Numbered from the stretch's first letter, positions 1 to 64,000 are shown. The stretch is 64,000 bases of DNA from a candidate division WOR-3 bacterium (GCA_965648905.1 CBFGIT010000011.1:1-64000); one strand, 5' to 3'. Notes: generated from the sequence alone by a model not told the origin. Made by a program: numbers and translations.

Positions 1-169
1 ACTGCGCGTTGGTCACCGGGTGAATCCCGAGATAGAACCCGGGCAGCTCGACCGGAAACTTCTCTTCCCCGGCCAGGAACTTCCCTGCCGGCACAAGCAC
101 CAGCAGGCTGTGGTCTTTCGGGTTCTCGATGAGCCACTCGGGCTTCGTGTGAGCACCAACGTCGGTCAC
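1..169 (-). CDS. FGE-sulfatase (SUMF1/formylglycine-generating enzyme, C-type lectin fold) domain protein, 5' part only; runs off the window edge
   Basis: Not in the ORF track. Manual translation from GTG at 169 gives [56 protein letters not shown], matching the FGE-sulfatase N-terminal pattern (lvPaGxFxxG...VxLxxFyi...PVTNaQ). Confidence 0.8.
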
Positions 170-184
170 GGGCGATACCTGGTG

Positions 185-379
185 CTAGGCCTGCACCACT
201 TTGCTCGGCTTCTCGCTGCTGTCGGCCACGCCGAGCTCACGCTCAATCAGACCCTCGACCCACTTCTGAATCGAGGTGTCTTCTTGGGCCACGCGAATCC
301 GCAGGGCGCGGTGCGTGTCGATGCTCAGCCGCACGACTATCATCCGGCTCGTATCTGTGTCTCCGGGCTGTGAGGGCAT
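185..379 (-). CDS. Ribbon-helix-helix (CopG/Arc/ParG-like) DNA-binding protein
   Basis: 64 aa; beta strand MIVVRL followed by two helices (DTHRALRIRVAQ, SIQKWVEGLIEREL); RBS AAGGAGA upstream. Confidence 0.7.
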   Translation of the reverse strand: MPSQPGDTDTSRMIVVRLSIDTHRALRIRVAQEDTSIQKWVEGLIERELGVADSSEKPSKVVQA

Positions 380-547
380 TACATTTCTCCTTTTTGCTAC
401 TAGTCAGCCTGAATCAATACCCAAGTCCCAAATCGCCTGCCACCAGCACCATTATATATCACAACTATATTCTTGTCAACGTATATTTTTCATCATGTAT
501 ATTATACAATCATTGATAGAAAGCAACCTTCAAGATCGAGCATCGAC

Positions 548-574
548 ATAATGCTCGCACTGGCAATGACTTAT
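548..574. promoter_or_regulatory. 27-bp TAA-N19-TTA site with IHF-like CAA-N4-TTA half, flanking 12-bp tract A
   Basis: ATAATGCTCGCACTGGCAATGACTTAT; same spacing recurs at 22835, 40172, 56289, 59321 and 62482. Confidence 0.55.
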
Positions 575-596
575 TAGCTACCTGGGTCAGGGAGAG

Positions 597-890
597 GCCG
601 TACCCCAGGTAGTATCTTGCTGTGCGGTTGAAAGCATGGTTGCGCGTGCTCTTTCTCTGGTCATGGCTCACCTGATGCCGGACGTGCTTTCTCAGGCATT
701 GTCCGAGGCTTTGTCTTGGGCAGTACCGCGCATCATGCCGCGTGCGATGTCGCGAGCAGAAAGTCGGGCGGCAGCTTGAGCAGATTGCCGGGCAGTTGTC
801 TCGGCCGGCAACTGCGCGCTCGAGTCAGTGTCTGCCTCGATGTCTGCCGCAATGTCCGGCATGGTCTTTGACGCGGTTGCTCAAACTTTC
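597..890. repeat. Degenerate 12-bp-period tandem tract A
   Basis: 12-mers from 684: gtgctttctcag gcattgtccgag gctttgtcttgg gcagtaccgcgc atcatgccgcgt gcgatgtcgcga gcagaaagtcgg gcggcagcttga gcagattgccgg gcagttgtctcg. Confidence 0.7.
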
Positions 891-1033
891 GTTCCTAAGA
901 AAAGCGGGTGTTTGACTTCGCGCGGGTGTCGTCTATGCTGTAGTCATCTCTCTCTTGATAGCTGTGACGCACAACGCCACGGAACACGCTTCTGGACTTG
1001 TACCGGTCTCAGCATACCATTTGGATAAGCGCA

Positions 1034-1570
1034 GTGTCTGATACACCAACACCGCATCTGAGCTGGACCGTTCACCGGGCCCGTGAAGCGCCGCGCCGAA
1101 CAGCCGTCGTGCTTGCGGTCATTCTCGGTTTTCTCGTTCTGACTGCGTGGTCTTTCGGGCCGTTGCTCACGCTGCTGGCCGTGGTTGTGCTCTTTGCCGC
1201 GCTGAACACTTACTTCCTGCCGGTGACCTATTCATTCACCGACTCAGGGGTCGAGATAGACAAGCGGCTTTTCCGGACACGCTATGAGTGGAAGCAGTTC
1301 CGGCGTTGGTTCCGCACCACGGGTGGCGTGGTTCTCAGCCCGTTCGCGCAGCCGAGTGGTCTTGACAGTTTTCGCGGCGTGCATCTGCTTCTGCCCCAGG
1401 ACCCCCAACCGGTCTTTGCGTACCTGGAGCGGCGTTTCGCGCCCCAGTCTGACAACCGGTTGACGCTCGAGAGCCCGAGCCCGAACGCCCGGCCGTCCGC
1501 CGGTGACGACCGGTCTACCTTGACTTCTGCACAAGGCGTCGATAACATGGACGCTAAGGAGTCTTCCTAA
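1034..1570 (+). CDS. Membrane protein with two TM helices and a PH-like (YcxB-type) C-terminal domain
   Basis: Two hydrophobic segments then Y.FTD.GV......YEW..F pattern; GTG start chosen downstream of TTGACT-16-TATGCT promoter at 912-939. Confidence 0.6.
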   Translation: MSDTPTPHLSWTVHRAREAPRRTAVVLAVILGFLVLTAWSFGPLLTLLAVVVLFAALNTYFLPVTYSFTDSGVEIDKRLFRTRYEWKQFRRWFRTTGGVVLSPFAQPSGLDSFRGVHLLLPQDPQPVFAYLERRFAPQSDNRLTLESPSPNARPSAGDDRSTLTSAQGVDNMDAKESS

Positions 1571-1572
1571 GA

Positions 1573-1812
1573 ATGAAGCCAGACCGTAAGCCAGCAAGAC
1601 CGCAGCCGCAGCCGGCCAAGCCGAAGCTGCCCAAGAAGCCGACCCGGCCGATGATTGCCCTGGGTCCGAAGAACTACATCATCATGGGAGTGGGCCTTGC
1701 CACGGTCATCGCCGGGTTCATCACGCTCTCGACCGGCTCGATCACCCTTGCGCCAATACTGCTCGTGCTCGGCTACTGCGTGCTGATTCCGGTGTCGCTG
1801 CTGGTCAAATGA
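1573..1812 (+). CDS. DUF3098-like small membrane protein
   Basis: KNYIIMGVGLATVIAGF...ITLAPILLVLGY motif; overlaps pyrR start (ATGA). Confidence 0.7.
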   Translation: MKPDRKPARPQPQPAKPKLPKKPTRPMIALGPKNYIIMGVGLATVIAGFITLSTGSITLAPILLVLGYCVLIPVSLLVK

Positions 1813-2339
1813 CCCGGCGCGTCGCGGACGAGCCGGCCGTTGCCCGACTGGTTGACCGGCTTGCCACTATGGTCGGCCCTGCGCACGTCGGCGTGCGCGG
1901 ACTGGCGCTCGTCGGTATCAAGCGCCGCGGTGTCCCCCTGGCTCATCGGATTGCCGCCCGTCTTGGCCGCGGCCGGCGCAGTACGATTCCGGTCGGCGCC
2001 ATCGACATCACCCTGTACCGCGACGACCTGAAGCTTGTGGCCGAGACGCCGATTGTCCGGGGTTCGGAAATCGGCTTTGACTTGAACGGCCGCACGGTCG
2101 TCCTCGTGGATGATGTCATCTTCACCGGCCGGACAATTCGGGCCGCGCTGACCGAGCTGCTCGACTTTGGTCGGCCGCGCGCGGTCCGGCTCGCGGTCCT
2201 CGTTGACCGGGGGCTGCGCGAGCTGCCCATTCAGCCCGATTTCGTCGGCCTGGTCCTCAAAACCCGGCCCGGCGACCTGGTCGACATCTTCCTCACCGAG
2301 ACCGACGGCCGCGAAGGAATCTACATCACGCGGCAGTGA
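1809..2339 (+). CDS. pyrR: Bifunctional pyrimidine regulatory protein/uracil phosphoribosyltransferase
   Basis: GIKRRGVPLA, IDITLYRDDL, VLVDDVIFTGRTIRAAL, DRGLRELPIQPDFVG. Confidence 0.95.
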   Translation: MTRRVADEPAVARLVDRLATMVGPAHVGVRGLALVGIKRRGVPLAHRIAARLGRGRRSTIPVGAIDITLYRDDLKLVAETPIVRGSEIGFDLNGRTVVLVDDVIFTGRTIRAALTELLDFGRPRAVRLAVLVDRGLRELPIQPDFVGLVLKTRPGDLVDIFLTETDGREGIYITRQ

Positions 2340-3292
2340 GGACACGTCTCAAGCACCTGCTCGGAATCGAGGACCTGACCCGGGCCGACATTCTGGCAAT
2401 CCTTGACCAGGCCGCAAGTTTCCGCGAAGTATTGAGTCGGCCGATTCCGGTCGTGCCGGCCCTGCGCGGCCGAACCGTGGTCAATCTCTTTTTCGAACCA
2501 TCGACCCGCACCCTGACGTCATTCCAACTGGCCGCCAGCCGGCTGAGCGCACAGTGCGTCAACTTCTCCCGCGTGGCCTCGTCGGTTGCCAAGGGCGAGA
2601 CCTTGCTTGACACCTGCCGGAACATCGAAGCGATGGGCGTTGACGGGATTGTCATCCGCCATGCTCTGCCCGGTGCCCCGCACTTCCTCGCCCGGCACAC
2701 CAGGGCTTTTGTCGTCAATGCCGGTGATGGTGCGCACGAGCATCCGACCCAGGCTCTGCTCGATGCTTTCACCTTGCGCACGCGACTCGGCGACCTTGCG
2801 GGAAAGCGGGTTCTTATCGTCGGCGATATCGCCCACTCCCGGGTCGCCCGTTCGAACATCCTTGCTTTCACGAAGCTCGGGGCCCGGGTGGCGGTCTGCG
2901 GCCCGCCGACGCTCATCCCCCGGTTCTGCGAGGAGCTGGGTTGCGAGGTTTTCTACCGGCTCGACCGGGTGCTCTATGAGGTTGATGTCGTCAACATGCT
3001 CCGGGTCCAGCTTGAGCGCATCAGCGCCTCCAGTTTTCCGACGGCACGCGAGTACCGCGAGCACTACGGCCTGACCGCGGCCCGGCTCGCACGGCTCAGG
3101 CCCGAGGTCATCATCACTCATCCGGGCCCGGTGAACTGGGGTGTGGAGATGGACTTCGAAGTATCGCACCATCCCTCGGCAGTTGTGCTTGAGCAGGTGA
3201 CGAACGGCGTTGCGGTCAGGATGGCGGTGCTGTTTCTTCTGGCCGGGGCTGAGCGGAATCCAGAAGACCGGGAGCGAAAAGATGACCATTGA
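2336..3292 (+). CDS. pyrB: Aspartate carbamoyltransferase catalytic subunit
   Basis: FFEPSTRT, NAGDGAHEHPTQALLD, GDIAHSRVARS, HPGPVNWGVE. Confidence 0.97.
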   Translation: MRTRLKHLLGIEDLTRADILAILDQAASFREVLSRPIPVVPALRGRTVVNLFFEPSTRTLTSFQLAASRLSAQCVNFSRVASSVAKGETLLDTCRNIEAMGVDGIVIRHALPGAPHFLARHTRAFVVNAGDGAHEHPTQALLDAFTLRTRLGDLAGKRVLIVGDIAHSRVARSNILAFTKLGARVAVCGPPTLIPRFCEELGCEVFYRLDRVLYEVDVVNMLRVQLERISASSFPTAREYREHYGLTAARLARLRPEVIITHPGPVNWGVEMDFEVSHHPSAVVLEQVTNGVAVRMAVLFLLAGAERNPEDRERKDDH

Positions 3293-4574
3293 GCGGTGCG
3301 AATCTGACCGACTGCTGCTTGCCGGCGGCACCGTAGTTGACCCGTGGCAGCAGGCGAGCCGGCGTTGTGATGTCCTGCTCGAGGGTGGCCTGGTCGTCAA
3401 ACTCGGAACCGGTCTGCGGGCTCGCGGCGCAGACGTGTTCGACTGCACGGGCCGCTATCTTGCGCCCGGATTCGTGGATATGCACTGCCATCTGCGCGAA
3501 CCGGGTCGGGAGGACGAAGAGACGATTGAAACTGGAACGGGCGCGGCGCTGGCCGGCGGTTTCACGCGCGTCTGTCCGATGCCCAATACTGAGCCGGCAA
3601 CCGACAACGCGGCCCAGGTCGAGTTCTTGCTCCGACGCGCGGCTCTGGCCGGGTATGCCCGGGTTCATCCGATTGGAGCCTGCACCAGAGCACGTGCTGG
3701 CAAGGAGCTGGCCGACATCGGTGAGATGGTCAGGGCTGGTGCGGTTGCCTTTTCGGACGACGGCTCAAGCATCGCCAATCCGATGGTGATGCGGCGGGCA
3801 CTCGAATACTGCAAGGCATTTGACAAGCCGGTAATCTCGCATTGCGAGGTGAATGAGCTGGTCGAGGGCCTTGCCAACGAAGGCAGGATGAGTACGAAAC
3901 TCGGGCTGGCTTCGTCACCAGACACGGCCGAGGCGGCGCAGGCAGCACGGGACATTCTGCTTGCCGAGCTGACCGGCAGCCGGTTGCACATTGCCCATGT
4001 TTCGGCTGCGGTCACGGTTGATATCATCCGCTGGGCCAAGGCCCGTGGGGTCATGGTCACGGCCGAGACCTGCCCCCACTACTTTGCCCTGACCGACGAA
4101 GCCCTGGCGACCTTTGACACCAACTTTCGGGTCAATCCACCGCTGCGCACCGAGCACGACCGCCAGGCCGTGATTTCCGGTCTTGCTGATGGCACGATTG
4201 ACGCAATCGCCACCGACCACGCCCCGCACACCCAGGTCGAAAAAGAGACCGAATGGGACAGCGCTCCTCCTGGAATCATCGGACTTGAGACCGCGTTCAG
4301 CCTTGGGTACGAACTACTGGTACTGAGCGGCGCGATGAATCTTGCCGGGCTCCTGCATCGGCTTACGGTTGCACCGGCACAAATCCTGGGGATTCCAGTG
4401 GGCCCGATTGAACCGGGCAGACCAGCCGAGCTGGTTGTTCTCGACCTTGATGCCAGGTGGGTGTGTGCGGCTGACCAGGTCCGCTCGCGTTCGTGCAACA
4501 CGCCGTTCCTCGGCCGGACCATGACCGGCCGGGTGACAGCCGCCATTATCGGTCAGACCCGGTTCAGCTTCTAG
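3282..4574 (+). CDS. pyrC: Dihydroorotase
   Basis: PGFVDMHCHLREPG, MPNTEP, VNPPLR, ATDHAPH; ATG at 3282 overlaps the pyrB end. Confidence 0.95.
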   Translation: MTIERCESDRLLLAGGTVVDPWQQASRRCDVLLEGGLVVKLGTGLRARGADVFDCTGRYLAPGFVDMHCHLREPGREDEETIETGTGAALAGGFTRVCPMPNTEPATDNAAQVEFLLRRAALAGYARVHPIGACTRARAGKELADIGEMVRAGAVAFSDDGSSIANPMVMRRALEYCKAFDKPVISHCEVNELVEGLANEGRMSTKLGLASSPDTAEAAQAARDILLAELTGSRLHIAHVSAAVTVDIIRWAKARGVMVTAETCPHYFALTDEALATFDTNFRVNPPLRTEHDRQAVISGLADGTIDAIATDHAPHTQVEKETEWDSAPPGIIGLETAFSLGYELLVLSGAMNLAGLLHRLTVAPAQILGIPVGPIEPGRPAELVVLDLDARWVCAADQVRSRSCNTPFLGRTMTGRVTAAIIGQTRFSF

Positions 4575-4700
4575 TCGCGCCCGCGGATTTACTTGACAGG
4601 ACAGGTGTTGTGCGTTAGCTTGAGTGGGGGGATGACAGAAGGATGGGCGGAAAGGGAGACGAAACCGCAGTCTGAGGGCAATGTGTGAAGTGAGAGGAAT

Positions 4701-7700
4701 ATGGATAGCAGGCCGTGTCGGGTTCTGTTTGTTGACGACGACAAGGTAGACCAGCTCGCGTTCAAGCGCCTGGTCGCGGAACAGAAGCTGGCCTACGAGA
4801 CAACCATCGCCGGGTCGGTCGCCGAGGCAAGACAGGCGCTGGGCAGCCGGGATTTTGACATCGTCATCGCCGACTATCGGTTGGGGGATGGAACCGCCTT
4901 TGACCTGATTGAATACATCCGGTCTACTCCGGTCGTCTTTGTCACCGGCTCGGGCAGCGAGGAGGTCGCAGTCCGGGCAATGCACGCGGGCGCGGCCGAC
5001 TACCTGATAAAGGACCCGGAACGGAACTACCTGAAAGTGCTGCCGGCAACGGTTGAGCACGCACTCGCGCGCGTGCGTGCCGAAGAGCAGGTGAGAAAAC
5101 TGACCAAGGCACTGGAAGAGAGCCCGGCCGCGGTCGTTGTCACTGACCGCGAGGGACACATCGAATACGTCAATCCCCGCTTCACTCTGCTGACCGGTTA
5201 CGACAGCGCTGAGGCACTCGGCAAGACCCCGAGGATTCTTAAGTCCGGGGCGCACCCGCCCGATTTCTACCAGCGGATGTGGGCCATGATTCTCTCGGGT
5301 CGGGTCTGGCGCGGAGAGGTGTACGACCGGAGGCGCGATGGAACCCTGTTCTGGGCTGCGCTTTCCATCTCGCCCCTGCGCAGTCCGACCGGTGACGTTT
5401 CCCATTTTGTTGCAGTTGCTGAGGACGTCAGTGACCGACGGCGGGCCGAGGAGATGCTGCGCGAAAGCGAGGAGAACTTCCGGGCCCTGGCCGAAAACGC
5501 CAACGACGGCATACTCATCACTGTGGACGAAACCAGCCACGTCTATGCCAACCGCCGGGTCGCGGAGATGGTCGGCCAGACACGCGAGCAACTGCTGACC
5601 AGGAGCCTCTGGGAGCTCGCGCCTGGTCCGGAGCAGCAGCGGCTGAGGGACATCCACACCCGACGCATCCGGGGTGAGCCGATGCCCGAGCTGTACGAGA
5701 CCAGTCTCCTCCGGTCCGACGGTACGCCGGTCCCGGTTGAGGTAACGGTGGCAGCGACGACCTGGCGTGGTCGTCCGGCCGTCATGCGCGTCATCCGCGA
5801 CATATCGGAGAGAGTCAAGGCCCAGCAGGCGCTCCGGGACAGTGAAGAACAGCACCGCACCCTGGTCGAGCGCTCCAACACCGGCATCGCAATCATCCAG
5901 GACGGACTGGTCCGCTACGCCAACCCCAGACTGCTCGAGCTCTCGGGCTGGTCGAGCGAAGAAATCGTGGGCCGTCCGTTTGTTGAGTTTGTCCGGCCGG
6001 ACGAGCGGCCCAAAGTCATCGCCATGTACCAGCGCCGCATGCGCGGGGAAAACGTTCCGGCTTCGTACGAAACCGTGTTTCGGCGTCAGGACGGTTCGAG
6101 CGCCTATGTCGAAATCAATGCCGGTGTCATCAGCTTCGAGGGCCGGCCCGCCGACTTCGTCGTGGTTCACGACATAACCCGACGTCGTGAAGCCGAAGCA
6201 GCGCTCGGTGAGAAAGAAGCCCGTCTGCGGAGACTGGTCGACCAGGTTCCGGCGATACTCTGGACGACCGACCGCGACCTGAGATTCACCTCCTCGGTCG
6301 GAGCCGGGCTGGCCCGACTCAACCTGGTGCCCGGTCAGGTCGTGGGGATGAGTCTGGCCGATTTCTTCCAGACCAAAGACCCTGATGCCCTGCCGATCGC
6401 CTCGCACCGACGGGCCCTTGCCGGGCAGTCGGTGACCTATGTCTTTGAGTGGAAAGGAAACGCCTACGACACCGACGTCGAGCCGCTCTACGACGAACAC
6501 GGCAATATCATCGGCACGGTCGGCATCGCTCTCGATATCACCCAGTTGGTCCGGGCCGAAACTGCGCTGCAGGAAAGCGAGGAGAACTTCCGTCAGCTTG
6601 CGGCCAATGCCAGCGACGGCATCATCATCGCACAGCCAAACGGCGCGGTGCTGTATGCCAATCCCCGAGCCGCCGCACTTTCCGGCTATCCGGCCGAGCA
6701 GCTTCTCACGACGCCGCTGCACCGGCTGATTGCTGACCCGGCCGGCCGCGCCAGTCTGGCTCGGGCGGCAGATGACGTCATGCACGGCCATCCGTCGCCG
6801 ACAGTCGAAATCGCCCTCACCCGACGGGATAGCCCGGAGGTGCAGCTTGAAGTCACGACCGCGCTCACAACCTGGCAGGGCCGGCCCGCGGTCATGCACA
6901 TCATGCGCGACATCACCGAGCGCAAACAGGCCGAACAGGCCCTGCGTCAGGAACGCGACCGGGCCCAGTCCTACCTTGACGTGGCCGGCGGCATCATCGT
7001 TGCCCTGGACCGTCAGGGCGTTGTCACCCTGATTAACCACGCCGGCGCAGCGATTCTCGGTCACACGCCGGAGGAAATCGTCGGCCGCAGTTGGTACGAC
7101 ACGTTCGTCCCCGAGTCGACAAGGGCGGCCCGGCGCGCCGCGTTCGAGCGCCTGATGCTTGAAGCCGCCGGCCCTTCCGAAGCCCAGTTTCACTCGGAGA
7201 ACGCCGTGCTGACGCGCGACGGCCGAGAGCGGGTGATTGCCTGGCATGATACGGTTGTGCATGATGAACAGGGGCGGCGCGCGGGTATGCTCAGCTCGGG
7301 ATACGACATCACCGACCGGAAAGAAGCCGAGGCCGAACGCGAGCGGCTGATTGCCGAGCTGGATGCCTATGCCGGAACCGTTGCCCATGACCTGAACAAT
7401 CCGCTCTCCTCGGTCCTCGGCTTCACCGAACTCCTGAAGCAGAACAAGCAGCTCTGGGCCGACGAGGACGCACGTGAGAACCTGCTGCACGTCGAGGCAG
7501 GCGCCAACCGGATGAAGAACATCATCGCCGAGCTCCTGCTGCTTGCGACCGTACGCAAGACGAACGTCGTGGCGCAGCCGGTGAACATGAAGCAGGTCGT
7601 GACCGCGGCGCTCGAACGCCTCGCGTTCATGGTCCGGGAGTTCAAGCCGGAAATCATCCTCCCGGACGTCTGGCCCAAGGCGATGGGCCATGGCCCATGG

Positions 7701-8093
7701 CTCGAAGAGGTCTGGACCAACTACTTCAGCAACGCCATGAAGTACGGCGGCCGGCCACCCCGAATTGAAGTCGGTGGGCGTGTCCTTGAAGCGCCTTTTG
7801 TGCTCTACTGGGTCGCGGACAACGGCCCCGGACTCGCACCCGAAGAGCAGCAGAAGCTCTTCACACCCTTCACCCGCATCCATGAGAACACGGCTGCAGG
7901 CCACGGTCTGGGCTTATCGATTGTCCGGCGCATCATGGACAAGCTTGGGGGCGAAACTTGGCTTCAGAGCACCCCCGGCCAGGGGAGCAGGTTCGGGTTC
8001 ATCCTGCCGGCAGCAAAAGAGACACCCCGCGGTTCACGAACCGGTGCCCGGCCCGGCCATCGGAAACGAAGTCCAAGGGGACGCGACAAGTAG
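4701..8093 (+). CDS. Cytoplasmic hybrid sensor histidine kinase: receiver + six PAS domains + HisKA + HATPase
   Basis: N-terminal REC (VLFVDDD, D.RLGDG, ADYLIK), six PAS repeats, H-box VAHDLNNPL, N-box NYFSNAMKY, DNGPG, GHGLGLSIV; promoter TTGACA-17-TAGCTT at 4593-4621. Confidence 0.93.
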   Translation: MDSRPCRVLFVDDDKVDQLAFKRLVAEQKLAYETTIAGSVAEARQALGSRDFDIVIADYRLGDGTAFDLIEYIRSTPVVFVTGSGSEEVAVRAMHAGAADYLIKDPERNYLKVLPATVEHALARVRAEEQVRKLTKALEESPAAVVVTDREGHIEYVNPRFTLLTGYDSAEALGKTPRILKSGAHPPDFYQRMWAMILSGRVWRGEVYDRRRDGTLFWAALSISPLRSPTGDVSHFVAVAEDVSDRRRAEEMLRESEENFRALAENANDGILITVDETSHVYANRRVAEMVGQTREQLLTRSLWELAPGPEQQRLRDIHTRRIRGEPMPELYETSLLRSDGTPVPVEVTVAATTWRGRPAVMRVIRDISERVKAQQALRDSEEQHRTLVERSNTGIAIIQDGLVRYANPRLLELSGWSSEEIVGRPFVEFVRPDERPKVIAMYQRRMRGENVPASYETVFRRQDGSSAYVEINAGVISFEGRPADFVVVHDITRRREAEAALGEKEARLRRLVDQVPAILWTTDRDLRFTSSVGAGLARLNLVPGQVVGMSLADFFQTKDPDALPIASHRRALAGQSVTYVFEWKGNAYDTDVEPLYDEHGNIIGTVGIALDITQLVRAETALQESEENFRQLAANASDGIIIAQPNGAVLYANPRAAALSGYPAEQLLTTPLHRLIADPAGRASLARAADDVMHGHPSPTVEIALTRRDSPEVQLEVTTALTTWQGRPAVMHIMRDITERKQAEQALRQERDRAQSYLDVAGGIIVALDRQGVVTLINHAGAAILGHTPEEIVGRSWYDTFVPESTRAARRAAFERLMLEAAGPSEAQFHSENAVLTRDGRERVIAWHDTVVHDEQGRRAGMLSSGYDITDRKEAEAERERLIAELDAYAGTVAHDLNNPLSSVLGFTELLKQNKQLWADEDARENLLHVEAGANRMKNIIAELLLLATVRKTNVVAQPVNMKQVVTAALERLAFMVREFKPEIILPDVWPKAMGHGPWLEEVWTNYFSNAMKYGGRPPRIEVGGRVLEAPFVLYWVADNGPGLAPEEQQKLFTPFTRIHENTAAGHGLGLSIVRRIMDKLGGETWLQSTPGQGSRFGFILPAAKETPRGSRTGARPGHRKRSPRGRDK

Positions 8094-8098
8094 CGCAC

Positions 8099-8911
8099 TT
8101 GGCAATTGTCGTTGACCTTCTTGTTCTTATTGTTCTGGTGTTGGCAGTCTATGCCGAGGTCGGCCGCGGCCTGTTTCTGGCGCTGACTGATATCTTCCGG
8201 GTTGCTGCGGCGCTGGTCTTGGGCCTTGCTGCCCATGCGCTTGTTCACCTGATAGCTCACAACTATGTGGCCAGTCTTGTTGCCTTTGGCCTGGTCGCGC
8301 TGCTTGTCATCATGCTCGTCCCTGCGGCCATCCGCTCGGCTGCGCTTGACCCGGCCTGGGGCAGGTCGGTCCTGGGCCGGATTGGCGCCGGGCTGGTCGG
8401 CACCGGACTTGGTCTAGCGATCTGCGCGGTCTTCGTGCCGGTACTGAGCCGGACGCCGGAAATCGGACTGGTTGTCGCGCGGTCTCAACTGGGAAGCCGC
8501 TTCCTGGCGGCTGCGCCATGGTTTCACTATGCGGCTGACCAGCTCAATCTCGACCTGCCGATGCTCAACGTCAGTCCGGTGCGGTTCGAGGACGAAGGTG
8601 CACCGGTCCGACCCCGGCTGGTCGAACGTATCAACTATTCCCGCCTTGATGGCAGCACCTGCATCGCCTGCCGCGGCCGGGTGCGCTTTGTCGGCTACAG
8701 GCAGCGATTCGGTTTTGCCGTCTCGCCGTTGTTCGTCTGCGAAGAGTGCGAACGAACCTCAGACGGGTGCCAGACATACGAGGGCTTCCATCTCATGTAC
8801 GGCCGGTGCCCGGTGCGGGTTGCGGGCAAGTCCGGGGGAATTGACTGCGGGGTCTGGCCCAACGGTATTGAGGTCGTACCGCGCGGGCCGTGTCCGGTCT
8901 GTGGTGAGTAG
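8099..8911 (+). CDS. CvpA-like membrane protein with Cys-rich C-terminal domain
   Basis: VDLLVLIVLVLAVYAEVGRGLF start and GRIGAGLVGTGLG resemble CvpA; C-terminus CIAC..CEEC....DGC..H...C..C..CPVC; TTG start uncertain. Confidence 0.6.
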   Translation: MAIVVDLLVLIVLVLAVYAEVGRGLFLALTDIFRVAAALVLGLAAHALVHLIAHNYVASLVAFGLVALLVIMLVPAAIRSAALDPAWGRSVLGRIGAGLVGTGLGLAICAVFVPVLSRTPEIGLVVARSQLGSRFLAAAPWFHYAADQLNLDLPMLNVSPVRFEDEGAPVRPRLVERINYSRLDGSTCIACRGRVRFVGYRQRFGFAVSPLFVCEECERTSDGCQTYEGFHLMYGRCPVRVAGKSGGIDCGVWPNGIEVVPRGPCPVCGE

Positions 8912-8992
8912 TCTCGTGAGTCGTCGTCCTCAGTCCCGGTTCGGGGAATCGCAAGTCCTTGACTGGCGCGCTCACTAGACCTAGACTGTCCT

Positions 8993-9370
8993 ATGGAGAA
9001 GAAGCATATTCTTGTCGTCGACGACCAGCCTTCAATGAGGCTGATGCTGCGTCGCTTCTTCGAACCGGACGGCCACCGCATCTCCGAGGCCAAGGACGCC
9101 GAAAGCGCCCTGGCGCTGATTGCGTCTGAGTCGCCCGATGTCGTCCTGCTCGACCTGAAAATGCCCGGCTGCAGCGGACACGAAGTACTCAAACGGCTGA
9201 GAGCCGAATCCGGATTCCGCACGCCGGTCATCGTGCTCACCGGCCAGACCGACTGGGCGAGTGTCGATGCGTGCATCGAAGAAGGCGCCAGCGCCTATGT
9301 CACCAAACCGGTGACCAAAGACCAGCTCGTAGCCAAGATCGAGGAGGTTCTCGCCAACCCGAAGAAGTAG
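8993..9370 (+). CDS. Single-domain response regulator (CheY-like)
   Basis: ILVVDD, DVVLLDLKMP, VIVLTG, YVTKP. Confidence 0.93.
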   Translation: MEKKHILVVDDQPSMRLMLRRFFEPDGHRISEAKDAESALALIASESPDVVLLDLKMPGCSGHEVLKRLRAESGFRTPVIVLTGQTDWASVDACIEEGASAYVTKPVTKDQLVAKIEEVLANPKK

Positions 9371-9494
9371 TCTGCCGTTCGCCCCTCGCCCTGCGCGGTT
9401 CGCCCCGGCCAGTCTACATTCTGACCTTTGACCGGCATCGGCCCTTCGCCGTCTCCTTGACTTTACTATCGGCTTTCAATATCCTAGCTTGAGC

Positions 9495-10616
9495 ATGGCA
9501 CACGCATATACTCCCGGACTGAAGGTAACCCAGCGGACTCTGGTACGGAAGCAGCGACGGCTGCCTCTGCCCGGCGAGACGCTGGTGAACCAGGGCCAGC
9601 GCGTCAAGGGCGACGACATCGTGGCGCGAACCGCGCTGCCCGGCAACGTAACAACGGTCAACGTCGGCGGCCTGCTCGGCGTGCCGCCCGAGGACGTTCC
9701 CTCGATGATGGTTAAGCAGGCCGGTGACACGGTCAAGAAGGACGAGGTAATCGCTCTGTCCAAGGGCTTCTTCGGGCTGTTCCGGTCTGAGGTGAAGTCG
9801 CCGGTTACGGGCACGGTCGAGAACGTCTCGTCGGTCACCGGGCAGGTGATTCTGCGTGAGCCGCCCGAGCCGGTTCAGGTTGACGCGTACGTCGAAGGCG
9901 TGGTGAGCGAGGTCATTCCGCGCGAGGGCGTGGTTGTCGAAACCGAGGCGAGTCTGGTTCAGGGCATTTTTGGTGTCGGCGGCGAGGTACGCGGCATTCT
10001 GAAGACAATCGTTGATTCGCCGGACCAGGTCGTGACCGCGCGCGAGATTCCGGTTGAGTGCCGGGGCATGGTGCTGGTCGGCGGTTCGCTCGTGACTTAC
10101 GAGGCGATCGAGGCAGCACTGGCCCGGGGTGCGAAGGCGATTGTCGCCGGCGGCATCGAGGATGCGACCCTGCGCCGGTTCCTGGGCTATGACATCGGCG
10201 TGGCGATAACCGGCTCGGAAAAGAAAGGTCTGACGGTGATTGCGACCGAAGGGTTTGGCGCGATGCGCATGGCCCAGAAGACATTTGACCTTCTCAGGTC
10301 GCTTGAGGGCAGAATGGCGTCGGTCAACGGTGCTACCCAGATTCGCGCCGGCGTCATCAGGCCTGAGATAATTGTGCCCCATGAGCACTCGGCTGCGTCT
10401 GCGGTTCAGAGCACGGTTGAAGGTGGCCTGGCGCTCGGGATTCCGGTGCGGATTATCCGCCAGCCCAATTTCGGCCGCATCGGCAAGGTGACGAGTTTGC
10501 CGGTCGAATTGGCCGTGATTGAAACCGAGGCCCGAGCCCGGGTGCTTGAGGTGGAACTCGACTCGGGCGAACGTGTCACGATTCCGCGCGCCAACGTCGA
10601 AATCATCGAGGGCTAG
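9495..10616 (+). CDS. Conserved hypothetical protein with barrel-sandwich-hybrid-like repeats and KOW-like C-terminus
   Basis: MAHAYTPGLKVT start; two V..G..V..(D/E).IA motifs, KSPVTGTV, SVNGATQIRAGVIRPE; promoter TTGACT-17-TATCCT at 9457-9485. Confidence 0.65.
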   Translation: MAHAYTPGLKVTQRTLVRKQRRLPLPGETLVNQGQRVKGDDIVARTALPGNVTTVNVGGLLGVPPEDVPSMMVKQAGDTVKKDEVIALSKGFFGLFRSEVKSPVTGTVENVSSVTGQVILREPPEPVQVDAYVEGVVSEVIPREGVVVETEASLVQGIFGVGGEVRGILKTIVDSPDQVVTAREIPVECRGMVLVGGSLVTYEAIEAALARGAKAIVAGGIEDATLRRFLGYDIGVAITGSEKKGLTVIATEGFGAMRMAQKTFDLLRSLEGRMASVNGATQIRAGVIRPEIIVPHEHSAASAVQSTVEGGLALGIPVRIIRQPNFGRIGKVTSLPVELAVIETEARARVLEVELDSGERVTIPRANVEIIEG

Positions 10617-10622
10617 TTCGGC

Positions 10623-11519
10623 TTGAAATCTGGGCTCGGGCTGGTTCTGCTCTTCGGCCTTGCGGCCGCCGGGCCGACCGGTTTCTCATCGCTCAAGGTG
10701 CTGCCTGGTGCGCGTGAAGCCGGCATGGCCGGTGCCGGCGTTGCTTCCAGTATGGGCCCGGCTGCGGTTGCCTGGAACCCGGCAGCAGATGCAGGGCTGA
10801 CCGGCTTCGCGGCGACCGCTTCATACTCCAAGTGGCTTCTCGACTCCCGTCAGCAGGCGCTCTTTGTCTCACGCGGCTTCTCTCCGCTTCGTTTTACTGT
10901 CGGCCTGGTCAGTTTCTCTGCCGGTGAGTTTGAGTACCGGGTCAAGCCGACCGAGCAGCCGATTGGCACATTCACTCCGACCGACCTGACCGCATACCTG
11001 AGTCTGGCACATTCGTTTGGCTCAAGAATACAGCTTGGGCTTACCGGCCGGTACTACTATACGCGGATCATGGAGCACGATGGCAGCGGCCCGGGCGTGG
11101 ATGTCGGGCTCCGGGCAATTCCGTTTAAGAACACGACCATCGGCGTTTCACTTCTGGACTTCGGCAAGACGATTGCCTACCAGCGCGAAGTGTTCTGGCT
11201 CCCCGCACGGATACGCGGCGGCATCAGTCACACCCTGCCTTTGGGTGAGCTGGCGCTGGCCGGCACGATCGACGGGTCATACTTCATCTACAACCGGAAA
11301 GGCGATGTGCGGGCCGGGATTGAGCTGGCATGGAACCAGAGTCTCTTTCTCCGGGCCGGCTACGGTCTGTTCGTCTCCAGTCCGGCAAGCCTCGGGCTGG
11401 GCGCGCGGGCCGGACTGGTACGACTCGACTACGCCTATGCGCCGCTCGGCTTTGACTTGGGCTCGACGCATCGATTTGCCATTACGCTCGGCAGTCTGAG
11501 CAGCCGGTCGTCCTGGTAA
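10623..11519 (+). CDS. PorV/PorQ-family (UPF0164) outer-membrane beta-barrel, T9SS-associated
   Basis: Signal peptide; LKVLPGAREAGMAGA..A..WNPA motif; C-terminal LDYAYAP..DLGSTHRFAITL. Confidence 0.85.
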   Translation: MKSGLGLVLLFGLAAAGPTGFSSLKVLPGAREAGMAGAGVASSMGPAAVAWNPAADAGLTGFAATASYSKWLLDSRQQALFVSRGFSPLRFTVGLVSFSAGEFEYRVKPTEQPIGTFTPTDLTAYLSLAHSFGSRIQLGLTGRYYYTRIMEHDGSGPGVDVGLRAIPFKNTTIGVSLLDFGKTIAYQREVFWLPARIRGGISHTLPLGELALAGTIDGSYFIYNRKGDVRAGIELAWNQSLFLRAGYGLFVSSPASLGLGARAGLVRLDYAYAPLGFDLGSTHRFAITLGSLSSRSSW

Positions 11520-11526
11520 CCAAGCC

Positions 11527-12465
11527 ATGGCTGAAGGTTGGCTCGATTTCGAACAACCGCTCGCGCAACTGGTCGAGCGGCTGGACGAGCTGACTGCGAT
11601 TGGCGCGAAAGAAGAAGCGGCCAAAGTCGCTGACCAGGTTGAGAAGATGAAGGTGAAGCTCTATGCCGACCTGACACCCTGGCAGCGCGTACTCCTGGCC
11701 CGGCATCCCCGCCGGCCCTACACCCTGGACTACGTTGCCCGAATCACGACCGACTTCGTCGAGCTGCACGGCGACCGGGTGTTCGGTGACGACTCGGCCT
11801 TGGTCGCTGGTCTGGGCCGGATTGACAACCTGAAGTGCGCAATTATCGGCCACCAGAAAGGCCGCGATACCAGGGACAAACTCGCCCGCAACTTCGGGAT
11901 GCCGCATCCTGAGGGCTATCGCAAAGCCCTGCGGGTCATGGAGATGGCCGAACGTTTCGGTCTGGCCGTGGTATGTCTGGTTGATACGCCGGGCGCGTAC
12001 CCGGGCGTCGGCGCTGAGGAACGGGGTCAGGCCGAGGCGATTGCCCGCAACCTGCGGGCGATGGCCATGCTTCCTGTGCCGGTGGTCGTGGTTGTCACCG
12101 GTGAAGGAGGGTCAGGCGGGGCACTCGCGATCGCGGTCGGCAACCGCGTACTGATGCAGGAGAACGCGGTCTACTCGGTGATTTCGCCCGAGGGGTGTGC
12201 ATCGATTCTCTGGCGCGACAATGACCGGGCTGAAGAGGCGGCAAGGGTGATGCGCATGACCGCGCGCGAGCTGGCCGAGTTTGGAGTCATCGACGGAGTC
12301 ATCCCTGAGCCGCTGGGCGGCGCCCATCAGGATTGGGATGCGGCCGCGCAACTACTCAAGACCGCGGTGCTCGCGCACTGCCGGGAACTCGCGGCTCTAA
12401 GCGGGGATGAGCTGGTTGCGCAGCGCGTTGCCCGCTTTGCCGCAATCGGCGCTTACGGCGACTGA
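11527..12465 (+). CDS. accA: Acetyl-CoA carboxylase carboxyltransferase alpha subunit
   Basis: LARHPRRPYTLDY, ELHGDR, RNFGMPHPEGYRKA, GEGGSGGALA, SVISPEGCASILW. Confidence 0.97.
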   Translation: MAEGWLDFEQPLAQLVERLDELTAIGAKEEAAKVADQVEKMKVKLYADLTPWQRVLLARHPRRPYTLDYVARITTDFVELHGDRVFGDDSALVAGLGRIDNLKCAIIGHQKGRDTRDKLARNFGMPHPEGYRKALRVMEMAERFGLAVVCLVDTPGAYPGVGAEERGQAEAIARNLRAMAMLPVPVVVVVTGEGGSGGALAIAVGNRVLMQENAVYSVISPEGCASILWRDNDRAEEAARVMRMTARELAEFGVIDGVIPEPLGGAHQDWDAAAQLLKTAVLAHCRELAALSGDELVAQRVARFAAIGAYGD

Positions 12466-12470
12466 TTCCT

Positions 12471-13364
12471 GTGTCCGCGGGTGGTAACTTCCGCTCGGGC
12501 TATGTCGCAATCATCGGCCTGCCCAATGTCGGCAAGTCAACGCTGCTTAACTGCCTGCTTGGCCATCACCTTGCCGCGGTTGCTCCCCGACCTCAGACCA
12601 CGCGCCACAAGCTCCTCGGCATCCTGAACCTGCCCGGTTGTCAGGCTGTCTTCCTCGACACCCCCGGGTTGCTCGACCCTAAGTACGCACTCCAGCGCCT
12701 GATGAAACAGGAGATTGAGAACGCGGTCAAGGACGCCGACCTGCTGCTCGCCGTGATTGACGGAACTGCTGACCCCGGTTCAGTCGAACCGGTGCTTTCC
12801 CTGGTATCGAAACGACCCACGGTTGTGGCGATAAACAAGGTTGACCTTCTGCCTGACAAGACGGTCCTGCTCCAGTTCGCCGCCCGGCTGAGTGCGGCCG
12901 GACTCGACAACGTCCTGATGGTCTCGGCTCTCAAAGGGCACGGAACTGCACAGCTCAAGACCGCGATTGTCAATGCCCTGCCTGAGGGTGAACCCTATTA
13001 CCCGACCGATGAGCTGGCAGACCGGCCCGAGCGGTTCTTCTGCGCCGAGTTCATCCGCGAGGCGGTCTTCAATCTGTATGGCGAAGAGGTACCTTACTCA
13101 ACCACGGTGGTAGTCGAGGAGTTCAAGGAGCGGTTCGGTCGCAAGGACCTTGTCCGGGCAACGGTCTATGTGGAACGGGACTCGCAGAAGGCGATTCTCA
13201 TTGGCCGCAACGGTGCCGCGCTCAAACGTGTAGGCCAACGCGCACGCCGCGCAATCGAGGGCTTTCTGGGCCGCGGTGTCTATCTCGAACTGTGGGTGAA
13301 AGTCGCCCGAGACTGGCGCAACGACGAAGGTTTCATCAGACAGAATGTCTTCGGACGTGGATAG
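12471..13364 (+). CDS. era: GTPase Era
   Basis: GLPNVGKSTL, QTTR, DTPG, NKVD, EEVPY, KH domain SQKAILIG, YLELWVKV. Confidence 0.96.
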   Translation: MSAGGNFRSGYVAIIGLPNVGKSTLLNCLLGHHLAAVAPRPQTTRHKLLGILNLPGCQAVFLDTPGLLDPKYALQRLMKQEIENAVKDADLLLAVIDGTADPGSVEPVLSLVSKRPTVVAINKVDLLPDKTVLLQFAARLSAAGLDNVLMVSALKGHGTAQLKTAIVNALPEGEPYYPTDELADRPERFFCAEFIREAVFNLYGEEVPYSTTVVVEEFKERFGRKDLVRATVYVERDSQKAILIGRNGAALKRVGQRARRAIEGFLGRGVYLELWVKVARDWRNDEGFIRQNVFGRG

Positions 13365-13386
13365 AATCAGCGTACAGCATATCGAA

Positions 13387-13433
13387 CAGATGCGAGACTG
13401 CGATACCTTCTCCTTACCGCAGTCTCGCATCTG
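13387..13433. other. Perfect 16-bp inverted repeat between convergent era and dinG (terminator or small-RNA hairpin)
   Basis: CAGATGCGAGACTGCG-ataccttctccttac-CGCAGTCTCGCATCTG. Confidence 0.75.
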
Positions 13434-13476
13434 ACGTCCCCAGATCGCCTCAATTCCTAACAGTCGACCGTCATAT

Positions 13477-13493
13477 TGCACATCCTGTGCCAA
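13477..13493 (-). promoter_or_regulatory. Candidate sigma54 (-24/-12) promoter
   Basis: Minus strand TTGGCAC-AGGAT-GTGCA; exact GG-N10-GC spacing. Confidence 0.5.
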
Positions 13494-13636
13494 TCAGGGC
13501 CGATGCAGCTAGCATCATAAGTAACGTATATACGTATCTTGCCTATGTGAATCGAACGCTGATTGTATCAGATGCTTTGTGCTCTGACGAATGTTGCTGC
13601 AATATGTCGCGAAATACGGCAGCCAGTCTGCCAAGC

Positions 13637-15589
13637 CTAAGGTTGGATTCTGAAGAACTTCCTGACATCTTCGATTCTCTCTGAGACAGGTAGTCCATCA
13701 GGCAGTGAGCAGAGAAAGAGCGGGCCGTATGGGCGGTCGACGATGCGCCGGTCAAGAACGCAGACCACTCCTGAATCCTGGCTGGTCCGAATCAGCCGGC
13801 CGAATCCCTGGCGGAACCGCAGCACCGCAGTGGGTAACTGATAGCCGGCAAACGGGTCCAGTCCCTGCTCGCGCATCTGCTCAGCGATGGCAGTGAGTCG
13901 CGGTTCATCCGGCACCTCAAACGGCAGGCGGCAGATGATGAGACAGGAGAGTGAATCGCCCGGTACGTCCACTCCCTGCCAGAACGACTGGGTGGCAAAG
14001 AGAACCGAATGGCGGTCTGCGCGGAACTCGTCAAGTAGTCGAGGCAGAGCGCGGTCACCCTGGCGCAGAAGCCGGTATTGCCCCTCGGGCATCAGGTCGT
14101 ACACCGCATTGAGCGCATTGTAGCTCGTGAACAGCACAAGTGCCCGGCCGTGCGACAGTTCAATCAGCCGGCTGATTTCGCGGGCCGCAGCCTGGTGAAA
14201 AGACGCCTCGGCCGTGGGCAGCGGCAGCCGGGCCGGCACATAGAGCAGGCTGCAGCGGCGATAGTCAAACGGCGAATCGAGCCGGAGCTGAACAAAGTCG
14301 TCCAGGCCGAGACGGCCACAGAAGAAGTCGAACCGGCCAGCCACGGTCAGCGTGGCCGAAGTCAGCACGGTACTTGCCAGTCGGGCGTAGACGTGGCGGC
14401 GCAGCGTCGGCGCAACATCAAGCGGGGCCGAAAGCAGGCTCAGACGGCCGGGAGCAGGTCGTTCGAACCAGTAGACATTGGCGTCCGCGTCCGGGTGCTC
14501 GAATGCGCTCAGTGCCGCGGCCGAGCGATGGAGCAGACGCCCGGCCGCAGCCAGTTCGGCCGCAGCCAGCTCGTCGTCAAGCTCGGGTGCGACTTCGTCC
14601 GCCGTGCCGGCCAGACGTTCCAGCGCCTGAGCCGGCAGGCCGGCGGGCAGCGGTTCAACGAGTCTCATGCGTGCTGCGTTGCGCCGCGAGTCGCCCTCGA
14701 ACCAGGCAAAGAACTCTTCGACGGTCTGGCGGGCTTCGGCCACCTCAGCGCCGACCGTGCGCCGGACTGCTGAGCGCGGCGGCAGCAGTCGCATCAGTCC
14801 GCTGCGTTCCGCACCGGCAGCGCCGAGCAGCAAGCCGAGCGCATGCTGGCTGACTTCAAGCCCGAAATGGCGGGCGCAGACGTCCTCAAGACGGTGTGCC
14901 TCGTCAAAGACAACCACCGAGTGCTCAGGCAGCAGGTCAGCCTCTCCGGCCACGCTGGAAAGTAACAGCGCGTGATTGACGACCAGAATGGCGGACTGAG
15001 ACCAGGACTGGCGTGCCCGCTGATAGAAGCAGTCACGGTTGTATCGGCAATTGCGACCCAGGCACGCGGCCGAATCCCGGCCGATGCGACGGCTGAGCCC
15101 TGCGGGTAGCAGGTGCGGATAGCCGAGCAACAGTCCGTCCGTCGTCTGCGTCGACCAGTCAAGCAGGTCATCCGCGGCCCGGGCTTCTTCCTTTGTGTCG
15201 AAAAGGCCACGGCTGACATGCAGCTCCAGGCGGAGACGACAAAGGTAGTTCTCCTGGCCAAACGCAACCGCACTCCGGGTCGGGCCCAATGCCCGACCCA
15301 CAACCTCCAGGTCCTGCTCCAGCAGTTGAGACTGGAGCAGGCGCGTGTAGGTTGAGATGACCACGCGCTGCTGCTCGGCCCGTGACCAGAGCACGGCCGG
15401 CACCAGATAGGCCAGGGTCTTGCCGGTACCGGTTCCGGCTTCGACCGCGAGCCGGCTGCCGGTGTTGAGCGTGTGCCATACCGCATCGGCCATGGCCATC
15501 TGCTGGGTCCGGTGTTCATAGCCGGCAAGAACCTCGGCCAGTCGACCAGATGGGCCGAACCACTCGCCCGCGTCAAATCGATTCGTCAT
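13637..15589 (-). CDS. dinG: DinG/YoaA-family ATP-dependent DNA helicase with Fe-S cluster cysteines
   Basis: EAGTGTGKTLAYL, NYLC, C....C.....CFY, VFDEAH, LTSATL, SPFDY, FWQGVDVPG, QGFGRLIR. Confidence 0.9.
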   Translation of the reverse strand: MTNRFDAGEWFGPSGRLAEVLAGYEHRTQQMAMADAVWHTLNTGSRLAVEAGTGTGKTLAYLVPAVLWSRAEQQRVVISTYTRLLQSQLLEQDLEVVGRALGPTRSAVAFGQENYLCRLRLELHVSRGLFDTKEEARAADDLLDWSTQTTDGLLLGYPHLLPAGLSRRIGRDSAACLGRNCRYNRDCFYQRARQSWSQSAILVVNHALLLSSVAGEADLLPEHSVVVFDEAHRLEDVCARHFGLEVSQHALGLLLGAAGAERSGLMRLLPPRSAVRRTVGAEVAEARQTVEEFFAWFEGDSRRNAARMRLVEPLPAGLPAQALERLAGTADEVAPELDDELAAAELAAAGRLLHRSAAALSAFEHPDADANVYWFERPAPGRLSLLSAPLDVAPTLRRHVYARLASTVLTSATLTVAGRFDFFCGRLGLDDFVQLRLDSPFDYRRCSLLYVPARLPLPTAEASFHQAAAREISRLIELSHGRALVLFTSYNALNAVYDLMPEGQYRLLRQGDRALPRLLDEFRADRHSVLFATQSFWQGVDVPGDSLSCLIICRLPFEVPDEPRLTAIAEQMREQGLDPFAGYQLPTAVLRFRQGFGRLIRTSQDSGVVCVLDRRIVDRPYGPLFLCSLPDGLPVSERIEDVRKFFRIQP

Positions 15590-15953
15590 GCCGAGGCGCG
15601 CTGCCCAGTGCGTAAGAGCGGACGAAGACTTCGTCAAAGTCGTAGACCGAGTGGAAATCCTCTATCCGGTCGGTCTCGGTCTTCGACATCGCGCCGGCCT
15701 CAATCAAGCGGTAGACGATTCTGCCCAGGTCGTCGGTGGTGAATATGCCCCAGGAATTGAGCACCGCTTTGGCGAGTCGGCCATAACGCTCGAGCGCCAG
15801 TTGGCGGGCGCCGATGCACAGCTCCTGACCGGTGACATGATGCGGCCGCTTGAACATCTGCTGGGCATAGGCCAGTGCTTCGTGGACGAACAGGTATGCC
15901 TCAGCCCGGAAACCGGGCTCCGGAACAGAGGTCGAGTCGGTTTCTTCAGGCAC
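15573..15953 (-). CDS. Minf_1886-family conserved protein
   Basis: AYLFVHEAL...HVTGQELC...YGRLAKAVLNSWGI.TTDDLG.IVY.LIE...DRIEDF..VYDF; GTG 6 nt after TACAAT. Confidence 0.8.
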   Translation of the reverse strand: MPEETDSTSVPEPGFRAEAYLFVHEALAYAQQMFKRPHHVTGQELCIGARQLALERYGRLAKAVLNSWGIFTTDDLGRIVYRLIEAGAMSKTETDRIEDFHSVYDFDEVFVRSYALGSAPRHDESI

Positions 15954-16013
15954 AGGCCGATTGTAGCTCTGAACCACGAAGATGGCAAGACCAGACCGTC
16001 GCGTCTGGTCGGT

Positions 16014-16265
16014 CTAGGAAACCGCACCGAAGATGCGGGAAAGAATCTCGTCGCGGCTCACACCAACGTGGCGCGCAACTGCCGTGAGCACGCCGGCCAG
16101 CGTGCCGGTCTTGAGAACCTTATGAGCGGGCACGGTAACAGCGTGACCGCCGTTCTGGGCCGTCGCCAACTGGATGTGTCCTCCGCTCCAGCGTCTTACC
16201 TCGTAGCCGTAGGCCGCAAGCGCTTGGGCCAGCGCAGTTCCCGAAAGGCTACGGGGCAGCTTCAA
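16014..16265 (-). CDS. hicA: HicA-family toxin
   Basis: (M)KLPRSLSG..L...L...GY...R.SGGHI.L......H.VTVP.H..LKTGTL; TTG start at 16265. Confidence 0.85.
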   Translation of the reverse strand: MKLPRSLSGTALAQALAAYGYEVRRWSGGHIQLATAQNGGHAVTVPAHKVLKTGTLAGVLTAVARHVGVSRDEILSRIFGAVS

Positions 16266-16482
16266 GGTCGATGACCTCTTCGCGGCTGGTTTTGACAAAC
16301 CTGAGTCTTATCGTCCCGGGCCGCCGACATTCGTCGCAGTGACAACAGACTGCTGCTCGGACGTTGGCGTACAGTTCGTCCAGAGTCTCGGCTTCGGTGA
16401 AGATGCAGTCGCCCTGCGACCAGGCGACGTAGCCGCCTTCGGTCGCTTCCTCGACGATGAACTCGATTTCGTCTATCGGCAC
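16249..16482 (-). CDS. hicB: HicB-like antitoxin (short form, no DNA-binding domain)
   Basis: EIEFIVEEATEGGYVA....IFTEAETLDELYANVRAAVCCH; directly upstream of hicA. Confidence 0.8.
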   Translation of the reverse strand: MPIDEIEFIVEEATEGGYVAWSQGDCIFTEAETLDELYANVRAAVCCHCDECRRPGTIRLRFVKTSREEVIDLEAAP

Positions 16483-16485
16483 GAG

Positions 16486-17184
16486 TCAGGGCGCCAGCAG
16501 ATAGACTCCGGGCCGCACCGGTGCGGCACGCCGGCCCAGAGCATCATACCAGACCCGACCCGACAGCACCGGCCGGCTGTTCGGCGCTCCGGGCCCGGTC
16601 ACCGGTACAACGACCTTGCGCAACTGCGGCCGGCATGGCACCGGTCGGGCCGAATTCGATTCGCCTACTGCAACCAAGGTAGTGTCGTCTACGGTCACGT
16701 CGTCAACGTAGACCGTGACCCCAGGCAGAGTCGCAAACGCCACGGCAAGAAAGACTGCCGAGTCGGGCGCTGTCACCCAGCGCGAGTACTCACGATAGCT
16801 TGTTCCGGAATAGTAGACCGGGACCAGCTCAGGCAGACCGATTGTGCCGCCGGTGAGGGTGAGGAACTGAAGCACAAAAGAGCCACCCAGAGCACCCGGG
16901 ACCCGCGCGAAACCGGCGAACCGATAGTGATAGCCGGTTCGGATCAGAGTCGCCGACGACATGAATGCCGACGTATCGCCACCAACCAGCTTCACGCACA
17001 GCGCGCCGGTGTGACTGCCCGAGTCAGGCAGAGCCGAGCCGGGATAGAGCGGCTCGGACGTAACCCAGCCGACCGGCATGTTCCCGAGCCACAGCTCAAA
17101 TGAAGGGTTGGGCAGGATGTTAGTGGCAGCGACGGGTGCGAACGTGACCGCAGTCAGCAAACAGAACTTCAGTGTCTTCGTCAT
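16486..17184 (-). CDS. Secreted protein with galactose-binding/CBM4-9-like domain and abbreviated C-terminal sorting tail
   Basis: Signal peptide, NILPNPSFE.W, VYVDDVTV, tail YDALGRR...PGVY; promoter TTGACC-16-TATACT. Confidence 0.65.
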   Translation of the reverse strand: MTKTLKFCLLTAVTFAPVAATNILPNPSFELWLGNMPVGWVTSEPLYPGSALPDSGSHTGALCVKLVGGDTSAFMSSATLIRTGYHYRFAGFARVPGALGGSFVLQFLTLTGGTIGLPELVPVYYSGTSYREYSRWVTAPDSAVFLAVAFATLPGVTVYVDDVTVDDTTLVAVGESNSARPVPCRPQLRKVVVPVTGPGAPNSRPVLSGRVWYDALGRRAAPVRPGVYLLAP

Positions 17185-17303
17185 TCGTTTCCTTATCTGG
17201 CCGGCAAAGAGCTTCAGGTGAGAGTATAGCATGTCTGGTATCCGGGTCAAATTGCCGTCCTCCTTCGGGCTTGACTGCTGTACGGCTCGGGCTAGAGTTC
17301 ATC

Positions 17304-18725
17304 GTGCTCTACCGACCGCTCAATGCCCGAACCATCCAACGGCTCGGTGAACTCTGCTCGGCCGAGCGGCTCGTCACCGGTCCCGAAGACCTGGCTGACT
17401 ACGCGCACGACGAAAGCGTCGAGCTGCCTCACCTGCCCGAGGCAGTGGTCAAGCCGGTCTCGACTGAAGAGGTCGCGGCGATACTCAAGCTTGCCTCAGA
17501 AGAACGGTTCCCGGTCACGCCGCGTGGACTGGGGACTGGCCTTTCCGGCGGCGCAGTACCACTTCATGGTGGCATTGTTCTATCCCTCGAACTGATGAAG
17601 GAAATCGAGGTCGACACCGCCAATCTGGTCGTCTTTGCCCGGCCCGGGGCGACGACCGACGCGGTGCAGAAAGCCTGCGCTCAGTACGGTCTCTACTACC
17701 CGGTTGACCCGGCTTCACTCGAGGACTGCTCGATTGGCGGCAACGTGGCCGAGAACGCGGGCGGGGCAAGGGCATTCAAGTACGGCGTGACTGGCGACTA
17801 TGTGCGCGGAATTGAGGCGGTGCTGGCCGATGGCACGATTATCAACTGGGGCGGCAGACTGCACAAGAACGTCACGGGCTACGACCTGAACCGACTGCTC
17901 ATCGGCAGCGAGGGCACACTCGCGGTCATTACCGGCATCAACCTGAAGCTCATCCCAAAGCCGCGCCAGACCGTTGACATCCTTGTTCCCTTCGACCGCA
18001 TGGCTCAGGGCCTCGAACTGGTCGCGCGGATGGTCCATCACCAGCGCCTGCTGCCCGCGGTGGTCGAGTTCATCGAGCACCGGGGCATTCAGGCCTGCAA
18101 CGCAGTGCTCGGCAGTGAGCTGCCATTCCCTGACGCCGCGGTCCAGGTGCTCATCGAACTCGACGGCAACGACCGCGAGTCCGTCCTGGCCGACTGCATT
18201 GCGGTCGGCGAGGCGGCCATCGGCCTGGGCGCACGCGAGCCACTCGTGGCCGACAATCCTACCGACCAGACCCGGCTCTGGAAAGCACGACGTGAACTGC
18301 ACGAAGTCCTGAAGCAGTACTATGCCGGGCTTGCCACCGAAGACGTGGTCGTGCCCCTCGCGCGAGTCCCGGATCTTGTGCTCTGGCTTGCAGGCCTGGA
18401 GCAGAAACACGGCGTGCCGATTGTTCCCTGGGGCCACATCGGCGACGGCAACATCCACGTCGGCATGTGCCGCGAGGCGTGTGTTGACCCGGCAACCTGG
18501 CCGGACCGGAAGCGTGCGGTTGTCTCAGACCTGGCCGACTACGTCATTCGCGTCGGCGGTCAGATTTCCGCCGAGCACGGCATCGGCTCGACCAAGAAGT
18601 GGCTGATGCCCAGGGCGGTCGGCCCGGCCGAGCTTGAGGTCATGGCACGACTCAAGCGCACCCTGGACCCGACTTCGATCCTCAACCCCGGGAAGATACT
18701 GCCTGCTCCGGCAACGCAGGCCTGA
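17304..18725 (+). CDS. FAD-linked oxidase, GlcD/D-lactate dehydrogenase family
   Basis: PRGLGTGLSGG, SIGGNVAENAGG, GSEGTLAVIT, GHIGDGNIH, SAEHGIG, LNPGKI; GTG start 5 nt after the -10 box. Confidence 0.9.
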   Translation: MLYRPLNARTIQRLGELCSAERLVTGPEDLADYAHDESVELPHLPEAVVKPVSTEEVAAILKLASEERFPVTPRGLGTGLSGGAVPLHGGIVLSLELMKEIEVDTANLVVFARPGATTDAVQKACAQYGLYYPVDPASLEDCSIGGNVAENAGGARAFKYGVTGDYVRGIEAVLADGTIINWGGRLHKNVTGYDLNRLLIGSEGTLAVITGINLKLIPKPRQTVDILVPFDRMAQGLELVARMVHHQRLLPAVVEFIEHRGIQACNAVLGSELPFPDAAVQVLIELDGNDRESVLADCIAVGEAAIGLGAREPLVADNPTDQTRLWKARRELHEVLKQYYAGLATEDVVVPLARVPDLVLWLAGLEQKHGVPIVPWGHIGDGNIHVGMCREACVDPATWPDRKRAVVSDLADYVIRVGGQISAEHGIGSTKKWLMPRAVGPAELEVMARLKRTLDPTSILNPGKILPAPATQA

Positions 18726-18786
18726 CCGTGCGTCCGCGGGCGAGCCGCCGGATTTGACCGGCACCGAAGTCAGGTCATACTTCACC

Positions 18787-19680
18787 GTGCATTTCCTGCT
18801 GCTCAAGGTCGTCGCTGCGGTCGGCATGGGTGTCACACTCAAGCAGGCTGACACGAAGGGTATCGACCGTCTGCCGTTGATTCGCATCAACTATGCGGTC
18901 GCGGCCGTGCTCGCATTTCTGGCCGTGGTCGCAACCGGCGCACCGAGCATCTCCCGGCCCACGGCAATACTTGCGGTCGTCACCGGCGGGCTGTTCGTTG
19001 CCGGCCTGCTCTGCTGGACCCGAGCGATGCAGGCCGCCGGACTTGCGCTCTCGGTTGTGGTGATGCGCACCGCGATTGTCATCCCGCTCCTTGCCTCAGC
19101 TATTATCTGGCAGGAGCGACCCGGCCCGGTGCAGCTCACCGGCGCGGGCCTGGCATTGCTGGCGCTGGTGCTGGTGCTGTGGGATACCGCGCGACCGGCT
19201 GACGACAGTGACAGTGCTGCTGTACCTGGTGGCACACCGGCCAACCGACCATTCCATCTCTTGGGCAAGGCGTTCTGGCTTGCGGCGCTCTTTCTCGTTG
19301 ACGGGCTGGTGATGATTCCGGCCCAGGTCTTTCGCAAAGAACTGCCCCAGGCCGAGAATCTGCCGTTCCAGACCGTCATCTTCGTCTCGGCCTTCTTCGT
19401 TACCACCCTGCTCTACTACCTAGGCAGACCGCGTGTGACGCCAGGTTCGCTGCGACTTGGTGCACTCCTCGGCGCTGCCAACCTCGGCAACTACCTGTTC
19501 CTGGTGATGGCGCTTGCCTCCCTGCCTGGTGTCGTGGTCTTCCCGGTGATGGCTGCGGGCGAGGTCGGACTGGCCGCGCTGGCCGGCACACTCATCTGGC
19601 ACGAACGGGTCAGGCCCAGAGCATGGGCCGGCATCGCCCTGACGGTCATCGCGCTCATCCTGGTCCAGCTCGGCGCGTAG
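18787..19680 (+). CDS. DMT/EamA-family transporter
   Basis: About ten TM segments in two repeats, each ending ...IW(Q/H)ER....G..L. Confidence 0.8.
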   Translation: MHFLLLKVVAAVGMGVTLKQADTKGIDRLPLIRINYAVAAVLAFLAVVATGAPSISRPTAILAVVTGGLFVAGLLCWTRAMQAAGLALSVVVMRTAIVIPLLASAIIWQERPGPVQLTGAGLALLALVLVLWDTARPADDSDSAAVPGGTPANRPFHLLGKAFWLAALFLVDGLVMIPAQVFRKELPQAENLPFQTVIFVSAFFVTTLLYYLGRPRVTPGSLRLGALLGAANLGNYLFLVMALASLPGVVVFPVMAAGEVGLAALAGTLIWHERVRPRAWAGIALTVIALILVQLGA

Positions 19681-19729
19681 CCGACCGCCCTCAGTTCTCC
19701 GACATCCTGCCTCCGGCCTTCTGCCCGGC

Positions 19730-20842
19730 CTACTTCGTCTTCTTCGGCTGGGGTCGGACCGCAGGCTTGGCTGCTGCCCGGGGCAGCGGTTCGGGCGCGG
19801 GATGCTTCGCGGGCTCGCGCAGCATGCGCTTCAGTCGGCGCATCACCTTGGGTGCGTGTTTGGGATTGGCACTCGCCCACGCCTTGACGTCTTCATCGTC
19901 GAGCACAATCCGGCCGACAAACGCATCCGCCTGGATTGCCCGGTTGAACTCCTCGAGCGCCTGGTCAATGAGTCCCTGGTCAAGACGCACGACCGCGGCG
20001 AGCAGTCGGGCTGCGCCCCGGGCCTTGGGCCCGAGTTCCGGCAGCGCCTCAATCTGGGTTGCGTCATCGAGCGCCTCGTCAAACCGACCGAGCCTCAGGT
20101 TGGCGACCGCCCGATTGTGCCTGACCCGGAACCGAAGCCGCACATCAACATCATCCCGCTTCTGGGTGGCGTCGAGCCAGCGCGAGTAAGCGGCAACTGC
20201 TGCGGCGTAGTCGCGCAGGGCAAAGGCATCATCACCCGCTCTCAGGCTGTCAAGCGCCTGGACATAGTCAAGGGTCTTGCCCGCCCGGGCCAGGCAGGTC
20301 TCGGCCTGGCCGCGCACCGCGGCCACCGCCTTCAGGCCTTCGGCCACTTCGCCGGAGTGGGTATCGAGGTTCGCGAGCTCCCGGTTCAGCTTCGCGGCCT
20401 TGCCGTCAAGCTCGTCGAGGCGCTGCCGCGCGACAACGAGGTCGTTCTCAAGCCGGCTGATGTCGGCCTCGGTCGGGCCGGCATGAGGAGCGTTGCGCAG
20501 GGCGGCGATTTCAGCCCGGGCCTGGGCCAGTGCCTGCTCGTTCTCGGTCGTCTTGCGCTTGGCCCGCAGCAGTTCGTCGCTCAGGTCATTGAACCGCTTG
20601 TCCCAGACCGCGCGGACGTTCTCAATCTCGGACAGGCGCGAACCATAGACCCAGATCCGCCAGGCGGCGACGAGCACCGCCAGAATCAGCACGACGATGA
20701 CAACCAGGAACCACCGGGACAGGTTCCGGTTGGTGATGTCAAGCGCCTTGAGTGCCGCATCGTAGCCGGGAAACTCGGTCGGCTGAGCGCTGGCTGCGGC
20801 GACCAGGGTCAGAACGAGAATTGCCAGAGTAGTCTTTTGCAC
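19730..20842 (-). CDS. Membrane-anchored coiled-coil and TPR protein
   Basis: Signal peptide, TM segment, heptad-rich region, TPR motifs (HNRAVANLRLGRFDEALDD, ALEEFNRAI). Confidence 0.7.
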   Translation of the reverse strand: MQKTTLAILVLTLVAAASAQPTEFPGYDAALKALDITNRNLSRWFLVVIVVLILAVLVAAWRIWVYGSRLSEIENVRAVWDKRFNDLSDELLRAKRKTTENEQALAQARAEIAALRNAPHAGPTEADISRLENDLVVARQRLDELDGKAAKLNRELANLDTHSGEVAEGLKAVAAVRGQAETCLARAGKTLDYVQALDSLRAGDDAFALRDYAAAVAAYSRWLDATQKRDDVDVRLRFRVRHNRAVANLRLGRFDEALDDATQIEALPELGPKARGAARLLAAVVRLDQGLIDQALEEFNRAIQADAFVGRIVLDDEDVKAWASANPKHAPKVMRRLKRMLREPAKHPAPEPLPRAAAKPAVRPQPKKTK

Positions 20843-20943
20843 GTTGCCTCTTTTCAGGCTGTGCCATTATTGCCTGATTCCGGCCCGAGTCAAGAAAGAA
20901 CCCACCCGGACATGTCCGGGTGGGGTAAGAAAGGAGACTCCGG

Positions 20944-22107
20944 CTAGCGGCCGATGACGACTTTCTCCGGCCTTGACACGGTCCCCGGACAGACGAAGTA
21001 GACGCCCGGGGCCAGGCGTGATACGTCGTTTGCGCCGGGCGCAAGCGCCATCACCTGCCGACCCTCGGCCGTGATGAGCGAAGCATGCTGAGTCATGAAC
21101 GAGGCCGGCAGCCGCAGCGCGCCGCGGACAATCGTCGGCTCGGACCGGCGGCCTAAGGCCTGTGGGCAGGCGCGTTCCTCAACCGCGGTGACCGGCGAGC
21201 CGCGGAACAGCTCGACCAGGCCGTCGAACGCGCTGATGAGGAAATCCGGTGTGCCGTCGTTGTTCCAGTCTCCGAACCCGCAGCGCGAGCCGTAGTAGCT
21301 GCCCGATGCCCGGGTCGGAATGCCGTCGACAGTCTTAAGGGTCTCTTCCGCGGCCAGAACCGGGTCAGCATTTGTCCCGATGTTGCGGTAGAACCGCACA
21401 TATCCGTCGTTCGCGCCGCAGATGAGGTCATGCACTCCGTCCTGGTCCAGGTCAAACACATACGGGTTGACCCGGTACAGGTAGATGGGCTGACCATCGG
21501 CAACGACGTTCGTGAAATCCTGAAACATCGGCCAGGTGTCGCTCGTCTGGTTCGGGTAGAACCGGATGTAGCCGGTCTCGGTTCCAAGCAGCAGGTCCTT
21601 CATGCCGTCGCCGTTCCAGTCCGCGACCGTGGGCTGGCTGTTGCTGCCGACGTCGAGCACGGTCGAGTCCATCAACTTGTACTGGTAGTATGCAGTCAGC
21701 TCATCACCCGAGCGGATGAAGACATTGAAGTACCCCTCCCGGTCGCCCGAGACGATGTCCCATTCTCCGTCGGAGTTCCAGTCCACAACCTGTGGACAAG
21801 ATCCGACGCATCAACCTGATGGCAGGGTTATCTGCGAGCCGCTGGCGTAGAGGTATTCGAACCCGTTGAACACCGGTGCTGAGTCCGGCCCGCGATTGGG
21901 GTAGAACCTGATGTAGCCGCCGGTGAACTGGCCGCACACCAGGTCCTTGGCACCGTCTAAGTTCCAGTCGAACATCACCGGTGCACCGTACCAGGTGACG
22001 TCGATGGGCACACCGGCATCACAGATGGTATCCGGGCCGGTGAACCGCGGCGTCTCCGCGGCAAGTGGCAGGACCGCGGCAAGCACAAGCAGTACTAAGA
22101 AGCGCAC
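20944..22107 (-). CDS. Secreted FG-GAP/VCBS-repeat protein with in-frame TGA (predicted selenocysteine at residue 99) and T9SS-like tail
   Basis: ORFs 21811..22230 and 20944..21786 share one frame and are separated only by TGA (21813-21811) plus 8 sense codons (CVGSCPQV); GTG start with AAAGGAGA RBS; five D(W/L)(N/D).DG..D repeats; SECIS-like hairpin after the TGA. Confidence 0.75.
21765..21813 (-). promoter_or_regulatory. Candidate bacterial SECIS element
   Basis: TGA TG CGTCGGA TCTT GTCCACA GGT TGTGGAC TGGAAC TCCGACG: two perfect 7-bp stems, G-first apical loop about 20 nt after UGA. Confidence 0.75.
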
Positions 22108-22230
22108 AGTATCTCCTTTCGTTCGCTCCGCTGCCAGAGATGTTACTGCCGAACCAGCCCCGTTGTCAAGGTTGGAGAGAGGACGAAGGAAAGGAGCGGA
22201 GGCGTGGAGCGCGCGGGGCGCGCCAGTCAA

Positions 22231-22314
22231 AGGTCAAGTTGCAAAGAGCGAGGGTCAAAGGCCAAATCGCCGGGCAGTCCGGCATCTTGACTTCTGCAAT
22301 CTGCCTTCTGACCT
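22231..22314. repeat. Intergenic imperfect palindrome with 7-bp-period arms (REP-like)
   Basis: aggtcaa gttgcaa agagcga gggtcaa aggccaa ... gccgggcagtccggc ... ttgactt ctgcaat ctgcctt ctgacct. Confidence 0.65.
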
Positions 22315-22459
22315 GGCGCCGCAGGCGCTCCACAGCCTCGGCCACGACAGCGTGATACGCCCAGGTCTGCGCGTGTCAGGAAGTTCCTGAAAGTCCAAGG
22401 GTAGAGTCTTGGCGCCGACAGGACCGGCTTGTGCCCGCACAGTGCCAGGCCCAAAGGCT

Positions 22460-22834
22460 CCTGTCAGCGCCGCAGAAATCCGCAGCAGTTCACGCGGTCT
22501 GCGTAGTCAGAATCGCCGCCGCTGCGCAGCGCGTGGTTGCTGCCCAACATGCGGTCAGAACACCGTCTGCCCAATTGCCTTTCCACCAGCAGGCTCTCCG
22601 CCCAGGGAAGTACGGCTATACGGTTGGATACTATCGGTCGTACTATCTCCGAATCTACTGCCGGACGTAATGGCAGTAGTAGCTGCCGTACTCCCCTGGG
22701 GCATGCCCCCGGGTCTACCCGCCCATGGCCCGGGGCTAGCCCCATGGTTACTACCTTGGCAATAGTCAGGTGGTCTGTAAGCGGTACGCCCTGGTGGTGA
22801 TAGTGCCCGTTTACTTCGTGTATGCCCGCTTGGT
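22460..22834. repeat. Degenerate 12-bp-period tandem tract C
   Basis: From 22623: gttggatactat cggtcgtactat ctccgaatctac tgccggacgtaa tggcagtagtag ctgccgtactcc cctggggcatgc ccccgggtctac ... catggttactac; left boundary approximate. Confidence 0.65.
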
Positions 22835-22861
22835 CTAGCGCCGCACAGCCTGAGGAGTTAC
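22835..22861. promoter_or_regulatory. Degenerate 27-bp site bounding tract C
   Basis: Reverse complement GTAACTCCTCA-GGCTG-TGCGGCGCTAG; left arm is 10/11 identical to the 56261 site GTAACCCCTCA. Confidence 0.5.
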
Positions 22862-23047
22862 GGCGCGCGTCTAGGATTGGTGGCTTTGCCGGACGCTTGG
22901 CCTTGCACTGGGTGAATCGCGCTGCTATACTCTTTGTGGCTGCTTCGGTTGTGTGTGCGTGGCGTGCGCGCCGCGCAAGCGGTGCGCGTCCGCTTTCAAC
23001 CGAACCCGAAGCCGCTGGACCGCGGGAGCAGCAGAAAGGACAGAACA

Positions 23048-23346
23048 ATGCCCGGAAGAGTCAGAGACAACATCGACCGTCAGTTCAAGTACACGGCCAA
23101 GACCAAGCCGGAACGGATAAAGCAGACCAGCGATGACGTCCGCGAGTATGCTCTGGCCCGGCATCAGGCGCGTCAGACCGAGCTTGCGGGCTTTGAAGTC
23201 CAGGCCAAGGAGGCAATCGACAACTCCGGTATCCCCTCGGCCCTGTACGTCAGCTACCTCAACTACTGCTCGCCAAGTGGAAGGTACGCGGCCTCGACGA
23301 GGACGTAATGAGGTTCCTCCGCTTCGGGCTGATAAACGTGAAGTAG
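23048..23346 (+). pseudogene. SIRV2-type (Adnaviria) capsid-protein-like gene with internal deletion and frameshift
   Basis: AAGGA RBS and ATG 23048; frame 1 MPGRVRDNIDRQFKYTAKTKPERIK...NSGIPSALYVSYLNYC; -1 frame from 23266 reads LLAKWKVRGLDEDVMRFLRFGLINVK* (TAG 23344-23346); by-eye alignment to the SIRV2 coat protein. Confidence 0.55.
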
Positions 23347-23436
23347 CCCCACGCACGGCAAACATTCAGGTCGAGATCCGGGATCGGGGATTGCGGTGTC
23401 AGGGAACCGGAGACAGAGAGTTCCCGGGCGCGCCGG

Positions 23437-25299
23437 TCAGTCCAGCGCGACCTTGACCACTCTTGGTTCCAGGCCTGCCGGCAGCAGCACGAAGTAGACC
23501 CCGGGCGGAAGGTGGCGGACGTCGTTCGGGCCGGGCGCGAGCACCATCACTTTGCGGCCCGCAGCGTCGAGCAGAGCTGGTCTGGGGACACAATCCCAAA
23601 CGTCGGACGTTTGGGTGATGTCCCTTGTCAGCCAGAGCACGCCGCGGACAATGGACGCATTCGTCATTCGGACTTCGGCCTTGGTCCTTTCCGCGATGCC
23701 CGTGCTCGGGCTGAAGCTCAAGTCGTCCCAGAAGTCATGGCCGCCGCGGCCTTCGAGCCAGAGACAAAGCCGGGCAAACTTTGTGTTGGCCGGCGCTTGT
23801 GCGATGCCGGTGGTCAGGTAGCGCCAGCCTGCACTGTCTGTGGCCAGCACGCCTGACGCGGCACTGCCCAGCACGTTGTACGCTGAGTCGTGCCACTGTA
23901 TCAGGAGCTTTGCCCGGTTGTTCCTGCCGTCGTTCTTGTACGACCAGCCCGAGAACTCATAGCTTTCGCCGGGCAGTACCAGCACGTCCTGAAACAGCTT
24001 TGACTCGACCGGCCAGGCTGCGCCCAGCGAGTCCGGGATGTGGCAGATGCTGGACCCGCCCGAGCGGACCAGTGCGGTCTCGCGCCGGTATTTGGCCTTG
24101 CGGCCCTCATACCAGCCGACCGGGTTGGCTGATGTGTCAGACGGCACTGCCAGCGTATCAAGCTGCCAGGTCTCGGCGTCGCCATTGGTGAAGCTCGGAT
24201 TGGGCCGGTTGAAGCTCTCGCGCAGTGCAGCCCAGAGCTCGGTGCGCGCAGCGTCGTAGCCCAAAGCCCACATCCCGGTCCCAAGCATGTTCTGCTCGTG
24301 CACTTTGCGATACCGGAGCACAAGGCTTGTGTCGTCGTCGAACCAGCACTGGTACCAGCCGCCACTGTTGAACGCATACCAGGGCGACTGGCCCTCACTG
24401 TTCCAGCGGTAGCCGTGGGTCTGGGCCAGCCCGGCCGCGTCGCGGAAGTGCATTGCTGAACCCGGCCCGGTGGTGCGCGAGCGGACCGTGTCGGCATAGG
24501 TCGGCCACTGATACCCGTAGTAAGGCAGGCCGAACCAGACATCGCGCATGTGGCCAATCTGTCCCAGGTAGTGGTCTATTGCCATCTGCAGGTTGCCGTA
24601 GAAGGTCCAGCCGGAAAGCGGCGCAACCGGCCCGGCCTCAGGACCACCCATCCAGTGGAAATCATAGCCCATCAAGAACAAGCCGTCGGTCGTGTCCGCC
24701 AGGGCGCGAAGGTCGTAGGCGTTGTCCTGATTCAGAGGCGGCGTGGCCAGGGTCAGGTCCAGGCCGGCGGCCCGACAGGCCGCGGACATCCGCTGGACAA
24801 ACAGGGTGAACGTGTCGCGGTCCCCATACCACAGCCCTTCGAAATCGAGGTTGATGCCGTCAACCCCGGATGAGCAGGCCAGGGCGATAAGGTTGGGAAT
24901 CGATGACGGTGCGCGGATAGCGCCGTGGATATTGGCCCAGTCAAAGCAGGTCGCGACCATCTCGACCTTGACGCCGTTGCGGTGGGCACGGTCGATGACG
25001 GCGGCCCAGTGGCGCGGGAAGTTGTTCGGGTTGGAGATGGAGCCGTCCGGGTTGAGCGTCACGTCGAACAGGCCGATGCGGTCGAGCAGGTCGTAGTGGA
25101 GCCAGCGCATGTCAACCCAGTACGGCGAATAGCCGTAGATTGAGCGGGTAAGACTGGTCTCAGGCCGGGGAACAAGTGGAGCAGGCCGGCCTGAGAATGG
25201 TTCGGGCCGCACGGGCCGGCCCCGGTGCATTTCGGCATGGTCCTGGTGTCCGGCCAGCGCAACCGTGCAGATGAGCAGCAGACTGATGGAGCGGAGCAT
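23437..25299 (-). CDS. Secreted GH18 glycoside hydrolase with CBM4-9-like domain and T9SS-like tail
   Basis: DGINLDFE catalytic motif, FLMGYDFHW, GLPYYG, G.GMWALGYD; FTNGDAE...FWDDLSF domain; tail LLDAAGRKV..L.PGPNDV. Confidence 0.85.
   Translation of the reverse strand: MLRSISLLLICTVALAGHQDHAEMHRGRPVRPEPFSGRPAPLVPRPETSLTRSIYGYSPYWVDMRWLHYDLLDRIGLFDVTLNPDGSISNPNNFPRHWAAVIDRAHRNGVKVEMVATCFDWANIHGAIRAPSSIPNLIALACSSGVDGINLDFEGLWYGDRDTFTLFVQRMSAACRAAGLDLTLATPPLNQDNAYDLRALADTTDGLFLMGYDFHWMGGPEAGPVAPLSGWTFYGNLQMAIDHYLGQIGHMRDVWFGLPYYGYQWPTYADTVRSRTTGPGSAMHFRDAAGLAQTHGYRWNSEGQSPWYAFNSGGWYQCWFDDDTSLVLRYRKVHEQNMLGTGMWALGYDAARTELWAALRESFNRPNPSFTNGDAETWQLDTLAVPSDTSANPVGWYEGRKAKYRRETALVRSGGSSICHIPDSLGAAWPVESKLFQDVLVLPGESYEFSGWSYKNDGRNNRAKLLIQWHDSAYNVLGSAASGVLATDSAGWRYLTTGIAQAPANTKFARLCLWLEGRGGHDFWDDLSFSPSTGIAERTKAEVRMTNASIVRGVLWLTRDITQTSDVWDCVPRPALLDAAGRKVMVLAPGPNDVRHLPPGVYFVLLPAGLEPRVVKVALD
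23585..23624. repeat. GGGACA...TGTCCC palindromic element inserted in the coding tail
   Basis: GGGACACAATCCCAAACGTCGGACGTTTGGGTGATGTCCC; relatives at 27537 and 49282. Confidence 0.75.
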
Positions 25300-25489
25300 C
25301 AGGACATTCTACCGGCAACACGCCCACCGCGCAAAGCTGCGTCCTTGCCCTTGACTGCGAGATGGAACCGCAGAGAGTGCCGCGCAACGGGCAAGGTCAG
25401 AAGTCGGGCTGCTGAAGGCTGAAGCAGACAGGCCGCGCAGCAGATGTGCTCGATTGTCGAGTATTCTGTCAGGTGGAGCTGCTCTGGAG

Positions 25490-26359
25490 TCAGGCGGTGC
25501 CGGCCAGGGCGTATTCGGTCAGGCTGAAGTCGCAGCCTTCGTCAACCAGCACTGCGGCCGCAACCCAGCGCCCGCCTGGCGCATCGGGCAGGACGAGTTC
25601 GAGCTGGTTGTTGCCGCCTTCGCCGGCAACACCAAGGTGCTCCTTGACCGAGAAAGGCCAGGCATACTGCGGCGTGCCGAGCAGTCTGAATTCCGGCTCC
25701 TCGCCCCTGGGCCAGGCGAGTATGTAGACGCGGCAGAGCCCGCTTCGGGCCATCTGCCAGTCGTAGTCGAGCAGAAGACGATTGAGTGGCCCGCGCAGGA
25801 ACGGAGCCCGGCAGAACAGCCAGGGTGCGACCGCGTCCGTCTTTGGCGCGGTTCGCTCGGGTCGGCCCGAGGCAATCGGGATGTAGAGTCCGGTTGCAGC
25901 CTGGTAGCCGCACGAAGGAGCCGGTTCTTCCGGGCGGCGCGAGGTGATGGTTATCTCGATTTGGGGCTGGTTGGTTCCCGCTTCGGCTTCCTGCTGACGA
26001 ACCTCACACAGCCACTCGTCATAGTCGCGTTCGCCCTTGGATTCGGCGTGGCGAGCGCACATCGGTACCAGGTTGTCGACTGAGGTCCGACCGCCGAGTG
26101 TCAGCGGTCGGCGGTGGACTAAGGTCGCTCGTTCGTGGTAGCAGCTTGGCACGGCGCATACGGTCCCGCGCAGCGCGGTGACTGCCTCTTCAATCTCCGG
26201 CGGCCAGGACGGCGTATCAACATAGGCATAGTGGTCTTCGTGAGGTGTCGGCGGGTAGTGGTTGGCGCCGCAGCTCGGGCAGACCAGTTCCTTCTCCAGC
26301 CATTCCCAGGTAACGCTGGTTTCCCGGCCGCACTCGGGGCAGTTGTAATGCCACATCAT
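25490..26359 (-). CDS. Zn-ribbon plus HNH-like domain protein
   Basis: CPECG...CPSCG; CAVPSC...TLVHRRPLTLGGRTSVDNLVPMCARH; GAGGAGG RBS. Confidence 0.7.
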   Translation of the reverse strand: MMWHYNCPECGRETSVTWEWLEKELVCPSCGANHYPPTPHEDHYAYVDTPSWPPEIEEAVTALRGTVCAVPSCYHERATLVHRRPLTLGGRTSVDNLVPMCARHAESKGERDYDEWLCEVRQQEAEAGTNQPQIEITITSRRPEEPAPSCGYQAATGLYIPIASGRPERTAPKTDAVAPWLFCRAPFLRGPLNRLLLDYDWQMARSGLCRVYILAWPRGEEPEFRLLGTPQYAWPFSVKEHLGVAGEGGNNQLELVLPDAPGGRWVAAAVLVDEGCDFSLTEYALAGTA

Positions 26360-26467
26360 GCGCCCCTCCTCTCTTGGGCGCCCCGGACTAAGAACCGGAA
26401 TCGCTTTCGCACAGTTACCTCGAATGACATAATGGCAGCAATTGGGCTGAAGTCAAGCCCGGCGAGT

Positions 26468-27523
26468 TCAGGCAGGAGGTGCTGGTTGTAGTTCCTCGAA
26501 AGGGAGGCCGCGGCGCTGGTGCCAGGCCGGCACGTCGCCGAAGTAGTCGGCTATTTCGGCGTGTTCCTGGTCGGTGAGGAGGCTAATTTGGCGGGGAATT
26601 CGGTCAGAGAGGGCGGCGTCGCGGTTGGTGAGAGAGAAAAGCCTGACCCCGGCCTGTTCGAGTTCGAAGCTGCCGTGTTGCTGGCGGTCAAAGAGGACGA
26701 GGCAGGAGTCGATCTCCCCACCCCAGGCGCGGATCTGGTGTATGACCCGGGTCTTGGTCCAGCCGTGAACCATCGTATCATCGACCAGCAGGACCCGCTT
26801 GCGGAAGAGCTCGTGGTTCCTGATGCCTTCGAACGGGCTGGCTTCGGGATAGCGCTGTTCGCGTCGGGCGAAGAACATCGGCCGGGCGAGCTTCTGAGCG
26901 AGCAGGGCGGCAATCGCGATTGAGCCGGCTTCGATACCACAGATGAGATGGAAGTCGAGGTTGCGAATAAGCAGGGCGGCTGAGGCGATGATGAAGTCGT
27001 TCGCTTCCGGGTAGTTGGAGAGGCCTTTGACATCGATGTAGATTGGGCTGTAGTTGCGTCCGGCGTCGACACGATACAGGGGCCGAAGGTCACCCATGCT
27101 CACTTTGATGGCGCCGATCTGCCAGAGCACGGCGGCGACGGTCTCGGCAAGGTTCCCGGACATGAGGCTGCGAATCTGCTCCAAGTCGGGCCGGATAATC
27201 CGTTGTTCGCGCAGGAGCCGATAGAACTTGGTCGCCTCGGCCGGTTCCAGCTCGAGCGCAAGCCGGGTCTGGTCGAGGTCATAGATGACGTGGAATCTTC
27301 CCAGCTCTCGGGTCGGGCCGAGCAGGGGATAGGTCTCGGCGTTGGATTCGCGCTGCCGCGGGCCGAGGGCCTTGGCCGACGGGTTGATGAGTCGGGCGTA
27401 GGTCCGGAAAAGGTCGTCGGCGAGTGCCGCGACTTCTTCGTATTCGAGGATGTATGGTGTGGTAGCGCGGACAACCGGGCCGGCACACTCAATTTCCCGC
27501 AATGGAACCTGTTTGAGTTTCAT
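26468..27523 (-). CDS. pyrE: Orotate phosphoribosyltransferase with an N-terminal extension of about 120 aa
   Basis: AGRNYSPIYIDV, ICGIEAGSIAIA, PRPP loop VLLVDDTMVHGWT, LVLFDR. Confidence 0.75.
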   Translation of the reverse strand: MKLKQVPLREIECAGPVVRATTPYILEYEEVAALADDLFRTYARLINPSAKALGPRQRESNAETYPLLGPTRELGRFHVIYDLDQTRLALELEPAEATKFYRLLREQRIIRPDLEQIRSLMSGNLAETVAAVLWQIGAIKVSMGDLRPLYRVDAGRNYSPIYIDVKGLSNYPEANDFIIASAALLIRNLDFHLICGIEAGSIAIAALLAQKLARPMFFARREQRYPEASPFEGIRNHELFRKRVLLVDDTMVHGWTKTRVIHQIRAWGGEIDSCLVLFDRQQHGSFELEQAGVRLFSLTNRDAALSDRIPRQISLLTDQEHAEIADYFGDVPAWHQRRGLPFEELQPAPPA

Positions 27524-27536
27524 CGCCGGCGGGCCG

Positions 27537-27577
27537 AGGACACTCCCGAATCCGAGAGTGAAGTCGGGCTATGTCCC
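27537..27577. repeat. GGGACA...TGTCC palindromic element overlapping the coaE stop codon
   Basis: Minus strand GGGACATAGCCCGACTTCACTCTCGGATTCGGGAGTGTCCT. Confidence 0.7.
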
Positions 27578-28213
27578 CCTTGAGGCCTTGAAGCTCTGGA
27601 AGCGGGCGCTGTAGAAAAAGTTCCAGAGGGCCCGGGTCTTGCGCCGCAGCTCGGCCATCGAGCCTTTGTTCTCGAACACAAAGTCAGCACGACGCCAGAC
27701 GCTCAGGTCCGGCTGCTGAAGTTTGAGTCGGGCTTTGACCTGTTCGACGCTCATTCCGACCTGGGTCATGCGCTCGACCTTGAGCCGCTCGGGTGCGGTG
27801 ACCAGAATCGAGACATCCATCTCTTTGTCCAGTCCCCAGAAGAACAGAAGAGCAGCATCAACAACAACCAGCCCCTTCCGGTGCCGGTCGATCTCCTGAC
27901 GCACGCGGGCGATCAGGGTCGGGTGGACGATGCGGTTCAGCTTGTTCAGGCTGGCGCGACTGGCAAACGCGGCATCGGCCAGGGCCCGGCGATCAACCCG
28001 GCCGCTCTTGGTCAGGATCGAGCGCCCGAAAGTGCGCACGACCGCTCGGTATTCAGGCGTGCCCTTGTTCAGGATGCCCCAGCCCATCTCGTCGGCGTCG
28101 ATGACCTTGGCGCCGTAGCGGACCAGTTCGGCGGCAACCGTAGTCTTGCCCGCTCCCATGTTGCCGCCGATGCCAATGAGCAGCCGGTCCTGGGACAGCT
28201 TGCGGTCGAACAT
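27569..28213 (-). CDS. coaE: Dephospho-CoA kinase
   Basis: IGIGGNMGAGKTTV, VIDAD, LNRIVHP, VVDAALL, ADFVFEN. Confidence 0.93.
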   Translation of the reverse strand: MFDRKLSQDRLLIGIGGNMGAGKTTVAAELVRYGAKVIDADEMGWGILNKGTPEYRAVVRTFGRSILTKSGRVDRRALADAAFASRASLNKLNRIVHPTLIARVRQEIDRHRKGLVVVDAALLFFWGLDKEMDVSILVTAPERLKVERMTQVGMSVEQVKARLKLQQPDLSVWRRADFVFENKGSMAELRRKTRALWNFFYSARFQSFKASRGT

Positions 28214-28219
28214 CTTCGG

Positions 28220-29005
28220 CTACAGAACCTTGGCTTCTTCGTGCAGAAGCCGCACCAGCTCGGGCACGGCACTGCCCGGTTCACCTTCGATTACCCGGCC
28301 CGGCTTGCGGCCGGGCGGCAGACGGTCTTCGATGTACTCAAGCCGGCGGCTGAGCTGGTCTGTTCCGACCCCAAGCGCCGCCGCATCAAACACCGGAATC
28401 TCCTTGCGCTTGGCGGCCATCATCAGCTTCAGGGTTGGGTAGCGCGGCTCATAGGCGGCCTTGCCGATGGTGACGAGGCAGGGGAGTTTCGCGACCACAA
28501 CCTCGGTCGCGCCTTCGACCTCGCGCCGGGCGGTAAGCTCACCGGTCTCCGGCGCCGCGGTCAACTCGGTGACGGCAGCAACATGCGGCAGGTCAAGAAA
28601 ATGGGCGATGGCGGCCGGTACCGCGGCCTGGTCGTCATCGACCGCCTGTCGGCCGCACAGTACCAGGTCATGGGACATCTTCTTCAGGGCCGCGGCCAGA
28701 ACCCGGCCGACCGAAAGCGCGTCGAGGTTGTCGAATCCCGGGTCGCTCAGATGAACCGCGCTGTCCAGACCCATTGCCAGACACGTCCGCAGCGCGGCTT
28801 TGACCCGATCCGGCCCCAGGCCGACTGCCGTCACCGTTCCGGCCTGCAGCTTCTCCCTGATTCTCAGCGCGGTCTCAAGCGCGTACTCATCGAACGGATT
28901 GATGACCCAGTCGGCATCAGAGAGGTCGACGAACCCGGTCTGTGTGTTGACGCGGATTCTGGTTTCGGTCGAGGGAACCTGCTTGACGCAGACGACGATG
29001 TTCAC
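28220..29005 (-). CDS. etfB: Electron transfer flavoprotein beta subunit
   Basis: VCVKQVP, NPFDEYALE, LCGRQAVDDD, EPRYPTL. Confidence 0.93.
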   Translation of the reverse strand: MNIVVCVKQVPSTETRIRVNTQTGFVDLSDADWVINPFDEYALETALRIREKLQAGTVTAVGLGPDRVKAALRTCLAMGLDSAVHLSDPGFDNLDALSVGRVLAAALKKMSHDLVLCGRQAVDDDQAAVPAAIAHFLDLPHVAAVTELTAAPETGELTARREVEGATEVVVAKLPCLVTIGKAAYEPRYPTLKLMMAAKRKEIPVFDAAALGVGTDQLSRRLEYIEDRLPPGRKPGRVIEGEPGSAVPELVRLLHEEAKVL

Positions 29006-29008
29006 CGA

Positions 29009-30268
29009 TTAGCCCTCGAACGCCCTGAGGCAGAGCGAAACGTTGTGCCCGCCGAAGCCGAACGAGTTGGACAGAGCGGCCCGAATCGAGCACTCCCGGG
29101 CCGAACCTCTCACAAAGTCCAGGTCCACGCCCTCGTCAGGTTGCTCGTGGTTGACCGTCGCATGGACCCGGTTGTGCTTAATCGACAAGGCGGTTGCAAC
29201 CAGCTCCATCGCCCCGGCGGCGCCGAGGCCGTGACCGATCATCGACTTGGTCGAGTTGACGGCCATCCGGCGGGCGTGGTCGCCGAACAGCTCGACGATG
29301 GCCTTGACCTCGGTCGCGTCGTTGAGCGGTGTCGACGTCCCGTGGGCGTTGACATAGTCGATGTCATCGGGTGTAAGCCCGGCTTCGGTCAAGGCGCGAC
29401 GCATTGCCATGATCGCTCCGAGCGCCGCCGGGTCGGGTGCGGTGATGTGATGGGCGTCGGCGGTTGCGCCGAACCCGGCAAGCTCGCAGTAAATCGGCGC
29501 GTTGCGGCGCACGGCATGGCCGAGCTCTTCAAGGACATAGACGGCGCAGCCTTCGCCGATGACGAATCCGTCCCGGTTGCGGTCGAAAGGCCGGGACGCT
29601 TTGCCCGGCTCGGCGTTACGCTTCGACAGAGCGCCCATGTTTGAGAACGCCGCGACCGTAAACTTGGTGATTGCGGCCTCTGAGCCGCCGGTAATCATCA
29701 CGTCGGCATCGCCGGCGATGATGTGGCGCATCGCGACACCGGTGGCGTGCGCTCCCGAGGCACAGGCCGACGTCGTGTCGTAATTCGGGCCGCGCAGTCC
29801 GTAGCTGATGGCAATCTGGCCGCAGGCCATGTCGGGAATCATCATCGGGATTAGGAACGGCGACACCCGTCGCGGCCCCTTCTCCAGGAACATGGCGTGC
29901 TGCGCTTCCCAGGTCTGAACCCCGCCCATACCCGAGCCGATGATTGCGCCGACTCGGTTACGGTCCAGGGCGTCGAAGTCCAGCCGAGCATCCTTGACCG
30001 CTTCGTCCGCGGCGTAGAGCGCAAACTGCGTGAACCGGTCGCTGCGCTTCACCAGCTTCGGGTCAAGACGCTTCGTCGGGTCGAAGTCCTTGACCTCGGC
30101 GCCAATCTGGACCTCGAGGTCGGCCGGGTCGAACGCGGCAATGCGCGCGATACCGGTCTGACCCTGCAACAGGCTCTGCCAGAAGCCGGGGACATCGTTA
30201 CCGACCGGTGTGACCGCGCCCAGCCCGGTCACGACCACGCGCCGGCGACCGCTAACCTCGGTTGCCAT
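29009..30268 (-). CDS. fabF: Beta-ketoacyl-ACP synthase II
   Basis: VVVTGLG, SACASG, NAHGTST, KSMIGH, SNSFGFGGHN. Confidence 0.97.
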   Translation of the reverse strand: MATEVSGRRRVVVTGLGAVTPVGNDVPGFWQSLLQGQTGIARIAAFDPADLEVQIGAEVKDFDPTKRLDPKLVKRSDRFTQFALYAADEAVKDARLDFDALDRNRVGAIIGSGMGGVQTWEAQHAMFLEKGPRRVSPFLIPMMIPDMACGQIAISYGLRGPNYDTTSACASGAHATGVAMRHIIAGDADVMITGGSEAAITKFTVAAFSNMGALSKRNAEPGKASRPFDRNRDGFVIGEGCAVYVLEELGHAVRRNAPIYCELAGFGATADAHHITAPDPAALGAIMAMRRALTEAGLTPDDIDYVNAHGTSTPLNDATEVKAIVELFGDHARRMAVNSTKSMIGHGLGAAGAMELVATALSIKHNRVHATVNHEQPDEGVDLDFVRGSARECSIRAALSNSFGFGGHNVSLCLRAFEG

Positions 30269-30297
30269 CGAAACTCATGCGGAATCGGCCGAGAAGA

Positions 30298-30540
30298 CTA
30301 CTTCTTCTCGGCCATCCGCCGCTGCAGGTAGTCCACCGCCTTGCCGACAGTGGTCAACTGCTGCGAATCTTCGTCCGGTATCTCGATACCGAACTTCTCT
30401 TCGAACGCCATCACTAGTTCGACGATGTCGAGCGAATCCGCACCCAGGTCATCAACGAAATGGGCGCTGTCAGTGACCTTTTCCGGGGTCACGTGCAACT
30501 GCTCAACAATGATGTTCTTGACATCGTCAGTCAGGGCCAT
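30298..30540 (-). CDS. acpP: Acyl carrier protein
   Basis: [28 protein letters not shown] before ATG 30540. Confidence 0.97.
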
Positions 30541-30659
30541 CGATTCCTCCTTAGGGAACTTATCGCGGCCGGTGCTTTCGGCCACGCTACCGTTGCCGCA
30601 GGCTAATGCGAACGTAGCAGTTTATCAACCGAGCGGACAAAGTCAATCTCGGCGGGCAG

Positions 30660-31082
30660 TTAGCGACCGAGCAGGAGCTTCAGGCCGGTCGCGGCGTCGC
30701 GGCCGCGGCGGACGCGAACGTGGCCAGGGACCAGCGTGACCTCACATGTGACCGTGACCCGGGCCGAGATGAGGTGGCCGGCGAAGGCTTGTAGGCGGCG
30801 GTTGCTGATGACCGCATGGGTATGGCAGACCGGTTGTTTGCCGTCCCAGGCGATGTTGCCGAGCAGCGCGGTAATCTCGTAGTCGCCCCGGAAGGTGCGC
30901 TGACAGTAGGCGCGTCGTGCCGGGTCGAAGAATCCGAGCGTTATGTCCCGGGCCGCGCCGAGTCCGGTGAGGTAGCCTGACCGGATGCGGCGGCTGCGGA
31001 TGAAGGCGCGGAGGGTCTCAAGTACTTCTTCGCCGCGCTCGAGGCGCAGGACGTAGGCGGAGCGGGTGTCGATGGGTATCAA
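30660..31082 (-). CDS. PPC/DUF296 domain protein
   Basis: VLRLERGEE, GLGA, EITALLGNI, HTHAV, AGHL, VTCEV; TTG start overlaps the topA stop. Confidence 0.88.
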   Translation of the reverse strand: MIPIDTRSAYVLRLERGEEVLETLRAFIRSRRIRSGYLTGLGAARDITLGFFDPARRAYCQRTFRGDYEITALLGNIAWDGKQPVCHTHAVISNRRLQAFAGHLISARVTVTCEVTLVPGHVRVRRGRDAATGLKLLLGR

Positions 31083-33361
31083 GGTTTGGGCGCGGTCGGT
31101 TTGCGCGGCTCTTTCTTGATGTAACGGCAGTCCGGGTAACCAGAGCAGGCGGTAAACAGGCCGAATCGGCCCTGCCGCTGGACCATCGGTTTGCCGCATT
31201 TGGGGCACGCCTCGGCAAGCTGTCTGGGTTCTGGTTGCCGGGTGCGAACCATGAACCGACACTCCGGGTACCCCGAGCAGCCAATAATCACCCCCATCCG
31301 ACCCTGCTTCTCAGCCAGCGGTTTGCCGCACTTTGGACACGGCTCGCCCGGCTTGAGGGCAGCATGAACTTCGCGCTTGACGTATCGGCACTCCGGGTAG
31401 CCCGAGCAGGCCGCAAACGGACCGAACCGGCCCCGGCGTTCCACCAGTTGACGGCCGCATTCCGGGCACTTGTCTTCGAGAAGCCGGGGCTGGGTTTTCT
31501 TGACGTATCGGCATTCCGGGTAACGGCCGCAGGCGACGAATTTGCCGAATCGCCCCCAGCGTTCTACAAGGCCGGCACCGCACTCCGGGCACTTCTCATC
31601 GAGCTCCTGACGCAGGTCCTGGCGGATACCATCGACGCGGTCCGCGACCCGGTCCAGGTCTTCCTTGAAAGGGCGGTAGAAGCGGCCGACAACTTCCTGC
31701 CAGGGTTCGTTGCCTTCTTCCACGAGGTCGAGTTCTTTCTCCATCTCACGCGTGAACCCGACCTCAAACACGTTGGCGAAGCGGGGGATGAGCACGTCGT
31801 TGACGACCATCCCGAGCTCAGTCGGATGAAGCCGGCCTTCCTTGCGCTCGGCGTACTTGCGGTCGAAGAGCGTGCCGACGATTGTGGCATAGGTTGAGGG
31901 TCGTCCGATGCCGTTCGTTTCCAGCCGCTTGATGAGCGTTGCTTCGCTGAACCGAGGCGGTGGCTGGGTGAACTTCTGTTCGGCGTCCAGCTCTTTCATC
32001 GTCAACGGCTCGCCGGCCACAAGCTGAGGCAGGGTTCGTTCTTTGTCCGGGTCGCCGTACACGCGCTCGAAGCCGCTCGCAATGCAGCGGACCGCATCGG
32101 CTCTGAAGGTATAGTCGCCGCCCATGACATCAATTTCGGTAAGGCCGTACACGGCATCGGCCATCTGACTGGCGACGAACCGCCGGTAAATCAGGTCGTA
32201 GAGTCGGAACTGGTCCGGAGTGAGAAAGTTCTTGACCGAGTCCGGGGTACGGTCGATGCGCGTCGGGCGGATTGCTTCGTGCGCGCCCTGCGTGCCTTTG
32301 CGGTCCGGGTAGTGCCTCGGCTTCTCCGGCACGAACTCGGCGCCAAAGTGACGGGCGATGAAATCGCGGGTATCGGCGACGAAATCGGCCGCAACCCGGA
32401 ACGAATCGGTCCGGGGATAGGTAATCAAGCCAGCGGTCTCCTTGCCCAGCTCGATGCCTTCGAACAGCTCCTGAGCGGCACGCATCGCCCGCTGGGCAGA
32501 AAACCCGAGTCGCTGAACCGCGTCCTGCTGCATCGTCGCGGTGACAAAAGGTGGCAGGGGCCGGCGCCGGCGCTCGCGCTGTCGCACGTCGGCAACCCGG
32601 AAAATAGCCCTCGTGCAGCCAGCGCGCACCGCCGCGACGTCGTCCTGACTGCGCAGCTTGAACTCCTCACCGCGAATCCGGGCAAGCGCCGCCTCGAATG
32701 TCTGCCCGTCGGCCCGGGCAAAGATGGCCCTGACCAGCCAGTACTCCTCGGGCTTGAATGCCTGAATCTCGCGCTCGCGCTCAACCAGGAGACGAAGGGC
32801 AACCGTCTGGACTCGGCCGGCCGAGAGCCCGCCCCGCACGATCTTCCACAACAGGGGCGAGACCAGATAACCGACCAGTCGGTCGAGCACCCGGCGCGCG
32901 CGGTGGGAGTTGACTTTGTTCATGTCCACTTCGGCCGGCTGGGCAAATGCCTCGTCGATGCCGCGAGGCGTGATTTCGTACAGCAGGACGCGCTTGATTC
33001 GCGCGCCGTCGCCGACTTCAGCCGCGACCGAATAGGCGATCGCTTCGCCCTCGCGGTCCGGGTCACAGCCGAGAAAGACAGTGCGGGCGGCCCGGGCTTC
33101 GGCTTTGAGCTCGTTGATGAGCTGAGCCTTGCCGCGGATCCGGATGTACTCCGGCTCAAATCCATGTTCGATGTCAACGCCTAGTCTTGACTTGGGCAGG
33201 TCGGCGATGTGGCCGCGCGACGAAAGCACCTTCATCCGGCCATCGAGCAGCAAGCTGATGGTGCGTGCCTTGGTCGGCGACTCGACAATCAGCAGGTCAC
33301 GAGCCCGACTCGACCGGACCTGAGCCTCAGTTGTTCGGGCAGGCTTCTTCTTTGTCCGCAT
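31079..33361 (-). CDS. topA: DNA topoisomerase I with four C-terminal zinc ribbons
   Basis: IVESPTKA, DPDREGE, SAGRVQ, LITYPRTDS, GIGRPSTY, four CP(E/K)CG...C..YP.C repeats. Confidence 0.97.
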   Translation of the reverse strand: MRTKKKPARTTEAQVRSSRARDLLIVESPTKARTISLLLDGRMKVLSSRGHIADLPKSRLGVDIEHGFEPEYIRIRGKAQLINELKAEARAARTVFLGCDPDREGEAIAYSVAAEVGDGARIKRVLLYEITPRGIDEAFAQPAEVDMNKVNSHRARRVLDRLVGYLVSPLLWKIVRGGLSAGRVQTVALRLLVEREREIQAFKPEEYWLVRAIFARADGQTFEAALARIRGEEFKLRSQDDVAAVRAGCTRAIFRVADVRQRERRRRPLPPFVTATMQQDAVQRLGFSAQRAMRAAQELFEGIELGKETAGLITYPRTDSFRVAADFVADTRDFIARHFGAEFVPEKPRHYPDRKGTQGAHEAIRPTRIDRTPDSVKNFLTPDQFRLYDLIYRRFVASQMADAVYGLTEIDVMGGDYTFRADAVRCIASGFERVYGDPDKERTLPQLVAGEPLTMKELDAEQKFTQPPPRFSEATLIKRLETNGIGRPSTYATIVGTLFDRKYAERKEGRLHPTELGMVVNDVLIPRFANVFEVGFTREMEKELDLVEEGNEPWQEVVGRFYRPFKEDLDRVADRVDGIRQDLRQELDEKCPECGAGLVERWGRFGKFVACGRYPECRYVKKTQPRLLEDKCPECGRQLVERRGRFGPFAACSGYPECRYVKREVHAALKPGEPCPKCGKPLAEKQGRMGVIIGCSGYPECRFMVRTRQPEPRQLAEACPKCGKPMVQRQGRFGLFTACSGYPDCRYIKKEPRKPTAPKP

Positions 33362-33415
33362 GGCGTGAGTAGAATAGTGACGTTCCCTCTGGTGTCAACT
33401 GCCGGGCGCAGTTGG

Positions 33416-33787
33416 TCACTCCTCGATAACCACGACCGCGGCCGCGTAGTCGTCGAGATGAGTGATACTCAGATGGGTCTTTCTGGTGCCGAGCAGCCGC
33501 GCCGCCCGGCCCGAGACCGCGACCGTCGGTCGCGTGCGCTCGTTGTCCCGAATCTCGATTTCGTTCCAGTTGATGGCACCGCGCAGACCGGTACCCAGTG
33601 CCTTGGCAAAAGCCTCTTTGGCGGCGAAGCGACCGGCATAGGAAAGATGACGGTGAGCCACACGCTCGCAGAACTCGACCTCCCGGGCAGTGAAGACCCG
33701 GGCCCGGAACCGCTTGGGAAACCGCTCCAGCGCCTGCCGGATGCGCTCGACCTTCACCAGGTCGATGCCGACACCAAAGACCGGCAC
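33416..33787 (-). CDS. acpS: Holo-ACP synthase
   Basis: GVGIDLV, AGRFAAKEAFAKALGTG, HLSITH. Confidence 0.95.
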   Translation of the reverse strand: MPVFGVGIDLVKVERIRQALERFPKRFRARVFTAREVEFCERVAHRHLSYAGRFAAKEAFAKALGTGLRGAINWNEIEIRDNERTRPTVAVSGRAARLLGTRKTHLSITHLDDYAAAVVVIEE

Positions 33788-33799
33788 AGCGAGACTCGG

Positions 33800-34492
33800 C
33801 TAGCTGCCCGCGGACCGGTTCAGCCGTTCAATGACCGGAATCAGTTCCAGAATGTCCCCAATCTCGAAATCAGCGCCGGAGTGTTCGGTACCGAACGTGT
33901 CGCCGTAACGGGCGAAAACCGTATGCATCCCGATTGTCTTCGCGCCGACGATGTCACGCTCGGCCCAGTCACCAACCATCACCGCCTCGTGCGGTGCGAC
34001 CCCAAGCAGCTCGAGCGCCTTCTGGAACGGTTCCGGCGCAGGCTTGCGTTGACCGGTGTCGTCAAAGGTGACGACGACGTCGAAGAACCCGTCGACCCCA
34101 AGCGAGCAGAGCCGCATCCACGCCTGGAGCTTGGGCGCATCCGAGACCACACCCAGCACCAGCCCGTTGCGCACAAGCCGCAGCAGGGCCATCCGGACAT
34201 GCGGGTACGCGACGAGCACGCCTTCTCGGCCCCGGCGATAGGCGAGGATGCCGTTGGCCAGTATCCGGTAGTCGACGTACCCGAGCACGCTCTTCAGGAA
34301 CTCGTCGAACACCTGCTGAAACTCGATTCCCTTTTCGCCGTAGATTTCGTAGATTCTCTTGTGCGCCTGTTCGTGGGTCAGGTCCAGGCCGGCGTCAATC
34401 ATCGCGTCGATTGCCGCGTCCACGGCCGCATCTTTCATCTTCATGAAGTCAACGAGCGTGTTGTCGACGTCGAAGACAACGGCCTTAATCAT
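33800..34492 (-). CDS. HAD-family hydrolase
   Basis: VVFDVDNTL, VVSD, RKPAP, MVGDWAERDIVGA. Confidence 0.9.
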   Translation of the reverse strand: MIKAVVFDVDNTLVDFMKMKDAAVDAAIDAMIDAGLDLTHEQAHKRIYEIYGEKGIEFQQVFDEFLKSVLGYVDYRILANGILAYRRGREGVLVAYPHVRMALLRLVRNGLVLGVVSDAPKLQAWMRLCSLGVDGFFDVVVTFDDTGQRKPAPEPFQKALELLGVAPHEAVMVGDWAERDIVGAKTIGMHTVFARYGDTFGTEHSGADFEIGDILELIPVIERLNRSAGS

Positions 34493-34493
34493 A

Positions 34494-35042
34494 CTACTTC
34501 TTCCGGCCCCGACGCACCTGACCGCGGTCGGGCGCACGAAACGACTGCTGCAGCCGATGATAGGTCGCCTGCAGATGCTCGCTGATTACCTTGGTCTCGC
34601 CGATGAGCGGCATGAAGTTCACATCACCGGACCAGCGCGGCACGATGTGGACGTGCAGGTGTCCGGCCACGCCCGCGCCCGCAGGTCGGCCCAGATTCAG
34701 GCCGATGTTGAACCCCTGGGGTTTGAGCACCCGGCGCAGGACGGTAACACAGCGCTGAGTCAGTCGGAAGAGCTCTCTTCCTTCGGCTTCGGTCAACCGG
34801 TCAATCAGCGCCACATGCCGGGCCGGCGCGACCATCAGATGGCCGTTGTTGTACGGGAACCGGTTCATCATTACCAAACCGAGCCGCGAACGGAGCAGCA
34901 CCAGCCGAGCTTCGTCGTCGCGGGCCGCCAGGGTCCGGCAGAACAGGCAATGCCGGGGGCCGGTTGAATCCTTGCATGGGGCAGAGTTGATGTACTCGGC
35001 GCGCCATGGCGCCCAGAGCAGCGCGGGTCGGGTCGGTCGCAT
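34494..35042 (-). CDS. HIT-family hydrolase (Ap4A hydrolase-like)
   Basis: LWAPWR, CLFC, NRFPYNNGHLMV, HLHVHIVPRW. Confidence 0.92.
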   Translation of the reverse strand: MRPTRPALLWAPWRAEYINSAPCKDSTGPRHCLFCRTLAARDDEARLVLLRSRLGLVMMNRFPYNNGHLMVAPARHVALIDRLTEAEGRELFRLTQRCVTVLRRVLKPQGFNIGLNLGRPAGAGVAGHLHVHIVPRWSGDVNFMPLIGETKVISEHLQATYHRLQQSFRAPDRGQVRRGRKK

Positions 35043-35047
35043 CGTGC

Positions 35048-36301
35048 TCAGAAAAGCCCCATCTGCTGTCCGGGTTCGACGTCCTTGAGCGCGGCCCGTG
35101 ACGCGGAGTCGGGCAACACGCGCACCACGCCGAACACGCCGTCGTACCCGGCAGTTGCCCGAACCTCACCGGCCCGCATCCGTTCGACCCCGAGCGCAAC
35201 CCGCTCGCCGGCGTGCCGTTCGATTTCGCTCGTCGGCGCATTGAGGAGAACCTCGAACTCGTTGCCCAGCTCCTTGACAAGGCCCTCGTAGACCTTGTGG
35301 ACCCCGGCGGTATCGCGGCCTGCGCCCAGGGCCTCGCCGATAATCTCCTCGAGCGGAACCAGGTGCTTGAACGGGATGCGGTCCGACGGTACCTCTTCCG
35401 GTCGGCGGTCGGCCAGCTCCTCGACCCGGTGCAGCACGCCGACGGTCAGTTGCCGGCCGCAGACCGGACAGAGGTTGTTGTTCAGCAGCGACTCGGCCGG
35501 CGACAGACTGATGCCGCAGGCCCGATGGCCGTCGAAGTGGTACTTGCCTTCCTCGGGAAAAAACTCGATGGTGTAGAGGAATCGGCGCTGATCCCGATCC
35601 TTGAGCGCCTGGCGCACGCCATCGTAGGTCAGCTCGCAGTCAAAGACGTTGGCCTCTCGACCCAGCCGGTTGGGCGAGTGGGCGTCCGAGTTGGAGATGA
35701 GCGCGCGGGCATCGAGTGCCGACAGCCGCCAGTTCATCGGTGGGTCGCTCGACAGCCCGGTCTCGACCGCGAAGACCTCGCCCGAGAGGTCGCCGAAGCA
35801 CTCTTCAATTGTATCAAACCCGGAGTTCGAACCGTAGAGCGAGAACCACGGCGTCCAGATGTGCGCCGGAACGACGAATGCCCGCGGGTCAAGTTCGAGT
35901 ACCTTGGCCAGAATATCGCGGCTTGAGACGCTGAGCGTGGGCCGGCCGTCTGAAGCCAGCTTGCCGTAGCCGTCAAGCCAGGAGGTCAGCCGGGCCGCGG
36001 TCTCGAAACTCGGAACAAAGACCATGTTGTGAATCCGGCGCAGCCGGCCGCCCGAGCTGTAGATGCTGTTCAGTTCGACGTTGAGCATGAAGTAGGTGTC
36101 GTCGTGCACGAACAGACCGTTGCCGGTCGGTTTCAGGTTCGTCTTGAGCGACTTGGCGTACTCCGGATGGGTGAAATCGCCGGTGCCGAGCAGCCTGATG
36201 CCCTTGGTTCGGGCGGCAACCGAAAGCGCCGGGATGTCCATATCCCGGCTCGTGGCGCGGGAGAACCGGGAATGAATGTGCAGGTCGGCGATGAACTGCA
36301 T
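35048..36301 (-). CDS. Endonuclease Q-family PHP-domain protein
   Basis: ADLHIHSRFSRATS, GTGDFTHP, PAHIWTP, ETGLSSDP, SNSDAHS, GKYH.DGHRAC, CPVCG, GYDGVFG. Confidence 0.9.
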   Translation of the reverse strand: MQFIADLHIHSRFSRATSRDMDIPALSVAARTKGIRLLGTGDFTHPEYAKSLKTNLKPTGNGLFVHDDTYFMLNVELNSIYSSGGRLRRIHNMVFVPSFETAARLTSWLDGYGKLASDGRPTLSVSSRDILAKVLELDPRAFVVPAHIWTPWFSLYGSNSGFDTIEECFGDLSGEVFAVETGLSSDPPMNWRLSALDARALISNSDAHSPNRLGREANVFDCELTYDGVRQALKDRDQRRFLYTIEFFPEEGKYHFDGHRACGISLSPAESLLNNNLCPVCGRQLTVGVLHRVEELADRRPEEVPSDRIPFKHLVPLEEIIGEALGAGRDTAGVHKVYEGLVKELGNEFEVLLNAPTSEIERHAGERVALGVERMRAGEVRATAGYDGVFGVVRVLPDSASRAALKDVEPGQQMGLF

Positions 36302-36349
36302 CTTCGCCATTCTAGCCGCCCTGCGCCTCAAGTCAAAGAACGAACCCGA

Positions 36350-37093
36350 CTAGCGGGCGACAACCATCATTCTCGTGGTGTACGGGCCGGGCGCAATGAA
36401 ACTGCCGTGTTGGTAGAAGTACGTCTCCCGGAACCCGGCGGCACGCAGACTGCGCTCGACCTCTTCCTGATGATAGGCCCGCTCCTGATGCAGCTCCTCG
36501 AACCTCTCCGCGCACTGCTTCCTGGACGAATCCCAGAACGTCAGGTGCAGCGAAGAGACGCGCGTTTCCGGGTCGTAGGTGTTGTGCCAGACCGACTGAA
36601 TCCCGCCGGTCTCGCGCATTGTCGTCCGATTACCCCAGAACTCAGCCAAGCCGTAGACCGTGTTCATATCAAAGGCGAAAAGACCGGCTTCGGACAGGGC
36701 CCGGCGCACGCAGGTAAAACACCGCACCATGTCCTCTTCAACCAGAAGATAGTTGATGCTGTCGTAGAGACTGACCGCGGCGTCGAACCGGTCGCCAACG
36801 CTGAAATCCCGGATGTCAGCCTGCACCGTCCGAATCGGCAGTTCGCCCCGCTTCTTGGCAAGGACTTCAAGCATCTCGGGCGAACGGTCCACGCCCGTGA
36901 CCCGGTACCCGCGCCGGGCCAGAAGCACGGCCGGAATTCCTGTGCCGCAGGCAACATCGAGCACGGTCTTCGGTTGCACGCCGAACCGGCGGAACAACTT
37001 TTCCAAGTAGTCAATCCACCCCTTGTAGTCAACGTACTTGAGCATGAAACGGTCGTAGTAGAACGCGAACCGGCTGAACGGGTCTCGGACCAT
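36350..37093 (-). CDS. Class I SAM-dependent methyltransferase
   Basis: FA.YYD, VLDVACGTG, GVDRSPEML, DSINYL, ELHQERAY. Confidence 0.9.
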   Translation of the reverse strand: MVRDPFSRFAFYYDRFMLKYVDYKGWIDYLEKLFRRFGVQPKTVLDVACGTGIPAVLLARRGYRVTGVDRSPEMLEVLAKKRGELPIRTVQADIRDFSVGDRFDAAVSLYDSINYLLVEEDMVRCFTCVRRALSEAGLFAFDMNTVYGLAEFWGNRTTMRETGGIQSVWHNTYDPETRVSSLHLTFWDSSRKQCAERFEELHQERAYHQEEVERSLRAAGFRETYFYQHGSFIAPGPYTTRMMVVAR

Positions 37094-37256
37094 GGGTATG
37101 GTCAATATAGACCGTGCCGGCCAGAAGTCAACTGCCCGGTCGCGTTTCCGACCCGCGTGCGCGCTGCCCTGCTCTGTTCTGCAGCATCCGCATTTGACAC
37201 GCCACAGCCCCGGAGTATCATCACGGCTGACCGCGAAGACAAGAAAGGAAGTCGAT

Positions 37257-38567
37257 GTGAAGTACTGCGTGCTGATGCTGTTTGTTCTGAGCTTGGCTGC
37301 GTCCCCGGCCCCAGGCCAGTGGTTCGAAACGACCGTTCCGGCCGACAGTTGGCCGTTCGCCCTCTGCCACAACCCGCAAGACGACAGAGTCTACTGCGCC
37401 AACTGGGGTGGCGGCAATGTCACGGTGATTGATGGAGCGACCAATGCCGTGGTAACGACCGTTGCCACCGGCGCTCAGGCGCGTGCCGTCATCTACAGCC
37501 CGACAAACAACAAAGTCCTCTGCCTCAATGAGGAGGCAAGGAACCTGAGCGTGATTGACGGCGAGACCAACGTCGTCGTTGCCAGCGAGAGCCTGGGCAT
37601 GAGGCCGTGGGACGGTGTTCGCTGCCCGGCAAACGACCGGCTCTATGTCATTGGCCGCAACCCGAACCGAATCGCTGTAGTGAATTGCCAGACTTACACG
37701 GTTGAGACGAGCATCACGCTCGCGCAGGGACCCTATGGCATCTGCTACGACTCAACCGACAACCGGGTCTATGTCGCCACGCGGGACGACAGCACGGTTA
37801 CTGCTATCGACTGCGCAACCAACACGGTCATCGCCACAGTGAGGGTCGGACCAGCGCCGAACAGACTCTGCTGGAACTCGCGCGAGAACCGGGTCTACAC
37901 CGCAACGGCCGAAGCGCTCGACTCGACGGTCTCGGTGATCGACTGTGCCTCCAACTCCGTGGTCGCCACGCTCAAGCCATGTCGGTACCCGCACCGCGTG
38001 ACCTACGACCCGGTGCAGAGCCGGGTCTATGTCAGCAGCTTCTCCGACAGCCGGGTGGTGGTGATTGACGGCGCAACGAACCAGGTCATCGCGGCGGTAC
38101 CGGTTCCCGGTCTGCCTGAAGGCGGCTGTGCCGTACCCGAACTCGGCTACGTGTTCATCGCCGTGCGCAGCGACTCCGTGCTTGCATTTGATGTCGCCAC
38201 GGCCAGCATCGCTGCCCGGGTCGGGGTCGGACGCGGCCCCTCGTCGCTCGTCTACAATCCGATTGACAACCGCGTCTACACGACCGACTTCTACGGCGCG
38301 ACTGTGTCTATCCTCCGGGCCTCAGGCGGTGTTGAGGAAACGCCGAAGGCCGAGAGCCGAATGTCGAGCCGCAGTCCTGCCATCGTCCGCAGTGTTCTCC
38401 ATCTGCAATCTGAGGTCGCATTGCTGGATGTCAACGGCCGCAAGGTCCTCGACCTGCGCCCCGGCCCGAACGACGTTTCGTGTCTCGCGCCCGGGGTCTA
38501 CTTCATACGGCATACCACGACAAGAGCTCGAGCCCAAGCTGTGAGCAAAACAGTCATAGCGAGGTAA
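37257..38567 (+). CDS. Secreted YncE/YVTN beta-propeller protein with T9SS-like tail
   Basis: Signal peptide, repeated (N/D)RVY.....V.VID..TN.V.AT units; AAAGGA RBS before GTG. Confidence 0.85.
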   Translation: MKYCVLMLFVLSLAASPAPGQWFETTVPADSWPFALCHNPQDDRVYCANWGGGNVTVIDGATNAVVTTVATGAQARAVIYSPTNNKVLCLNEEARNLSVIDGETNVVVASESLGMRPWDGVRCPANDRLYVIGRNPNRIAVVNCQTYTVETSITLAQGPYGICYDSTDNRVYVATRDDSTVTAIDCATNTVIATVRVGPAPNRLCWNSRENRVYTATAEALDSTVSVIDCASNSVVATLKPCRYPHRVTYDPVQSRVYVSSFSDSRVVVIDGATNQVIAAVPVPGLPEGGCAVPELGYVFIAVRSDSVLAFDVATASIAARVGVGRGPSSLVYNPIDNRVYTTDFYGATVSILRASGGVEETPKAESRMSSRSPAIVRSVLHLQSEVALLDVNGRKVLDLRPGPNDVSCLAPGVYFIRHTTTRARAQAVSKTVIAR

Positions 38568-38573
38568 GAGAGC

Positions 38574-39797
38574 GTGAAGCGGCCCGCGACCGCCATGTTC
38601 TGCCTGTTCGTCGCCTCGGCTGCGGCCGCGCCTGGCTGGCACCAGGTCAGCTTCCCTTTCCAGGTCAATACGGTCGCGGTGGCGAGTGACAGCGAGGCGT
38701 GGGCCGCAGGCACAGCCGCAAGCTACCTTTCCGGCTTCTTCCATTGGGACGGAGGCAACTGGACGCTCGCTGACACGTTCCGCAACCAACTGGTCTACGA
38801 CATCTGCTATGCTGGCTCCGATGTATGGGCCGTGGGTGAGCAGTTCAACTTCCCGGACGGGTGCGTGTATCGATGGAACGGCGAGCACTGGCAGCAGCAG
38901 GCCGACCCGTACGACCGCGCCCTGCAGGCGGTTGCGTTTTCCGACTCCGCGCACGGATACGCGGCGGGTGCCGCGCCGGTCACGCAACACCCGGTGGTGA
39001 AGTACGCCGACGGTGAATGGCGTCTGGACTCCGCGCTGACCACGCGGAGAATCATCTGCGGCCTTGCCTCGCCGTGGTACGGCAAGTGCTACGCGGTCGG
39101 TGACTCAGGCGCGATATTCCTCTATGACTACGGCACGTGGAAGCAGAAGACAAGCCCCACGACCCGTGTCCTGCGCCGAGTGGCGATGTGCTCGAACACC
39201 GAAGGCTGGGCCGTCGGCGACGGCGGCACCATCCTGCGCTGCTTCAAGGATTCCTGGACCCTCACGCCGTCGCCTACCACGCGCAACCTCCGCGGCCTTG
39301 CCATCGCCGGCACCGGCGACGAAGCGTGGGCGGTCGGCGACTCGGGCACGATTCTCCACTGCGTTCAGGACTCGTGGCGGCTCGACCCGTTCGTACCGGA
39401 CCCGACCGACGCGACGCTCTACACGGCTTCGTTCAACTCCGGTACCCACGGCTGGGCCTTCGGGTACAAGACCTTTGGCGCGCGCGTCGCGCTCCACTAC
39501 TACGACCCGCTCGGAACCGAAGAAGCGCCAGACGCCGAGCACCGTACTGTCCGACTGGGGACATTGGGGCCGACGCCGAACCGCGGCGCCACCATCGTCC
39601 ACGGCATGCTCAATCTGCAATCTGCAACCTGCAGTCTGCACTCTGAAGTGGTTCTGCTCGACATCTCTGGTCGTAAAGTGCTGGACCTTGAGCCCGGCCC
39701 GAACGACGTCTCCCACCTTACGCCCGGGGTGTACTTCCTGCGGTCAACTAGTGCCGGACAGCGGTCAGCGGTCGCCAAGGTCGTGCTCCAGCGTTAG
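38574..39797 (+). CDS. Secreted YCF48/BNR-like beta-propeller protein with T9SS-like tail
   Basis: Repeated WAVGD.GTIL and SPTTR.LR units. Confidence 0.8.
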   Translation: MKRPATAMFCLFVASAAAAPGWHQVSFPFQVNTVAVASDSEAWAAGTAASYLSGFFHWDGGNWTLADTFRNQLVYDICYAGSDVWAVGEQFNFPDGCVYRWNGEHWQQQADPYDRALQAVAFSDSAHGYAAGAAPVTQHPVVKYADGEWRLDSALTTRRIICGLASPWYGKCYAVGDSGAIFLYDYGTWKQKTSPTTRVLRRVAMCSNTEGWAVGDGGTILRCFKDSWTLTPSPTTRNLRGLAIAGTGDEAWAVGDSGTILHCVQDSWRLDPFVPDPTDATLYTASFNSGTHGWAFGYKTFGARVALHYYDPLGTEEAPDAEHRTVRLGTLGPTPNRGATIVHGMLNLQSATCSLHSEVVLLDISGRKVLDLEPGPNDVSHLTPGVYFLRSTSAGQRSAVAKVVLQR

Positions 39798-39898
39798 CGC
39801 CGAGGACCGACCGGCTGAACGATTGTTGTCTGGTTTTCACTGCTCATACCATCGGCTGGGACGTAAGCAGCATTCAGCTCCAAAGCTAAAGCCGGACA

Positions 39899-40146
39899 GC
39901 ACGCCGAGGCAGTCGCCGGCCTGACCGCACAGCCCCCGGGCAGACCAACTGCCTGATTGTCGGCCCGTGTCTCCGCTTGAGCGTGCGTCCGCGGCAGCGC
40001 ACAAGACCTGACCTGAAGCAGCACTCCCGGTAACGCCCGAAGAGACGTCTGCGGCATTGCGCGCGGCACGACGTCAGGCAGAAACACAACAGACGTGCCT
40101 TTGGTTGCAACACTCAAGGCATGTGCACAGAGCATATGGGAGACCG
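39899..40146. repeat. Degenerate 12-bp-period tandem tract D ending in GGGAGACCG
   Basis: From 39983: gtgcgtccgcgg cagcgcacaaga cctgacctgaag cagcactcccgg taacgcccgaag agacgtctgcgg cattgcgcgcgg cacgacgtcagg. Confidence 0.65.
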
Positions 40147-40171
40147 GGGAGGACTTGACATTGCCGGCACT

Positions 40172-40198
40172 GTAACATCATCACCGGCAAGAACTTAG
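40172..40198. promoter_or_regulatory. 27-bp TAA-N19-TTA IHF-like site bounding tract D
   Basis: GTAACATCATCACCGGCAAGAACTTAG, 25 nt from GGGAGACCG. Confidence 0.6.
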
Positions 40199-40441
40199 AC
40201 CAATTCCGACCCCATCGGCCAAGTATAAGGAGTGCCATAATCATGAATCGTGCAGGCCGTCGCCTTCGCGAAACCCTTGCTGCTCGCAACTGGCCATTGG
40301 CACCTGGCCATTGGGCATTCCCGACACAAGCGGGCCGCAGATTGCCTCGGACATCAAGTACCGGCCTGCCCCAAAATTGACAGACGCCTGTGTCCGGGTG
40401 TAACATGGTGTCGGTCCATGACGGCACAAGAGGAGGCCAAA

Positions 40442-43138
40442 ATGTATCGAGCCGCTGTGTTCGCAACAATCGTAGTGCTGTCCGCTTTCCTGCCGCTTGA
40501 GGCAGCAGAGCCGGCTTACGGGCCGAGCCGAAGGGGAAGCGTCTGTCAGTTGTTGAAGCAACGCCTGCCCCCCTGGTATCCTGCCTGGCCAAGCGAGGCA
40601 ACCGGTCGAGCACGTCCGCGGTCAGGCCCGAAGGCAGAGCCGGCAGGCCGGTTCGGCGATGCGTTCATGATTGACACCGGACTGGTGCTCGGCCCGGCGA
40701 TGGGCAGCCAGCATTCGTACGGCGTAGCATCGAACGGTGAGGGTTGGTTGGTAATGTGGAATGATACCAGGGACTATTCCATGCGGACCGCACGCGTCGG
40801 GCCAGACTGCTCGCTGCGTGACACGAACGGAGTCATCATCGGCCATTCCCAGTCGTACACAACCGGCATTACCCGGGCTTTGGCCGGGACCGGGCCCGGT
40901 TTCATTGCGGTCTGGGTTGGCGGCGACCCATGGATGGGTGATGTCTGGGCCGCGCGGCTCGACTCAACCGGCAGACCGATTGATTCCTTCCTTGTCTATG
41001 AGGCAGACTTCAGGCAGCAGCAGGCAGCACTTGCTTTTGACGGCGACTCGGTCTGTCTGGTGGTCTGGTCCGCAGACGCGGGCGAGTATCTGTCCAATAT
41101 CTATGCCGCGCGGGTGACAACGAGCGGCCGCGTGCTCGACCCGGAGCCGTTCCCGGTGGCGCAGCAGCCCGACCTGGACGAATCCGGCCCTGCAGTCGCG
41201 TACGGCAACGGGGTATTTCTTGTGGCGTGGCAGCAGTTCGACACGGTCAACTACGAGGCTCATGTCAAGGCAATCCGGGTCTCGCGCTCCGGCACTCTGC
41301 TCGACACTGCCTTCTTCCTGCATCGCGACCCTGGGATGATGCAGGCCTACCCGGCCCTCGCCTTCGGCGACACCTGTTTCCTTGCGACCTGGGCCGAGGG
41401 TTGGGATGAGCCGGACGTGTACGCGGCCCGGGTCACTGGGTCCGGCCGCATACTTGACCCGGAAGGCGTGCGGCTGAGCAACACCACCAACTACGACCTG
41501 TTCCCGTCCGCAGCCTTCGACGGCAACCGTTACCTTGTCGCCTGGACCGAGCTGGACTGGACCAGCGACCAGGTCGAGCTGCGCGCTCGGCGTGTGACCA
41601 CAGCCGGTGTACCCCTTGACTCCGGACTCATCCGGGTGTCAGTCGGCGGCCGCATGTGTTTCTTCCCCAGCGTGGCTGCGGACCGTGCGAACTACCTTAT
41701 CGGTTTCGACACTGAGGACACGCTGACCGGTGACGGTGACGTCTGCTGTGCGCGCATCAACTTCTCCGGCGTGGTCCTTGACACCGGCCTGCTCCTGCCC
41801 CTGGGCGGACAGGAGCAGTTCGGCCCGCGTGGAGCTTTTGACGGCGAGAACTTCCTCGCGGCGTGGCTGGAGTCGAGCAAAGACGGCTATCGGATTGAAG
41901 GCGCCCGGGTGCGTCCGGACCGCACGGTGCTTGACCCAACCGGGTTTGCGGTCTGCGATGCGGCCGGATACAAGTACAGTCTCGCGGCCGGGACTGCGGA
42001 CTCACTCATGCTCGTCGCGTGGGCCGACCAGCGGAATGGCGAAGACGACATCTACTGCGCCCGGGTGACGCGCGACGGCAGGTCGCTTGACCTGGACGGC
42101 ATCGTGGTCTGTGACGAAATGGGCTACGAGGGAACACCCGGCGTCGGGTCTGACGGCTCGAACTTTCTTGTCGTCTGGCAGGACTATCGGAATGGGTGGG
42201 ACTACGACATCTACGCGGCCCGGATCAGACCTGATGGAACCGTACTCGACCCGGACGGGTTCGCGGTCACGGCCGACACCAACAACGCAACCAATCCGGC
42301 TGTCAGCTTCACGGGCAGCAACTATTTAGTGGTCTGGGAAGAATCGAATCAGACAACCTGGGAAACGGATATCTACGGTGCGCTTGTCAGCCCGGCCGGG
42401 ACGATTACCAGACCGCGATTCCCTGTTAGCGTCGGAAACGGTGACCGGCGGATGCCGACCGTCGCCCGCGGGCCGGACAACCTGCTTGTTGCGTGGCAGG
42501 ACAGTCGCATCTCCGGCGGAAGCGACATCTACGCGACCCGGATGCGGCCCGACGGCACCGTGCTCGACCCGAACGGCCGCCGGATCGCCTGGACCAGCTA
42601 CTACGAAGAGATGCCGCGCGCGGTGTTCAGCAACGGCAACTTCCTTCTGCTCTGGCGATGCTCGGGCACGGACACCGCGTTCGTTGCCGGTGCTGAAGTG
42701 GACACGGCCGGCAACGTCGTGCGTCGGTTTGAACTTACGGACCTGCCGCCGATGTACGGGTTCGATGTGGTGGCAGGGACCGGTTCGGAACCGCTGCTCC
42801 TGTTCGACTGCTGGACCGACACCGCGTACGGCCGGACGTACGACAACCAGCGGGTCTGGGGCAGATTCGGCCCGTTCATCGGCCTGGCCGAAGCCCCTGC
42901 GCCGCACGCCATGCGTCGCCCGCCCGGCCCGACCATCCTCCGCGGTATCCTCAATCTGCAATCTGCAACTTGCAATCTGCACTCTGAAACGGTCCTGCTC
43001 GACATCTCTGGTCGGAAGGTGCTCGACCTCGCGCCCGGTCCGAACGACGTGTCGCGCCTTGCAGCCGGTGTCTATTTCCTCGACACACCGGGATCCGAAA
43101 GGCCATCACCAACTGGCAAAGTGGTAATACTAGAATGA
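40442..43138 (+). CDS. Large secreted repeat protein (P.VAFDG.N.LVVW.D.R...DIY.ARV...G.VLDP.G repeats) with T9SS-like tail
   Basis: GAGGAGG RBS, signal peptide, about 13 repeats; paralog of 44552..47131. Confidence 0.8.
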   Translation: MYRAAVFATIVVLSAFLPLEAAEPAYGPSRRGSVCQLLKQRLPPWYPAWPSEATGRARPRSGPKAEPAGRFGDAFMIDTGLVLGPAMGSQHSYGVASNGEGWLVMWNDTRDYSMRTARVGPDCSLRDTNGVIIGHSQSYTTGITRALAGTGPGFIAVWVGGDPWMGDVWAARLDSTGRPIDSFLVYEADFRQQQAALAFDGDSVCLVVWSADAGEYLSNIYAARVTTSGRVLDPEPFPVAQQPDLDESGPAVAYGNGVFLVAWQQFDTVNYEAHVKAIRVSRSGTLLDTAFFLHRDPGMMQAYPALAFGDTCFLATWAEGWDEPDVYAARVTGSGRILDPEGVRLSNTTNYDLFPSAAFDGNRYLVAWTELDWTSDQVELRARRVTTAGVPLDSGLIRVSVGGRMCFFPSVAADRANYLIGFDTEDTLTGDGDVCCARINFSGVVLDTGLLLPLGGQEQFGPRGAFDGENFLAAWLESSKDGYRIEGARVRPDRTVLDPTGFAVCDAAGYKYSLAAGTADSLMLVAWADQRNGEDDIYCARVTRDGRSLDLDGIVVCDEMGYEGTPGVGSDGSNFLVVWQDYRNGWDYDIYAARIRPDGTVLDPDGFAVTADTNNATNPAVSFTGSNYLVVWEESNQTTWETDIYGALVSPAGTITRPRFPVSVGNGDRRMPTVARGPDNLLVAWQDSRISGGSDIYATRMRPDGTVLDPNGRRIAWTSYYEEMPRAVFSNGNFLLLWRCSGTDTAFVAGAEVDTAGNVVRRFELTDLPPMYGFDVVAGTGSEPLLLFDCWTDTAYGRTYDNQRVWGRFGPFIGLAEAPAPHAMRRPPGPTILRGILNLQSATCNLHSETVLLDISGRKVLDLAPGPNDVSRLAAGVYFLDTPGSERPSPTGKVVILE

Positions 43139-43153
43139 ATTAGGGAGGAAATC

Positions 43154-44542
43154 ATGTCACGCAGGGCAGTCCCAATACTTGCTGTCCTGATCTGTAGCGG
43201 TCTTCTTGCTGAACCGCCTGATACGCTCTGGCTGCGTCTGTTCGGCGGTGAGGAAGATGAATGGGGTTGGTGGGTTGAAGAATGCCATGACGGCGGGTTT
43301 GTTCTCACCGGCTGGTCAAACTCCTATCCGCCGCGAAGCATGTGTGGTTATCTAGTCCGTACCGACAGTCTCGGTCGTGAGCTCTGGCATCGCGTCCTGA
43401 ACTTCCGCACCGGCGACATCTGTCAGACCTATTGCGTTCGCCAAACTCACGACAACGGCTACGTCGTTCTTGGGTACACCAACTATTACTCCTACGATGC
43501 CGTTCTCTGGCGCTTCGACAGTTCGGGTAACGAGCTGTGGCGGAACCACTACGGCGGTAGCAGTACCGAAGCCGACTACCTGTTGGAGGTGGCCGAGACT
43601 CCCGATAACGGCTTCATCGCCACTGGTTACCGCTATGACGGTTCAGACTACAACCTCTACCTGCTCAAGACCGACCCGGCCGGTAACGTTGACTGGGATA
43701 AGTTGTACGGCCGGCCGGCGTACTACGAGAAGGGCGAGGCGGTCATCAACACCGCTGACGGTGGCTACGCGGTTGCCGGTACTCAGAGCAGCGGCATCTG
43801 GCTCCTACGGCTGAACCAGAACGGCGACACGCTTTGGACCAGAGGTTTCGGCTCTGGCGTCTCCTTCGTCTTTTCGCTGATTGGTACTCCGGACAGCGGT
43901 TTCGTGCTTGCTGGAAGTGTCGCCCGCGGTTCCTACAGTGACGGCTACATCGTCCGCATTCGGGCCAACGGTGACACTGTCTGGACACGAAGAGTCGGCA
44001 CCTATGAATTGGACGAGAAGTTCTGTTCGGTTGCACCGACTACTGACGGAGGGTTCGTCTGCGGCGGCTGGCACTATCCCCATCCCAACGACATCAACAT
44101 CTGGCTGGTCAGATTCAACTCTGCCGGCGACACACTCTGGACCGCCAGCTACGGCACCGACTCAGGCTACGATTACTGTTACTCGGCGCAGGAAGTATCA
44201 ACGGGCGGTTACATCCTCTGCGGCCGAACCGACTGGCAGACAGCGGGCAGGTATGACATCTGTCTTCTCCGCACTGACGCCGGCGCGGGAATCGAGGAAA
44301 CGCCGAGCGCCGAAGTCCGAACGCCGAACCGCGGAGCAACCATCGTCCGCGGCGTGCTTCAGACGGCGACTTGCGAAGGGCGAACGGCGAATGGCGTTCT
44401 CGTTGATGCGATGGGCCGCAAGGTCCTCGACCTTGTGCCCGGCCCGAACGACGTCTCGCGTCTCGCGCCGGGGGTCTACTTCGTCCGTTCGTTAGTCGCC
44501 AATCGTCGATTGCCAGCATCCAAAATCATGATCGCCAAGTAG
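43154..44542 (+). CDS. Secreted beta-propeller protein (T.DGG(F/Y)...G, GDTLW repeats) with T9SS-like tail
   Basis: GGAGG RBS, signal peptide, seven repeats. Confidence 0.82.
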   Translation: MSRRAVPILAVLICSGLLAEPPDTLWLRLFGGEEDEWGWWVEECHDGGFVLTGWSNSYPPRSMCGYLVRTDSLGRELWHRVLNFRTGDICQTYCVRQTHDNGYVVLGYTNYYSYDAVLWRFDSSGNELWRNHYGGSSTEADYLLEVAETPDNGFIATGYRYDGSDYNLYLLKTDPAGNVDWDKLYGRPAYYEKGEAVINTADGGYAVAGTQSSGIWLLRLNQNGDTLWTRGFGSGVSFVFSLIGTPDSGFVLAGSVARGSYSDGYIVRIRANGDTVWTRRVGTYELDEKFCSVAPTTDGGFVCGGWHYPHPNDINIWLVRFNSAGDTLWTASYGTDSGYDYCYSAQEVSTGGYILCGRTDWQTAGRYDICLLRTDAGAGIEETPSAEVRTPNRGATIVRGVLQTATCEGRTANGVLVDAMGRKVLDLVPGPNDVSRLAPGVYFVRSLVANRRLPASKIMIAK

Positions 44543-44551
44543 GAGGCATAA

Positions 44552-47131
44552 ATGCGTTCGTCGACAATGCTCCGGGTGGTGATACTCGGTACGGCCGTTT
44601 CGGTCGCGCGCGCAGGCCCGCTTCCGCCGCCCGCTGTCCTCATCGACTCCGCGGTGGCTTTCGTCCGTTCTGACCGCGACCAGAGAAACCCGGCCGCGGC
44701 ATTCGATGGGTCGAACTGGCTGGTGGTCTGGGAAGACAAACGCGGTGACGACGAGGCGATCTGGGGTGCCAGATTCTCAGCGGCCGGAGTACTGCTTGAC
44801 TCCGCCAACATATGCATTGCCGACGACACCGAGGAACGAACTCAACCCAAGGTGGCATTCAACGGCACCTGCTTTCTCGTGGTCTGGCAGGATGGCCGCA
44901 ACCGTTCCTACGACATCTACGGTGCGAGGGTGACTCCGGCCGGGGCCTTGCTCGACCCGGATGGGTTCATGATCTCGCGGTCCGACCAATCCGATATATA
45001 CCCAACGGTCGCGAGTTCGGGGTCGGATTTCTTGGTCGCCTGGGAAGACCATCGCAACTCCGGCAATGACGAAGACATCTACGCCGCCAGAGTCATCGGG
45101 TCCGGCGTGGTACTCGACACCGTCAACATCGCGGTTTCGACCGCCCGGGCCAGACAGGAGAACGTCGTCGTGACCGGCTACAGCGGTGGCTACCTCCTGG
45201 CCTGGACGGACTTCCGGAACGAGGCGACGACGGGCGAGGACGTATATGTCGCCCGAGTCAGCTCTGCCGGCAGCGTGCTCGACCCTGACGGCATCGCGGT
45301 GTCGTGTCTGTCCCAGACTCAGCACTGCCCGCAGTCGGCCTCGGACGGCACAAACTGCCTCGTTGTCTGGGAAGACTATCGTAATGCGAGCGGCGACATC
45401 TACGGCGCGCGCGTTTCCAATGCCGGTGTGGTGCTCGACCCGTCCGGCCTGCCCATTCACGCGTCGAGTACCTTCTGGCAGGGCGACCCGTCCGTGGCTT
45501 ACACCGGAAGTCAGTTTCTTGTCGTCTGGGAAGACGATAGCGTGACCGGCGGCGGTAATTGCGACATCCTAGCCTCGCGCGTGACGACCACGGGACAGGT
45601 CCTTGACCCATCGGGCTTGGTCGTGACATCGGCGCCCGCGAACGAATACTACCCGGCCATCGTCCGGGGCGGCTCGAATCTCCTCGTCGCCTGGCAGGAC
45701 TACCGTAACGGCGAGGACCCCGATATCTACGCGACTCGCGTCAGTCTCGACGGCGCGCGGCTCGATACTGCCGACGTGATGCTCTCGCGCATCATGTATG
45801 CTTATGAGCAATTCACCCCGGCCGCTGCTTTTGATGGAGCGAACTTCCTGACGGTCTGGTCCGACCTGCGCACCTGCCAACAGCAGGTCTTCGGCGCGCG
45901 GATTACCCCCGGCGGGACACTGCTCGACCCCGGCGGTTTCTACATCGGTACCAACCCGTTCACGACGATTCCTGTGCCGGCGCTTGCTTTCGGGACGAGC
46001 AACTACTTGGTGGCGATTAACGGCGGTCTGAACAACTTCGTGGTTGAGGCCGCGCGGGTGACGCCCGCCGGCGGTGTTCTCGATACCAACTGGCTCTACA
46101 CCGCCATCTCCGGCCGGGACGGCACTCCGCCCGCGGTCGCCTCCGACGGCAGCAACTGGCTGATTGTCGCCGCCTTCAAGGACTTTGGCAACCAGTACAA
46201 CGTCCAGGGTGTGCGCATCGCGCCCTGCGGCACACGGCTGGACTCTACTCCGTTCCGCATCGCGTACGGCCCGCGCGACATGTGCTACCCAGCAGCCACG
46301 TTCGGGCTGCAGAACTATCTCGCGGTCTGGCAGGACTTCCGGAGCAGTCTGACGTACGACATCTACGGCGCGCGTATCAGCACCGATGGGGCTGTGCTCG
46401 ATTCGGGAATTGCCATCTCAACCGCAGCCACCAGCCAATACGCGCCTTCGGTTGCATTTGACGGGACCAACTGGCTGGTCACATGGCAGGACAACCGCAA
46501 TGGCGGAGAGCGCGAGCTCTTCGGCACGCGGGTCAGTCAGTCGGGCACGGTCCTTGACCCAAGCGGGATAAGGATAGGCTCATGCCCGGACAACTACGAA
46601 GACGCGGCGGCCCTTGCCTTCGACGGCACGAACTACTTCGCAGTCTGGCAGTGGCGGAACTGTGGTAACGGCGACCTGTGGGGGGCGCGCATCAGCCCGG
46701 CCGGAGTTGTGATTGACACCTTCCCGGTCTGCACCGCGCCGGAGTATCAGGCAACACCCGCGGTCGCTGTCGGCGCCGGCGGGACCAAATTCGTCTCCTA
46801 TTCCGGCTATGTTTCGACCCTGCACGGTTACCCGGCAGAGAAAATGCGCATCTGGGCCGGCATCTACCCGTTCTACGGAATCAGCGAAACGATGAACGAT
46901 GAAAGCGGAACGACGAAAGTCGGGCCAACCATCGTGCGCGGTGTGCTTCAGATGGCGACTGGCGAAGAGCGAAAAGCGAATGGCGTCCTGCTTGACGTCG
47001 CGGGCCGCACGGCGCTGGACCTGAAGCCCGGCCCGAACGACGTCTCCCATCTCACGTCGGGGGTGTACTTCGTCCGGATGGTGGACGGCGATGAACGATC
47101 GGTCAACCCCAAGGTTGTGGTCACGCAGTAG
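44552..47131 (+). CDS. Large secreted repeat protein with T9SS-like tail
   Basis: Repeated AFDG.N.LVVW.D.R..DIYGARV...G.VLD units; GGAGG RBS. Confidence 0.82.
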   Translation: MRSSTMLRVVILGTAVSVARAGPLPPPAVLIDSAVAFVRSDRDQRNPAAAFDGSNWLVVWEDKRGDDEAIWGARFSAAGVLLDSANICIADDTEERTQPKVAFNGTCFLVVWQDGRNRSYDIYGARVTPAGALLDPDGFMISRSDQSDIYPTVASSGSDFLVAWEDHRNSGNDEDIYAARVIGSGVVLDTVNIAVSTARARQENVVVTGYSGGYLLAWTDFRNEATTGEDVYVARVSSAGSVLDPDGIAVSCLSQTQHCPQSASDGTNCLVVWEDYRNASGDIYGARVSNAGVVLDPSGLPIHASSTFWQGDPSVAYTGSQFLVVWEDDSVTGGGNCDILASRVTTTGQVLDPSGLVVTSAPANEYYPAIVRGGSNLLVAWQDYRNGEDPDIYATRVSLDGARLDTADVMLSRIMYAYEQFTPAAAFDGANFLTVWSDLRTCQQQVFGARITPGGTLLDPGGFYIGTNPFTTIPVPALAFGTSNYLVAINGGLNNFVVEAARVTPAGGVLDTNWLYTAISGRDGTPPAVASDGSNWLIVAAFKDFGNQYNVQGVRIAPCGTRLDSTPFRIAYGPRDMCYPAATFGLQNYLAVWQDFRSSLTYDIYGARISTDGAVLDSGIAISTAATSQYAPSVAFDGTNWLVTWQDNRNGGERELFGTRVSQSGTVLDPSGIRIGSCPDNYEDAAALAFDGTNYFAVWQWRNCGNGDLWGARISPAGVVIDTFPVCTAPEYQATPAVAVGAGGTKFVSYSGYVSTLHGYPAEKMRIWAGIYPFYGISETMNDESGTTKVGPTIVRGVLQMATGEERKANGVLLDVAGRTALDLKPGPNDVSHLTSGVYFVRMVDGDERSVNPKVVVTQ

Positions 47132-47137
47132 CACAGC

Positions 47138-49462
47138 GTGAATCGCTGCATCGCATCGGCTCTGCTGCTTGTGGCTGCGACCGCAGCTCAGCAGGTCGAG
47201 CGCGAGGTGTTTCTGCCCGACAGCTTTGTCGGCCCGGAGTACCCGAACACAGTCTGCGTCGTGAGCTGGCAATCAACAGACAAGGTCTATGTCGGCGGCC
47301 ATGGTGCGATTCCTGCCATCATGTCGTTCGACCCGCTGACTCGGGCCCGCAACTCGCGCCGGGCGATGGCTGAAAACACCGAGTTGCTGCTTGCTCAGCC
47401 CGACGGGCCGCTGGTCTTCGCCCTCGGCCGGCACCGGCTCACGGTCGTTGATGGGGTGCGGGATTCGGTTGTGGCCGAGGTCGAATACGGTGATGGGCCC
47501 GGACTTGCCGTGCTCGACCCAGCCCGGCAAAGGGTCTATGTGGCGGACCAACTGTACGGCTCGATTGCGCATTACGACTACTCAGCCAGCCGGCTCAACT
47601 CCATCGCTGTGCCGTTGACTCCGACCGCGCTCTGCATCGCCGGTCTGGCAGACCGGCTCTTTGTTGCCGGACGCCAGGACACGGTCGCGGCCATCAGCCT
47701 GTCCGGCGATTCGCTCGTCCGCCTGATTGGCGTCGGGGATGAACCTTCGGCGCTTGTCTACGACCCGACCGACAACCACCTCTACTGTGCCAATCGGCTC
47801 GGCAACTCAGTTTCGGTGATAGACTGCGGGCAGGATTCGGTCGTCGGCAGCGTCTGGGTTGGAGCCGGGCCAGTCGCCCTGGCGCTGCACCGGGCAAGGA
47901 ACCGGTTGTACTGCGCAGACCGGACCGCCTCCTGCATCGCGGTCGTTGACATCGCCAGCCTGTCGCTCGTGGACCTGATTCCGGTCAACCAGCCGGTGAC
48001 GCTGCTCTGCGACACAGTGCGTGACCGGCTCTACTGCGGCACGATGGGAAGCGAACTCGTGGTCGTTGACTGCCGGGCAGACACGGTCTGTGCTCGTCTG
48101 ACAGTCGGCGAGGAGTGCAGCGCTCTGGCCCGGCTCGGGCAGGCTGTGTTCTCTGCCGGGTATGCCGGCGGCACGGTCAGTGTGATTGTGGGAGATTCGG
48201 TTGTTGCGGTTGTGCCGGCAGCAACCGCGGGCCCGCGCACCGCCCTTGTCTGCCGGAGCAAGCTCTACATTGCTGAAGAACGACTGGGCCACGTGACCGT
48301 ACTTGCCCTGCCCGGATTCGAGCCGCTCGCCCGCGTCCAGACCGGCAGAAAACCCCGCGCCCTGTGCCGGGGGCCGAACTCGGAACGCGTGTACGTCGCC
48401 TGCTTTGGCGACAGCACAGTCTGGGCAATTGATGCGGCCTCAGATACTGTCGTCGGTCGCGTCGTGGTCGGCAATGCGCCCTGTCACATCGCTCTTGACT
48501 CAGTCGGCGCGAAACTGTACTGCGCGAACTTCGGCTCGGCCGACGTCGCGGTGCTTGACTGCCGGGGTGACTCGCTGCTCTACCGCCGGGCTTTCGGCCG
48601 GGCCTGCCGTCGCCTGGCCTACAACCACGTCAACCGCAAGGTCTATGGTGCATGTCACGATTCGCGGACGATTGAGGTCATCAACTGTGTCAGTGATTCG
48701 GTCGTGGCCCGGATTCCGACTTCGGCTCCACCCTGGACCGTGGTCTGTGACGCCACCGACAACCTGGTCTATTCGGGCACAAGCTGGGGCGGCCCGGTGA
48801 TTGCCGGTGCGACCGACTCGGTGGTGGGTGACATCGGCGAGGCATTCTACGTCAAAGGACTATGCTGGGATTCAGCCGCGAATCGCATCTACATGGCGAA
48901 CAACTACTCAAGCGCCGTGCTCGGCATCGACGGCCCGACCCACACTGTGGTCCGGCAGCTCGCGGTCAATGCTCTGCCCGCGGACCTGACCTGGTCAGCA
49001 CACTCGGGTTTGAGCTATCTGTGTCATAACCGTGCGGGACGAATCACTGACCAGGTCACGGTCATCGGGCGCGACAGCGTGGTCACCGAGCTTGGGGTCC
49101 GGCCCAGCCCGGTCGAAGCGATTGCCGACCCGGAGCGGCAGCGGGTCTATGTACTCAACTGGGAGTCGAGCTGCATCGCAGTTATCGCCGACGGCCCGAC
49201 CGACATCAGAGAGACAGAGCAGCAAGCGGTCCGAACACCGACTACCCCAACCATCACCCACGGCAGGCTGTTCCTCGGCGCGGGACATAACCCGATTCCG
49301 GCCGGGGAATCGGGATTGTGTCCCAAGCCCGTGCTGCTCGACGCCTGCGGGCGCAAGGTCGCAGACCTTGTGCCGGGCAACAACGACATTCGTCACCTCG
49401 CGCCCGGTGCCTACGTCGTCTACTCTGCACCTGGCACCCTCAAGGTCGTGCTGCAACGCTGA
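47138..49462 (+). CDS. Secreted double YncE/YVTN beta-propeller protein with T9SS-like tail
   Basis: Repeated LYCAN....V.V.DC..DSV units. Confidence 0.82.
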   Translation: MNRCIASALLLVAATAAQQVEREVFLPDSFVGPEYPNTVCVVSWQSTDKVYVGGHGAIPAIMSFDPLTRARNSRRAMAENTELLLAQPDGPLVFALGRHRLTVVDGVRDSVVAEVEYGDGPGLAVLDPARQRVYVADQLYGSIAHYDYSASRLNSIAVPLTPTALCIAGLADRLFVAGRQDTVAAISLSGDSLVRLIGVGDEPSALVYDPTDNHLYCANRLGNSVSVIDCGQDSVVGSVWVGAGPVALALHRARNRLYCADRTASCIAVVDIASLSLVDLIPVNQPVTLLCDTVRDRLYCGTMGSELVVVDCRADTVCARLTVGEECSALARLGQAVFSAGYAGGTVSVIVGDSVVAVVPAATAGPRTALVCRSKLYIAEERLGHVTVLALPGFEPLARVQTGRKPRALCRGPNSERVYVACFGDSTVWAIDAASDTVVGRVVVGNAPCHIALDSVGAKLYCANFGSADVAVLDCRGDSLLYRRAFGRACRRLAYNHVNRKVYGACHDSRTIEVINCVSDSVVARIPTSAPPWTVVCDATDNLVYSGTSWGGPVIAGATDSVVGDIGEAFYVKGLCWDSAANRIYMANNYSSAVLGIDGPTHTVVRQLAVNALPADLTWSAHSGLSYLCHNRAGRITDQVTVIGRDSVVTELGVRPSPVEAIADPERQRVYVLNWESSCIAVIADGPTDIRETEQQAVRTPTTPTITHGRLFLGAGHNPIPAGESGLCPKPVLLDACGRKVADLVPGNNDIRHLAPGAYVVYSAPGTLKVVLQR
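49282..49324. repeat. GGGACA...TGTCCC palindromic element inserted in the coding tail
   Basis: GGGACATAACCCGATTCCGGCCGGGGAATCGGGATTGTGTCCC. Confidence 0.75.
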
Positions 49463-49481
49463 TTGTCTGCCAAACTGCCGG

Positions 49482-50120
49482 TCAGCGGCCGGCGACTTCA
49501 CGGGCCACGCGGTCCGCGGTCTTCGTGACGCCCGCGATGATGGCGCTCGAGCTCTTTGTCGCCAGCGTGACGGCATCAATGCTGTCAGGCCGGGCCGGGT
49601 CATAGTCCAGCAGGCGTTCGAGCAGGCCTTGTCTGACAACGAGTTCAAGATAGGCTGGCGTCTCCTGGTTGTCGAGAAGATAGATGCGCCTGGGGCGAGC
49701 CTGGGCATCGAGGAGCACCTGCATCGGAACCGGGCCAGCGTAACCTGCAGCAGTGGTCCCGGCTGAGTCGGAGTAGACCGAGTATCCGAGTACTTTCTGA
49801 CTTCGGTCCAAGACAAACTCTATCGGGAAAGGGTTAGCTCGGTGTTCCACCGACCAGGCATCGGGGAAGGTTTTGACTATTGCCTGAGGTAGCTCAGCCT
49901 GGGCCGGCTCGCGCCGGGCTGTGGTCTGGGGTACGGCGGGCGGTGGTTCTGGCCTCTTTGCTGCCGTCGTGTCCAGCGCCGGTGCGGTTTCCGGAACCGT
50001 CGGTCTCGGCCGGTCTTCAGCCAGCCGCGACCGGTCTGGCACCGCGGGCCGGGAGCCACAGCCGGCACCAATCAGCAACAGGGTTAGCCCGAGCCGGAAA
50101 GTGAACGAAGGACGCATCAT
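49482..50120 (-). CDS. FMN-binding (flavinylation) lipoprotein, RnfG/NqrC-like domain
   Basis: Lipobox-like IGAGC; GYAGPVP, N.ETP.Y, IDAVTLATKSS flavinylation-type motif. Confidence 0.82.
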   Translation of the reverse strand: MMRPSFTFRLGLTLLLIGAGCGSRPAVPDRSRLAEDRPRPTVPETAPALDTTAAKRPEPPPAVPQTTARREPAQAELPQAIVKTFPDAWSVEHRANPFPIEFVLDRSQKVLGYSVYSDSAGTTAAGYAGPVPMQVLLDAQARPRRIYLLDNQETPAYLELVVRQGLLERLLDYDPARPDSIDAVTLATKSSSAIIAGVTKTADRVAREVAGR

Positions 50121-50277
50121 GGTTGTTTCAGAGTATCTCCACATAGGCCGGCCAGGTCAATTCCGGCGTGCGCTTGACAACCGGCCTGACCCGGCTACAA
50201 TAGAGCAACGGTGAGGGCATCTATCTCCCATTCGTCAATGTCTGAAAACGAACTGCCTCGGCAGAAGGAAGCGACCG

Positions 50278-51336
50278 GTGATCCCCAGTCGTAAGTCCAA
50301 GGCGGTCGGGCTCTTCTCCGGAGGCCTCGACAGCATCCTTGCCACTCGACTGATTGCCGAACAGGGCGTAACCGTAGTTGCGCTCAATTTCCGGGGGCCG
50401 TTCGATATCGCCGGTCAAACCCCGTCTGAAGAGCGACTGAGCAGGATGGCGCAACTGCTTGGCGCAAGCCTTGTCTCCCTTGAGCTGGGCGACGACTATC
50501 TGCAACTGGTCCGCAAGCCGGCACTGGGCTATGTCCGGCAGATGGCGCCGTGTCTTGACTGTATCATCCACATGCTGGTCAAAGCCAAACAACTGGCCCG
50601 GGAAATCCATGCCGACTTCGTCTTCACCGGCGAAGTGGTTGGGCAGCGGACGATGTGCCAGAACAAGCGGGCTCTGAAGACAGTTGAGCGGGCCGCCGGG
50701 CTTGAGGGCAGGCTGCTCCGGCCGCTTTCGGCCAAGCTGCTTGAACCCACCATCCCGGAACTGACCGGATTGGTCCGGCGTGAACGGCTGCTCGACCTGA
50801 AGGGCAAGGGCCGGCGCCGACAAATCCGTCTCGCCCATGAGTTCGGCATCTTCGATTATCCGATTCCCGGCATCGGCTGCATGCTCCTCGACAAGAACTT
50901 CGCAGCCCGGGCGCGAGAACTGGTCAGCCACGACCAGTTGACGCTGAATGACATCGGTCTGCTGAAAGTCGGACGCCACTTCCGGCTTGACTCCGGTGCC
51001 AAGGTGATCGTCGGCCGCAATGAGCAGGAGAATCACGCGCTCGAGTCCTCGGCCCAGCCTGACGACGTCATCTGCAAGCCGGTCGAGGTAATGGGACCGA
51101 CCGTGCTCATTCGTGCCCGAAAACAGACCAAGAAGGATGCCGACATCGCCGTGCGCATCGCCGCCCGGTTCAGCGACGCGCCCGAGGGCAAGGCGGTCAA
51201 GTTCGCCTGCGGCGAAAAGACGATGTCGGTCAAGCCCTATGCTGATGAGGACATGGCTGCCTGGCGCATCCGCTACGTCGAGCCGCCCAGACCCGAGCCC
51301 AAGAAGCCGGCCGACAAGCCGAAGAAAGGCAAGTGA
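50278..51336 (+). CDS. ThiI-like PP-loop tRNA thiolation family protein
   Basis: LFSGGLDS, PCLDC, TGEVVGQR, LLRPLSAKLL, GRHFRL, VGRNEQEN. Confidence 0.85.
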   Translation: MIPSRKSKAVGLFSGGLDSILATRLIAEQGVTVVALNFRGPFDIAGQTPSEERLSRMAQLLGASLVSLELGDDYLQLVRKPALGYVRQMAPCLDCIIHMLVKAKQLAREIHADFVFTGEVVGQRTMCQNKRALKTVERAAGLEGRLLRPLSAKLLEPTIPELTGLVRRERLLDLKGKGRRRQIRLAHEFGIFDYPIPGIGCMLLDKNFAARARELVSHDQLTLNDIGLLKVGRHFRLDSGAKVIVGRNEQENHALESSAQPDDVICKPVEVMGPTVLIRARKQTKKDADIAVRIAARFSDAPEGKAVKFACGEKTMSVKPYADEDMAAWRIRYVEPPRPEPKKPADKPKKGK

Positions 51337-51340
51337 GTAT

Positions 51341-51580
51341 ATGGATGATTCGACCCGGGACCTTGTGCGCAAGGTGCTTGACGAGCAGGTTCGCCCGAAC
51401 CTGCAGATGGACGGCGGCGACGTCGAACTCGTCAGCGTGGGCGACGACGGGGTAGTTCAGTTGCGATTGACCGGTGCGTGCTCGGGCTGCCCGTTTTCCG
51501 CGCTGACCATGGCGGTCAGCGTCGAGCGCGTCCTCAAGGAGAAAGTTCCGGGCGTCGTGCGGGTTCAGCCCGTGCCCTAG
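51341..51580 (+). CDS. NifU/NfuA-family Fe-S scaffold
   Basis: VRPNLQMDGGDVEL, LTGACSGCP. Confidence 0.92.
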   Translation: MDDSTRDLVRKVLDEQVRPNLQMDGGDVELVSVGDDGVVQLRLTGACSGCPFSALTMAVSVERVLKEKVPGVVRVQPVP

Positions 51581-51606
51581 GGGCGTCGAGCCGCGCACGA
51601 AACCGT

Positions 51607-52335
51607 CTAGCGGCCTTGGGCCAGTCGGTCGGCCAGGTTCTGAGGCAGGCCGGCGGCTCGCATCTTCTTCTGAACCGACACAATGTCATACTCAACTCGA
51701 TGGAACGAGAGCGTGCTGGTTCGTGAGTTGTAGATGACGGCGCTGGCGCGCGGGTCTCCGTCCCGGGGCTGGCCCACGCTGCCGACATTGACTAGGTATC
51801 GGGCTTCAGGCTTGAGTTCAAAGCTGTCTGCGATGACAAGCTGTGCCCGCTGACCAGGCAGCCGCTCGACCGCAAATGGGTGGTGCGAGTGGCCGACCAG
51901 GCAGACCCGGTCCGGGTAGTAGTCCATTTCCTCTTCGGCCTCAGCCAGACTCAGAAGATAGACCCACTCTTCGGGCTCGGACGGCGAGGCGTGGACGATG
52001 AGCATCGGGTCGAGCCGTTCGGCAAGCGGCAGATTCTCCAGGTAGACCCGGTTGACCGCGCTCAGTTTCTCCCGAGTCCAGAGCACCGCCGCGGCCGCGC
52101 TGTCGTTGAATGCCCGAATTGAGGTCTTCCCGACCACGCCGTAGTCATGATTGCCCGCAACGCAGACCGTGTGCAGACTCCGAATCGTCTCGATGCAGCG
52201 ATTCGGGTCCGGGCCATAGCCGACGATGTCGCCGCAGCAGACATACCTCGTCACGCCCCGGTCCTTCATCAACGCCAGCACCGCTTCCAGGGCAGCAAGA
52301 TTCCCGTGGATGTCGGAGAGGATGCCGGTCTTCAT
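51607..52335 (-). CDS. Metallophosphoesterase
   Basis: SDIHGN, GDIVGYG, GNHD, GHSH, NVGSVGQPRDG. Confidence 0.92.
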   Translation of the reverse strand: MKTGILSDIHGNLAALEAVLALMKDRGVTRYVCCGDIVGYGPDPNRCIETIRSLHTVCVAGNHDYGVVGKTSIRAFNDSAAAAVLWTREKLSAVNRVYLENLPLAERLDPMLIVHASPSEPEEWVYLLSLAEAEEEMDYYPDRVCLVGHSHHPFAVERLPGQRAQLVIADSFELKPEARYLVNVGSVGQPRDGDPRASAVIYNSRTSTLSFHRVEYDIVSVQKKMRAAGLPQNLADRLAQGR

Positions 52336-52754
52336 TCGGCCCCCTGCTCTTTGCCCAGTTCGTGCAGCACGCCGTCGAGCACACCGTTGACGAACCGGCC
52401 GGCCTCGTCGTCACCGAACTTCTTGGCGATGTCTACCGCCTCGTTGATCGTCACCTTGGGCGGCACGTCGGCGAAGTAGAGCAGCTCGGCTGCAGCAACT
52501 CGGAGAATCGCCCGGTCGACGACGGTCAGCCGCTCCAGACGCCAGCGCCGCAGGTGCCGCCGCAGGATCGTGTCAATCTCCTGCTGGGAAGTCTGCACCG
52601 CGGCCACCAGCCGACGCAGGTAGCTCTCGGCATCGTCCGATGGATTCTTGCGCGCGACGATTTCCTCAATAGTTGAATCCGGGTCGTCGGCAACCAGGTC
52701 GAGGCGGTACATCACCTCGAGTGCGCACTCACGGGCCAGACGACGATTGGTCAT
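52332..52754 (-). CDS. nusB: Transcription antitermination factor NusB
   Basis: RRLARE, DRAILR, INEAVDIAKKFG, FVNGVLD. Confidence 0.95.
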   Translation of the reverse strand: MTNRRLARECALEVMYRLDLVADDPDSTIEEIVARKNPSDDAESYLRRLVAAVQTSQQEIDTILRRHLRRWRLERLTVVDRAILRVAAAELLYFADVPPKVTINEAVDIAKKFGDDEAGRFVNGVLDGVLHELGKEQGAE

Positions 52755-52783
52755 GCCACCCCTTTCAGTCCTGGAAGTTGCTG

Positions 52784-53251
52784 CTAGTCGACGTCCTGCG
52801 CGGCCAGGTCGGCCATCTCGATTGCCGACAGGGTCGCGGTCCAGCCCTTATTGCCGGCTTTGGCCCCGGCCCGCTCCAACGCCTGTTCGAGCGTCTCCGC
52901 AGTGATGATGCCGAAACTCGTCGGTACGCCGGTGTCGAGCGAAACCCGGGCCAGTCCTTTGGCGACCTCGGCCGAGATGTATTCGGCATGGGGCGTGTCG
53001 CCGCGAATCACCGCGCCCAGACCGATGATTGCCTGGTACTTCCTGGTGCGGGCGGCACGAAGTGCGACCAGCGGTATCTCGTAAGCGCCCGGGACCCAGA
53101 TGACGTCGGCCGCGGCCGCGTGGTGCCGCTCGAGACAGTCCCGAGCACCGTCGAGCAACTGCCGGCTGATAAGCTCGTTGAAACGTGACACCACGAGGCA
53201 GAACTTCCTGCCCTGGGCACTAAGCATGCCTTTGAACTCACGGGTTTCCAT
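52784..53251 (-). CDS. ribH: 6,7-dimethyl-8-ribityllumazine synthase
   Basis: SRFN, VPGAYEIP, GAVIRGDTPH, GNKG. Confidence 0.96.
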   Translation of the reverse strand: METREFKGMLSAQGRKFCLVVSRFNELISRQLLDGARDCLERHHAAAADVIWVPGAYEIPLVALRAARTRKYQAIIGLGAVIRGDTPHAEYISAEVAKGLARVSLDTGVPTSFGIITAETLEQALERAGAKAGNKGWTATLSAIEMADLAAQDVD

Positions 53252-54527
53252 TTGCTACTCCTTTTGCCCGGCCGCGGCCGGCTGCCGGTCGCCCGAGCTC
53301 GGCCTCAAGGTCGCCGAGCAGGTGCCCGAGCCGGTCGCGCTTGGTAACCAGGTACTTGATGTTCTTCCTGTTCGGGCGCACAATTATCGGCACCCGTTCG
53401 ACAATGTCCAGTCCGAACCCGCGCAACCCGACAAGCTTGCGCGGGTTGTTGGTGAGCAGTCTGATGCTTGAGAGCCCGAGGTCAGATAGAATCTGCGCCC
53501 CGATGCCGTAATCGCGCAGGTCCGGCTCAAACCCAAGCGCAACATTGGCCTGCACCGTGTCCAGGCCTCTGTCCTGCAGGGCATAGGCCTTGAGCTTGTT
53601 GGCCAGGCCGATGCCCCGGCCTTCCTGGCGCATGTAGAGGATGACCCCAAGGCCGGCGCGCGCAATCATCGCCATCGAACGGGCCAGTTGTGCGCCGCAA
53701 TCGCAGCGCAGGGAATGAAACACGTCCCCGGTCAGGCACTGCGAATGGACCCGCACCAGCACGCGCTCCTGTCCACGCACCTCGCCCCGGATGAGCGCGA
53801 GGTGAGCGTAAGGCTCGACTACGTCTTCGTAGACAACGACCCGGAACTCCCCGAATTCGGTCGGCAATGTGGTCTCGACCACCGGCCGGACCAGCTTCTC
53901 CTGGCGGCGTCGAAACTCAATCAGGTCCCGGACCGCAACCATCTTCAGCCCGAACCGGCGGCTCAACCGCTCCAGCGCCCCGAGTCGAGCCATGCTGCCG
54001 TTATCGGCCATCACCTCACACAACACCCCGGCTGGTTTGAGTCCGGCAAGCCGCGCCAGGTCGACCGCGGCCTCGGTGTGTCCGGCCCGAACCAGCACCC
54101 CGCCGTCCTTGGCGACAAGCGGGAAAACATGGCCGGGCCGCGCCAGGTCCGAGGGCTCTGTCTTCGGGTCAACCAACGCTCGAATCGTTGCGGCCCGGTC
54201 ATGAGCCGAGATTCCGGTTGTTGTGCCCTGGACCGCATCAACCGACACCGTAAACGCCGTGCCGTGCAACGCCGTGTTCTCGCCCGCCTGGGCTTTGAGC
54301 CCAAGCGCAGCACAACGGTCAGCAGTCAGGGCCACGCAGATAAGACCCCGACCATACCGGGCCATGAAGTTGACCTTGGCCGGTGTCACCTTCTCGGCCG
54401 CACCGACCAGGTCGCCCTCATTCTCCCGGGCCTCGTCATCGACCACAACAATCAACCGTCCCCGACGCAGGTCCTGGAGTGCATCCTCAATCCGGGCGAA
54501 CCGGACCGCTCTCTTCTTACCGGCCAC
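53238..54527 (-). CDS. ribBA: Bifunctional DHBP synthase/GTP cyclohydrolase II
   Basis: DDEARENEGDL, RAGHTEA, RVHSQCLTGD, RCDCG, QEGRGIGL, LLTNNP; GTG start at 54527 approximate. Confidence 0.95.
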   Translation of the reverse strand: MAGKKRAVRFARIEDALQDLRRGRLIVVVDDEARENEGDLVGAAEKVTPAKVNFMARYGRGLICVALTADRCAALGLKAQAGENTALHGTAFTVSVDAVQGTTTGISAHDRAATIRALVDPKTEPSDLARPGHVFPLVAKDGGVLVRAGHTEAAVDLARLAGLKPAGVLCEVMADNGSMARLGALERLSRRFGLKMVAVRDLIEFRRRQEKLVRPVVETTLPTEFGEFRVVVYEDVVEPYAHLALIRGEVRGQERVLVRVHSQCLTGDVFHSLRCDCGAQLARSMAMIARAGLGVILYMRQEGRGIGLANKLKAYALQDRGLDTVQANVALGFEPDLRDYGIGAQILSDLGLSSIRLLTNNPRKLVGLRGFGLDIVERVPIIVRPNRKNIKYLVTKRDRLGHLLGDLEAELGRPAAGRGRAKGVANGNP

Positions 54528-55575
54528 GACTGGAGCCCTTCCCTCTGGCCCGAGCGCCGAGGGTCTGTTCGTACCATCGATGGTAGAAATCCTGATAGGC
54601 CTTGCGCCGCCTGATTCTCTGCCACCAGGGTCTGTTGGCCTCATACCACTCGAGCGTGGCAACCAGGCCCTTGTCGAACCGGGTCCTCGCCTGCCAGCCC
54701 AGTACCCGGGCAGCCTTGCGCATATCGCAGACCAGCCGGGCAACATGGCCGGGCCGGTCCTTGACATGCTGGACAAGTCCAGCCGGCCGGCCCAGGTAAC
54801 GGACGATTTCGCGGGCAATCTGCAGTGAACTCCGCTCCTCGCCTGAGCCGATATTGAAAACCTCACCCACGACCTTCCGGGCCGGTGCTTCAGCCGCAAG
54901 CCGCACTGCCCGGCACAGGTCGGCCACGTATGTCCAGTCGCGCGTGTTCCGGCCCGAGCCGTAGACGTAGAGCGGCCGGTTCTCCAGTGCGCTGGTGAAG
55001 AAGAACGGAATAACCTTTTCCGGGTACTGATTCGGGCCATAGGCGTTGAACGGTCGCAGGATTGTGATGGGCAGGTTGTAGGTGTGATAGTAGGCCTGGC
55101 AGAGCCGGTCAGCCCCGGCCTTGGTTGCGGCGTACGGGCTCTGTGGCTCAATCGGGTGAGCTTCGCTCATCGGCACGGTGCGGGCCGAGCCGTAAACCTC
55201 GCAGGTCGAAATCTGCACGAACCGGTCGCCGGGATTGCGCCGGAACTCGTCGAGCAGCACCCAGGTTCCGACAAAATCGGTCCGGACAAACGGTGCGACG
55301 TCGTCAATCGATCGGTCGATGTGGGTCTCGGCAACAAAGTTGACGACCAGGTCCACGCCCCGCAGCGCGGCCCGCACCGCGGCCCGGTTGCAGACGTCGG
55401 CCCGCACAAACTCAAACCGCGGGTTCTGCCAGCAGTCGGCAGGGAAGTTGTCGAGATTACCGCAATACGTCAGCTTGTCCAGGACCCGCACCTGCCAGCC
55501 CGGCTCGCCGAGCAACAGTCGGACGAAGTTCGAGCCGATGAACCCGGCTCCACCGGTAACCAGCGCTTTCGGCAT
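54517..55575 (-). CDS. rfbB: dTDP-glucose 4,6-dehydratase
   Basis: TGGAGFIGSNF, DKLTY, AETHIDRSI, SPYAATKA, YGPNQYPEK, DRPGH. Confidence 0.93.
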   Translation of the reverse strand: MPKALVTGGAGFIGSNFVRLLLGEPGWQVRVLDKLTYCGNLDNFPADCWQNPRFEFVRADVCNRAAVRAALRGVDLVVNFVAETHIDRSIDDVAPFVRTDFVGTWVLLDEFRRNPGDRFVQISTCEVYGSARTVPMSEAHPIEPQSPYAATKAGADRLCQAYYHTYNLPITILRPFNAYGPNQYPEKVIPFFFTSALENRPLYVYGSGRNTRDWTYVADLCRAVRLAAEAPARKVVGEVFNIGSGEERSSLQIAREIVRYLGRPAGLVQHVKDRPGHVARLVCDMRKAARVLGWQARTRFDKGLVATLEWYEANRPWWQRIRRRKAYQDFYHRWYEQTLGARARGKGSSRGR

Positions 55576-56030
55576 CAGCCCTCTCTGATTCGCCAGTCGT
55601 AAGGGATTGCCGGGTCGTCCGGCGCACGGCGGAACTCGTCCGGCTGGTCGTGGTTGTAGACCTCGGTCGGGCAGTTGACCATGTACGCCGGCTCGGTGCC
55701 GACTCCTTTCATGCCGTGCAGCACGCCCGGCGGGATGCGGATGAGCATCGGGTTCTGCTCGCCGATGAAAAACTCCTGGACCTCGCCGTGGGTCGGCGAG
55801 TCGGCCCGGTCGTCGTAGAGCACAACCTTGGCCATCCCCTTGACGATGGCAAAGCAGTCGGTCTGCACCTTGTGGTAATGCCAGCCTTTGACCACACCCG
55901 GATAGACGACTGACAAGTACACCTGGCCGAACTTCTCGAACAGCTCGTCGTCTGAACGCAGGATTTCCATTACCGCGCCGCGCTCGTCCGGGATGATGCG
56001 AAGCGGCTTGGTCTGAACGCCCTTAATCAT
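55575..56030 (-). CDS. rfbC: dTDP-4-dehydrorhamnose 3,5-epimerase
   Basis: DERG, VVKGWHYH, D.R.DSPT.G, IPPGVLHG. Confidence 0.9.
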   Translation of the reverse strand: MIKGVQTKPLRIIPDERGAVMEILRSDDELFEKFGQVYLSVVYPGVVKGWHYHKVQTDCFAIVKGMAKVVLYDDRADSPTHGEVQEFFIGEQNPMLIRIPPGVLHGMKGVGTEPAYMVNCPTEVYNHDQPDEFRRAPDDPAIPYDWRIREG

Positions 56031-56260
56031 GGCGGCCAAGTATACCCGGACTGAGCGCAGATTCAAGATTCGCCTGCCCAGGTTAGCGCAGTACAGTGAC
56101 CGCAATCGCGGCTGCAGGCCGGCCCCACCGCGGTCTCGCCGGTGTGCGACATCATTCTGCCTTCCGGGTCGTGGGTTCTGATTTCCGGCTTCGCTTGGCT
56201 GCTCAACCGGCCCGAGCATGCCCAGACAGTTCGGCATCAAGGCACTGGTTTACACATATT

Positions 56261-56315
56261 GTAACCCCTCAACAACCGGCGGTTCAGCCTAACAATTTGG
56301 CGCACTGTGACTTAG
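56261..56315. promoter_or_regulatory. Two tandem 27-bp IHF-like sites bounding tract B
   Basis: GTAACCCCTCAACAACCGGCGGTTCAG and CTAACAATTTGGCGCACTGTGACTTAG; the latter is 25 nt from CGGTCTCCC. Confidence 0.6.
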
Positions 56316-56340
56316 TTCACTACCGCATTTTACTGGGGTA

Positions 56341-56630
56341 CGGTCTCCCTTGCCACTTGGAGCGCCGTTCTGCTCGTCGCAAGGAGAGCGGTTCGGCCGG
56401 CCCCGGTCGGCGTCGCTCGGGCCGACGCTTGCCCTGGCGTTCTCCCTGCCGCGGTGACTATCCCCGTGCCGGTCGCTCTGGTCCTGGCTCGGGTCTTGGC
56501 CGGCTGCGTCGCTCCGACCTGCGCTCGGGTTTCGGCTCTGACTGCGGCTCTGGTCGTGGTTCCGGTCGCGGTTGGCACCGCCGTCTGTCTCGCTGCTTCA
56601 GGTACTACGCCGCACTGTGAATCGCCGGTC
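56341..56630. repeat. Degenerate 12-bp-period tandem tract B
   Basis: In register from 56342; for example cgctctggtcct ggctcgggtctt ggccggctgcgt cgctccgacctg cgctcgggtttc ggctctgactgc ggctctggtcgt ggttccggtcgc. Confidence 0.78.
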
Positions 56631-56651
56631 AGGGTAGTGGCCGAGTCTCAC

Positions 56652-57011
56652 TTACTCCAGCCAAACCTCCACATGCTCGTCCTTGTCCTCGTCATGCACG
56701 TCAACAATCTTGCCGGTGATGCCCTTTTCCAGCGCCTCGGTCACCACCCGCATGTCGATTTCCTGCTCCTCGATTTTGGCCTTGGCCGAGGCCGGCATCA
56801 TATGCATGCCCCATTTCACCAGGCCGATAGGCAGAGTGATGTTCACGTTGGGCCGGTCTGAGCCGGCCCGGCACACGCGGACCTTGAGGAACCGGTTGGC
56901 CCGGCCGCCTGAGTCGCTCTTGTTCAGAGCGTCGAGCAGCCGTGCCGCGTCGTCCGCGGTTATCTTCTTTTCTTCCAGCAGCTTCAATATCCGGGCTCGC
57001 TCGTCATTCAT
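56652..57011 (-). CDS. SHOCT-like domain protein of DUF2089 operons
   Basis: ERARILKLLEEKKITADDAARLLDAL; FLKVRV, VNITLPI, GKIVDV. Confidence 0.8.
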   Translation of the reverse strand: MNDERARILKLLEEKKITADDAARLLDALNKSDSGGRANRFLKVRVCRAGSDRPNVNITLPIGLVKWGMHMMPASAKAKIEEQEIDMRVVTEALEKGITGKIVDVHDEDKDEHVEVWLE

Positions 57012-57265
57012 CTCGACCTCCGAATCTCGTTCAACGCTCGCTCCACGTCAATCCTGCCCGCCTCTAGGTCGGTAATGACCTGAGCCGCGCTCTTACGCCG
57101 GCACTGCCAGCGCCGCACCCGGCGGAAGATGATGTATGCGCCCAGTACGACAATGAGTAGCGGCCAGTCGCGGCGGAACACCATGTAGGGCACGCCCAGG
57201 GCCGAAAGCCATATCCACAGCCCCACGGCCACCATCACCGCGCCCGTCCATAACGCGCGCCTCAT
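57008..57265 (-). CDS. LiaF/DUF5668-like small membrane protein with SHOCT-like tail
   Basis: G.W.WL..LG....FRRDWPLLIVVLG. Confidence 0.7.
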   Translation of the reverse strand: MRRALWTGAVMVAVGLWIWLSALGVPYMVFRRDWPLLIVVLGAYIIFRRVRRWQCRRKSAAQVITDLEAGRIDVERALNEIRRSR

Positions 57266-57450
57266 CCTCTCCTCCCGCGTCGAATCGCCCACGAGATCCC
57301 CTCGCCGACTGTGAGCAGGCCGACGATGACGATAATCACCGGCCAATCGCGGCGGAAGACGATGCCCGACGTCACGACTCCAAGGTTGGCAAGCCATATC
57401 CACGTGCCGATGGCCATAACGATCAGGCCCCAGATGATTGTCCGTACCAT
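57262..57450 (-). CDS. LiaF/DUF5668-like small membrane protein
   Basis: WGLIVMAIGTWIWLANLG...FRRDWPVIIVIVG; GGAGG RBS. Confidence 0.75.
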   Translation of the reverse strand: MVRTIIWGLIVMAIGTWIWLANLGVVTSGIVFRRDWPVIIVIVGLLTVGEGISWAIRRGRRG

Positions 57451-58343
57451 TAGTCCTCCTTTGAGCTACGAACCGTTATCTCGCCGGTGCGCGTGCGCAG
57501 CGCAATGCTCGCGCTGCCCGCACCGAACTTCACCTTCGCGTAGTTGTCGCGCTGCTCAAGCACTTCGTGCGGAGCAGCGAGGTCGAGCACGACTGCGCCG
57601 TCCTCGTCTGCCTTGGCCTCGAGCACCGCATCCTCGTCTGACCGCAATGCCAGGCTTATGTCGCCCGACTTGGTGGCGACCAGTCCCCGCACCGGTCCTG
57701 CAGCCTCGACCTCGACATCGCCTGACCGGGTTTCAATCATGAGCTCGCCCTGTACGCCGGCCAGTTCCACGTCGCCCGATACCGTCGCGACCTCGGTCTG
57801 TCCGGCATGCTCGGCAATCTCCACGTCACCCGATACCGACTTCACCCAGACCTTGCCGTCGGTTCGGACGATTTCGACGTCACCGGATACGGTCGTGACC
57901 TCGCAGTCAGACCTAACCGGTACGCGGGCATCGACGTCGCTTGAGACTGAGCGGAAGTCAACCGAATCGTCGCCCTCCCTCACTTTGGCCATGCCGCCAG
58001 TGTAGCTTAGGCTCGTGGCGTTGCCTGTCTGCCCTTCGACCTCGACGTCGCCCGAGACGTTGCGCACGACCAGCACTCGCTTACCCGAGAACTGAACCCG
58101 ACGCTCGTCCCCGGTTTCGAGACTGGACTGAACCGCCTTGCTGACCGCGTGGGCCACCATGTCCGGTATCCGGTCCAGCTCCTTCATCGCCAGGCGTCGA
58201 TGCACGCGCGGCGGAACAACCGGCAGTTCGAACTCAGGTTCGTGTCGCCGGGAAGACAGGGCTTCAATCAGCCGCGCGGCCTGGTCTGCAGTTATCTTAC
58301 CGTCCTCAAGCAACTTGAGGATTCTCGCTCTTTCGTCACTCAT
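57450..58343 (-). CDS. DUF4097 beta-strand-repeat protein with N-terminal SHOCT-like helix
   Basis: Repeated (T/S)VSGDVE units; MSDERARILKLLEDGKI. Confidence 0.85.
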   Translation of the reverse strand: MSDERARILKLLEDGKITADQAARLIEALSSRRHEPEFELPVVPPRVHRRLAMKELDRIPDMVAHAVSKAVQSSLETGDERRVQFSGKRVLVVRNVSGDVEVEGQTGNATSLSYTGGMAKVREGDDSVDFRSVSSDVDARVPVRSDCEVTTVSGDVEIVRTDGKVWVKSVSGDVEIAEHAGQTEVATVSGDVELAGVQGELMIETRSGDVEVEAAGPVRGLVATKSGDISLALRSDEDAVLEAKADEDGAVVLDLAAPHEVLEQRDNYAKVKFGAGSASIALRTRTGEITVRSSKED

Positions 58344-58477
58344 CGTAACCTCCTGCTACCACGGTTCGTTCTTTTGGCCACCCGACACCCGACCTGAGTC
58401 GCCAGGCGCCATCTCGCACCGGCGGCCAATGCAATCCTGTCGCGTCACATCCAGGAGCCCTAACACCACGCTGGCCC

Positions 58478-58855
58478 CTAGTTCTCAGGGCTCCCGCCAC
58501 GCAGCATCCTCTCGGCCTCCTCAGCCGTGACCTCACCGCGCTCGAGCATTTCGATGACCTCGTTACGGTCCACGCGCGATGCCTGCTCAGAGAACCCGAG
58601 CGCGGCCAGCACGCTATCAAGCCGGGACCGCACAGTCGGATACGAGATTCCCAGCTCCTTCTCCACGTCGCGAATCACGCCCCGGTTCTTGATGAATACG
58701 ACCAGGAACTGGTACAAGTCATCCGGCAGCCGACACAGGTCCGGCACCGGAAACCGACCCCGCACCGCGGTGCCGCACGACTCGCAGGTCAACTCGGAGA
58801 CAGTCATGCCGGACTCACAGACCGGACACCGAGACACAAGCAGTTTCCTTGGCAT
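58478..58855 (-). CDS. DUF2089 Zn-ribbon/HTH transcriptional regulator
   Basis: CPVC...CESC, F+KNRG.IRDVEKELGISYPTVRSRLD, SHOCT-like end. Confidence 0.9.
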   Translation of the reverse strand: MPRKLLVSRCPVCESGMTVSELTCESCGTAVRGRFPVPDLCRLPDDLYQFLVVFIKNRGVIRDVEKELGISYPTVRSRLDSVLAALGFSEQASRVDRNEVIEMLERGEVTAEEAERMLRGGSPEN

Positions 58856-58869
58856 TCCTAACATCCTTC

Positions 58870-59100
58870 TCAGTTCACGGCCGACGGTGAAGCAAGCGCG
58901 GCCACGCTGCGGCACGCACTCACATACACGGTATCAGTGACCAGACGCGGCATTTCCGCCCTCACGACCACCTCGGCCACGCGGCCCTGACCGTCTGCTT
59001 GGGCTTGGTGGCCGAAAGTCAGGCCCCACATCAACGCACCTGTAATCATGACAGCGGCTGTCATAGCTACTGCGAGGGCCGATTTCACTACATTCTTCAT
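58870..59100 (-). CDS. Small exported hypothetical protein
   Basis: GGAG RBS, signal peptide, EVVVRAEMPRLVTDTVYV. Confidence 0.6.
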   Translation of the reverse strand: MKNVVKSALAVAMTAAVMITGALMWGLTFGHQAQADGQGRVAEVVVRAEMPRLVTDTVYVSACRSVAALASPSAVN

Positions 59101-59220
59101 TGTAGTCTCCGTTCTTGGTTTGTTGAACTAAGTGAATGTATTTCCGCGCTGCGACTCATACCAAACGATATGCGCCCGAAGCAGCACTTGAAATTGTTGA
59201 TGTTCACGTTCATCTTATTC

Positions 59221-59295
59221 ATTATACTAGTTAGATGCACGAAGTCAAGGAGAAGTTTCACCGATATTGATATTATTAATACTAGGATTAATAAT
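59221..59295 (-). promoter_or_regulatory. Sigma70 promoter and candidate operator of the DUF2089 operon
   Basis: Minus strand TTGACT-16-TATAAT (59248-59221); perfect inverted repeat ATTATTAAT-actagg-ATTAATAAT (59272-59295). Confidence 0.65.
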
Positions 59296-59320
59296 CTTGA
59301 CCAGAATGCCGCTCGTATAT

Positions 59321-59347
59321 GTAACAGTTTGCAGATATGCGAGTTAC
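59321..59347. promoter_or_regulatory. 27-bp TAA-N19-TTA IHF-like site
   Basis: GTAACAGTTTGCAGATATGCGAGTTAC. Confidence 0.55.
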
Positions 59348-59521
59348 GTTGATGAACACTGTTGATGGCGCATCATTGGTGCGTACCAGCCGCAGGTGAG
59401 CAGGGCTCTATTGCGCTTGCCGCACAGGCAGGGGGCTGCCGCTTCCCAGGCACCACGCAGCACGGATGACGCCTTGGTCTGGACTGGTTGACAGACGGTC
59501 AGGTCAGAGCTATCTTAGTCT

Positions 59522-60616
59522 GTGGCCCGACCCAGCACCTTCGCCGCAGCCCTGTCTGCGCTGCTTGGCTTGTGCGGCTCTGTTCGAGCCGCGCCCTTGG
59601 TTCTTGGCCGGTGTCCGCTCGACCGGGTTGTTAGAGTAGTGAGCGGCTGCTTCACGGCTGCCAACACCCAATCCCTGCTCCTCGTTCAGGACCTGGGGCG
59701 GGTTGAGCTCTCGCGTCCGTCTCGCTCCGAACGCTCCGACCTCAGCCTGCTGCGACTCGCTGTGGTTCAACCAGGCGCTGCCGGTTTCTCGTCTGTCTGG
59801 ATAAGTGAGCCGCTTGCCAGCCCTGGCCCGGCCCGCCTCGACCTTTCCGGCACAGCCTGGACCGCGGGCGACCTGGACGGCAACGGTCGGGACGAACTGC
59901 TCCTGTTCGGCGGTAACTCGTGCCGAGTGCTCAGATTCGACCACGGCAATGTGATGGAGGAAACCCTGACCTTCCCCGGTTCAGCCGTGACCGCGGCCGC
60001 GGTCTGCGACGTGAACAACGACGGCGTCTCCGACATCGCCACCATCGAGATGCCGGAGCAGCAGTATGGCGACGCATCGCGCCTCGTGCGCGTGTACCAG
60101 CAGGCGGGCAGCCAACTGGTCCCGCATCAACCATACTCCATCGGTCTCAACTGGGGCGCTGAAACACGCATTGCCCTGCTCGGCGCAGCCCGGCTCGATG
60201 ACTATCCGGGCACCCTACCGATGTTCGCCGGTATCCGCGCAGACCTACGACCTAGCGTCTATGCCGTGCTCTACGAACCACGACCTGACTCGCTGGCTTT
60301 CACGGCGAACCCGTTTCCGTGGCAGGAGTGGTTCTCGAAGACTCAAGTTCTGCCCGCGGGCGAGCTGAGCCTGTTCAACGTCGGTGATACGCTGGTCGGA
60401 TACGGCTACTTTGTTCCGGGCTCAAGACCTTCCGGGCCGTCACAAAGCTTCGCCGCGCTCCGAGACGGCGAATGGCGCCTGCTCAATCTTACTGATGAGG
60501 CTGCGCGCCTGTCCGGTCCGGTCTGCCGGTTCCGCCACGACGGCACTGACGGCTGGCTCGAACTCCGCGACAACCTCCTCTACTTCTATCCCGGCGAAAT
60601 CTTCTACTGGCGCTAG
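59522..60616 (+). CDS. Secreted protein with FG-GAP-like Ca-binding motifs
   Basis: Signal peptide, GDLDGNGRDELL, DVNNDGVSDI; promoter TTGACA-17-TATCTT 5 nt before GTG. Confidence 0.7.
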   Translation: MARPSTFAAALSALLGLCGSVRAAPLVLGRCPLDRVVRVVSGCFTAANTQSLLLVQDLGRVELSRPSRSERSDLSLLRLAVVQPGAAGFSSVWISEPLASPGPARLDLSGTAWTAGDLDGNGRDELLLFGGNSCRVLRFDHGNVMEETLTFPGSAVTAAAVCDVNNDGVSDIATIEMPEQQYGDASRLVRVYQQAGSQLVPHQPYSIGLNWGAETRIALLGAARLDDYPGTLPMFAGIRADLRPSVYAVLYEPRPDSLAFTANPFPWQEWFSKTQVLPAGELSLFNVGDTLVGYGYFVPGSRPSGPSQSFAALRDGEWRLLNLTDEAARLSGPVCRFRHDGTDGWLELRDNLLYFYPGEIFYWR

Positions 60617-60922
60617 GCCGCATCTCAGCAGACCCGGCGTCGACGCGACGCTGCCTGCGGCCTGCCCAGTTGCCACCGCCAGCCATGCCGAGGCGCGTGG
60701 CTGCAGGAACGCCTTGGCCCGGACTTGCCTTCCGTGTCTGATGTGGTTCAATCGAGGGGCAAAGGTCTTGTCATGAACCACCACCAATCGGCTTCGCCGC
60801 CGGCCTGCCCGCGCCGCGGCAGGCGGGCGCGCGATGCTGTGCGCCAAGGCGGGCTGTTGTCCATTTCCGCGGGCTCTCCCCGAGCCCAATCCAGACCAGC
60901 GTCCCTACAAGAGGAGGACTAG

Positions 60923-61060
60923 ATGCGAAGAGGTGCAATGTGGCTGGCAGCAGTCCTGCTGCTGGCCGGGCAAAGCGCATACGCCGTCGAGCCGCCTGCA
61001 GTGCAATGGTCACGGGCCTTTCAGTCGTATGACAGCAAGGTGCGAGTTCCCTCCCCATAG
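60923..61060 (+). pseudogene. Truncated remnant of a secreted beta-propeller gene (45 codons)
   Basis: GAGGAGG RBS; MRRGAMWLAAVLLLAGQSAYAVEPPAVQWSRAF then an early TAG; the mature start resembles EPPDTLWLRLF of 43154..44542. Confidence 0.55.
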
Positions 61061-61252
61061 CTGGTTCGAACGACTTATGAGACAGTAGGACTGCCACCCC
61101 GGCGACGACTCCACGCAGCCGGCGCAATGACCAGCGCGAGAACGTGCGGTCGATGCTCCCTCCATGGTCATCACTTCCTGCATTGTGCCGGGCCGGAATG
61201 GAACTGACGACGCGCCTTGACACCCGGTCTTGAGGGTCTATAATATCCGCGC

Positions 61253-62362
61253 ATGACCGACGAAGAGTTCTTCGAGACACTCATGGCGGAGTGCATCAAG
61301 AGGAACGCATCCGACCTGCACCTCACTGTTGGCCGACCGCCAACGCTCCGCATTGACGGGTTCCTCCATCCGGTCGAAGGATGCCCGGTCCTCACCCCGG
61401 AAATGACCGAGAGCTTCAAGAACATATCGACCAAGGACCTGCGCCACCTGCGGGCGCAGATTGACAACGGCGGGGGCGGTGACTTTGCCTTGAGTTTCAA
61501 GGGTATGGCCCGGTTCCGGGTTGCCGTGTACAAGCAGAAGGGCTACTTCGGCATGGCGCTTCGGCTCATTCCGCGGCGCATCCTCAACTTCGACGAGCTG
61601 TTCGTATCTCAGCACTTCGCCCCGCGCATGAAGGCCCTGCTCGACCGTCCTCATGGACTTATCCTGGTCACCGGCCCGACCGGCCAGGGCAAGACCACGA
61701 CTCAGGCGACCTTTGTTGACTACATCCTTGAGAGCCCCCGACATGTGCTCACCATCGAGGACCCGATTGAGTTTGTCCACGACCACAAGAATGGCCTTGT
61801 CACGCAGCGCGAGGTGGGAATTGACGTGTCGTCTTTCCGCGAGGCCATCATGAAGGGTCTCCGTTCAAACCCGAACGTCATCCTCGTGGCCGAAATCCGC
61901 GACCTGGCAACGGCCGAGGCGACAATCTGGGCCGCAGAGTCGGGCCACCTTGTTATCGGTACGCTCCACACGACCAATGCTCCGGAAACGATCACCCGGT
62001 TCATCGACATCTTCCCACCGGAAATCCGCGACCAGATCCGGATTCAGTTCTCTATTTCTCTGCTGTGCGTCATCGCCCAGCGACTGCTTATCCGTGCTGG
62101 CGGCAAGGGCCGGGTTGGGTGCTATGAGATAATGGTGGCAACGCCCGCGGTACGCAACCTCATCCGGGAGCGAAAGATAGAACACCTGCCGTCGGCAATC
62201 CAGACCGGCACAGCCGAAGGCAGCATCTCGTTTGACGCCTACCTCGCCGAGCTCTATCGAGCCGGCAAAGTCACCTACGAAACGGCCATCGCTTCGGCCT
62301 TTGACCCGAAGGGATTCCGCGAACTCGTCGAGTTCGGCACACGGACCACCCTCAAGCGATAG
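61253..62362 (+). CDS. pilT: Type IV pilus retraction ATPase PilT/PilU family
   Basis: ASDLHL, LVTGPTGQGKTTT, TIEDPIE, QREVG, GHLVIGTLHT; promoter TTGACA-16-TATAAT at 61217-61244. Confidence 0.92.
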   Translation: MTDEEFFETLMAECIKRNASDLHLTVGRPPTLRIDGFLHPVEGCPVLTPEMTESFKNISTKDLRHLRAQIDNGGGGDFALSFKGMARFRVAVYKQKGYFGMALRLIPRRILNFDELFVSQHFAPRMKALLDRPHGLILVTGPTGQGKTTTQATFVDYILESPRHVLTIEDPIEFVHDHKNGLVTQREVGIDVSSFREAIMKGLRSNPNVILVAEIRDLATAEATIWAAESGHLVIGTLHTTNAPETITRFIDIFPPEIRDQIRIQFSISLLCVIAQRLLIRAGGKGRVGCYEIMVATPAVRNLIRERKIEHLPSAIQTGTAEGSISFDAYLAELYRAGKVTYETAIASAFDPKGFRELVEFGTRTTLKR

Positions 62363-62481
62363 TCGGTCACACCCTCAGAGTCCTGTTTCTCATTCTGACA
62401 CAATAGGTTAGCCGTTCGGACACCCAGCCGCGGACGGCAGTCGCACAAGTCCGCATCGGCCTCTGGTCTTAGGCCAGAGCC

Positions 62482-62549
62482 GTAACGCAGGCTCAATCAA
62501 TCAGTTATCGGCGGCTGAAGCGCAAATCGGCTTCGGCACGAGCGGTGCA
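62482..62549 (+). promoter_or_regulatory. IHF consensus site plus candidate sigma54 promoter
   Basis: AATCAA-TCAG-TTA (matches WATCAANNNNTTR) ending at 62507; CGGCAC-GAGCG-GTGCA at 62534-62549 with GG-N10-GC spacing. Confidence 0.6.
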
Positions 62550-62559
62550 CTTCACCCAC

Positions 62560-62738
62560 TCACCAATTGATGTGCATCCCTTGCCGTGTGCAAGCTAGGT
62601 CCCTCTGGAATCGCGGCTCGCGACCAGAGCTTTTCTGGCATTGAGGGGCGCGTACCCTTTCGAGTACGCTGCATGAAGGCAGGGGGTGGACGGAACCCTC
62701 AGGTTTGACTCCCCCGGCGACCTGAGGGTTCCTTGTTT
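62560..62738 (+). ncRNA. Candidate structured small RNA, family unassigned
   Basis: Closing helix CATCCCTTGCC/GGCAGGGGGTG and TGTGCA/TGCATG with G-U pairs on the + strand, two inner hairpins, then a terminator. Confidence 0.6.
62692..62738 (+). terminator. Intrinsic terminator-like hairpin (may be bidirectional)
   Basis: GGAACCCTCAGGT...ACCTGAGGGTTCC 13-bp stem followed by TTGTTT. Confidence 0.7.
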
Positions 62739-62767
62739 GCCCGCCGGTTCGCGCGTCGGCAGAAACG

Positions 62768-63436
62768 CTACGTGATTTCGCGGCGTGTCCGCCGGACCGC
62801 AAGCACGGCGTGAGCTCCAGCCGGCTCCCACTCGATATCGGGCAATGACCGGAGCGGTTGGTTGGAGACGTAGAGGACCAGTTCGCCGCGGCCGCACCAC
62901 AGCCCCTGGTACTCGGACCCTGAAGCAGACCACGACGCGACGACCATGATTTCGCTGCCAATCAGGCAGCAGGACAATCCCTTTTCTACGTGCAGCTCAC
63001 GTAGTGCCGCGGTCGTGGTCTCAACCGGCTCGTCTCTTTCGAATCGTGCAAGAACATGCAGAAAGAGTCTCTCGCTTGGGCTGTCTGAATCGGGCAGGCG
63101 ATTTCGGACGTCCAGCTCTTCAGGCCGGACCGCTCCACCGTGATGACAGAATGCCCAGGTCTGTCTCGCCTCACGGCGGGCAAAAGGCTGCATCTCCCGA
63201 ATCGGGATTCCATGGCGGTTCTCCGGCACAAGGACCATCATGTCTGTACGCCGCTCGACCAGTTGGCGGAACTCGGGGTCCTCGCGGCAGGGCAGGGCCG
63301 AGCGGGTGAGCTCCAGCCGGTTACCGTAGCAGTAGGCGATGCCCCAGCCGCCCGGTTCTGGTTCGGGCCGGACCTCGGCGAGGACCGCGTCAATCACCTG
63401 GTTCATCCGGAATCGGCCGGCCGCGGCAATGAACAT
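62768..63436 (-). CDS. Degenerate class II glutamine amidotransferase-like (YafJ/EgtC-like) protein
   Basis: GWGIAY, MQPF, WAFCHHG, DSPSERLF, SNQPL echo GWG.A.Y, N.HPF, F.HNG, TDSE, ASEPL; no N-terminal Cys. Confidence 0.65.
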   Translation of the reverse strand: MFIAAAGRFRMNQVIDAVLAEVRPEPEPGGWGIAYCYGNRLELTRSALPCREDPEFRQLVERRTDMMVLVPENRHGIPIREMQPFARREARQTWAFCHHGGAVRPEELDVRNRLPDSDSPSERLFLHVLARFERDEPVETTTAALRELHVEKGLSCCLIGSEIMVVASWSASGSEYQGLWCGRGELVLYVSNQPLRSLPDIEWEPAGAHAVLAVRRTRREIT

Positions 63437-63444
63437 GGCTTCCG

Positions 63445-63924
63445 CTATATCCCCAGTCTCACGCCCGCACTCGTCGGCCCCAGACTGAATGTCATCTGGC
63501 GGTCGAACTCGTACATCTGAGCCGACACATACGCATGTGCCATTGAGAAGACCACCGTCGCGCCGGTCCACCAGAGCAGCACGGTGCGCCGGTCCCTGAG
63601 TCGAATGTACTCTGCCTCGTTGCCCGCGGCCAGGGCCTCTCGGGCGCGAATGTGCTCCCGAACAGTGAGACCGGCCAGCGTCACCTCGGCCGGCGCGATG
63701 AGGGCCGCCTGCCACCAACGGTGGGTATAAAGCTGCCCCCCGCCCGGAATCAGTAACGAGAGCACGACGGCCGTGCCCGGAGACTTGGCTGGCGGGCGCC
63801 GGGTTGAGACAGCCGGTGCCTGTACTGCTTGGGGTCGGGCAGTAGTGCTCTCCTGCTCCAGGGTCTGAGCCGAACCGGCCGCGAACGCAATCGCAATCAG
63901 AGCGGCAATGCGGCCATGGTTCAT
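63445..63924 (-). CDS. DUF5683/TM2-like membrane protein
   Basis: KSPGTAVVLSLLIPGGGQLY, AYVSAQMYEFD. Confidence 0.75.
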   Translation of the reverse strand: MNHGRIAALIAIAFAAGSAQTLEQESTTARPQAVQAPAVSTRRPPAKSPGTAVVLSLLIPGGGQLYTHRWWQAALIAPAEVTLAGLTVREHIRAREALAAGNEAEYIRLRDRRTVLLWWTGATVVFSMAHAYVSAQMYEFDRQMTFSLGPTSAGVRLGI

Positions 63925-64000
63925 TGGTTCAGGAGGACAATTTCCACTCGGCGATTCAAGGAACGGCCAGCCGCGGTCGTGTTCGGACCGACCGGTCTTC
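63921..64000 (-). CDS. OmpA-family peptidoglycan-binding protein, 3' end only
   Basis: Manual translation RPVGPNTTAAGRSLNRRVEIVLLNQ*. Confidence 0.8.
   Translation of the reverse strand, partial: RPVGPNTTAAGRSLNRRVEIVLLNQ

Follow-up and report, generated by a model that had tools for sequence, protein, structure and literature searches.

The nucleocapsids of Adnaviria (SIRV2, SSRV1, AFV1 and SFV1) are built from dimers of capsid proteins that wrap A-form double-stranded DNA. These viruses infect archaea, and their capsid proteins coat the whole linear genome without a sequence code. The asymmetric unit of SFV1 is reported to consist of one capsid heterodimer and 12 bp of A-form DNA, and the same report speaks of "similar asymmetric units" in SIRV2 and AFV1 (PMC6105669). 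Phased direct repeats of fixed period, situated beside the gene for a small dimeric DNA-binding protein, are found in the parC/ParR system, in which ParR coats its repeats cooperatively. The parC iteron unit is 11 bp long; ten near-identical units form one site per replicon, which works with a partition NTPase. In plasmid R1, parC is described as two sets of five-fold iterons, each of which is bound by ParR (PMC2241845). Multi-copy, intergenic and modular repeats that break assemblies and vary between close relatives are represented by REP/BIME and BOX elements and by MITEs. Their hallmarks are palindromic hairpins or terminal inverted repeats, and we know of none described with a strict 12-bp phase across unrelated sequence families. 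CRISPR arrays, finally, are non-coding and carry a terminal leader.

Here, we describe tracts of phased 12-bp units in the chromosome of an uncultured candidate division WOR-3 bacterium that share features with each of these systems. The genome encodes proteins related in sequence and fold to the Adnaviria capsid proteins, and the pairing of paralogs within a single operon is reminiscent of lipothrixvirus heterodimers; the tract period equals the 12 bp that an SFV1 dimer covers in the structural report (PMC6105669), a match that could be coincidence. Unlike those of Adnaviria, these genes are bacterial and chromosomal, and the proposed DNA partner is a set of about 90 short phased tracks. The resemblance to parC lies in the phased repeats and in the neighboring gene for a small protein whose dimerization and DNA binding are proposed here, whereas the tracts have about 21 degenerate units at about 90 sites per chromosome, most of them far from a capsid-like gene, and no association with a partition gene was noticed. 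They share with REP/BIME elements, BOX elements and MITEs the multi-copy, intergenic and modular character, and with CRISPR arrays the non-coding, leader-bearing layout; in contrast to CRISPR arrays, their degenerate 12-bp units are stacked without conserved repeat-spacer alternation, as a sequence-only reading of this DNA had maintained.

The window that was analyzed is the whole 64-kb stretch of DNA, positions 1-64000. Its four proposed tracts (A to D) each exceed all 2000 triplet-preserving shuffles in a 12-nt column statistic calculated per tract (0/2000 each), and the 12-bp periodicity is confirmed. This shuffle had been named beforehand as the decisive control. The window was also scanned with a 144-nt sliding window for harmonics of 12, with period 3 excluded and the maximum of a triplet-block-shuffled null, 8.98, as the threshold. 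Exactly four regions rise above it: 601-840, 22615-22794, 39847-40086 and 56335-56622. The features of the four copies are as follows.

550..574, plus strand: leader motif of copy A in the relaxed form AAT-N16-ACTTAT, described earlier as a TAA-N19-TTA site and aligned with the other family-0 copies
590..605, minus strand: box of copy A, GGGTACGGCCTCTCCC, read on the minus strand and common to several families
613..840, no strand assigned: core of tract A, 19 phased 12-bp units; family 0, with 28 members; earlier limits 597-890
22615..22794, no strand assigned: core of tract B, 15 units; family 8; earlier limits 22460-22834
22837..22861, plus strand: relaxed motif of copy B, AGC-N16-AGTTAC, aimed at the capsid-like gene and away from tract B
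23048..23346, plus strand: broken Adnaviria-capsid-like gene, just downstream of tract B
39847..40074, no strand assigned: core of tract C, 19 units; singleton family; earlier limits 39899-40146
40138..40146, minus strand: 9-mer of copy C, CGGTCTCCC
40174..40198, plus strand: motif of copy C, AAC-N16-ACTTAG, aimed away from the tract at a gene starting near 40244
56230..56640, plus strand: copy D, whole element, with 15-16 paralogous copies at 73-84% identity
56291..56315, plus strand: leader motif of copy D, AAC-N16-ACTTAG, aimed into tract D
56335..56598, no strand assigned: core of tract D, 22 units; family 1; earlier limits 56341-56630
56336..56349, plus strand: box of copy D, GGGTACGGTCTCCC, which includes the 9-mer CGGTCTCCC

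The segmented cores fall at the same four places as the earlier limits and are somewhat shorter or shifted: in tract B the 12-nt signal is weaker across 22460-22614, and the core of tract C begins 52 nt to the left of its earlier limit. TAA-N19-TTA sites, which had been assigned to all four copies, are present at 549-573, 40173-40197 and 56290-56314; the site of copy B reads TAG-N19-TTA (22836-22860). The 9-mer CGGTCTCCC does stand at equal distances from the site in copies D (56341-56349, plus strand) and C (40138-40146, minus strand), with a count of 26 nt rather than 25, and the CCGTACCCC of copy A is part of the box of copies C and D in the opposite orientation, within 590-605. Tandem Repeats Finder detects 12-nt repeats in just two short stretches (829-856 and 56475-56500), with 2.2-2.3 copies. 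The four tracts are not copies of one sequence; they belong to families of 28 (A), 15 (D) and 2 (B) members and a singleton (C). The second member of the tract B family lies on contig C15, upstream of an intact capsid-like paralog, and tract C is flanked by two T9SS cargo genes.

Extending the 12-nt scan to the entire genome yielded 101 regions above the null maximum, of which 91 look non-coding and 88 of those are intergenic. A to D are members of a dispersed non-coding element, as had been proposed, with about 90 tracts scattered through the genome. The tracts occupy about 0.74% of the genome, and the roughly 88 intergenic ones compare with 446 intergenic gaps of at least 300 bp, or roughly a fifth. 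By sequence, they group into families of 28, 15, 12 and 10 copies, followed by smaller families and singletons. No 7-mer is common to the flanks of all families, the enrichments there being family-specific. Tract length has a median of 21 units, an interquartile range of 19-23 and a maximum of 28 (86 tracts from unrelated families). T9SS cargo genes are neighbors of 31 of the 91 tracts, a modest enrichment over the 101 of 446 long gaps, and tracts show no polarity relative to these genes. Homologs of one neighboring protein carry the name candidate division WOR-3. The sequence-only reading knew of no named feature of this kind, and literature searches, including searches on 12-bp periodicity, gave no such report.

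The genome carries 13 paralogs of the Adnaviria capsid fold. The six best matches of a profile of these paralogs to PDB sequences are all Adnaviria capsid chains, in the order 6wq0 (5.5e-5), 6d5f, 3j9x, 5w7g, 3fbz and 3f2e. The Pfam families Sulf_coat_C and SFV1_VP4 match 4 and 2 of the 13, respectively, with a best score of 24.0 bits, which is under the curated 25.2. A predicted model (pLDDT 90.5) contains helices at residues 8-18, 21-60, 64-83, 86-102 and 107-118, in line with the long N-terminal helix and the C-terminal helical bundle of solved capsid proteins, and its six best Foldseek matches are Adnaviria capsids (3fbz, 6wq0, 3j9x, 6d5f) with TM scores of 0.56-0.63 and probabilities of 0.99-1.00, at E-values of only 0.04-0.14. 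As judged from the profiles and the predicted structure, the linked proteins are homologous to the Adnaviria capsid fold. One of the paralogs carries an XRE-type HTH domain, in a fusion that relatives also keep. The copy in the window is broken: relative to its 76%-identical paralog on C15, a 67-bp deletion after position 23269 shifts the frame. A search of 31 genomes of the order gave 2-39 matches to the family in each, and an alignment of the subfamily linked to tract B found no relative in a viral contig collection.

The genes and the tracts are linked by position. Tract B lies directly upstream of a capsid-like paralog, and a tract ends within 600 bp upstream of 6 of the 13 paralogs (chance 0.019 per gene, binomial 7e-8). 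In other genomes, a tract lies within 1.2 kb upstream of 4 of 40 paralogs and downstream of 5 of 40, where we estimate an expectation of about 1/40 per side from tract density; 31 of the 40 have none within that distance. Seen from the tracts, just 5 of 91 adjoin a capsid-like gene, and the adjacency holds for tract B and not for A, C, D or most others. The capsid-like family is present in 30 of 30 sampled genomes of the order, compared with 0 of 121 belonging to the phylum's other orders. In 863 kb from four genomes that have the family there are 18 tracts, and in 1263 kb from six that lack it there are 3, all 3 inside stop-free frames of 161-469 codons. The gene family and the tracts co-occur only in this order among the genomes sampled, and since this pattern concerns a single clade it amounts in effect to one evolutionary event.

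We tentatively favor the explanation that the tracts are docking tracks for these bacterial relatives of the Adnaviria major capsid protein, which are predicted to bind the tracts with one dimer per unit. On this view, each tract is a non-coding, polar cis-element in which about 21 12-bp units lie head to tail, and its sequence would encode a track for about 21 capsid-like dimers. Their assembly would be nucleated at the leader end, perhaps by the XRE-type HTH-capsid fusion paralog. The product would be a short nucleoprotein filament that marks or insulates its piece of the chromosome. The role in protein loading suggested earlier becomes plausible through an order-specific capsid-like family linked by position and by the number 12, with the binding itself a prediction.

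Three alternatives were weighed, the first of which concerns the leader. Many tracts are preceded by a polar leader, AAC-N16-AsTTAG, then by a GGGnnACGG..CCC box. A genome-wide search for AAC-N16-A[CG]TTA[GT] returned 47 matches. Although 43 of them fall between genes, just 3 have a co-directional gene within the next 150 bp. Periodic DNA is found downstream of 23 of the 47 matches and upstream of 3, and 21 of the 23 matches within 150 bp of a tract point towards it, which bears out the claim of a polar element; 17 of these 21 stand 20-37 bp from the tract (families 1 and 3 and three singleton families). ECF promoters have an AAC -35 element, a spacer of about 16-17 nt and a short -10 element, and the layout of the leader, with AAC, a 16-nt spacer and a G/C-TT element, resembles them. 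The leader looks more like such a bipartite promoter of the sigma-70 family (ECF-type), or an operator, than like the IHF-like site it had been taken for; the IHF consensus, WATCAANNNNTTR, is matched by none of the four sites and has a single match in the window, at 62495, where 0.41 are expected.

The tracts could, on this basis, be genes for non-coding RNAs of about 300 nt, transcribed from the leader as an ECF-type promoter served by a sigma factor from the capsid-like operon; an ECF-type sigma gene is indeed flanked by two capsid-like genes, and a tract stands upstream of their operon. The 12-nt rhythm would then act in the RNA, which might serve an RNA-binding protein as scaffold or sponge, and the strong strand asymmetry of composition in some families would agree with this, although skews vary by family and follow no universal rule. 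Because double-stranded RNA and RNA:DNA hybrids are A-form, the capsid-like proteins could be the RNA partner, and this explanation overlaps with the docking-track reading rather than excluding it. Several observations nevertheless make it unlikely. Rfam 15 has no match at gathering score in the 64-kb window, and a consensus fold of nine family-1 copies has a weak covariation term of -2.7 kcal/mol, with 4 of 103 pairs compensatory. Sigma-70 -10-like hexamers show no inward bias near tracts (43 inward and 56 outward of 182 flanks), and family alignments contain no conserved terminator at distal tract ends. Relative to the tract, the box can stand in either orientation, which would entail complementary RNAs; the 28 copies of family 0, including A, bear only the relaxed motif; and the polarity fails in copy C, whose motif points away from the tract towards the next gene. 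The promoter-like polar leader itself suits transcription at least as well as it does the docking-track reading.

A second alternative bears on the origin of the periodicity. The tracts may be selfish or neutral interspersed repeats, MITE-like or BOX-like, that carry an old, decayed 12-bp minisatellite. The rhythm would then be a relic of slippage, and chance or hitch-hiking would account for the link to capsid-like genes. Multi-copy families have 10-28 copies at 73-88% identity, the unit consensus differs from family to family, and 12 of the 91 tracts are situated no more than 500 bp from a contig end, in zones that make up 2% of the genome. Congeneric genomes also differ in which syntenic sites carry a tract; A and B are absent from the corresponding sites of a congeneric genome, indicating turnover like that of mobile DNA. 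The sole internal indel of the family-1 tract is exactly 12 nt, or one unit.

Within families 1 and 3, however, paralogs conserve exactly the phase-defining positions, unlike the prediction of neutral decay. Variability among paralogs tracks position within the 12-bp unit (0/5000 permutations for family 1, 34/5000 for family 3), an effect specific to period 12 in that periods 11 and 13 do not reproduce it (1314-2721 of 3000), and is anti-correlated with information content (-0.51 and -0.45, respectively). This reference-based test covers families 1 and 3 only; it replaced a family-wide test on gap-stripped alignments, which lose register at indels and gave no significant result (207, 963, 173, 1579 and 1809 of 2000). 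On the favored explanation, selection keeps unit phase rather than unit sequence. In addition, unrelated families share the period, the length of 19-23 units, the box and the leader; tracts persist in relatives of 31-63% GC from four sampled families of the order; and no transposase, terminal inverted repeats or target duplications appear in the family alignments examined. We consider an origin as neutral or selfish repeats improbable.

The weakest alternative holds that the tracts encode small proteins with tetrapeptide repeats (in family 1, for example, an Arg/Gly/Ser-rich basic peptide), some copies being pseudogenes. ORFs of at least 100 codons cover at least 80% of 72 of the 101 regions, and gene callers are for this reason likely to lay false ORFs over tracts. 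Such proteins are very improbable: although a family-1 frame with the codons GGT CTC CCT stays free of stops in 6 of 11 copies and variability in this family also has a period-3 component (5/3000), no frame is open across its paralogs (every frame is stopped in 4-9 of 11 copies, the best in 5), family 3 has no period-3 pattern (1184/3000) and reads ACG or AAG for its candidate ATG in 4 of 9 copies, the encoded peptides differ wholly between families, codon usage departs from that of genes (91 of the 101 regions score under the 5th percentile of genes; best-of-six-frames median -0.045, against 0.245 for pieces of long genes), and nine tracts of relatives with 31-49% GC are so full of stops that stop-free frames cover just 0-104 codons. 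Tetrapeptide-repeat ORFs under purifying selection were looked for and not found, synonymous/non-synonymous counts in family 1 being at most 0.54, and the earlier statement that the tracts share no consistent ORF stands.

The favored explanation, that the tracts are docking tracks for capsid-like dimers, faces further considerations of its own. The units are not dyad-symmetric (self-reverse-complement correlation 0.45 versus a null of 0.44; palindromic pairs 1.18 versus 1.21), which fits a symmetric homodimer poorly, so heterodimers or a polar binding mode would be needed. A GGCWWGCC core, an impression gained from a low-GC relative, did not generalize to this genome. Moreover, viral capsid proteins coat DNA without sequence preference, and a sequence-encoded track is therefore not predicted by the viral precedent.

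In a wider reading, which we regard as possible but doubtful, one bacterial order uses a virus-capsid fold to build a chromatin-like system. Capsid-like paralogs would form heterodimers that polymerize on about 90 tracks of about 21 units, starting at a leader that is recognized by the HTH-capsid fusion or read by the ECF sigma factor of the operon. Each stretch of about 250 bp would take the form of a short A-form nucleoprotein solenoid and in this way switch or insulate neighboring genes. The capsids of archaeal filamentous viruses could have arisen from this cellular system, or the system could have descended from them by domestication. Literature searches found no published report of the pairing of such tracts with capsid-like genes. 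If docking on the tracts occurs as proposed, it would represent a previously undescribed way to mark a bacterial chromosome, by tracks of defined length in which the register of a protein filament, and not a binding sequence, is encoded. A fold so far associated with a realm of archaeal viruses would also have its first cellular home, in bacteria, which would bear on the origin of the viral capsids.

The four intergenic tracts of 12-bp period (A to D) that a sequence-only reading had picked out in the window proved to be real. When 12-mers were stacked and the departure from uniform composition was scored by column, the period-12 statistic of each tract exceeded that of every shuffle (0/2000 in all four), the control being a permutation of whole triplets that preserves any codon-like period 3. 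Fourier power lay at 12 for A and B and at the harmonics 6, 4, 3 and 2 for C and D. The periodicity extends genome-wide: a sliding scan (144-nt window, harmonics of 12 summed with period 3 left out), calibrated on a triplet-block-shuffled contig with a null maximum of 8.98, placed 101 regions of the 3.01-Mb source genome above that maximum. Within the window it marked exactly four regions, 601-840, 22615-22794, 39847-40086 and 56335-56622, and thus the earlier reading had neither missed a tract there nor listed a false one.

Tract D belongs to a 15-copy family. Of 11 members compared, between 4 and 9 have stops in any given one of the six reading frames, and the values for synonymous/non-synonymous codon differences do not rise above 0.54. 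When codon usage was scored with 982 long ORFs as the training set, the median for tracts, taking the best of six frames, is -0.045 vs 0.245 for 250-nt gene pieces. Ten of the 101 regions were gene-like by this score and were excluded as probable coding repeats, leaving 91 tracts, 88 of which overlap none of the 2084 called genes. At least 80% of the length of 72 of the 101 regions nevertheless lies under an ORF of at least 100 codons, and gene callers will therefore be misled. The initial view that the tracts share no consistent ORF thus stands, and we regard a coding role as very improbable, less likely than either a loading track or a role at the RNA level. Neither a tandem-repeat search nor the stacked units revealed CRISPR-like structure, in agreement with the same reading, and the tracts match no Rfam family. 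The consensus fold of nine D-family copies is almost devoid of covariation (term -2.7 kcal/mol; 4 of 103 pairs compensatory).

All-against-all blastn left 22 of the 101 regions as singletons and grouped the others in families of 28, 15, 12, 10, 4, 3, 3, 2 and 2 copies. Tract A is a member of the 28-copy family, B of a 2-copy family and C a singleton; members of the D family are 73-84% identical across ~400 bp. The unit consensus varies from family to family, and the architecture is common to them. Tract length is narrow, with a median of 21 units, an interquartile range of 19-23 and a range of 12-28 among the 86 tracts away from contig ends, the lower limit of 12 units being imposed by the scan window; for 12 of the 91, the nearest contig end is no more than 500 bp away.

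Two motifs recur near tracts. The identical 9-mer CGGTCTCCC, described earlier in two oppositely oriented copies at equal spacing from a flanking site, is indeed found at 56341 (+) and 40138 (-) at the same distance from that site. This 9-mer and its variant at A are portions of a larger box, GG[AG][AT]ACGG[CT][CT]N0-3[CT]CC, with 49 matches genome-wide. A zone making up 1.1% of the genome, the tracts themselves and the 60 bp beside their edges, contains 21 of them; these are spread over six families, and both orientations are seen. The flanking site, proposed as TAA-N19-TTA, is present in that form at 549-573, 40173-40197 and 56290-56314, but B carries TAG-N19-TTA at 22836-22860. It is better described as a leader motif, AAC-N16-A[CG]TTA[GT], which matches the genome 47 times, 43 of them intergenic, and a reversed-sequence control 35 times. 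Twenty-three matches are no further than 150 bp from a tract, and A and B have the motif in relaxed forms only. Over 240 nt on either side of the motif, downstream sequence is strongly periodic in 23/47 cases and upstream sequence in 3/47. The suggested polarity of the element is borne out for 21 of the 23 tract-linked motifs, which are directed into the tract (17 of the 21 at 20-37 bp) and come from families 1 and 3 and from three singleton families; copy C is one of the exceptions, its motif facing the next gene. The IHF consensus is matched at none of the four sites, and the designation IHF-like is not supported.

Several other features were observed near the tracts. An unusually AT-rich segment upstream of A (window 460-520) contains six -10-like hexamers on the strand reading into the tract. 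An imperfect palindrome with TTACA/TGTAA arms, GGTTTACA-N4-TTGTAACC, lies ~90 bp upstream of D (window 56247-56266), is kept in 8 of nine aligned D-family copies, and looks like an operator or promoter. The usual leader is replaced by a near-perfect 22-bp palindrome, CATGATAGTAATTACTATCATG, upstream of three tracts of A's family that lie outside the window, on contigs C49, C6 and C43. Tract C is flanked by two T9SS cargo genes, near whose 3' ends the 7-bp repeat CAATCTG occurs in five tandem copies (39611-39645 and 42952-42986); genome-wide, 248 of 2084 called genes (12%) terminate in a T9SS sorting domain, as judged by a C-terminal-domain profile.

Turnover of the tracts between species is rapid. 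The counterpart of D's site by synteny in a congeneric genome (fetched stretch L131, 4711-5030) holds a 12-bp tract of an unrelated, A/C-rich sequence family; the right end of that tract carries a related box, GGGAACGGCCTCCC, and synteny stops at the tract. The sites syntenic with A and B lack a tract, and the genes neighbouring C have no orthologues there.

A functionless repeat, such as a decaying minisatellite, would be one account of such arrays. Paralog variability per unit position was measured in families 1 and 3, which align best, with the register taken from a reference copy. Variability changes with unit position in both (family 1, 0/5000 permutations; family 3, 34/5000), and reaches its minimum at the most informative positions of the unit motif (r = -0.51 and -0.45, respectively). 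The dependence is seen at period 12 (0/3000 and 22/3000) and not at periods 11 and 13 (1314-2721 of 3000), with harmonics at 6 and 3 in family 1 and none in family 3. A cruder test on gap-stripped alignments gave no significant result in any of five families (1 to 4 and 6). The sole internal indel in a family-1 tract is exactly 12 nt, and relatives of 31-49% GC also have tracts, as islands richer in GC with many stops. Taken together, phase-position variability, the 12-nt indel and these stop-rich tracts speak for a constrained phase and against a decaying minisatellite. A functionless repeat is improbable, less so than a coding role but behind a loading track or an RNA-level role.

The candidate partner of the tracts is a family of capsid-like proteins, one of whose genes lies beside tract B:

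23048-23346: broken capsid-like gene, immediately downstream of tract B, found by HMM search

Compared with a paralog on contig C15 that is 76% identical and also lies downstream of a tract, this gene has a 67-bp deletion after 23269, beyond which the conserved C-terminal part (AKWKVRGLDEDV...) continues in a different frame; either the gene is a pseudogene or the assembly is wrong here. Iterated HMM searching across all ORFs identified 13 paralogs in the genome. Against PDB sequences, the six best matches to their profile are Adnaviria capsid chains (SSRV1 6wq0 at 5.5e-5, then SFV1, SIRV2, AFV1 twice and SIRV-YNP), and Pfam Sulf_coat_C matches 4 of the 13, with scores below its curated cut-off. 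The AlphaFold model of the intact C15 paralog (pLDDT 90.5) retrieved the same viral proteins as its six best Foldseek matches (TM 0.56-0.63, probability 0.99-1.00), with E-values of only 0.04-0.14. In one paralog an XRE-type HTH is fused to the N-terminus, an arrangement retained in relatives, and some relatives of ~245-258 aa (library entries P0042, P0051, P0052, P0056 and others) are fused dimers with two capsid-like domains in tandem. A minus-strand operon (L012; C10, 71278-77959) with a 12-bp tract upstream encodes a capsid-like protein at either end and, in this order between them, an ECF-type sigma factor, an HPr-domain protein and an unknown protein of 111 aa. The family comprises 1289 clusters at E <= 0.001 in a 1.84-billion-protein library, and its named close homologues are from candidate division WOR-3, all annotated "hypothetical".

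Tracts and capsid-like genes are linked. Upstream of six of the 13 paralogs, a tract ends no more than 600 bp away, one tract being common to two of these genes; with a chance of 0.019 per gene, the binomial probability is 7e-8. Among 40 paralogs sampled from 20 other genomes of the order, a tract lies within 1.2 kb upstream in 4 (two loci being cut off upstream) and downstream in 5, the expectation estimated from tract density in fetched stretches being ~1/40 per side. The enrichment is real, yet adjacency is far from the rule. The family is present in all 31 genomes of the order that were searched, the source genome included, and in a phylum-wide sample in 30 of 151 genomes, all 30 of this order and 0/121 elsewhere. 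Fetched stretches from four genomes with the family held 18 tracts in 863 kb; those from six without it held 3 regions in 1263 kb, all within stop-free frames of 161-469 codons. The 9 regions in a genome of 63% GC also lie under long stop-free frames, where the stop criterion alone does not establish non-coding status. This phyletic pattern agrees with a gene-tract link; co-occurrence is confined to a single clade and therefore counts as one event.

Viral capsid proteins do not require a sequence code, a point against a simple docking track, as are the rapid turnover of the tracts between species and the 12 tracts at contig ends. According to PMC6105669, the asymmetric unit of SFV1 is one capsid heterodimer with 12 bp of A-form DNA, and those of SIRV2 and AFV1 are called similar. 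The present system thus resembles Adnaviria nucleocapsids in protein fold and 12-bp step, but those are viral, archaeal and not sequence-coded, and the ICTV profile lists archaeal hosts only. It resembles iteron centromeres such as parC/ParR (PMC2241845) in having phased repeats next to the binder's gene, but these have few identical units at one site. Literature searches returned no report of bacterial homologues of the Adnaviria capsid fold or of 12-bp phased intergenic arrays, in keeping with the earlier remark that no named feature is like this one.

Also against a simple docking track, the tracts may be transcribed, as their polar leader, which resembles a promoter, and the gene for an ECF sigma factor suggest. 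A role at the RNA level, which overlaps with a loading track, is possible, if rather doubtful. The best-supported reading, advanced here tentatively at somewhat short of even chances, is that the tracts are a sequence-phased loading track for capsid-like dimers. A further point against a simple docking track is that the units in the source genome are not palindromic, so that a homodimer with twofold symmetry does not suggest itself as their reader; as a conjecture, heterodimers of paired paralogs would fit.
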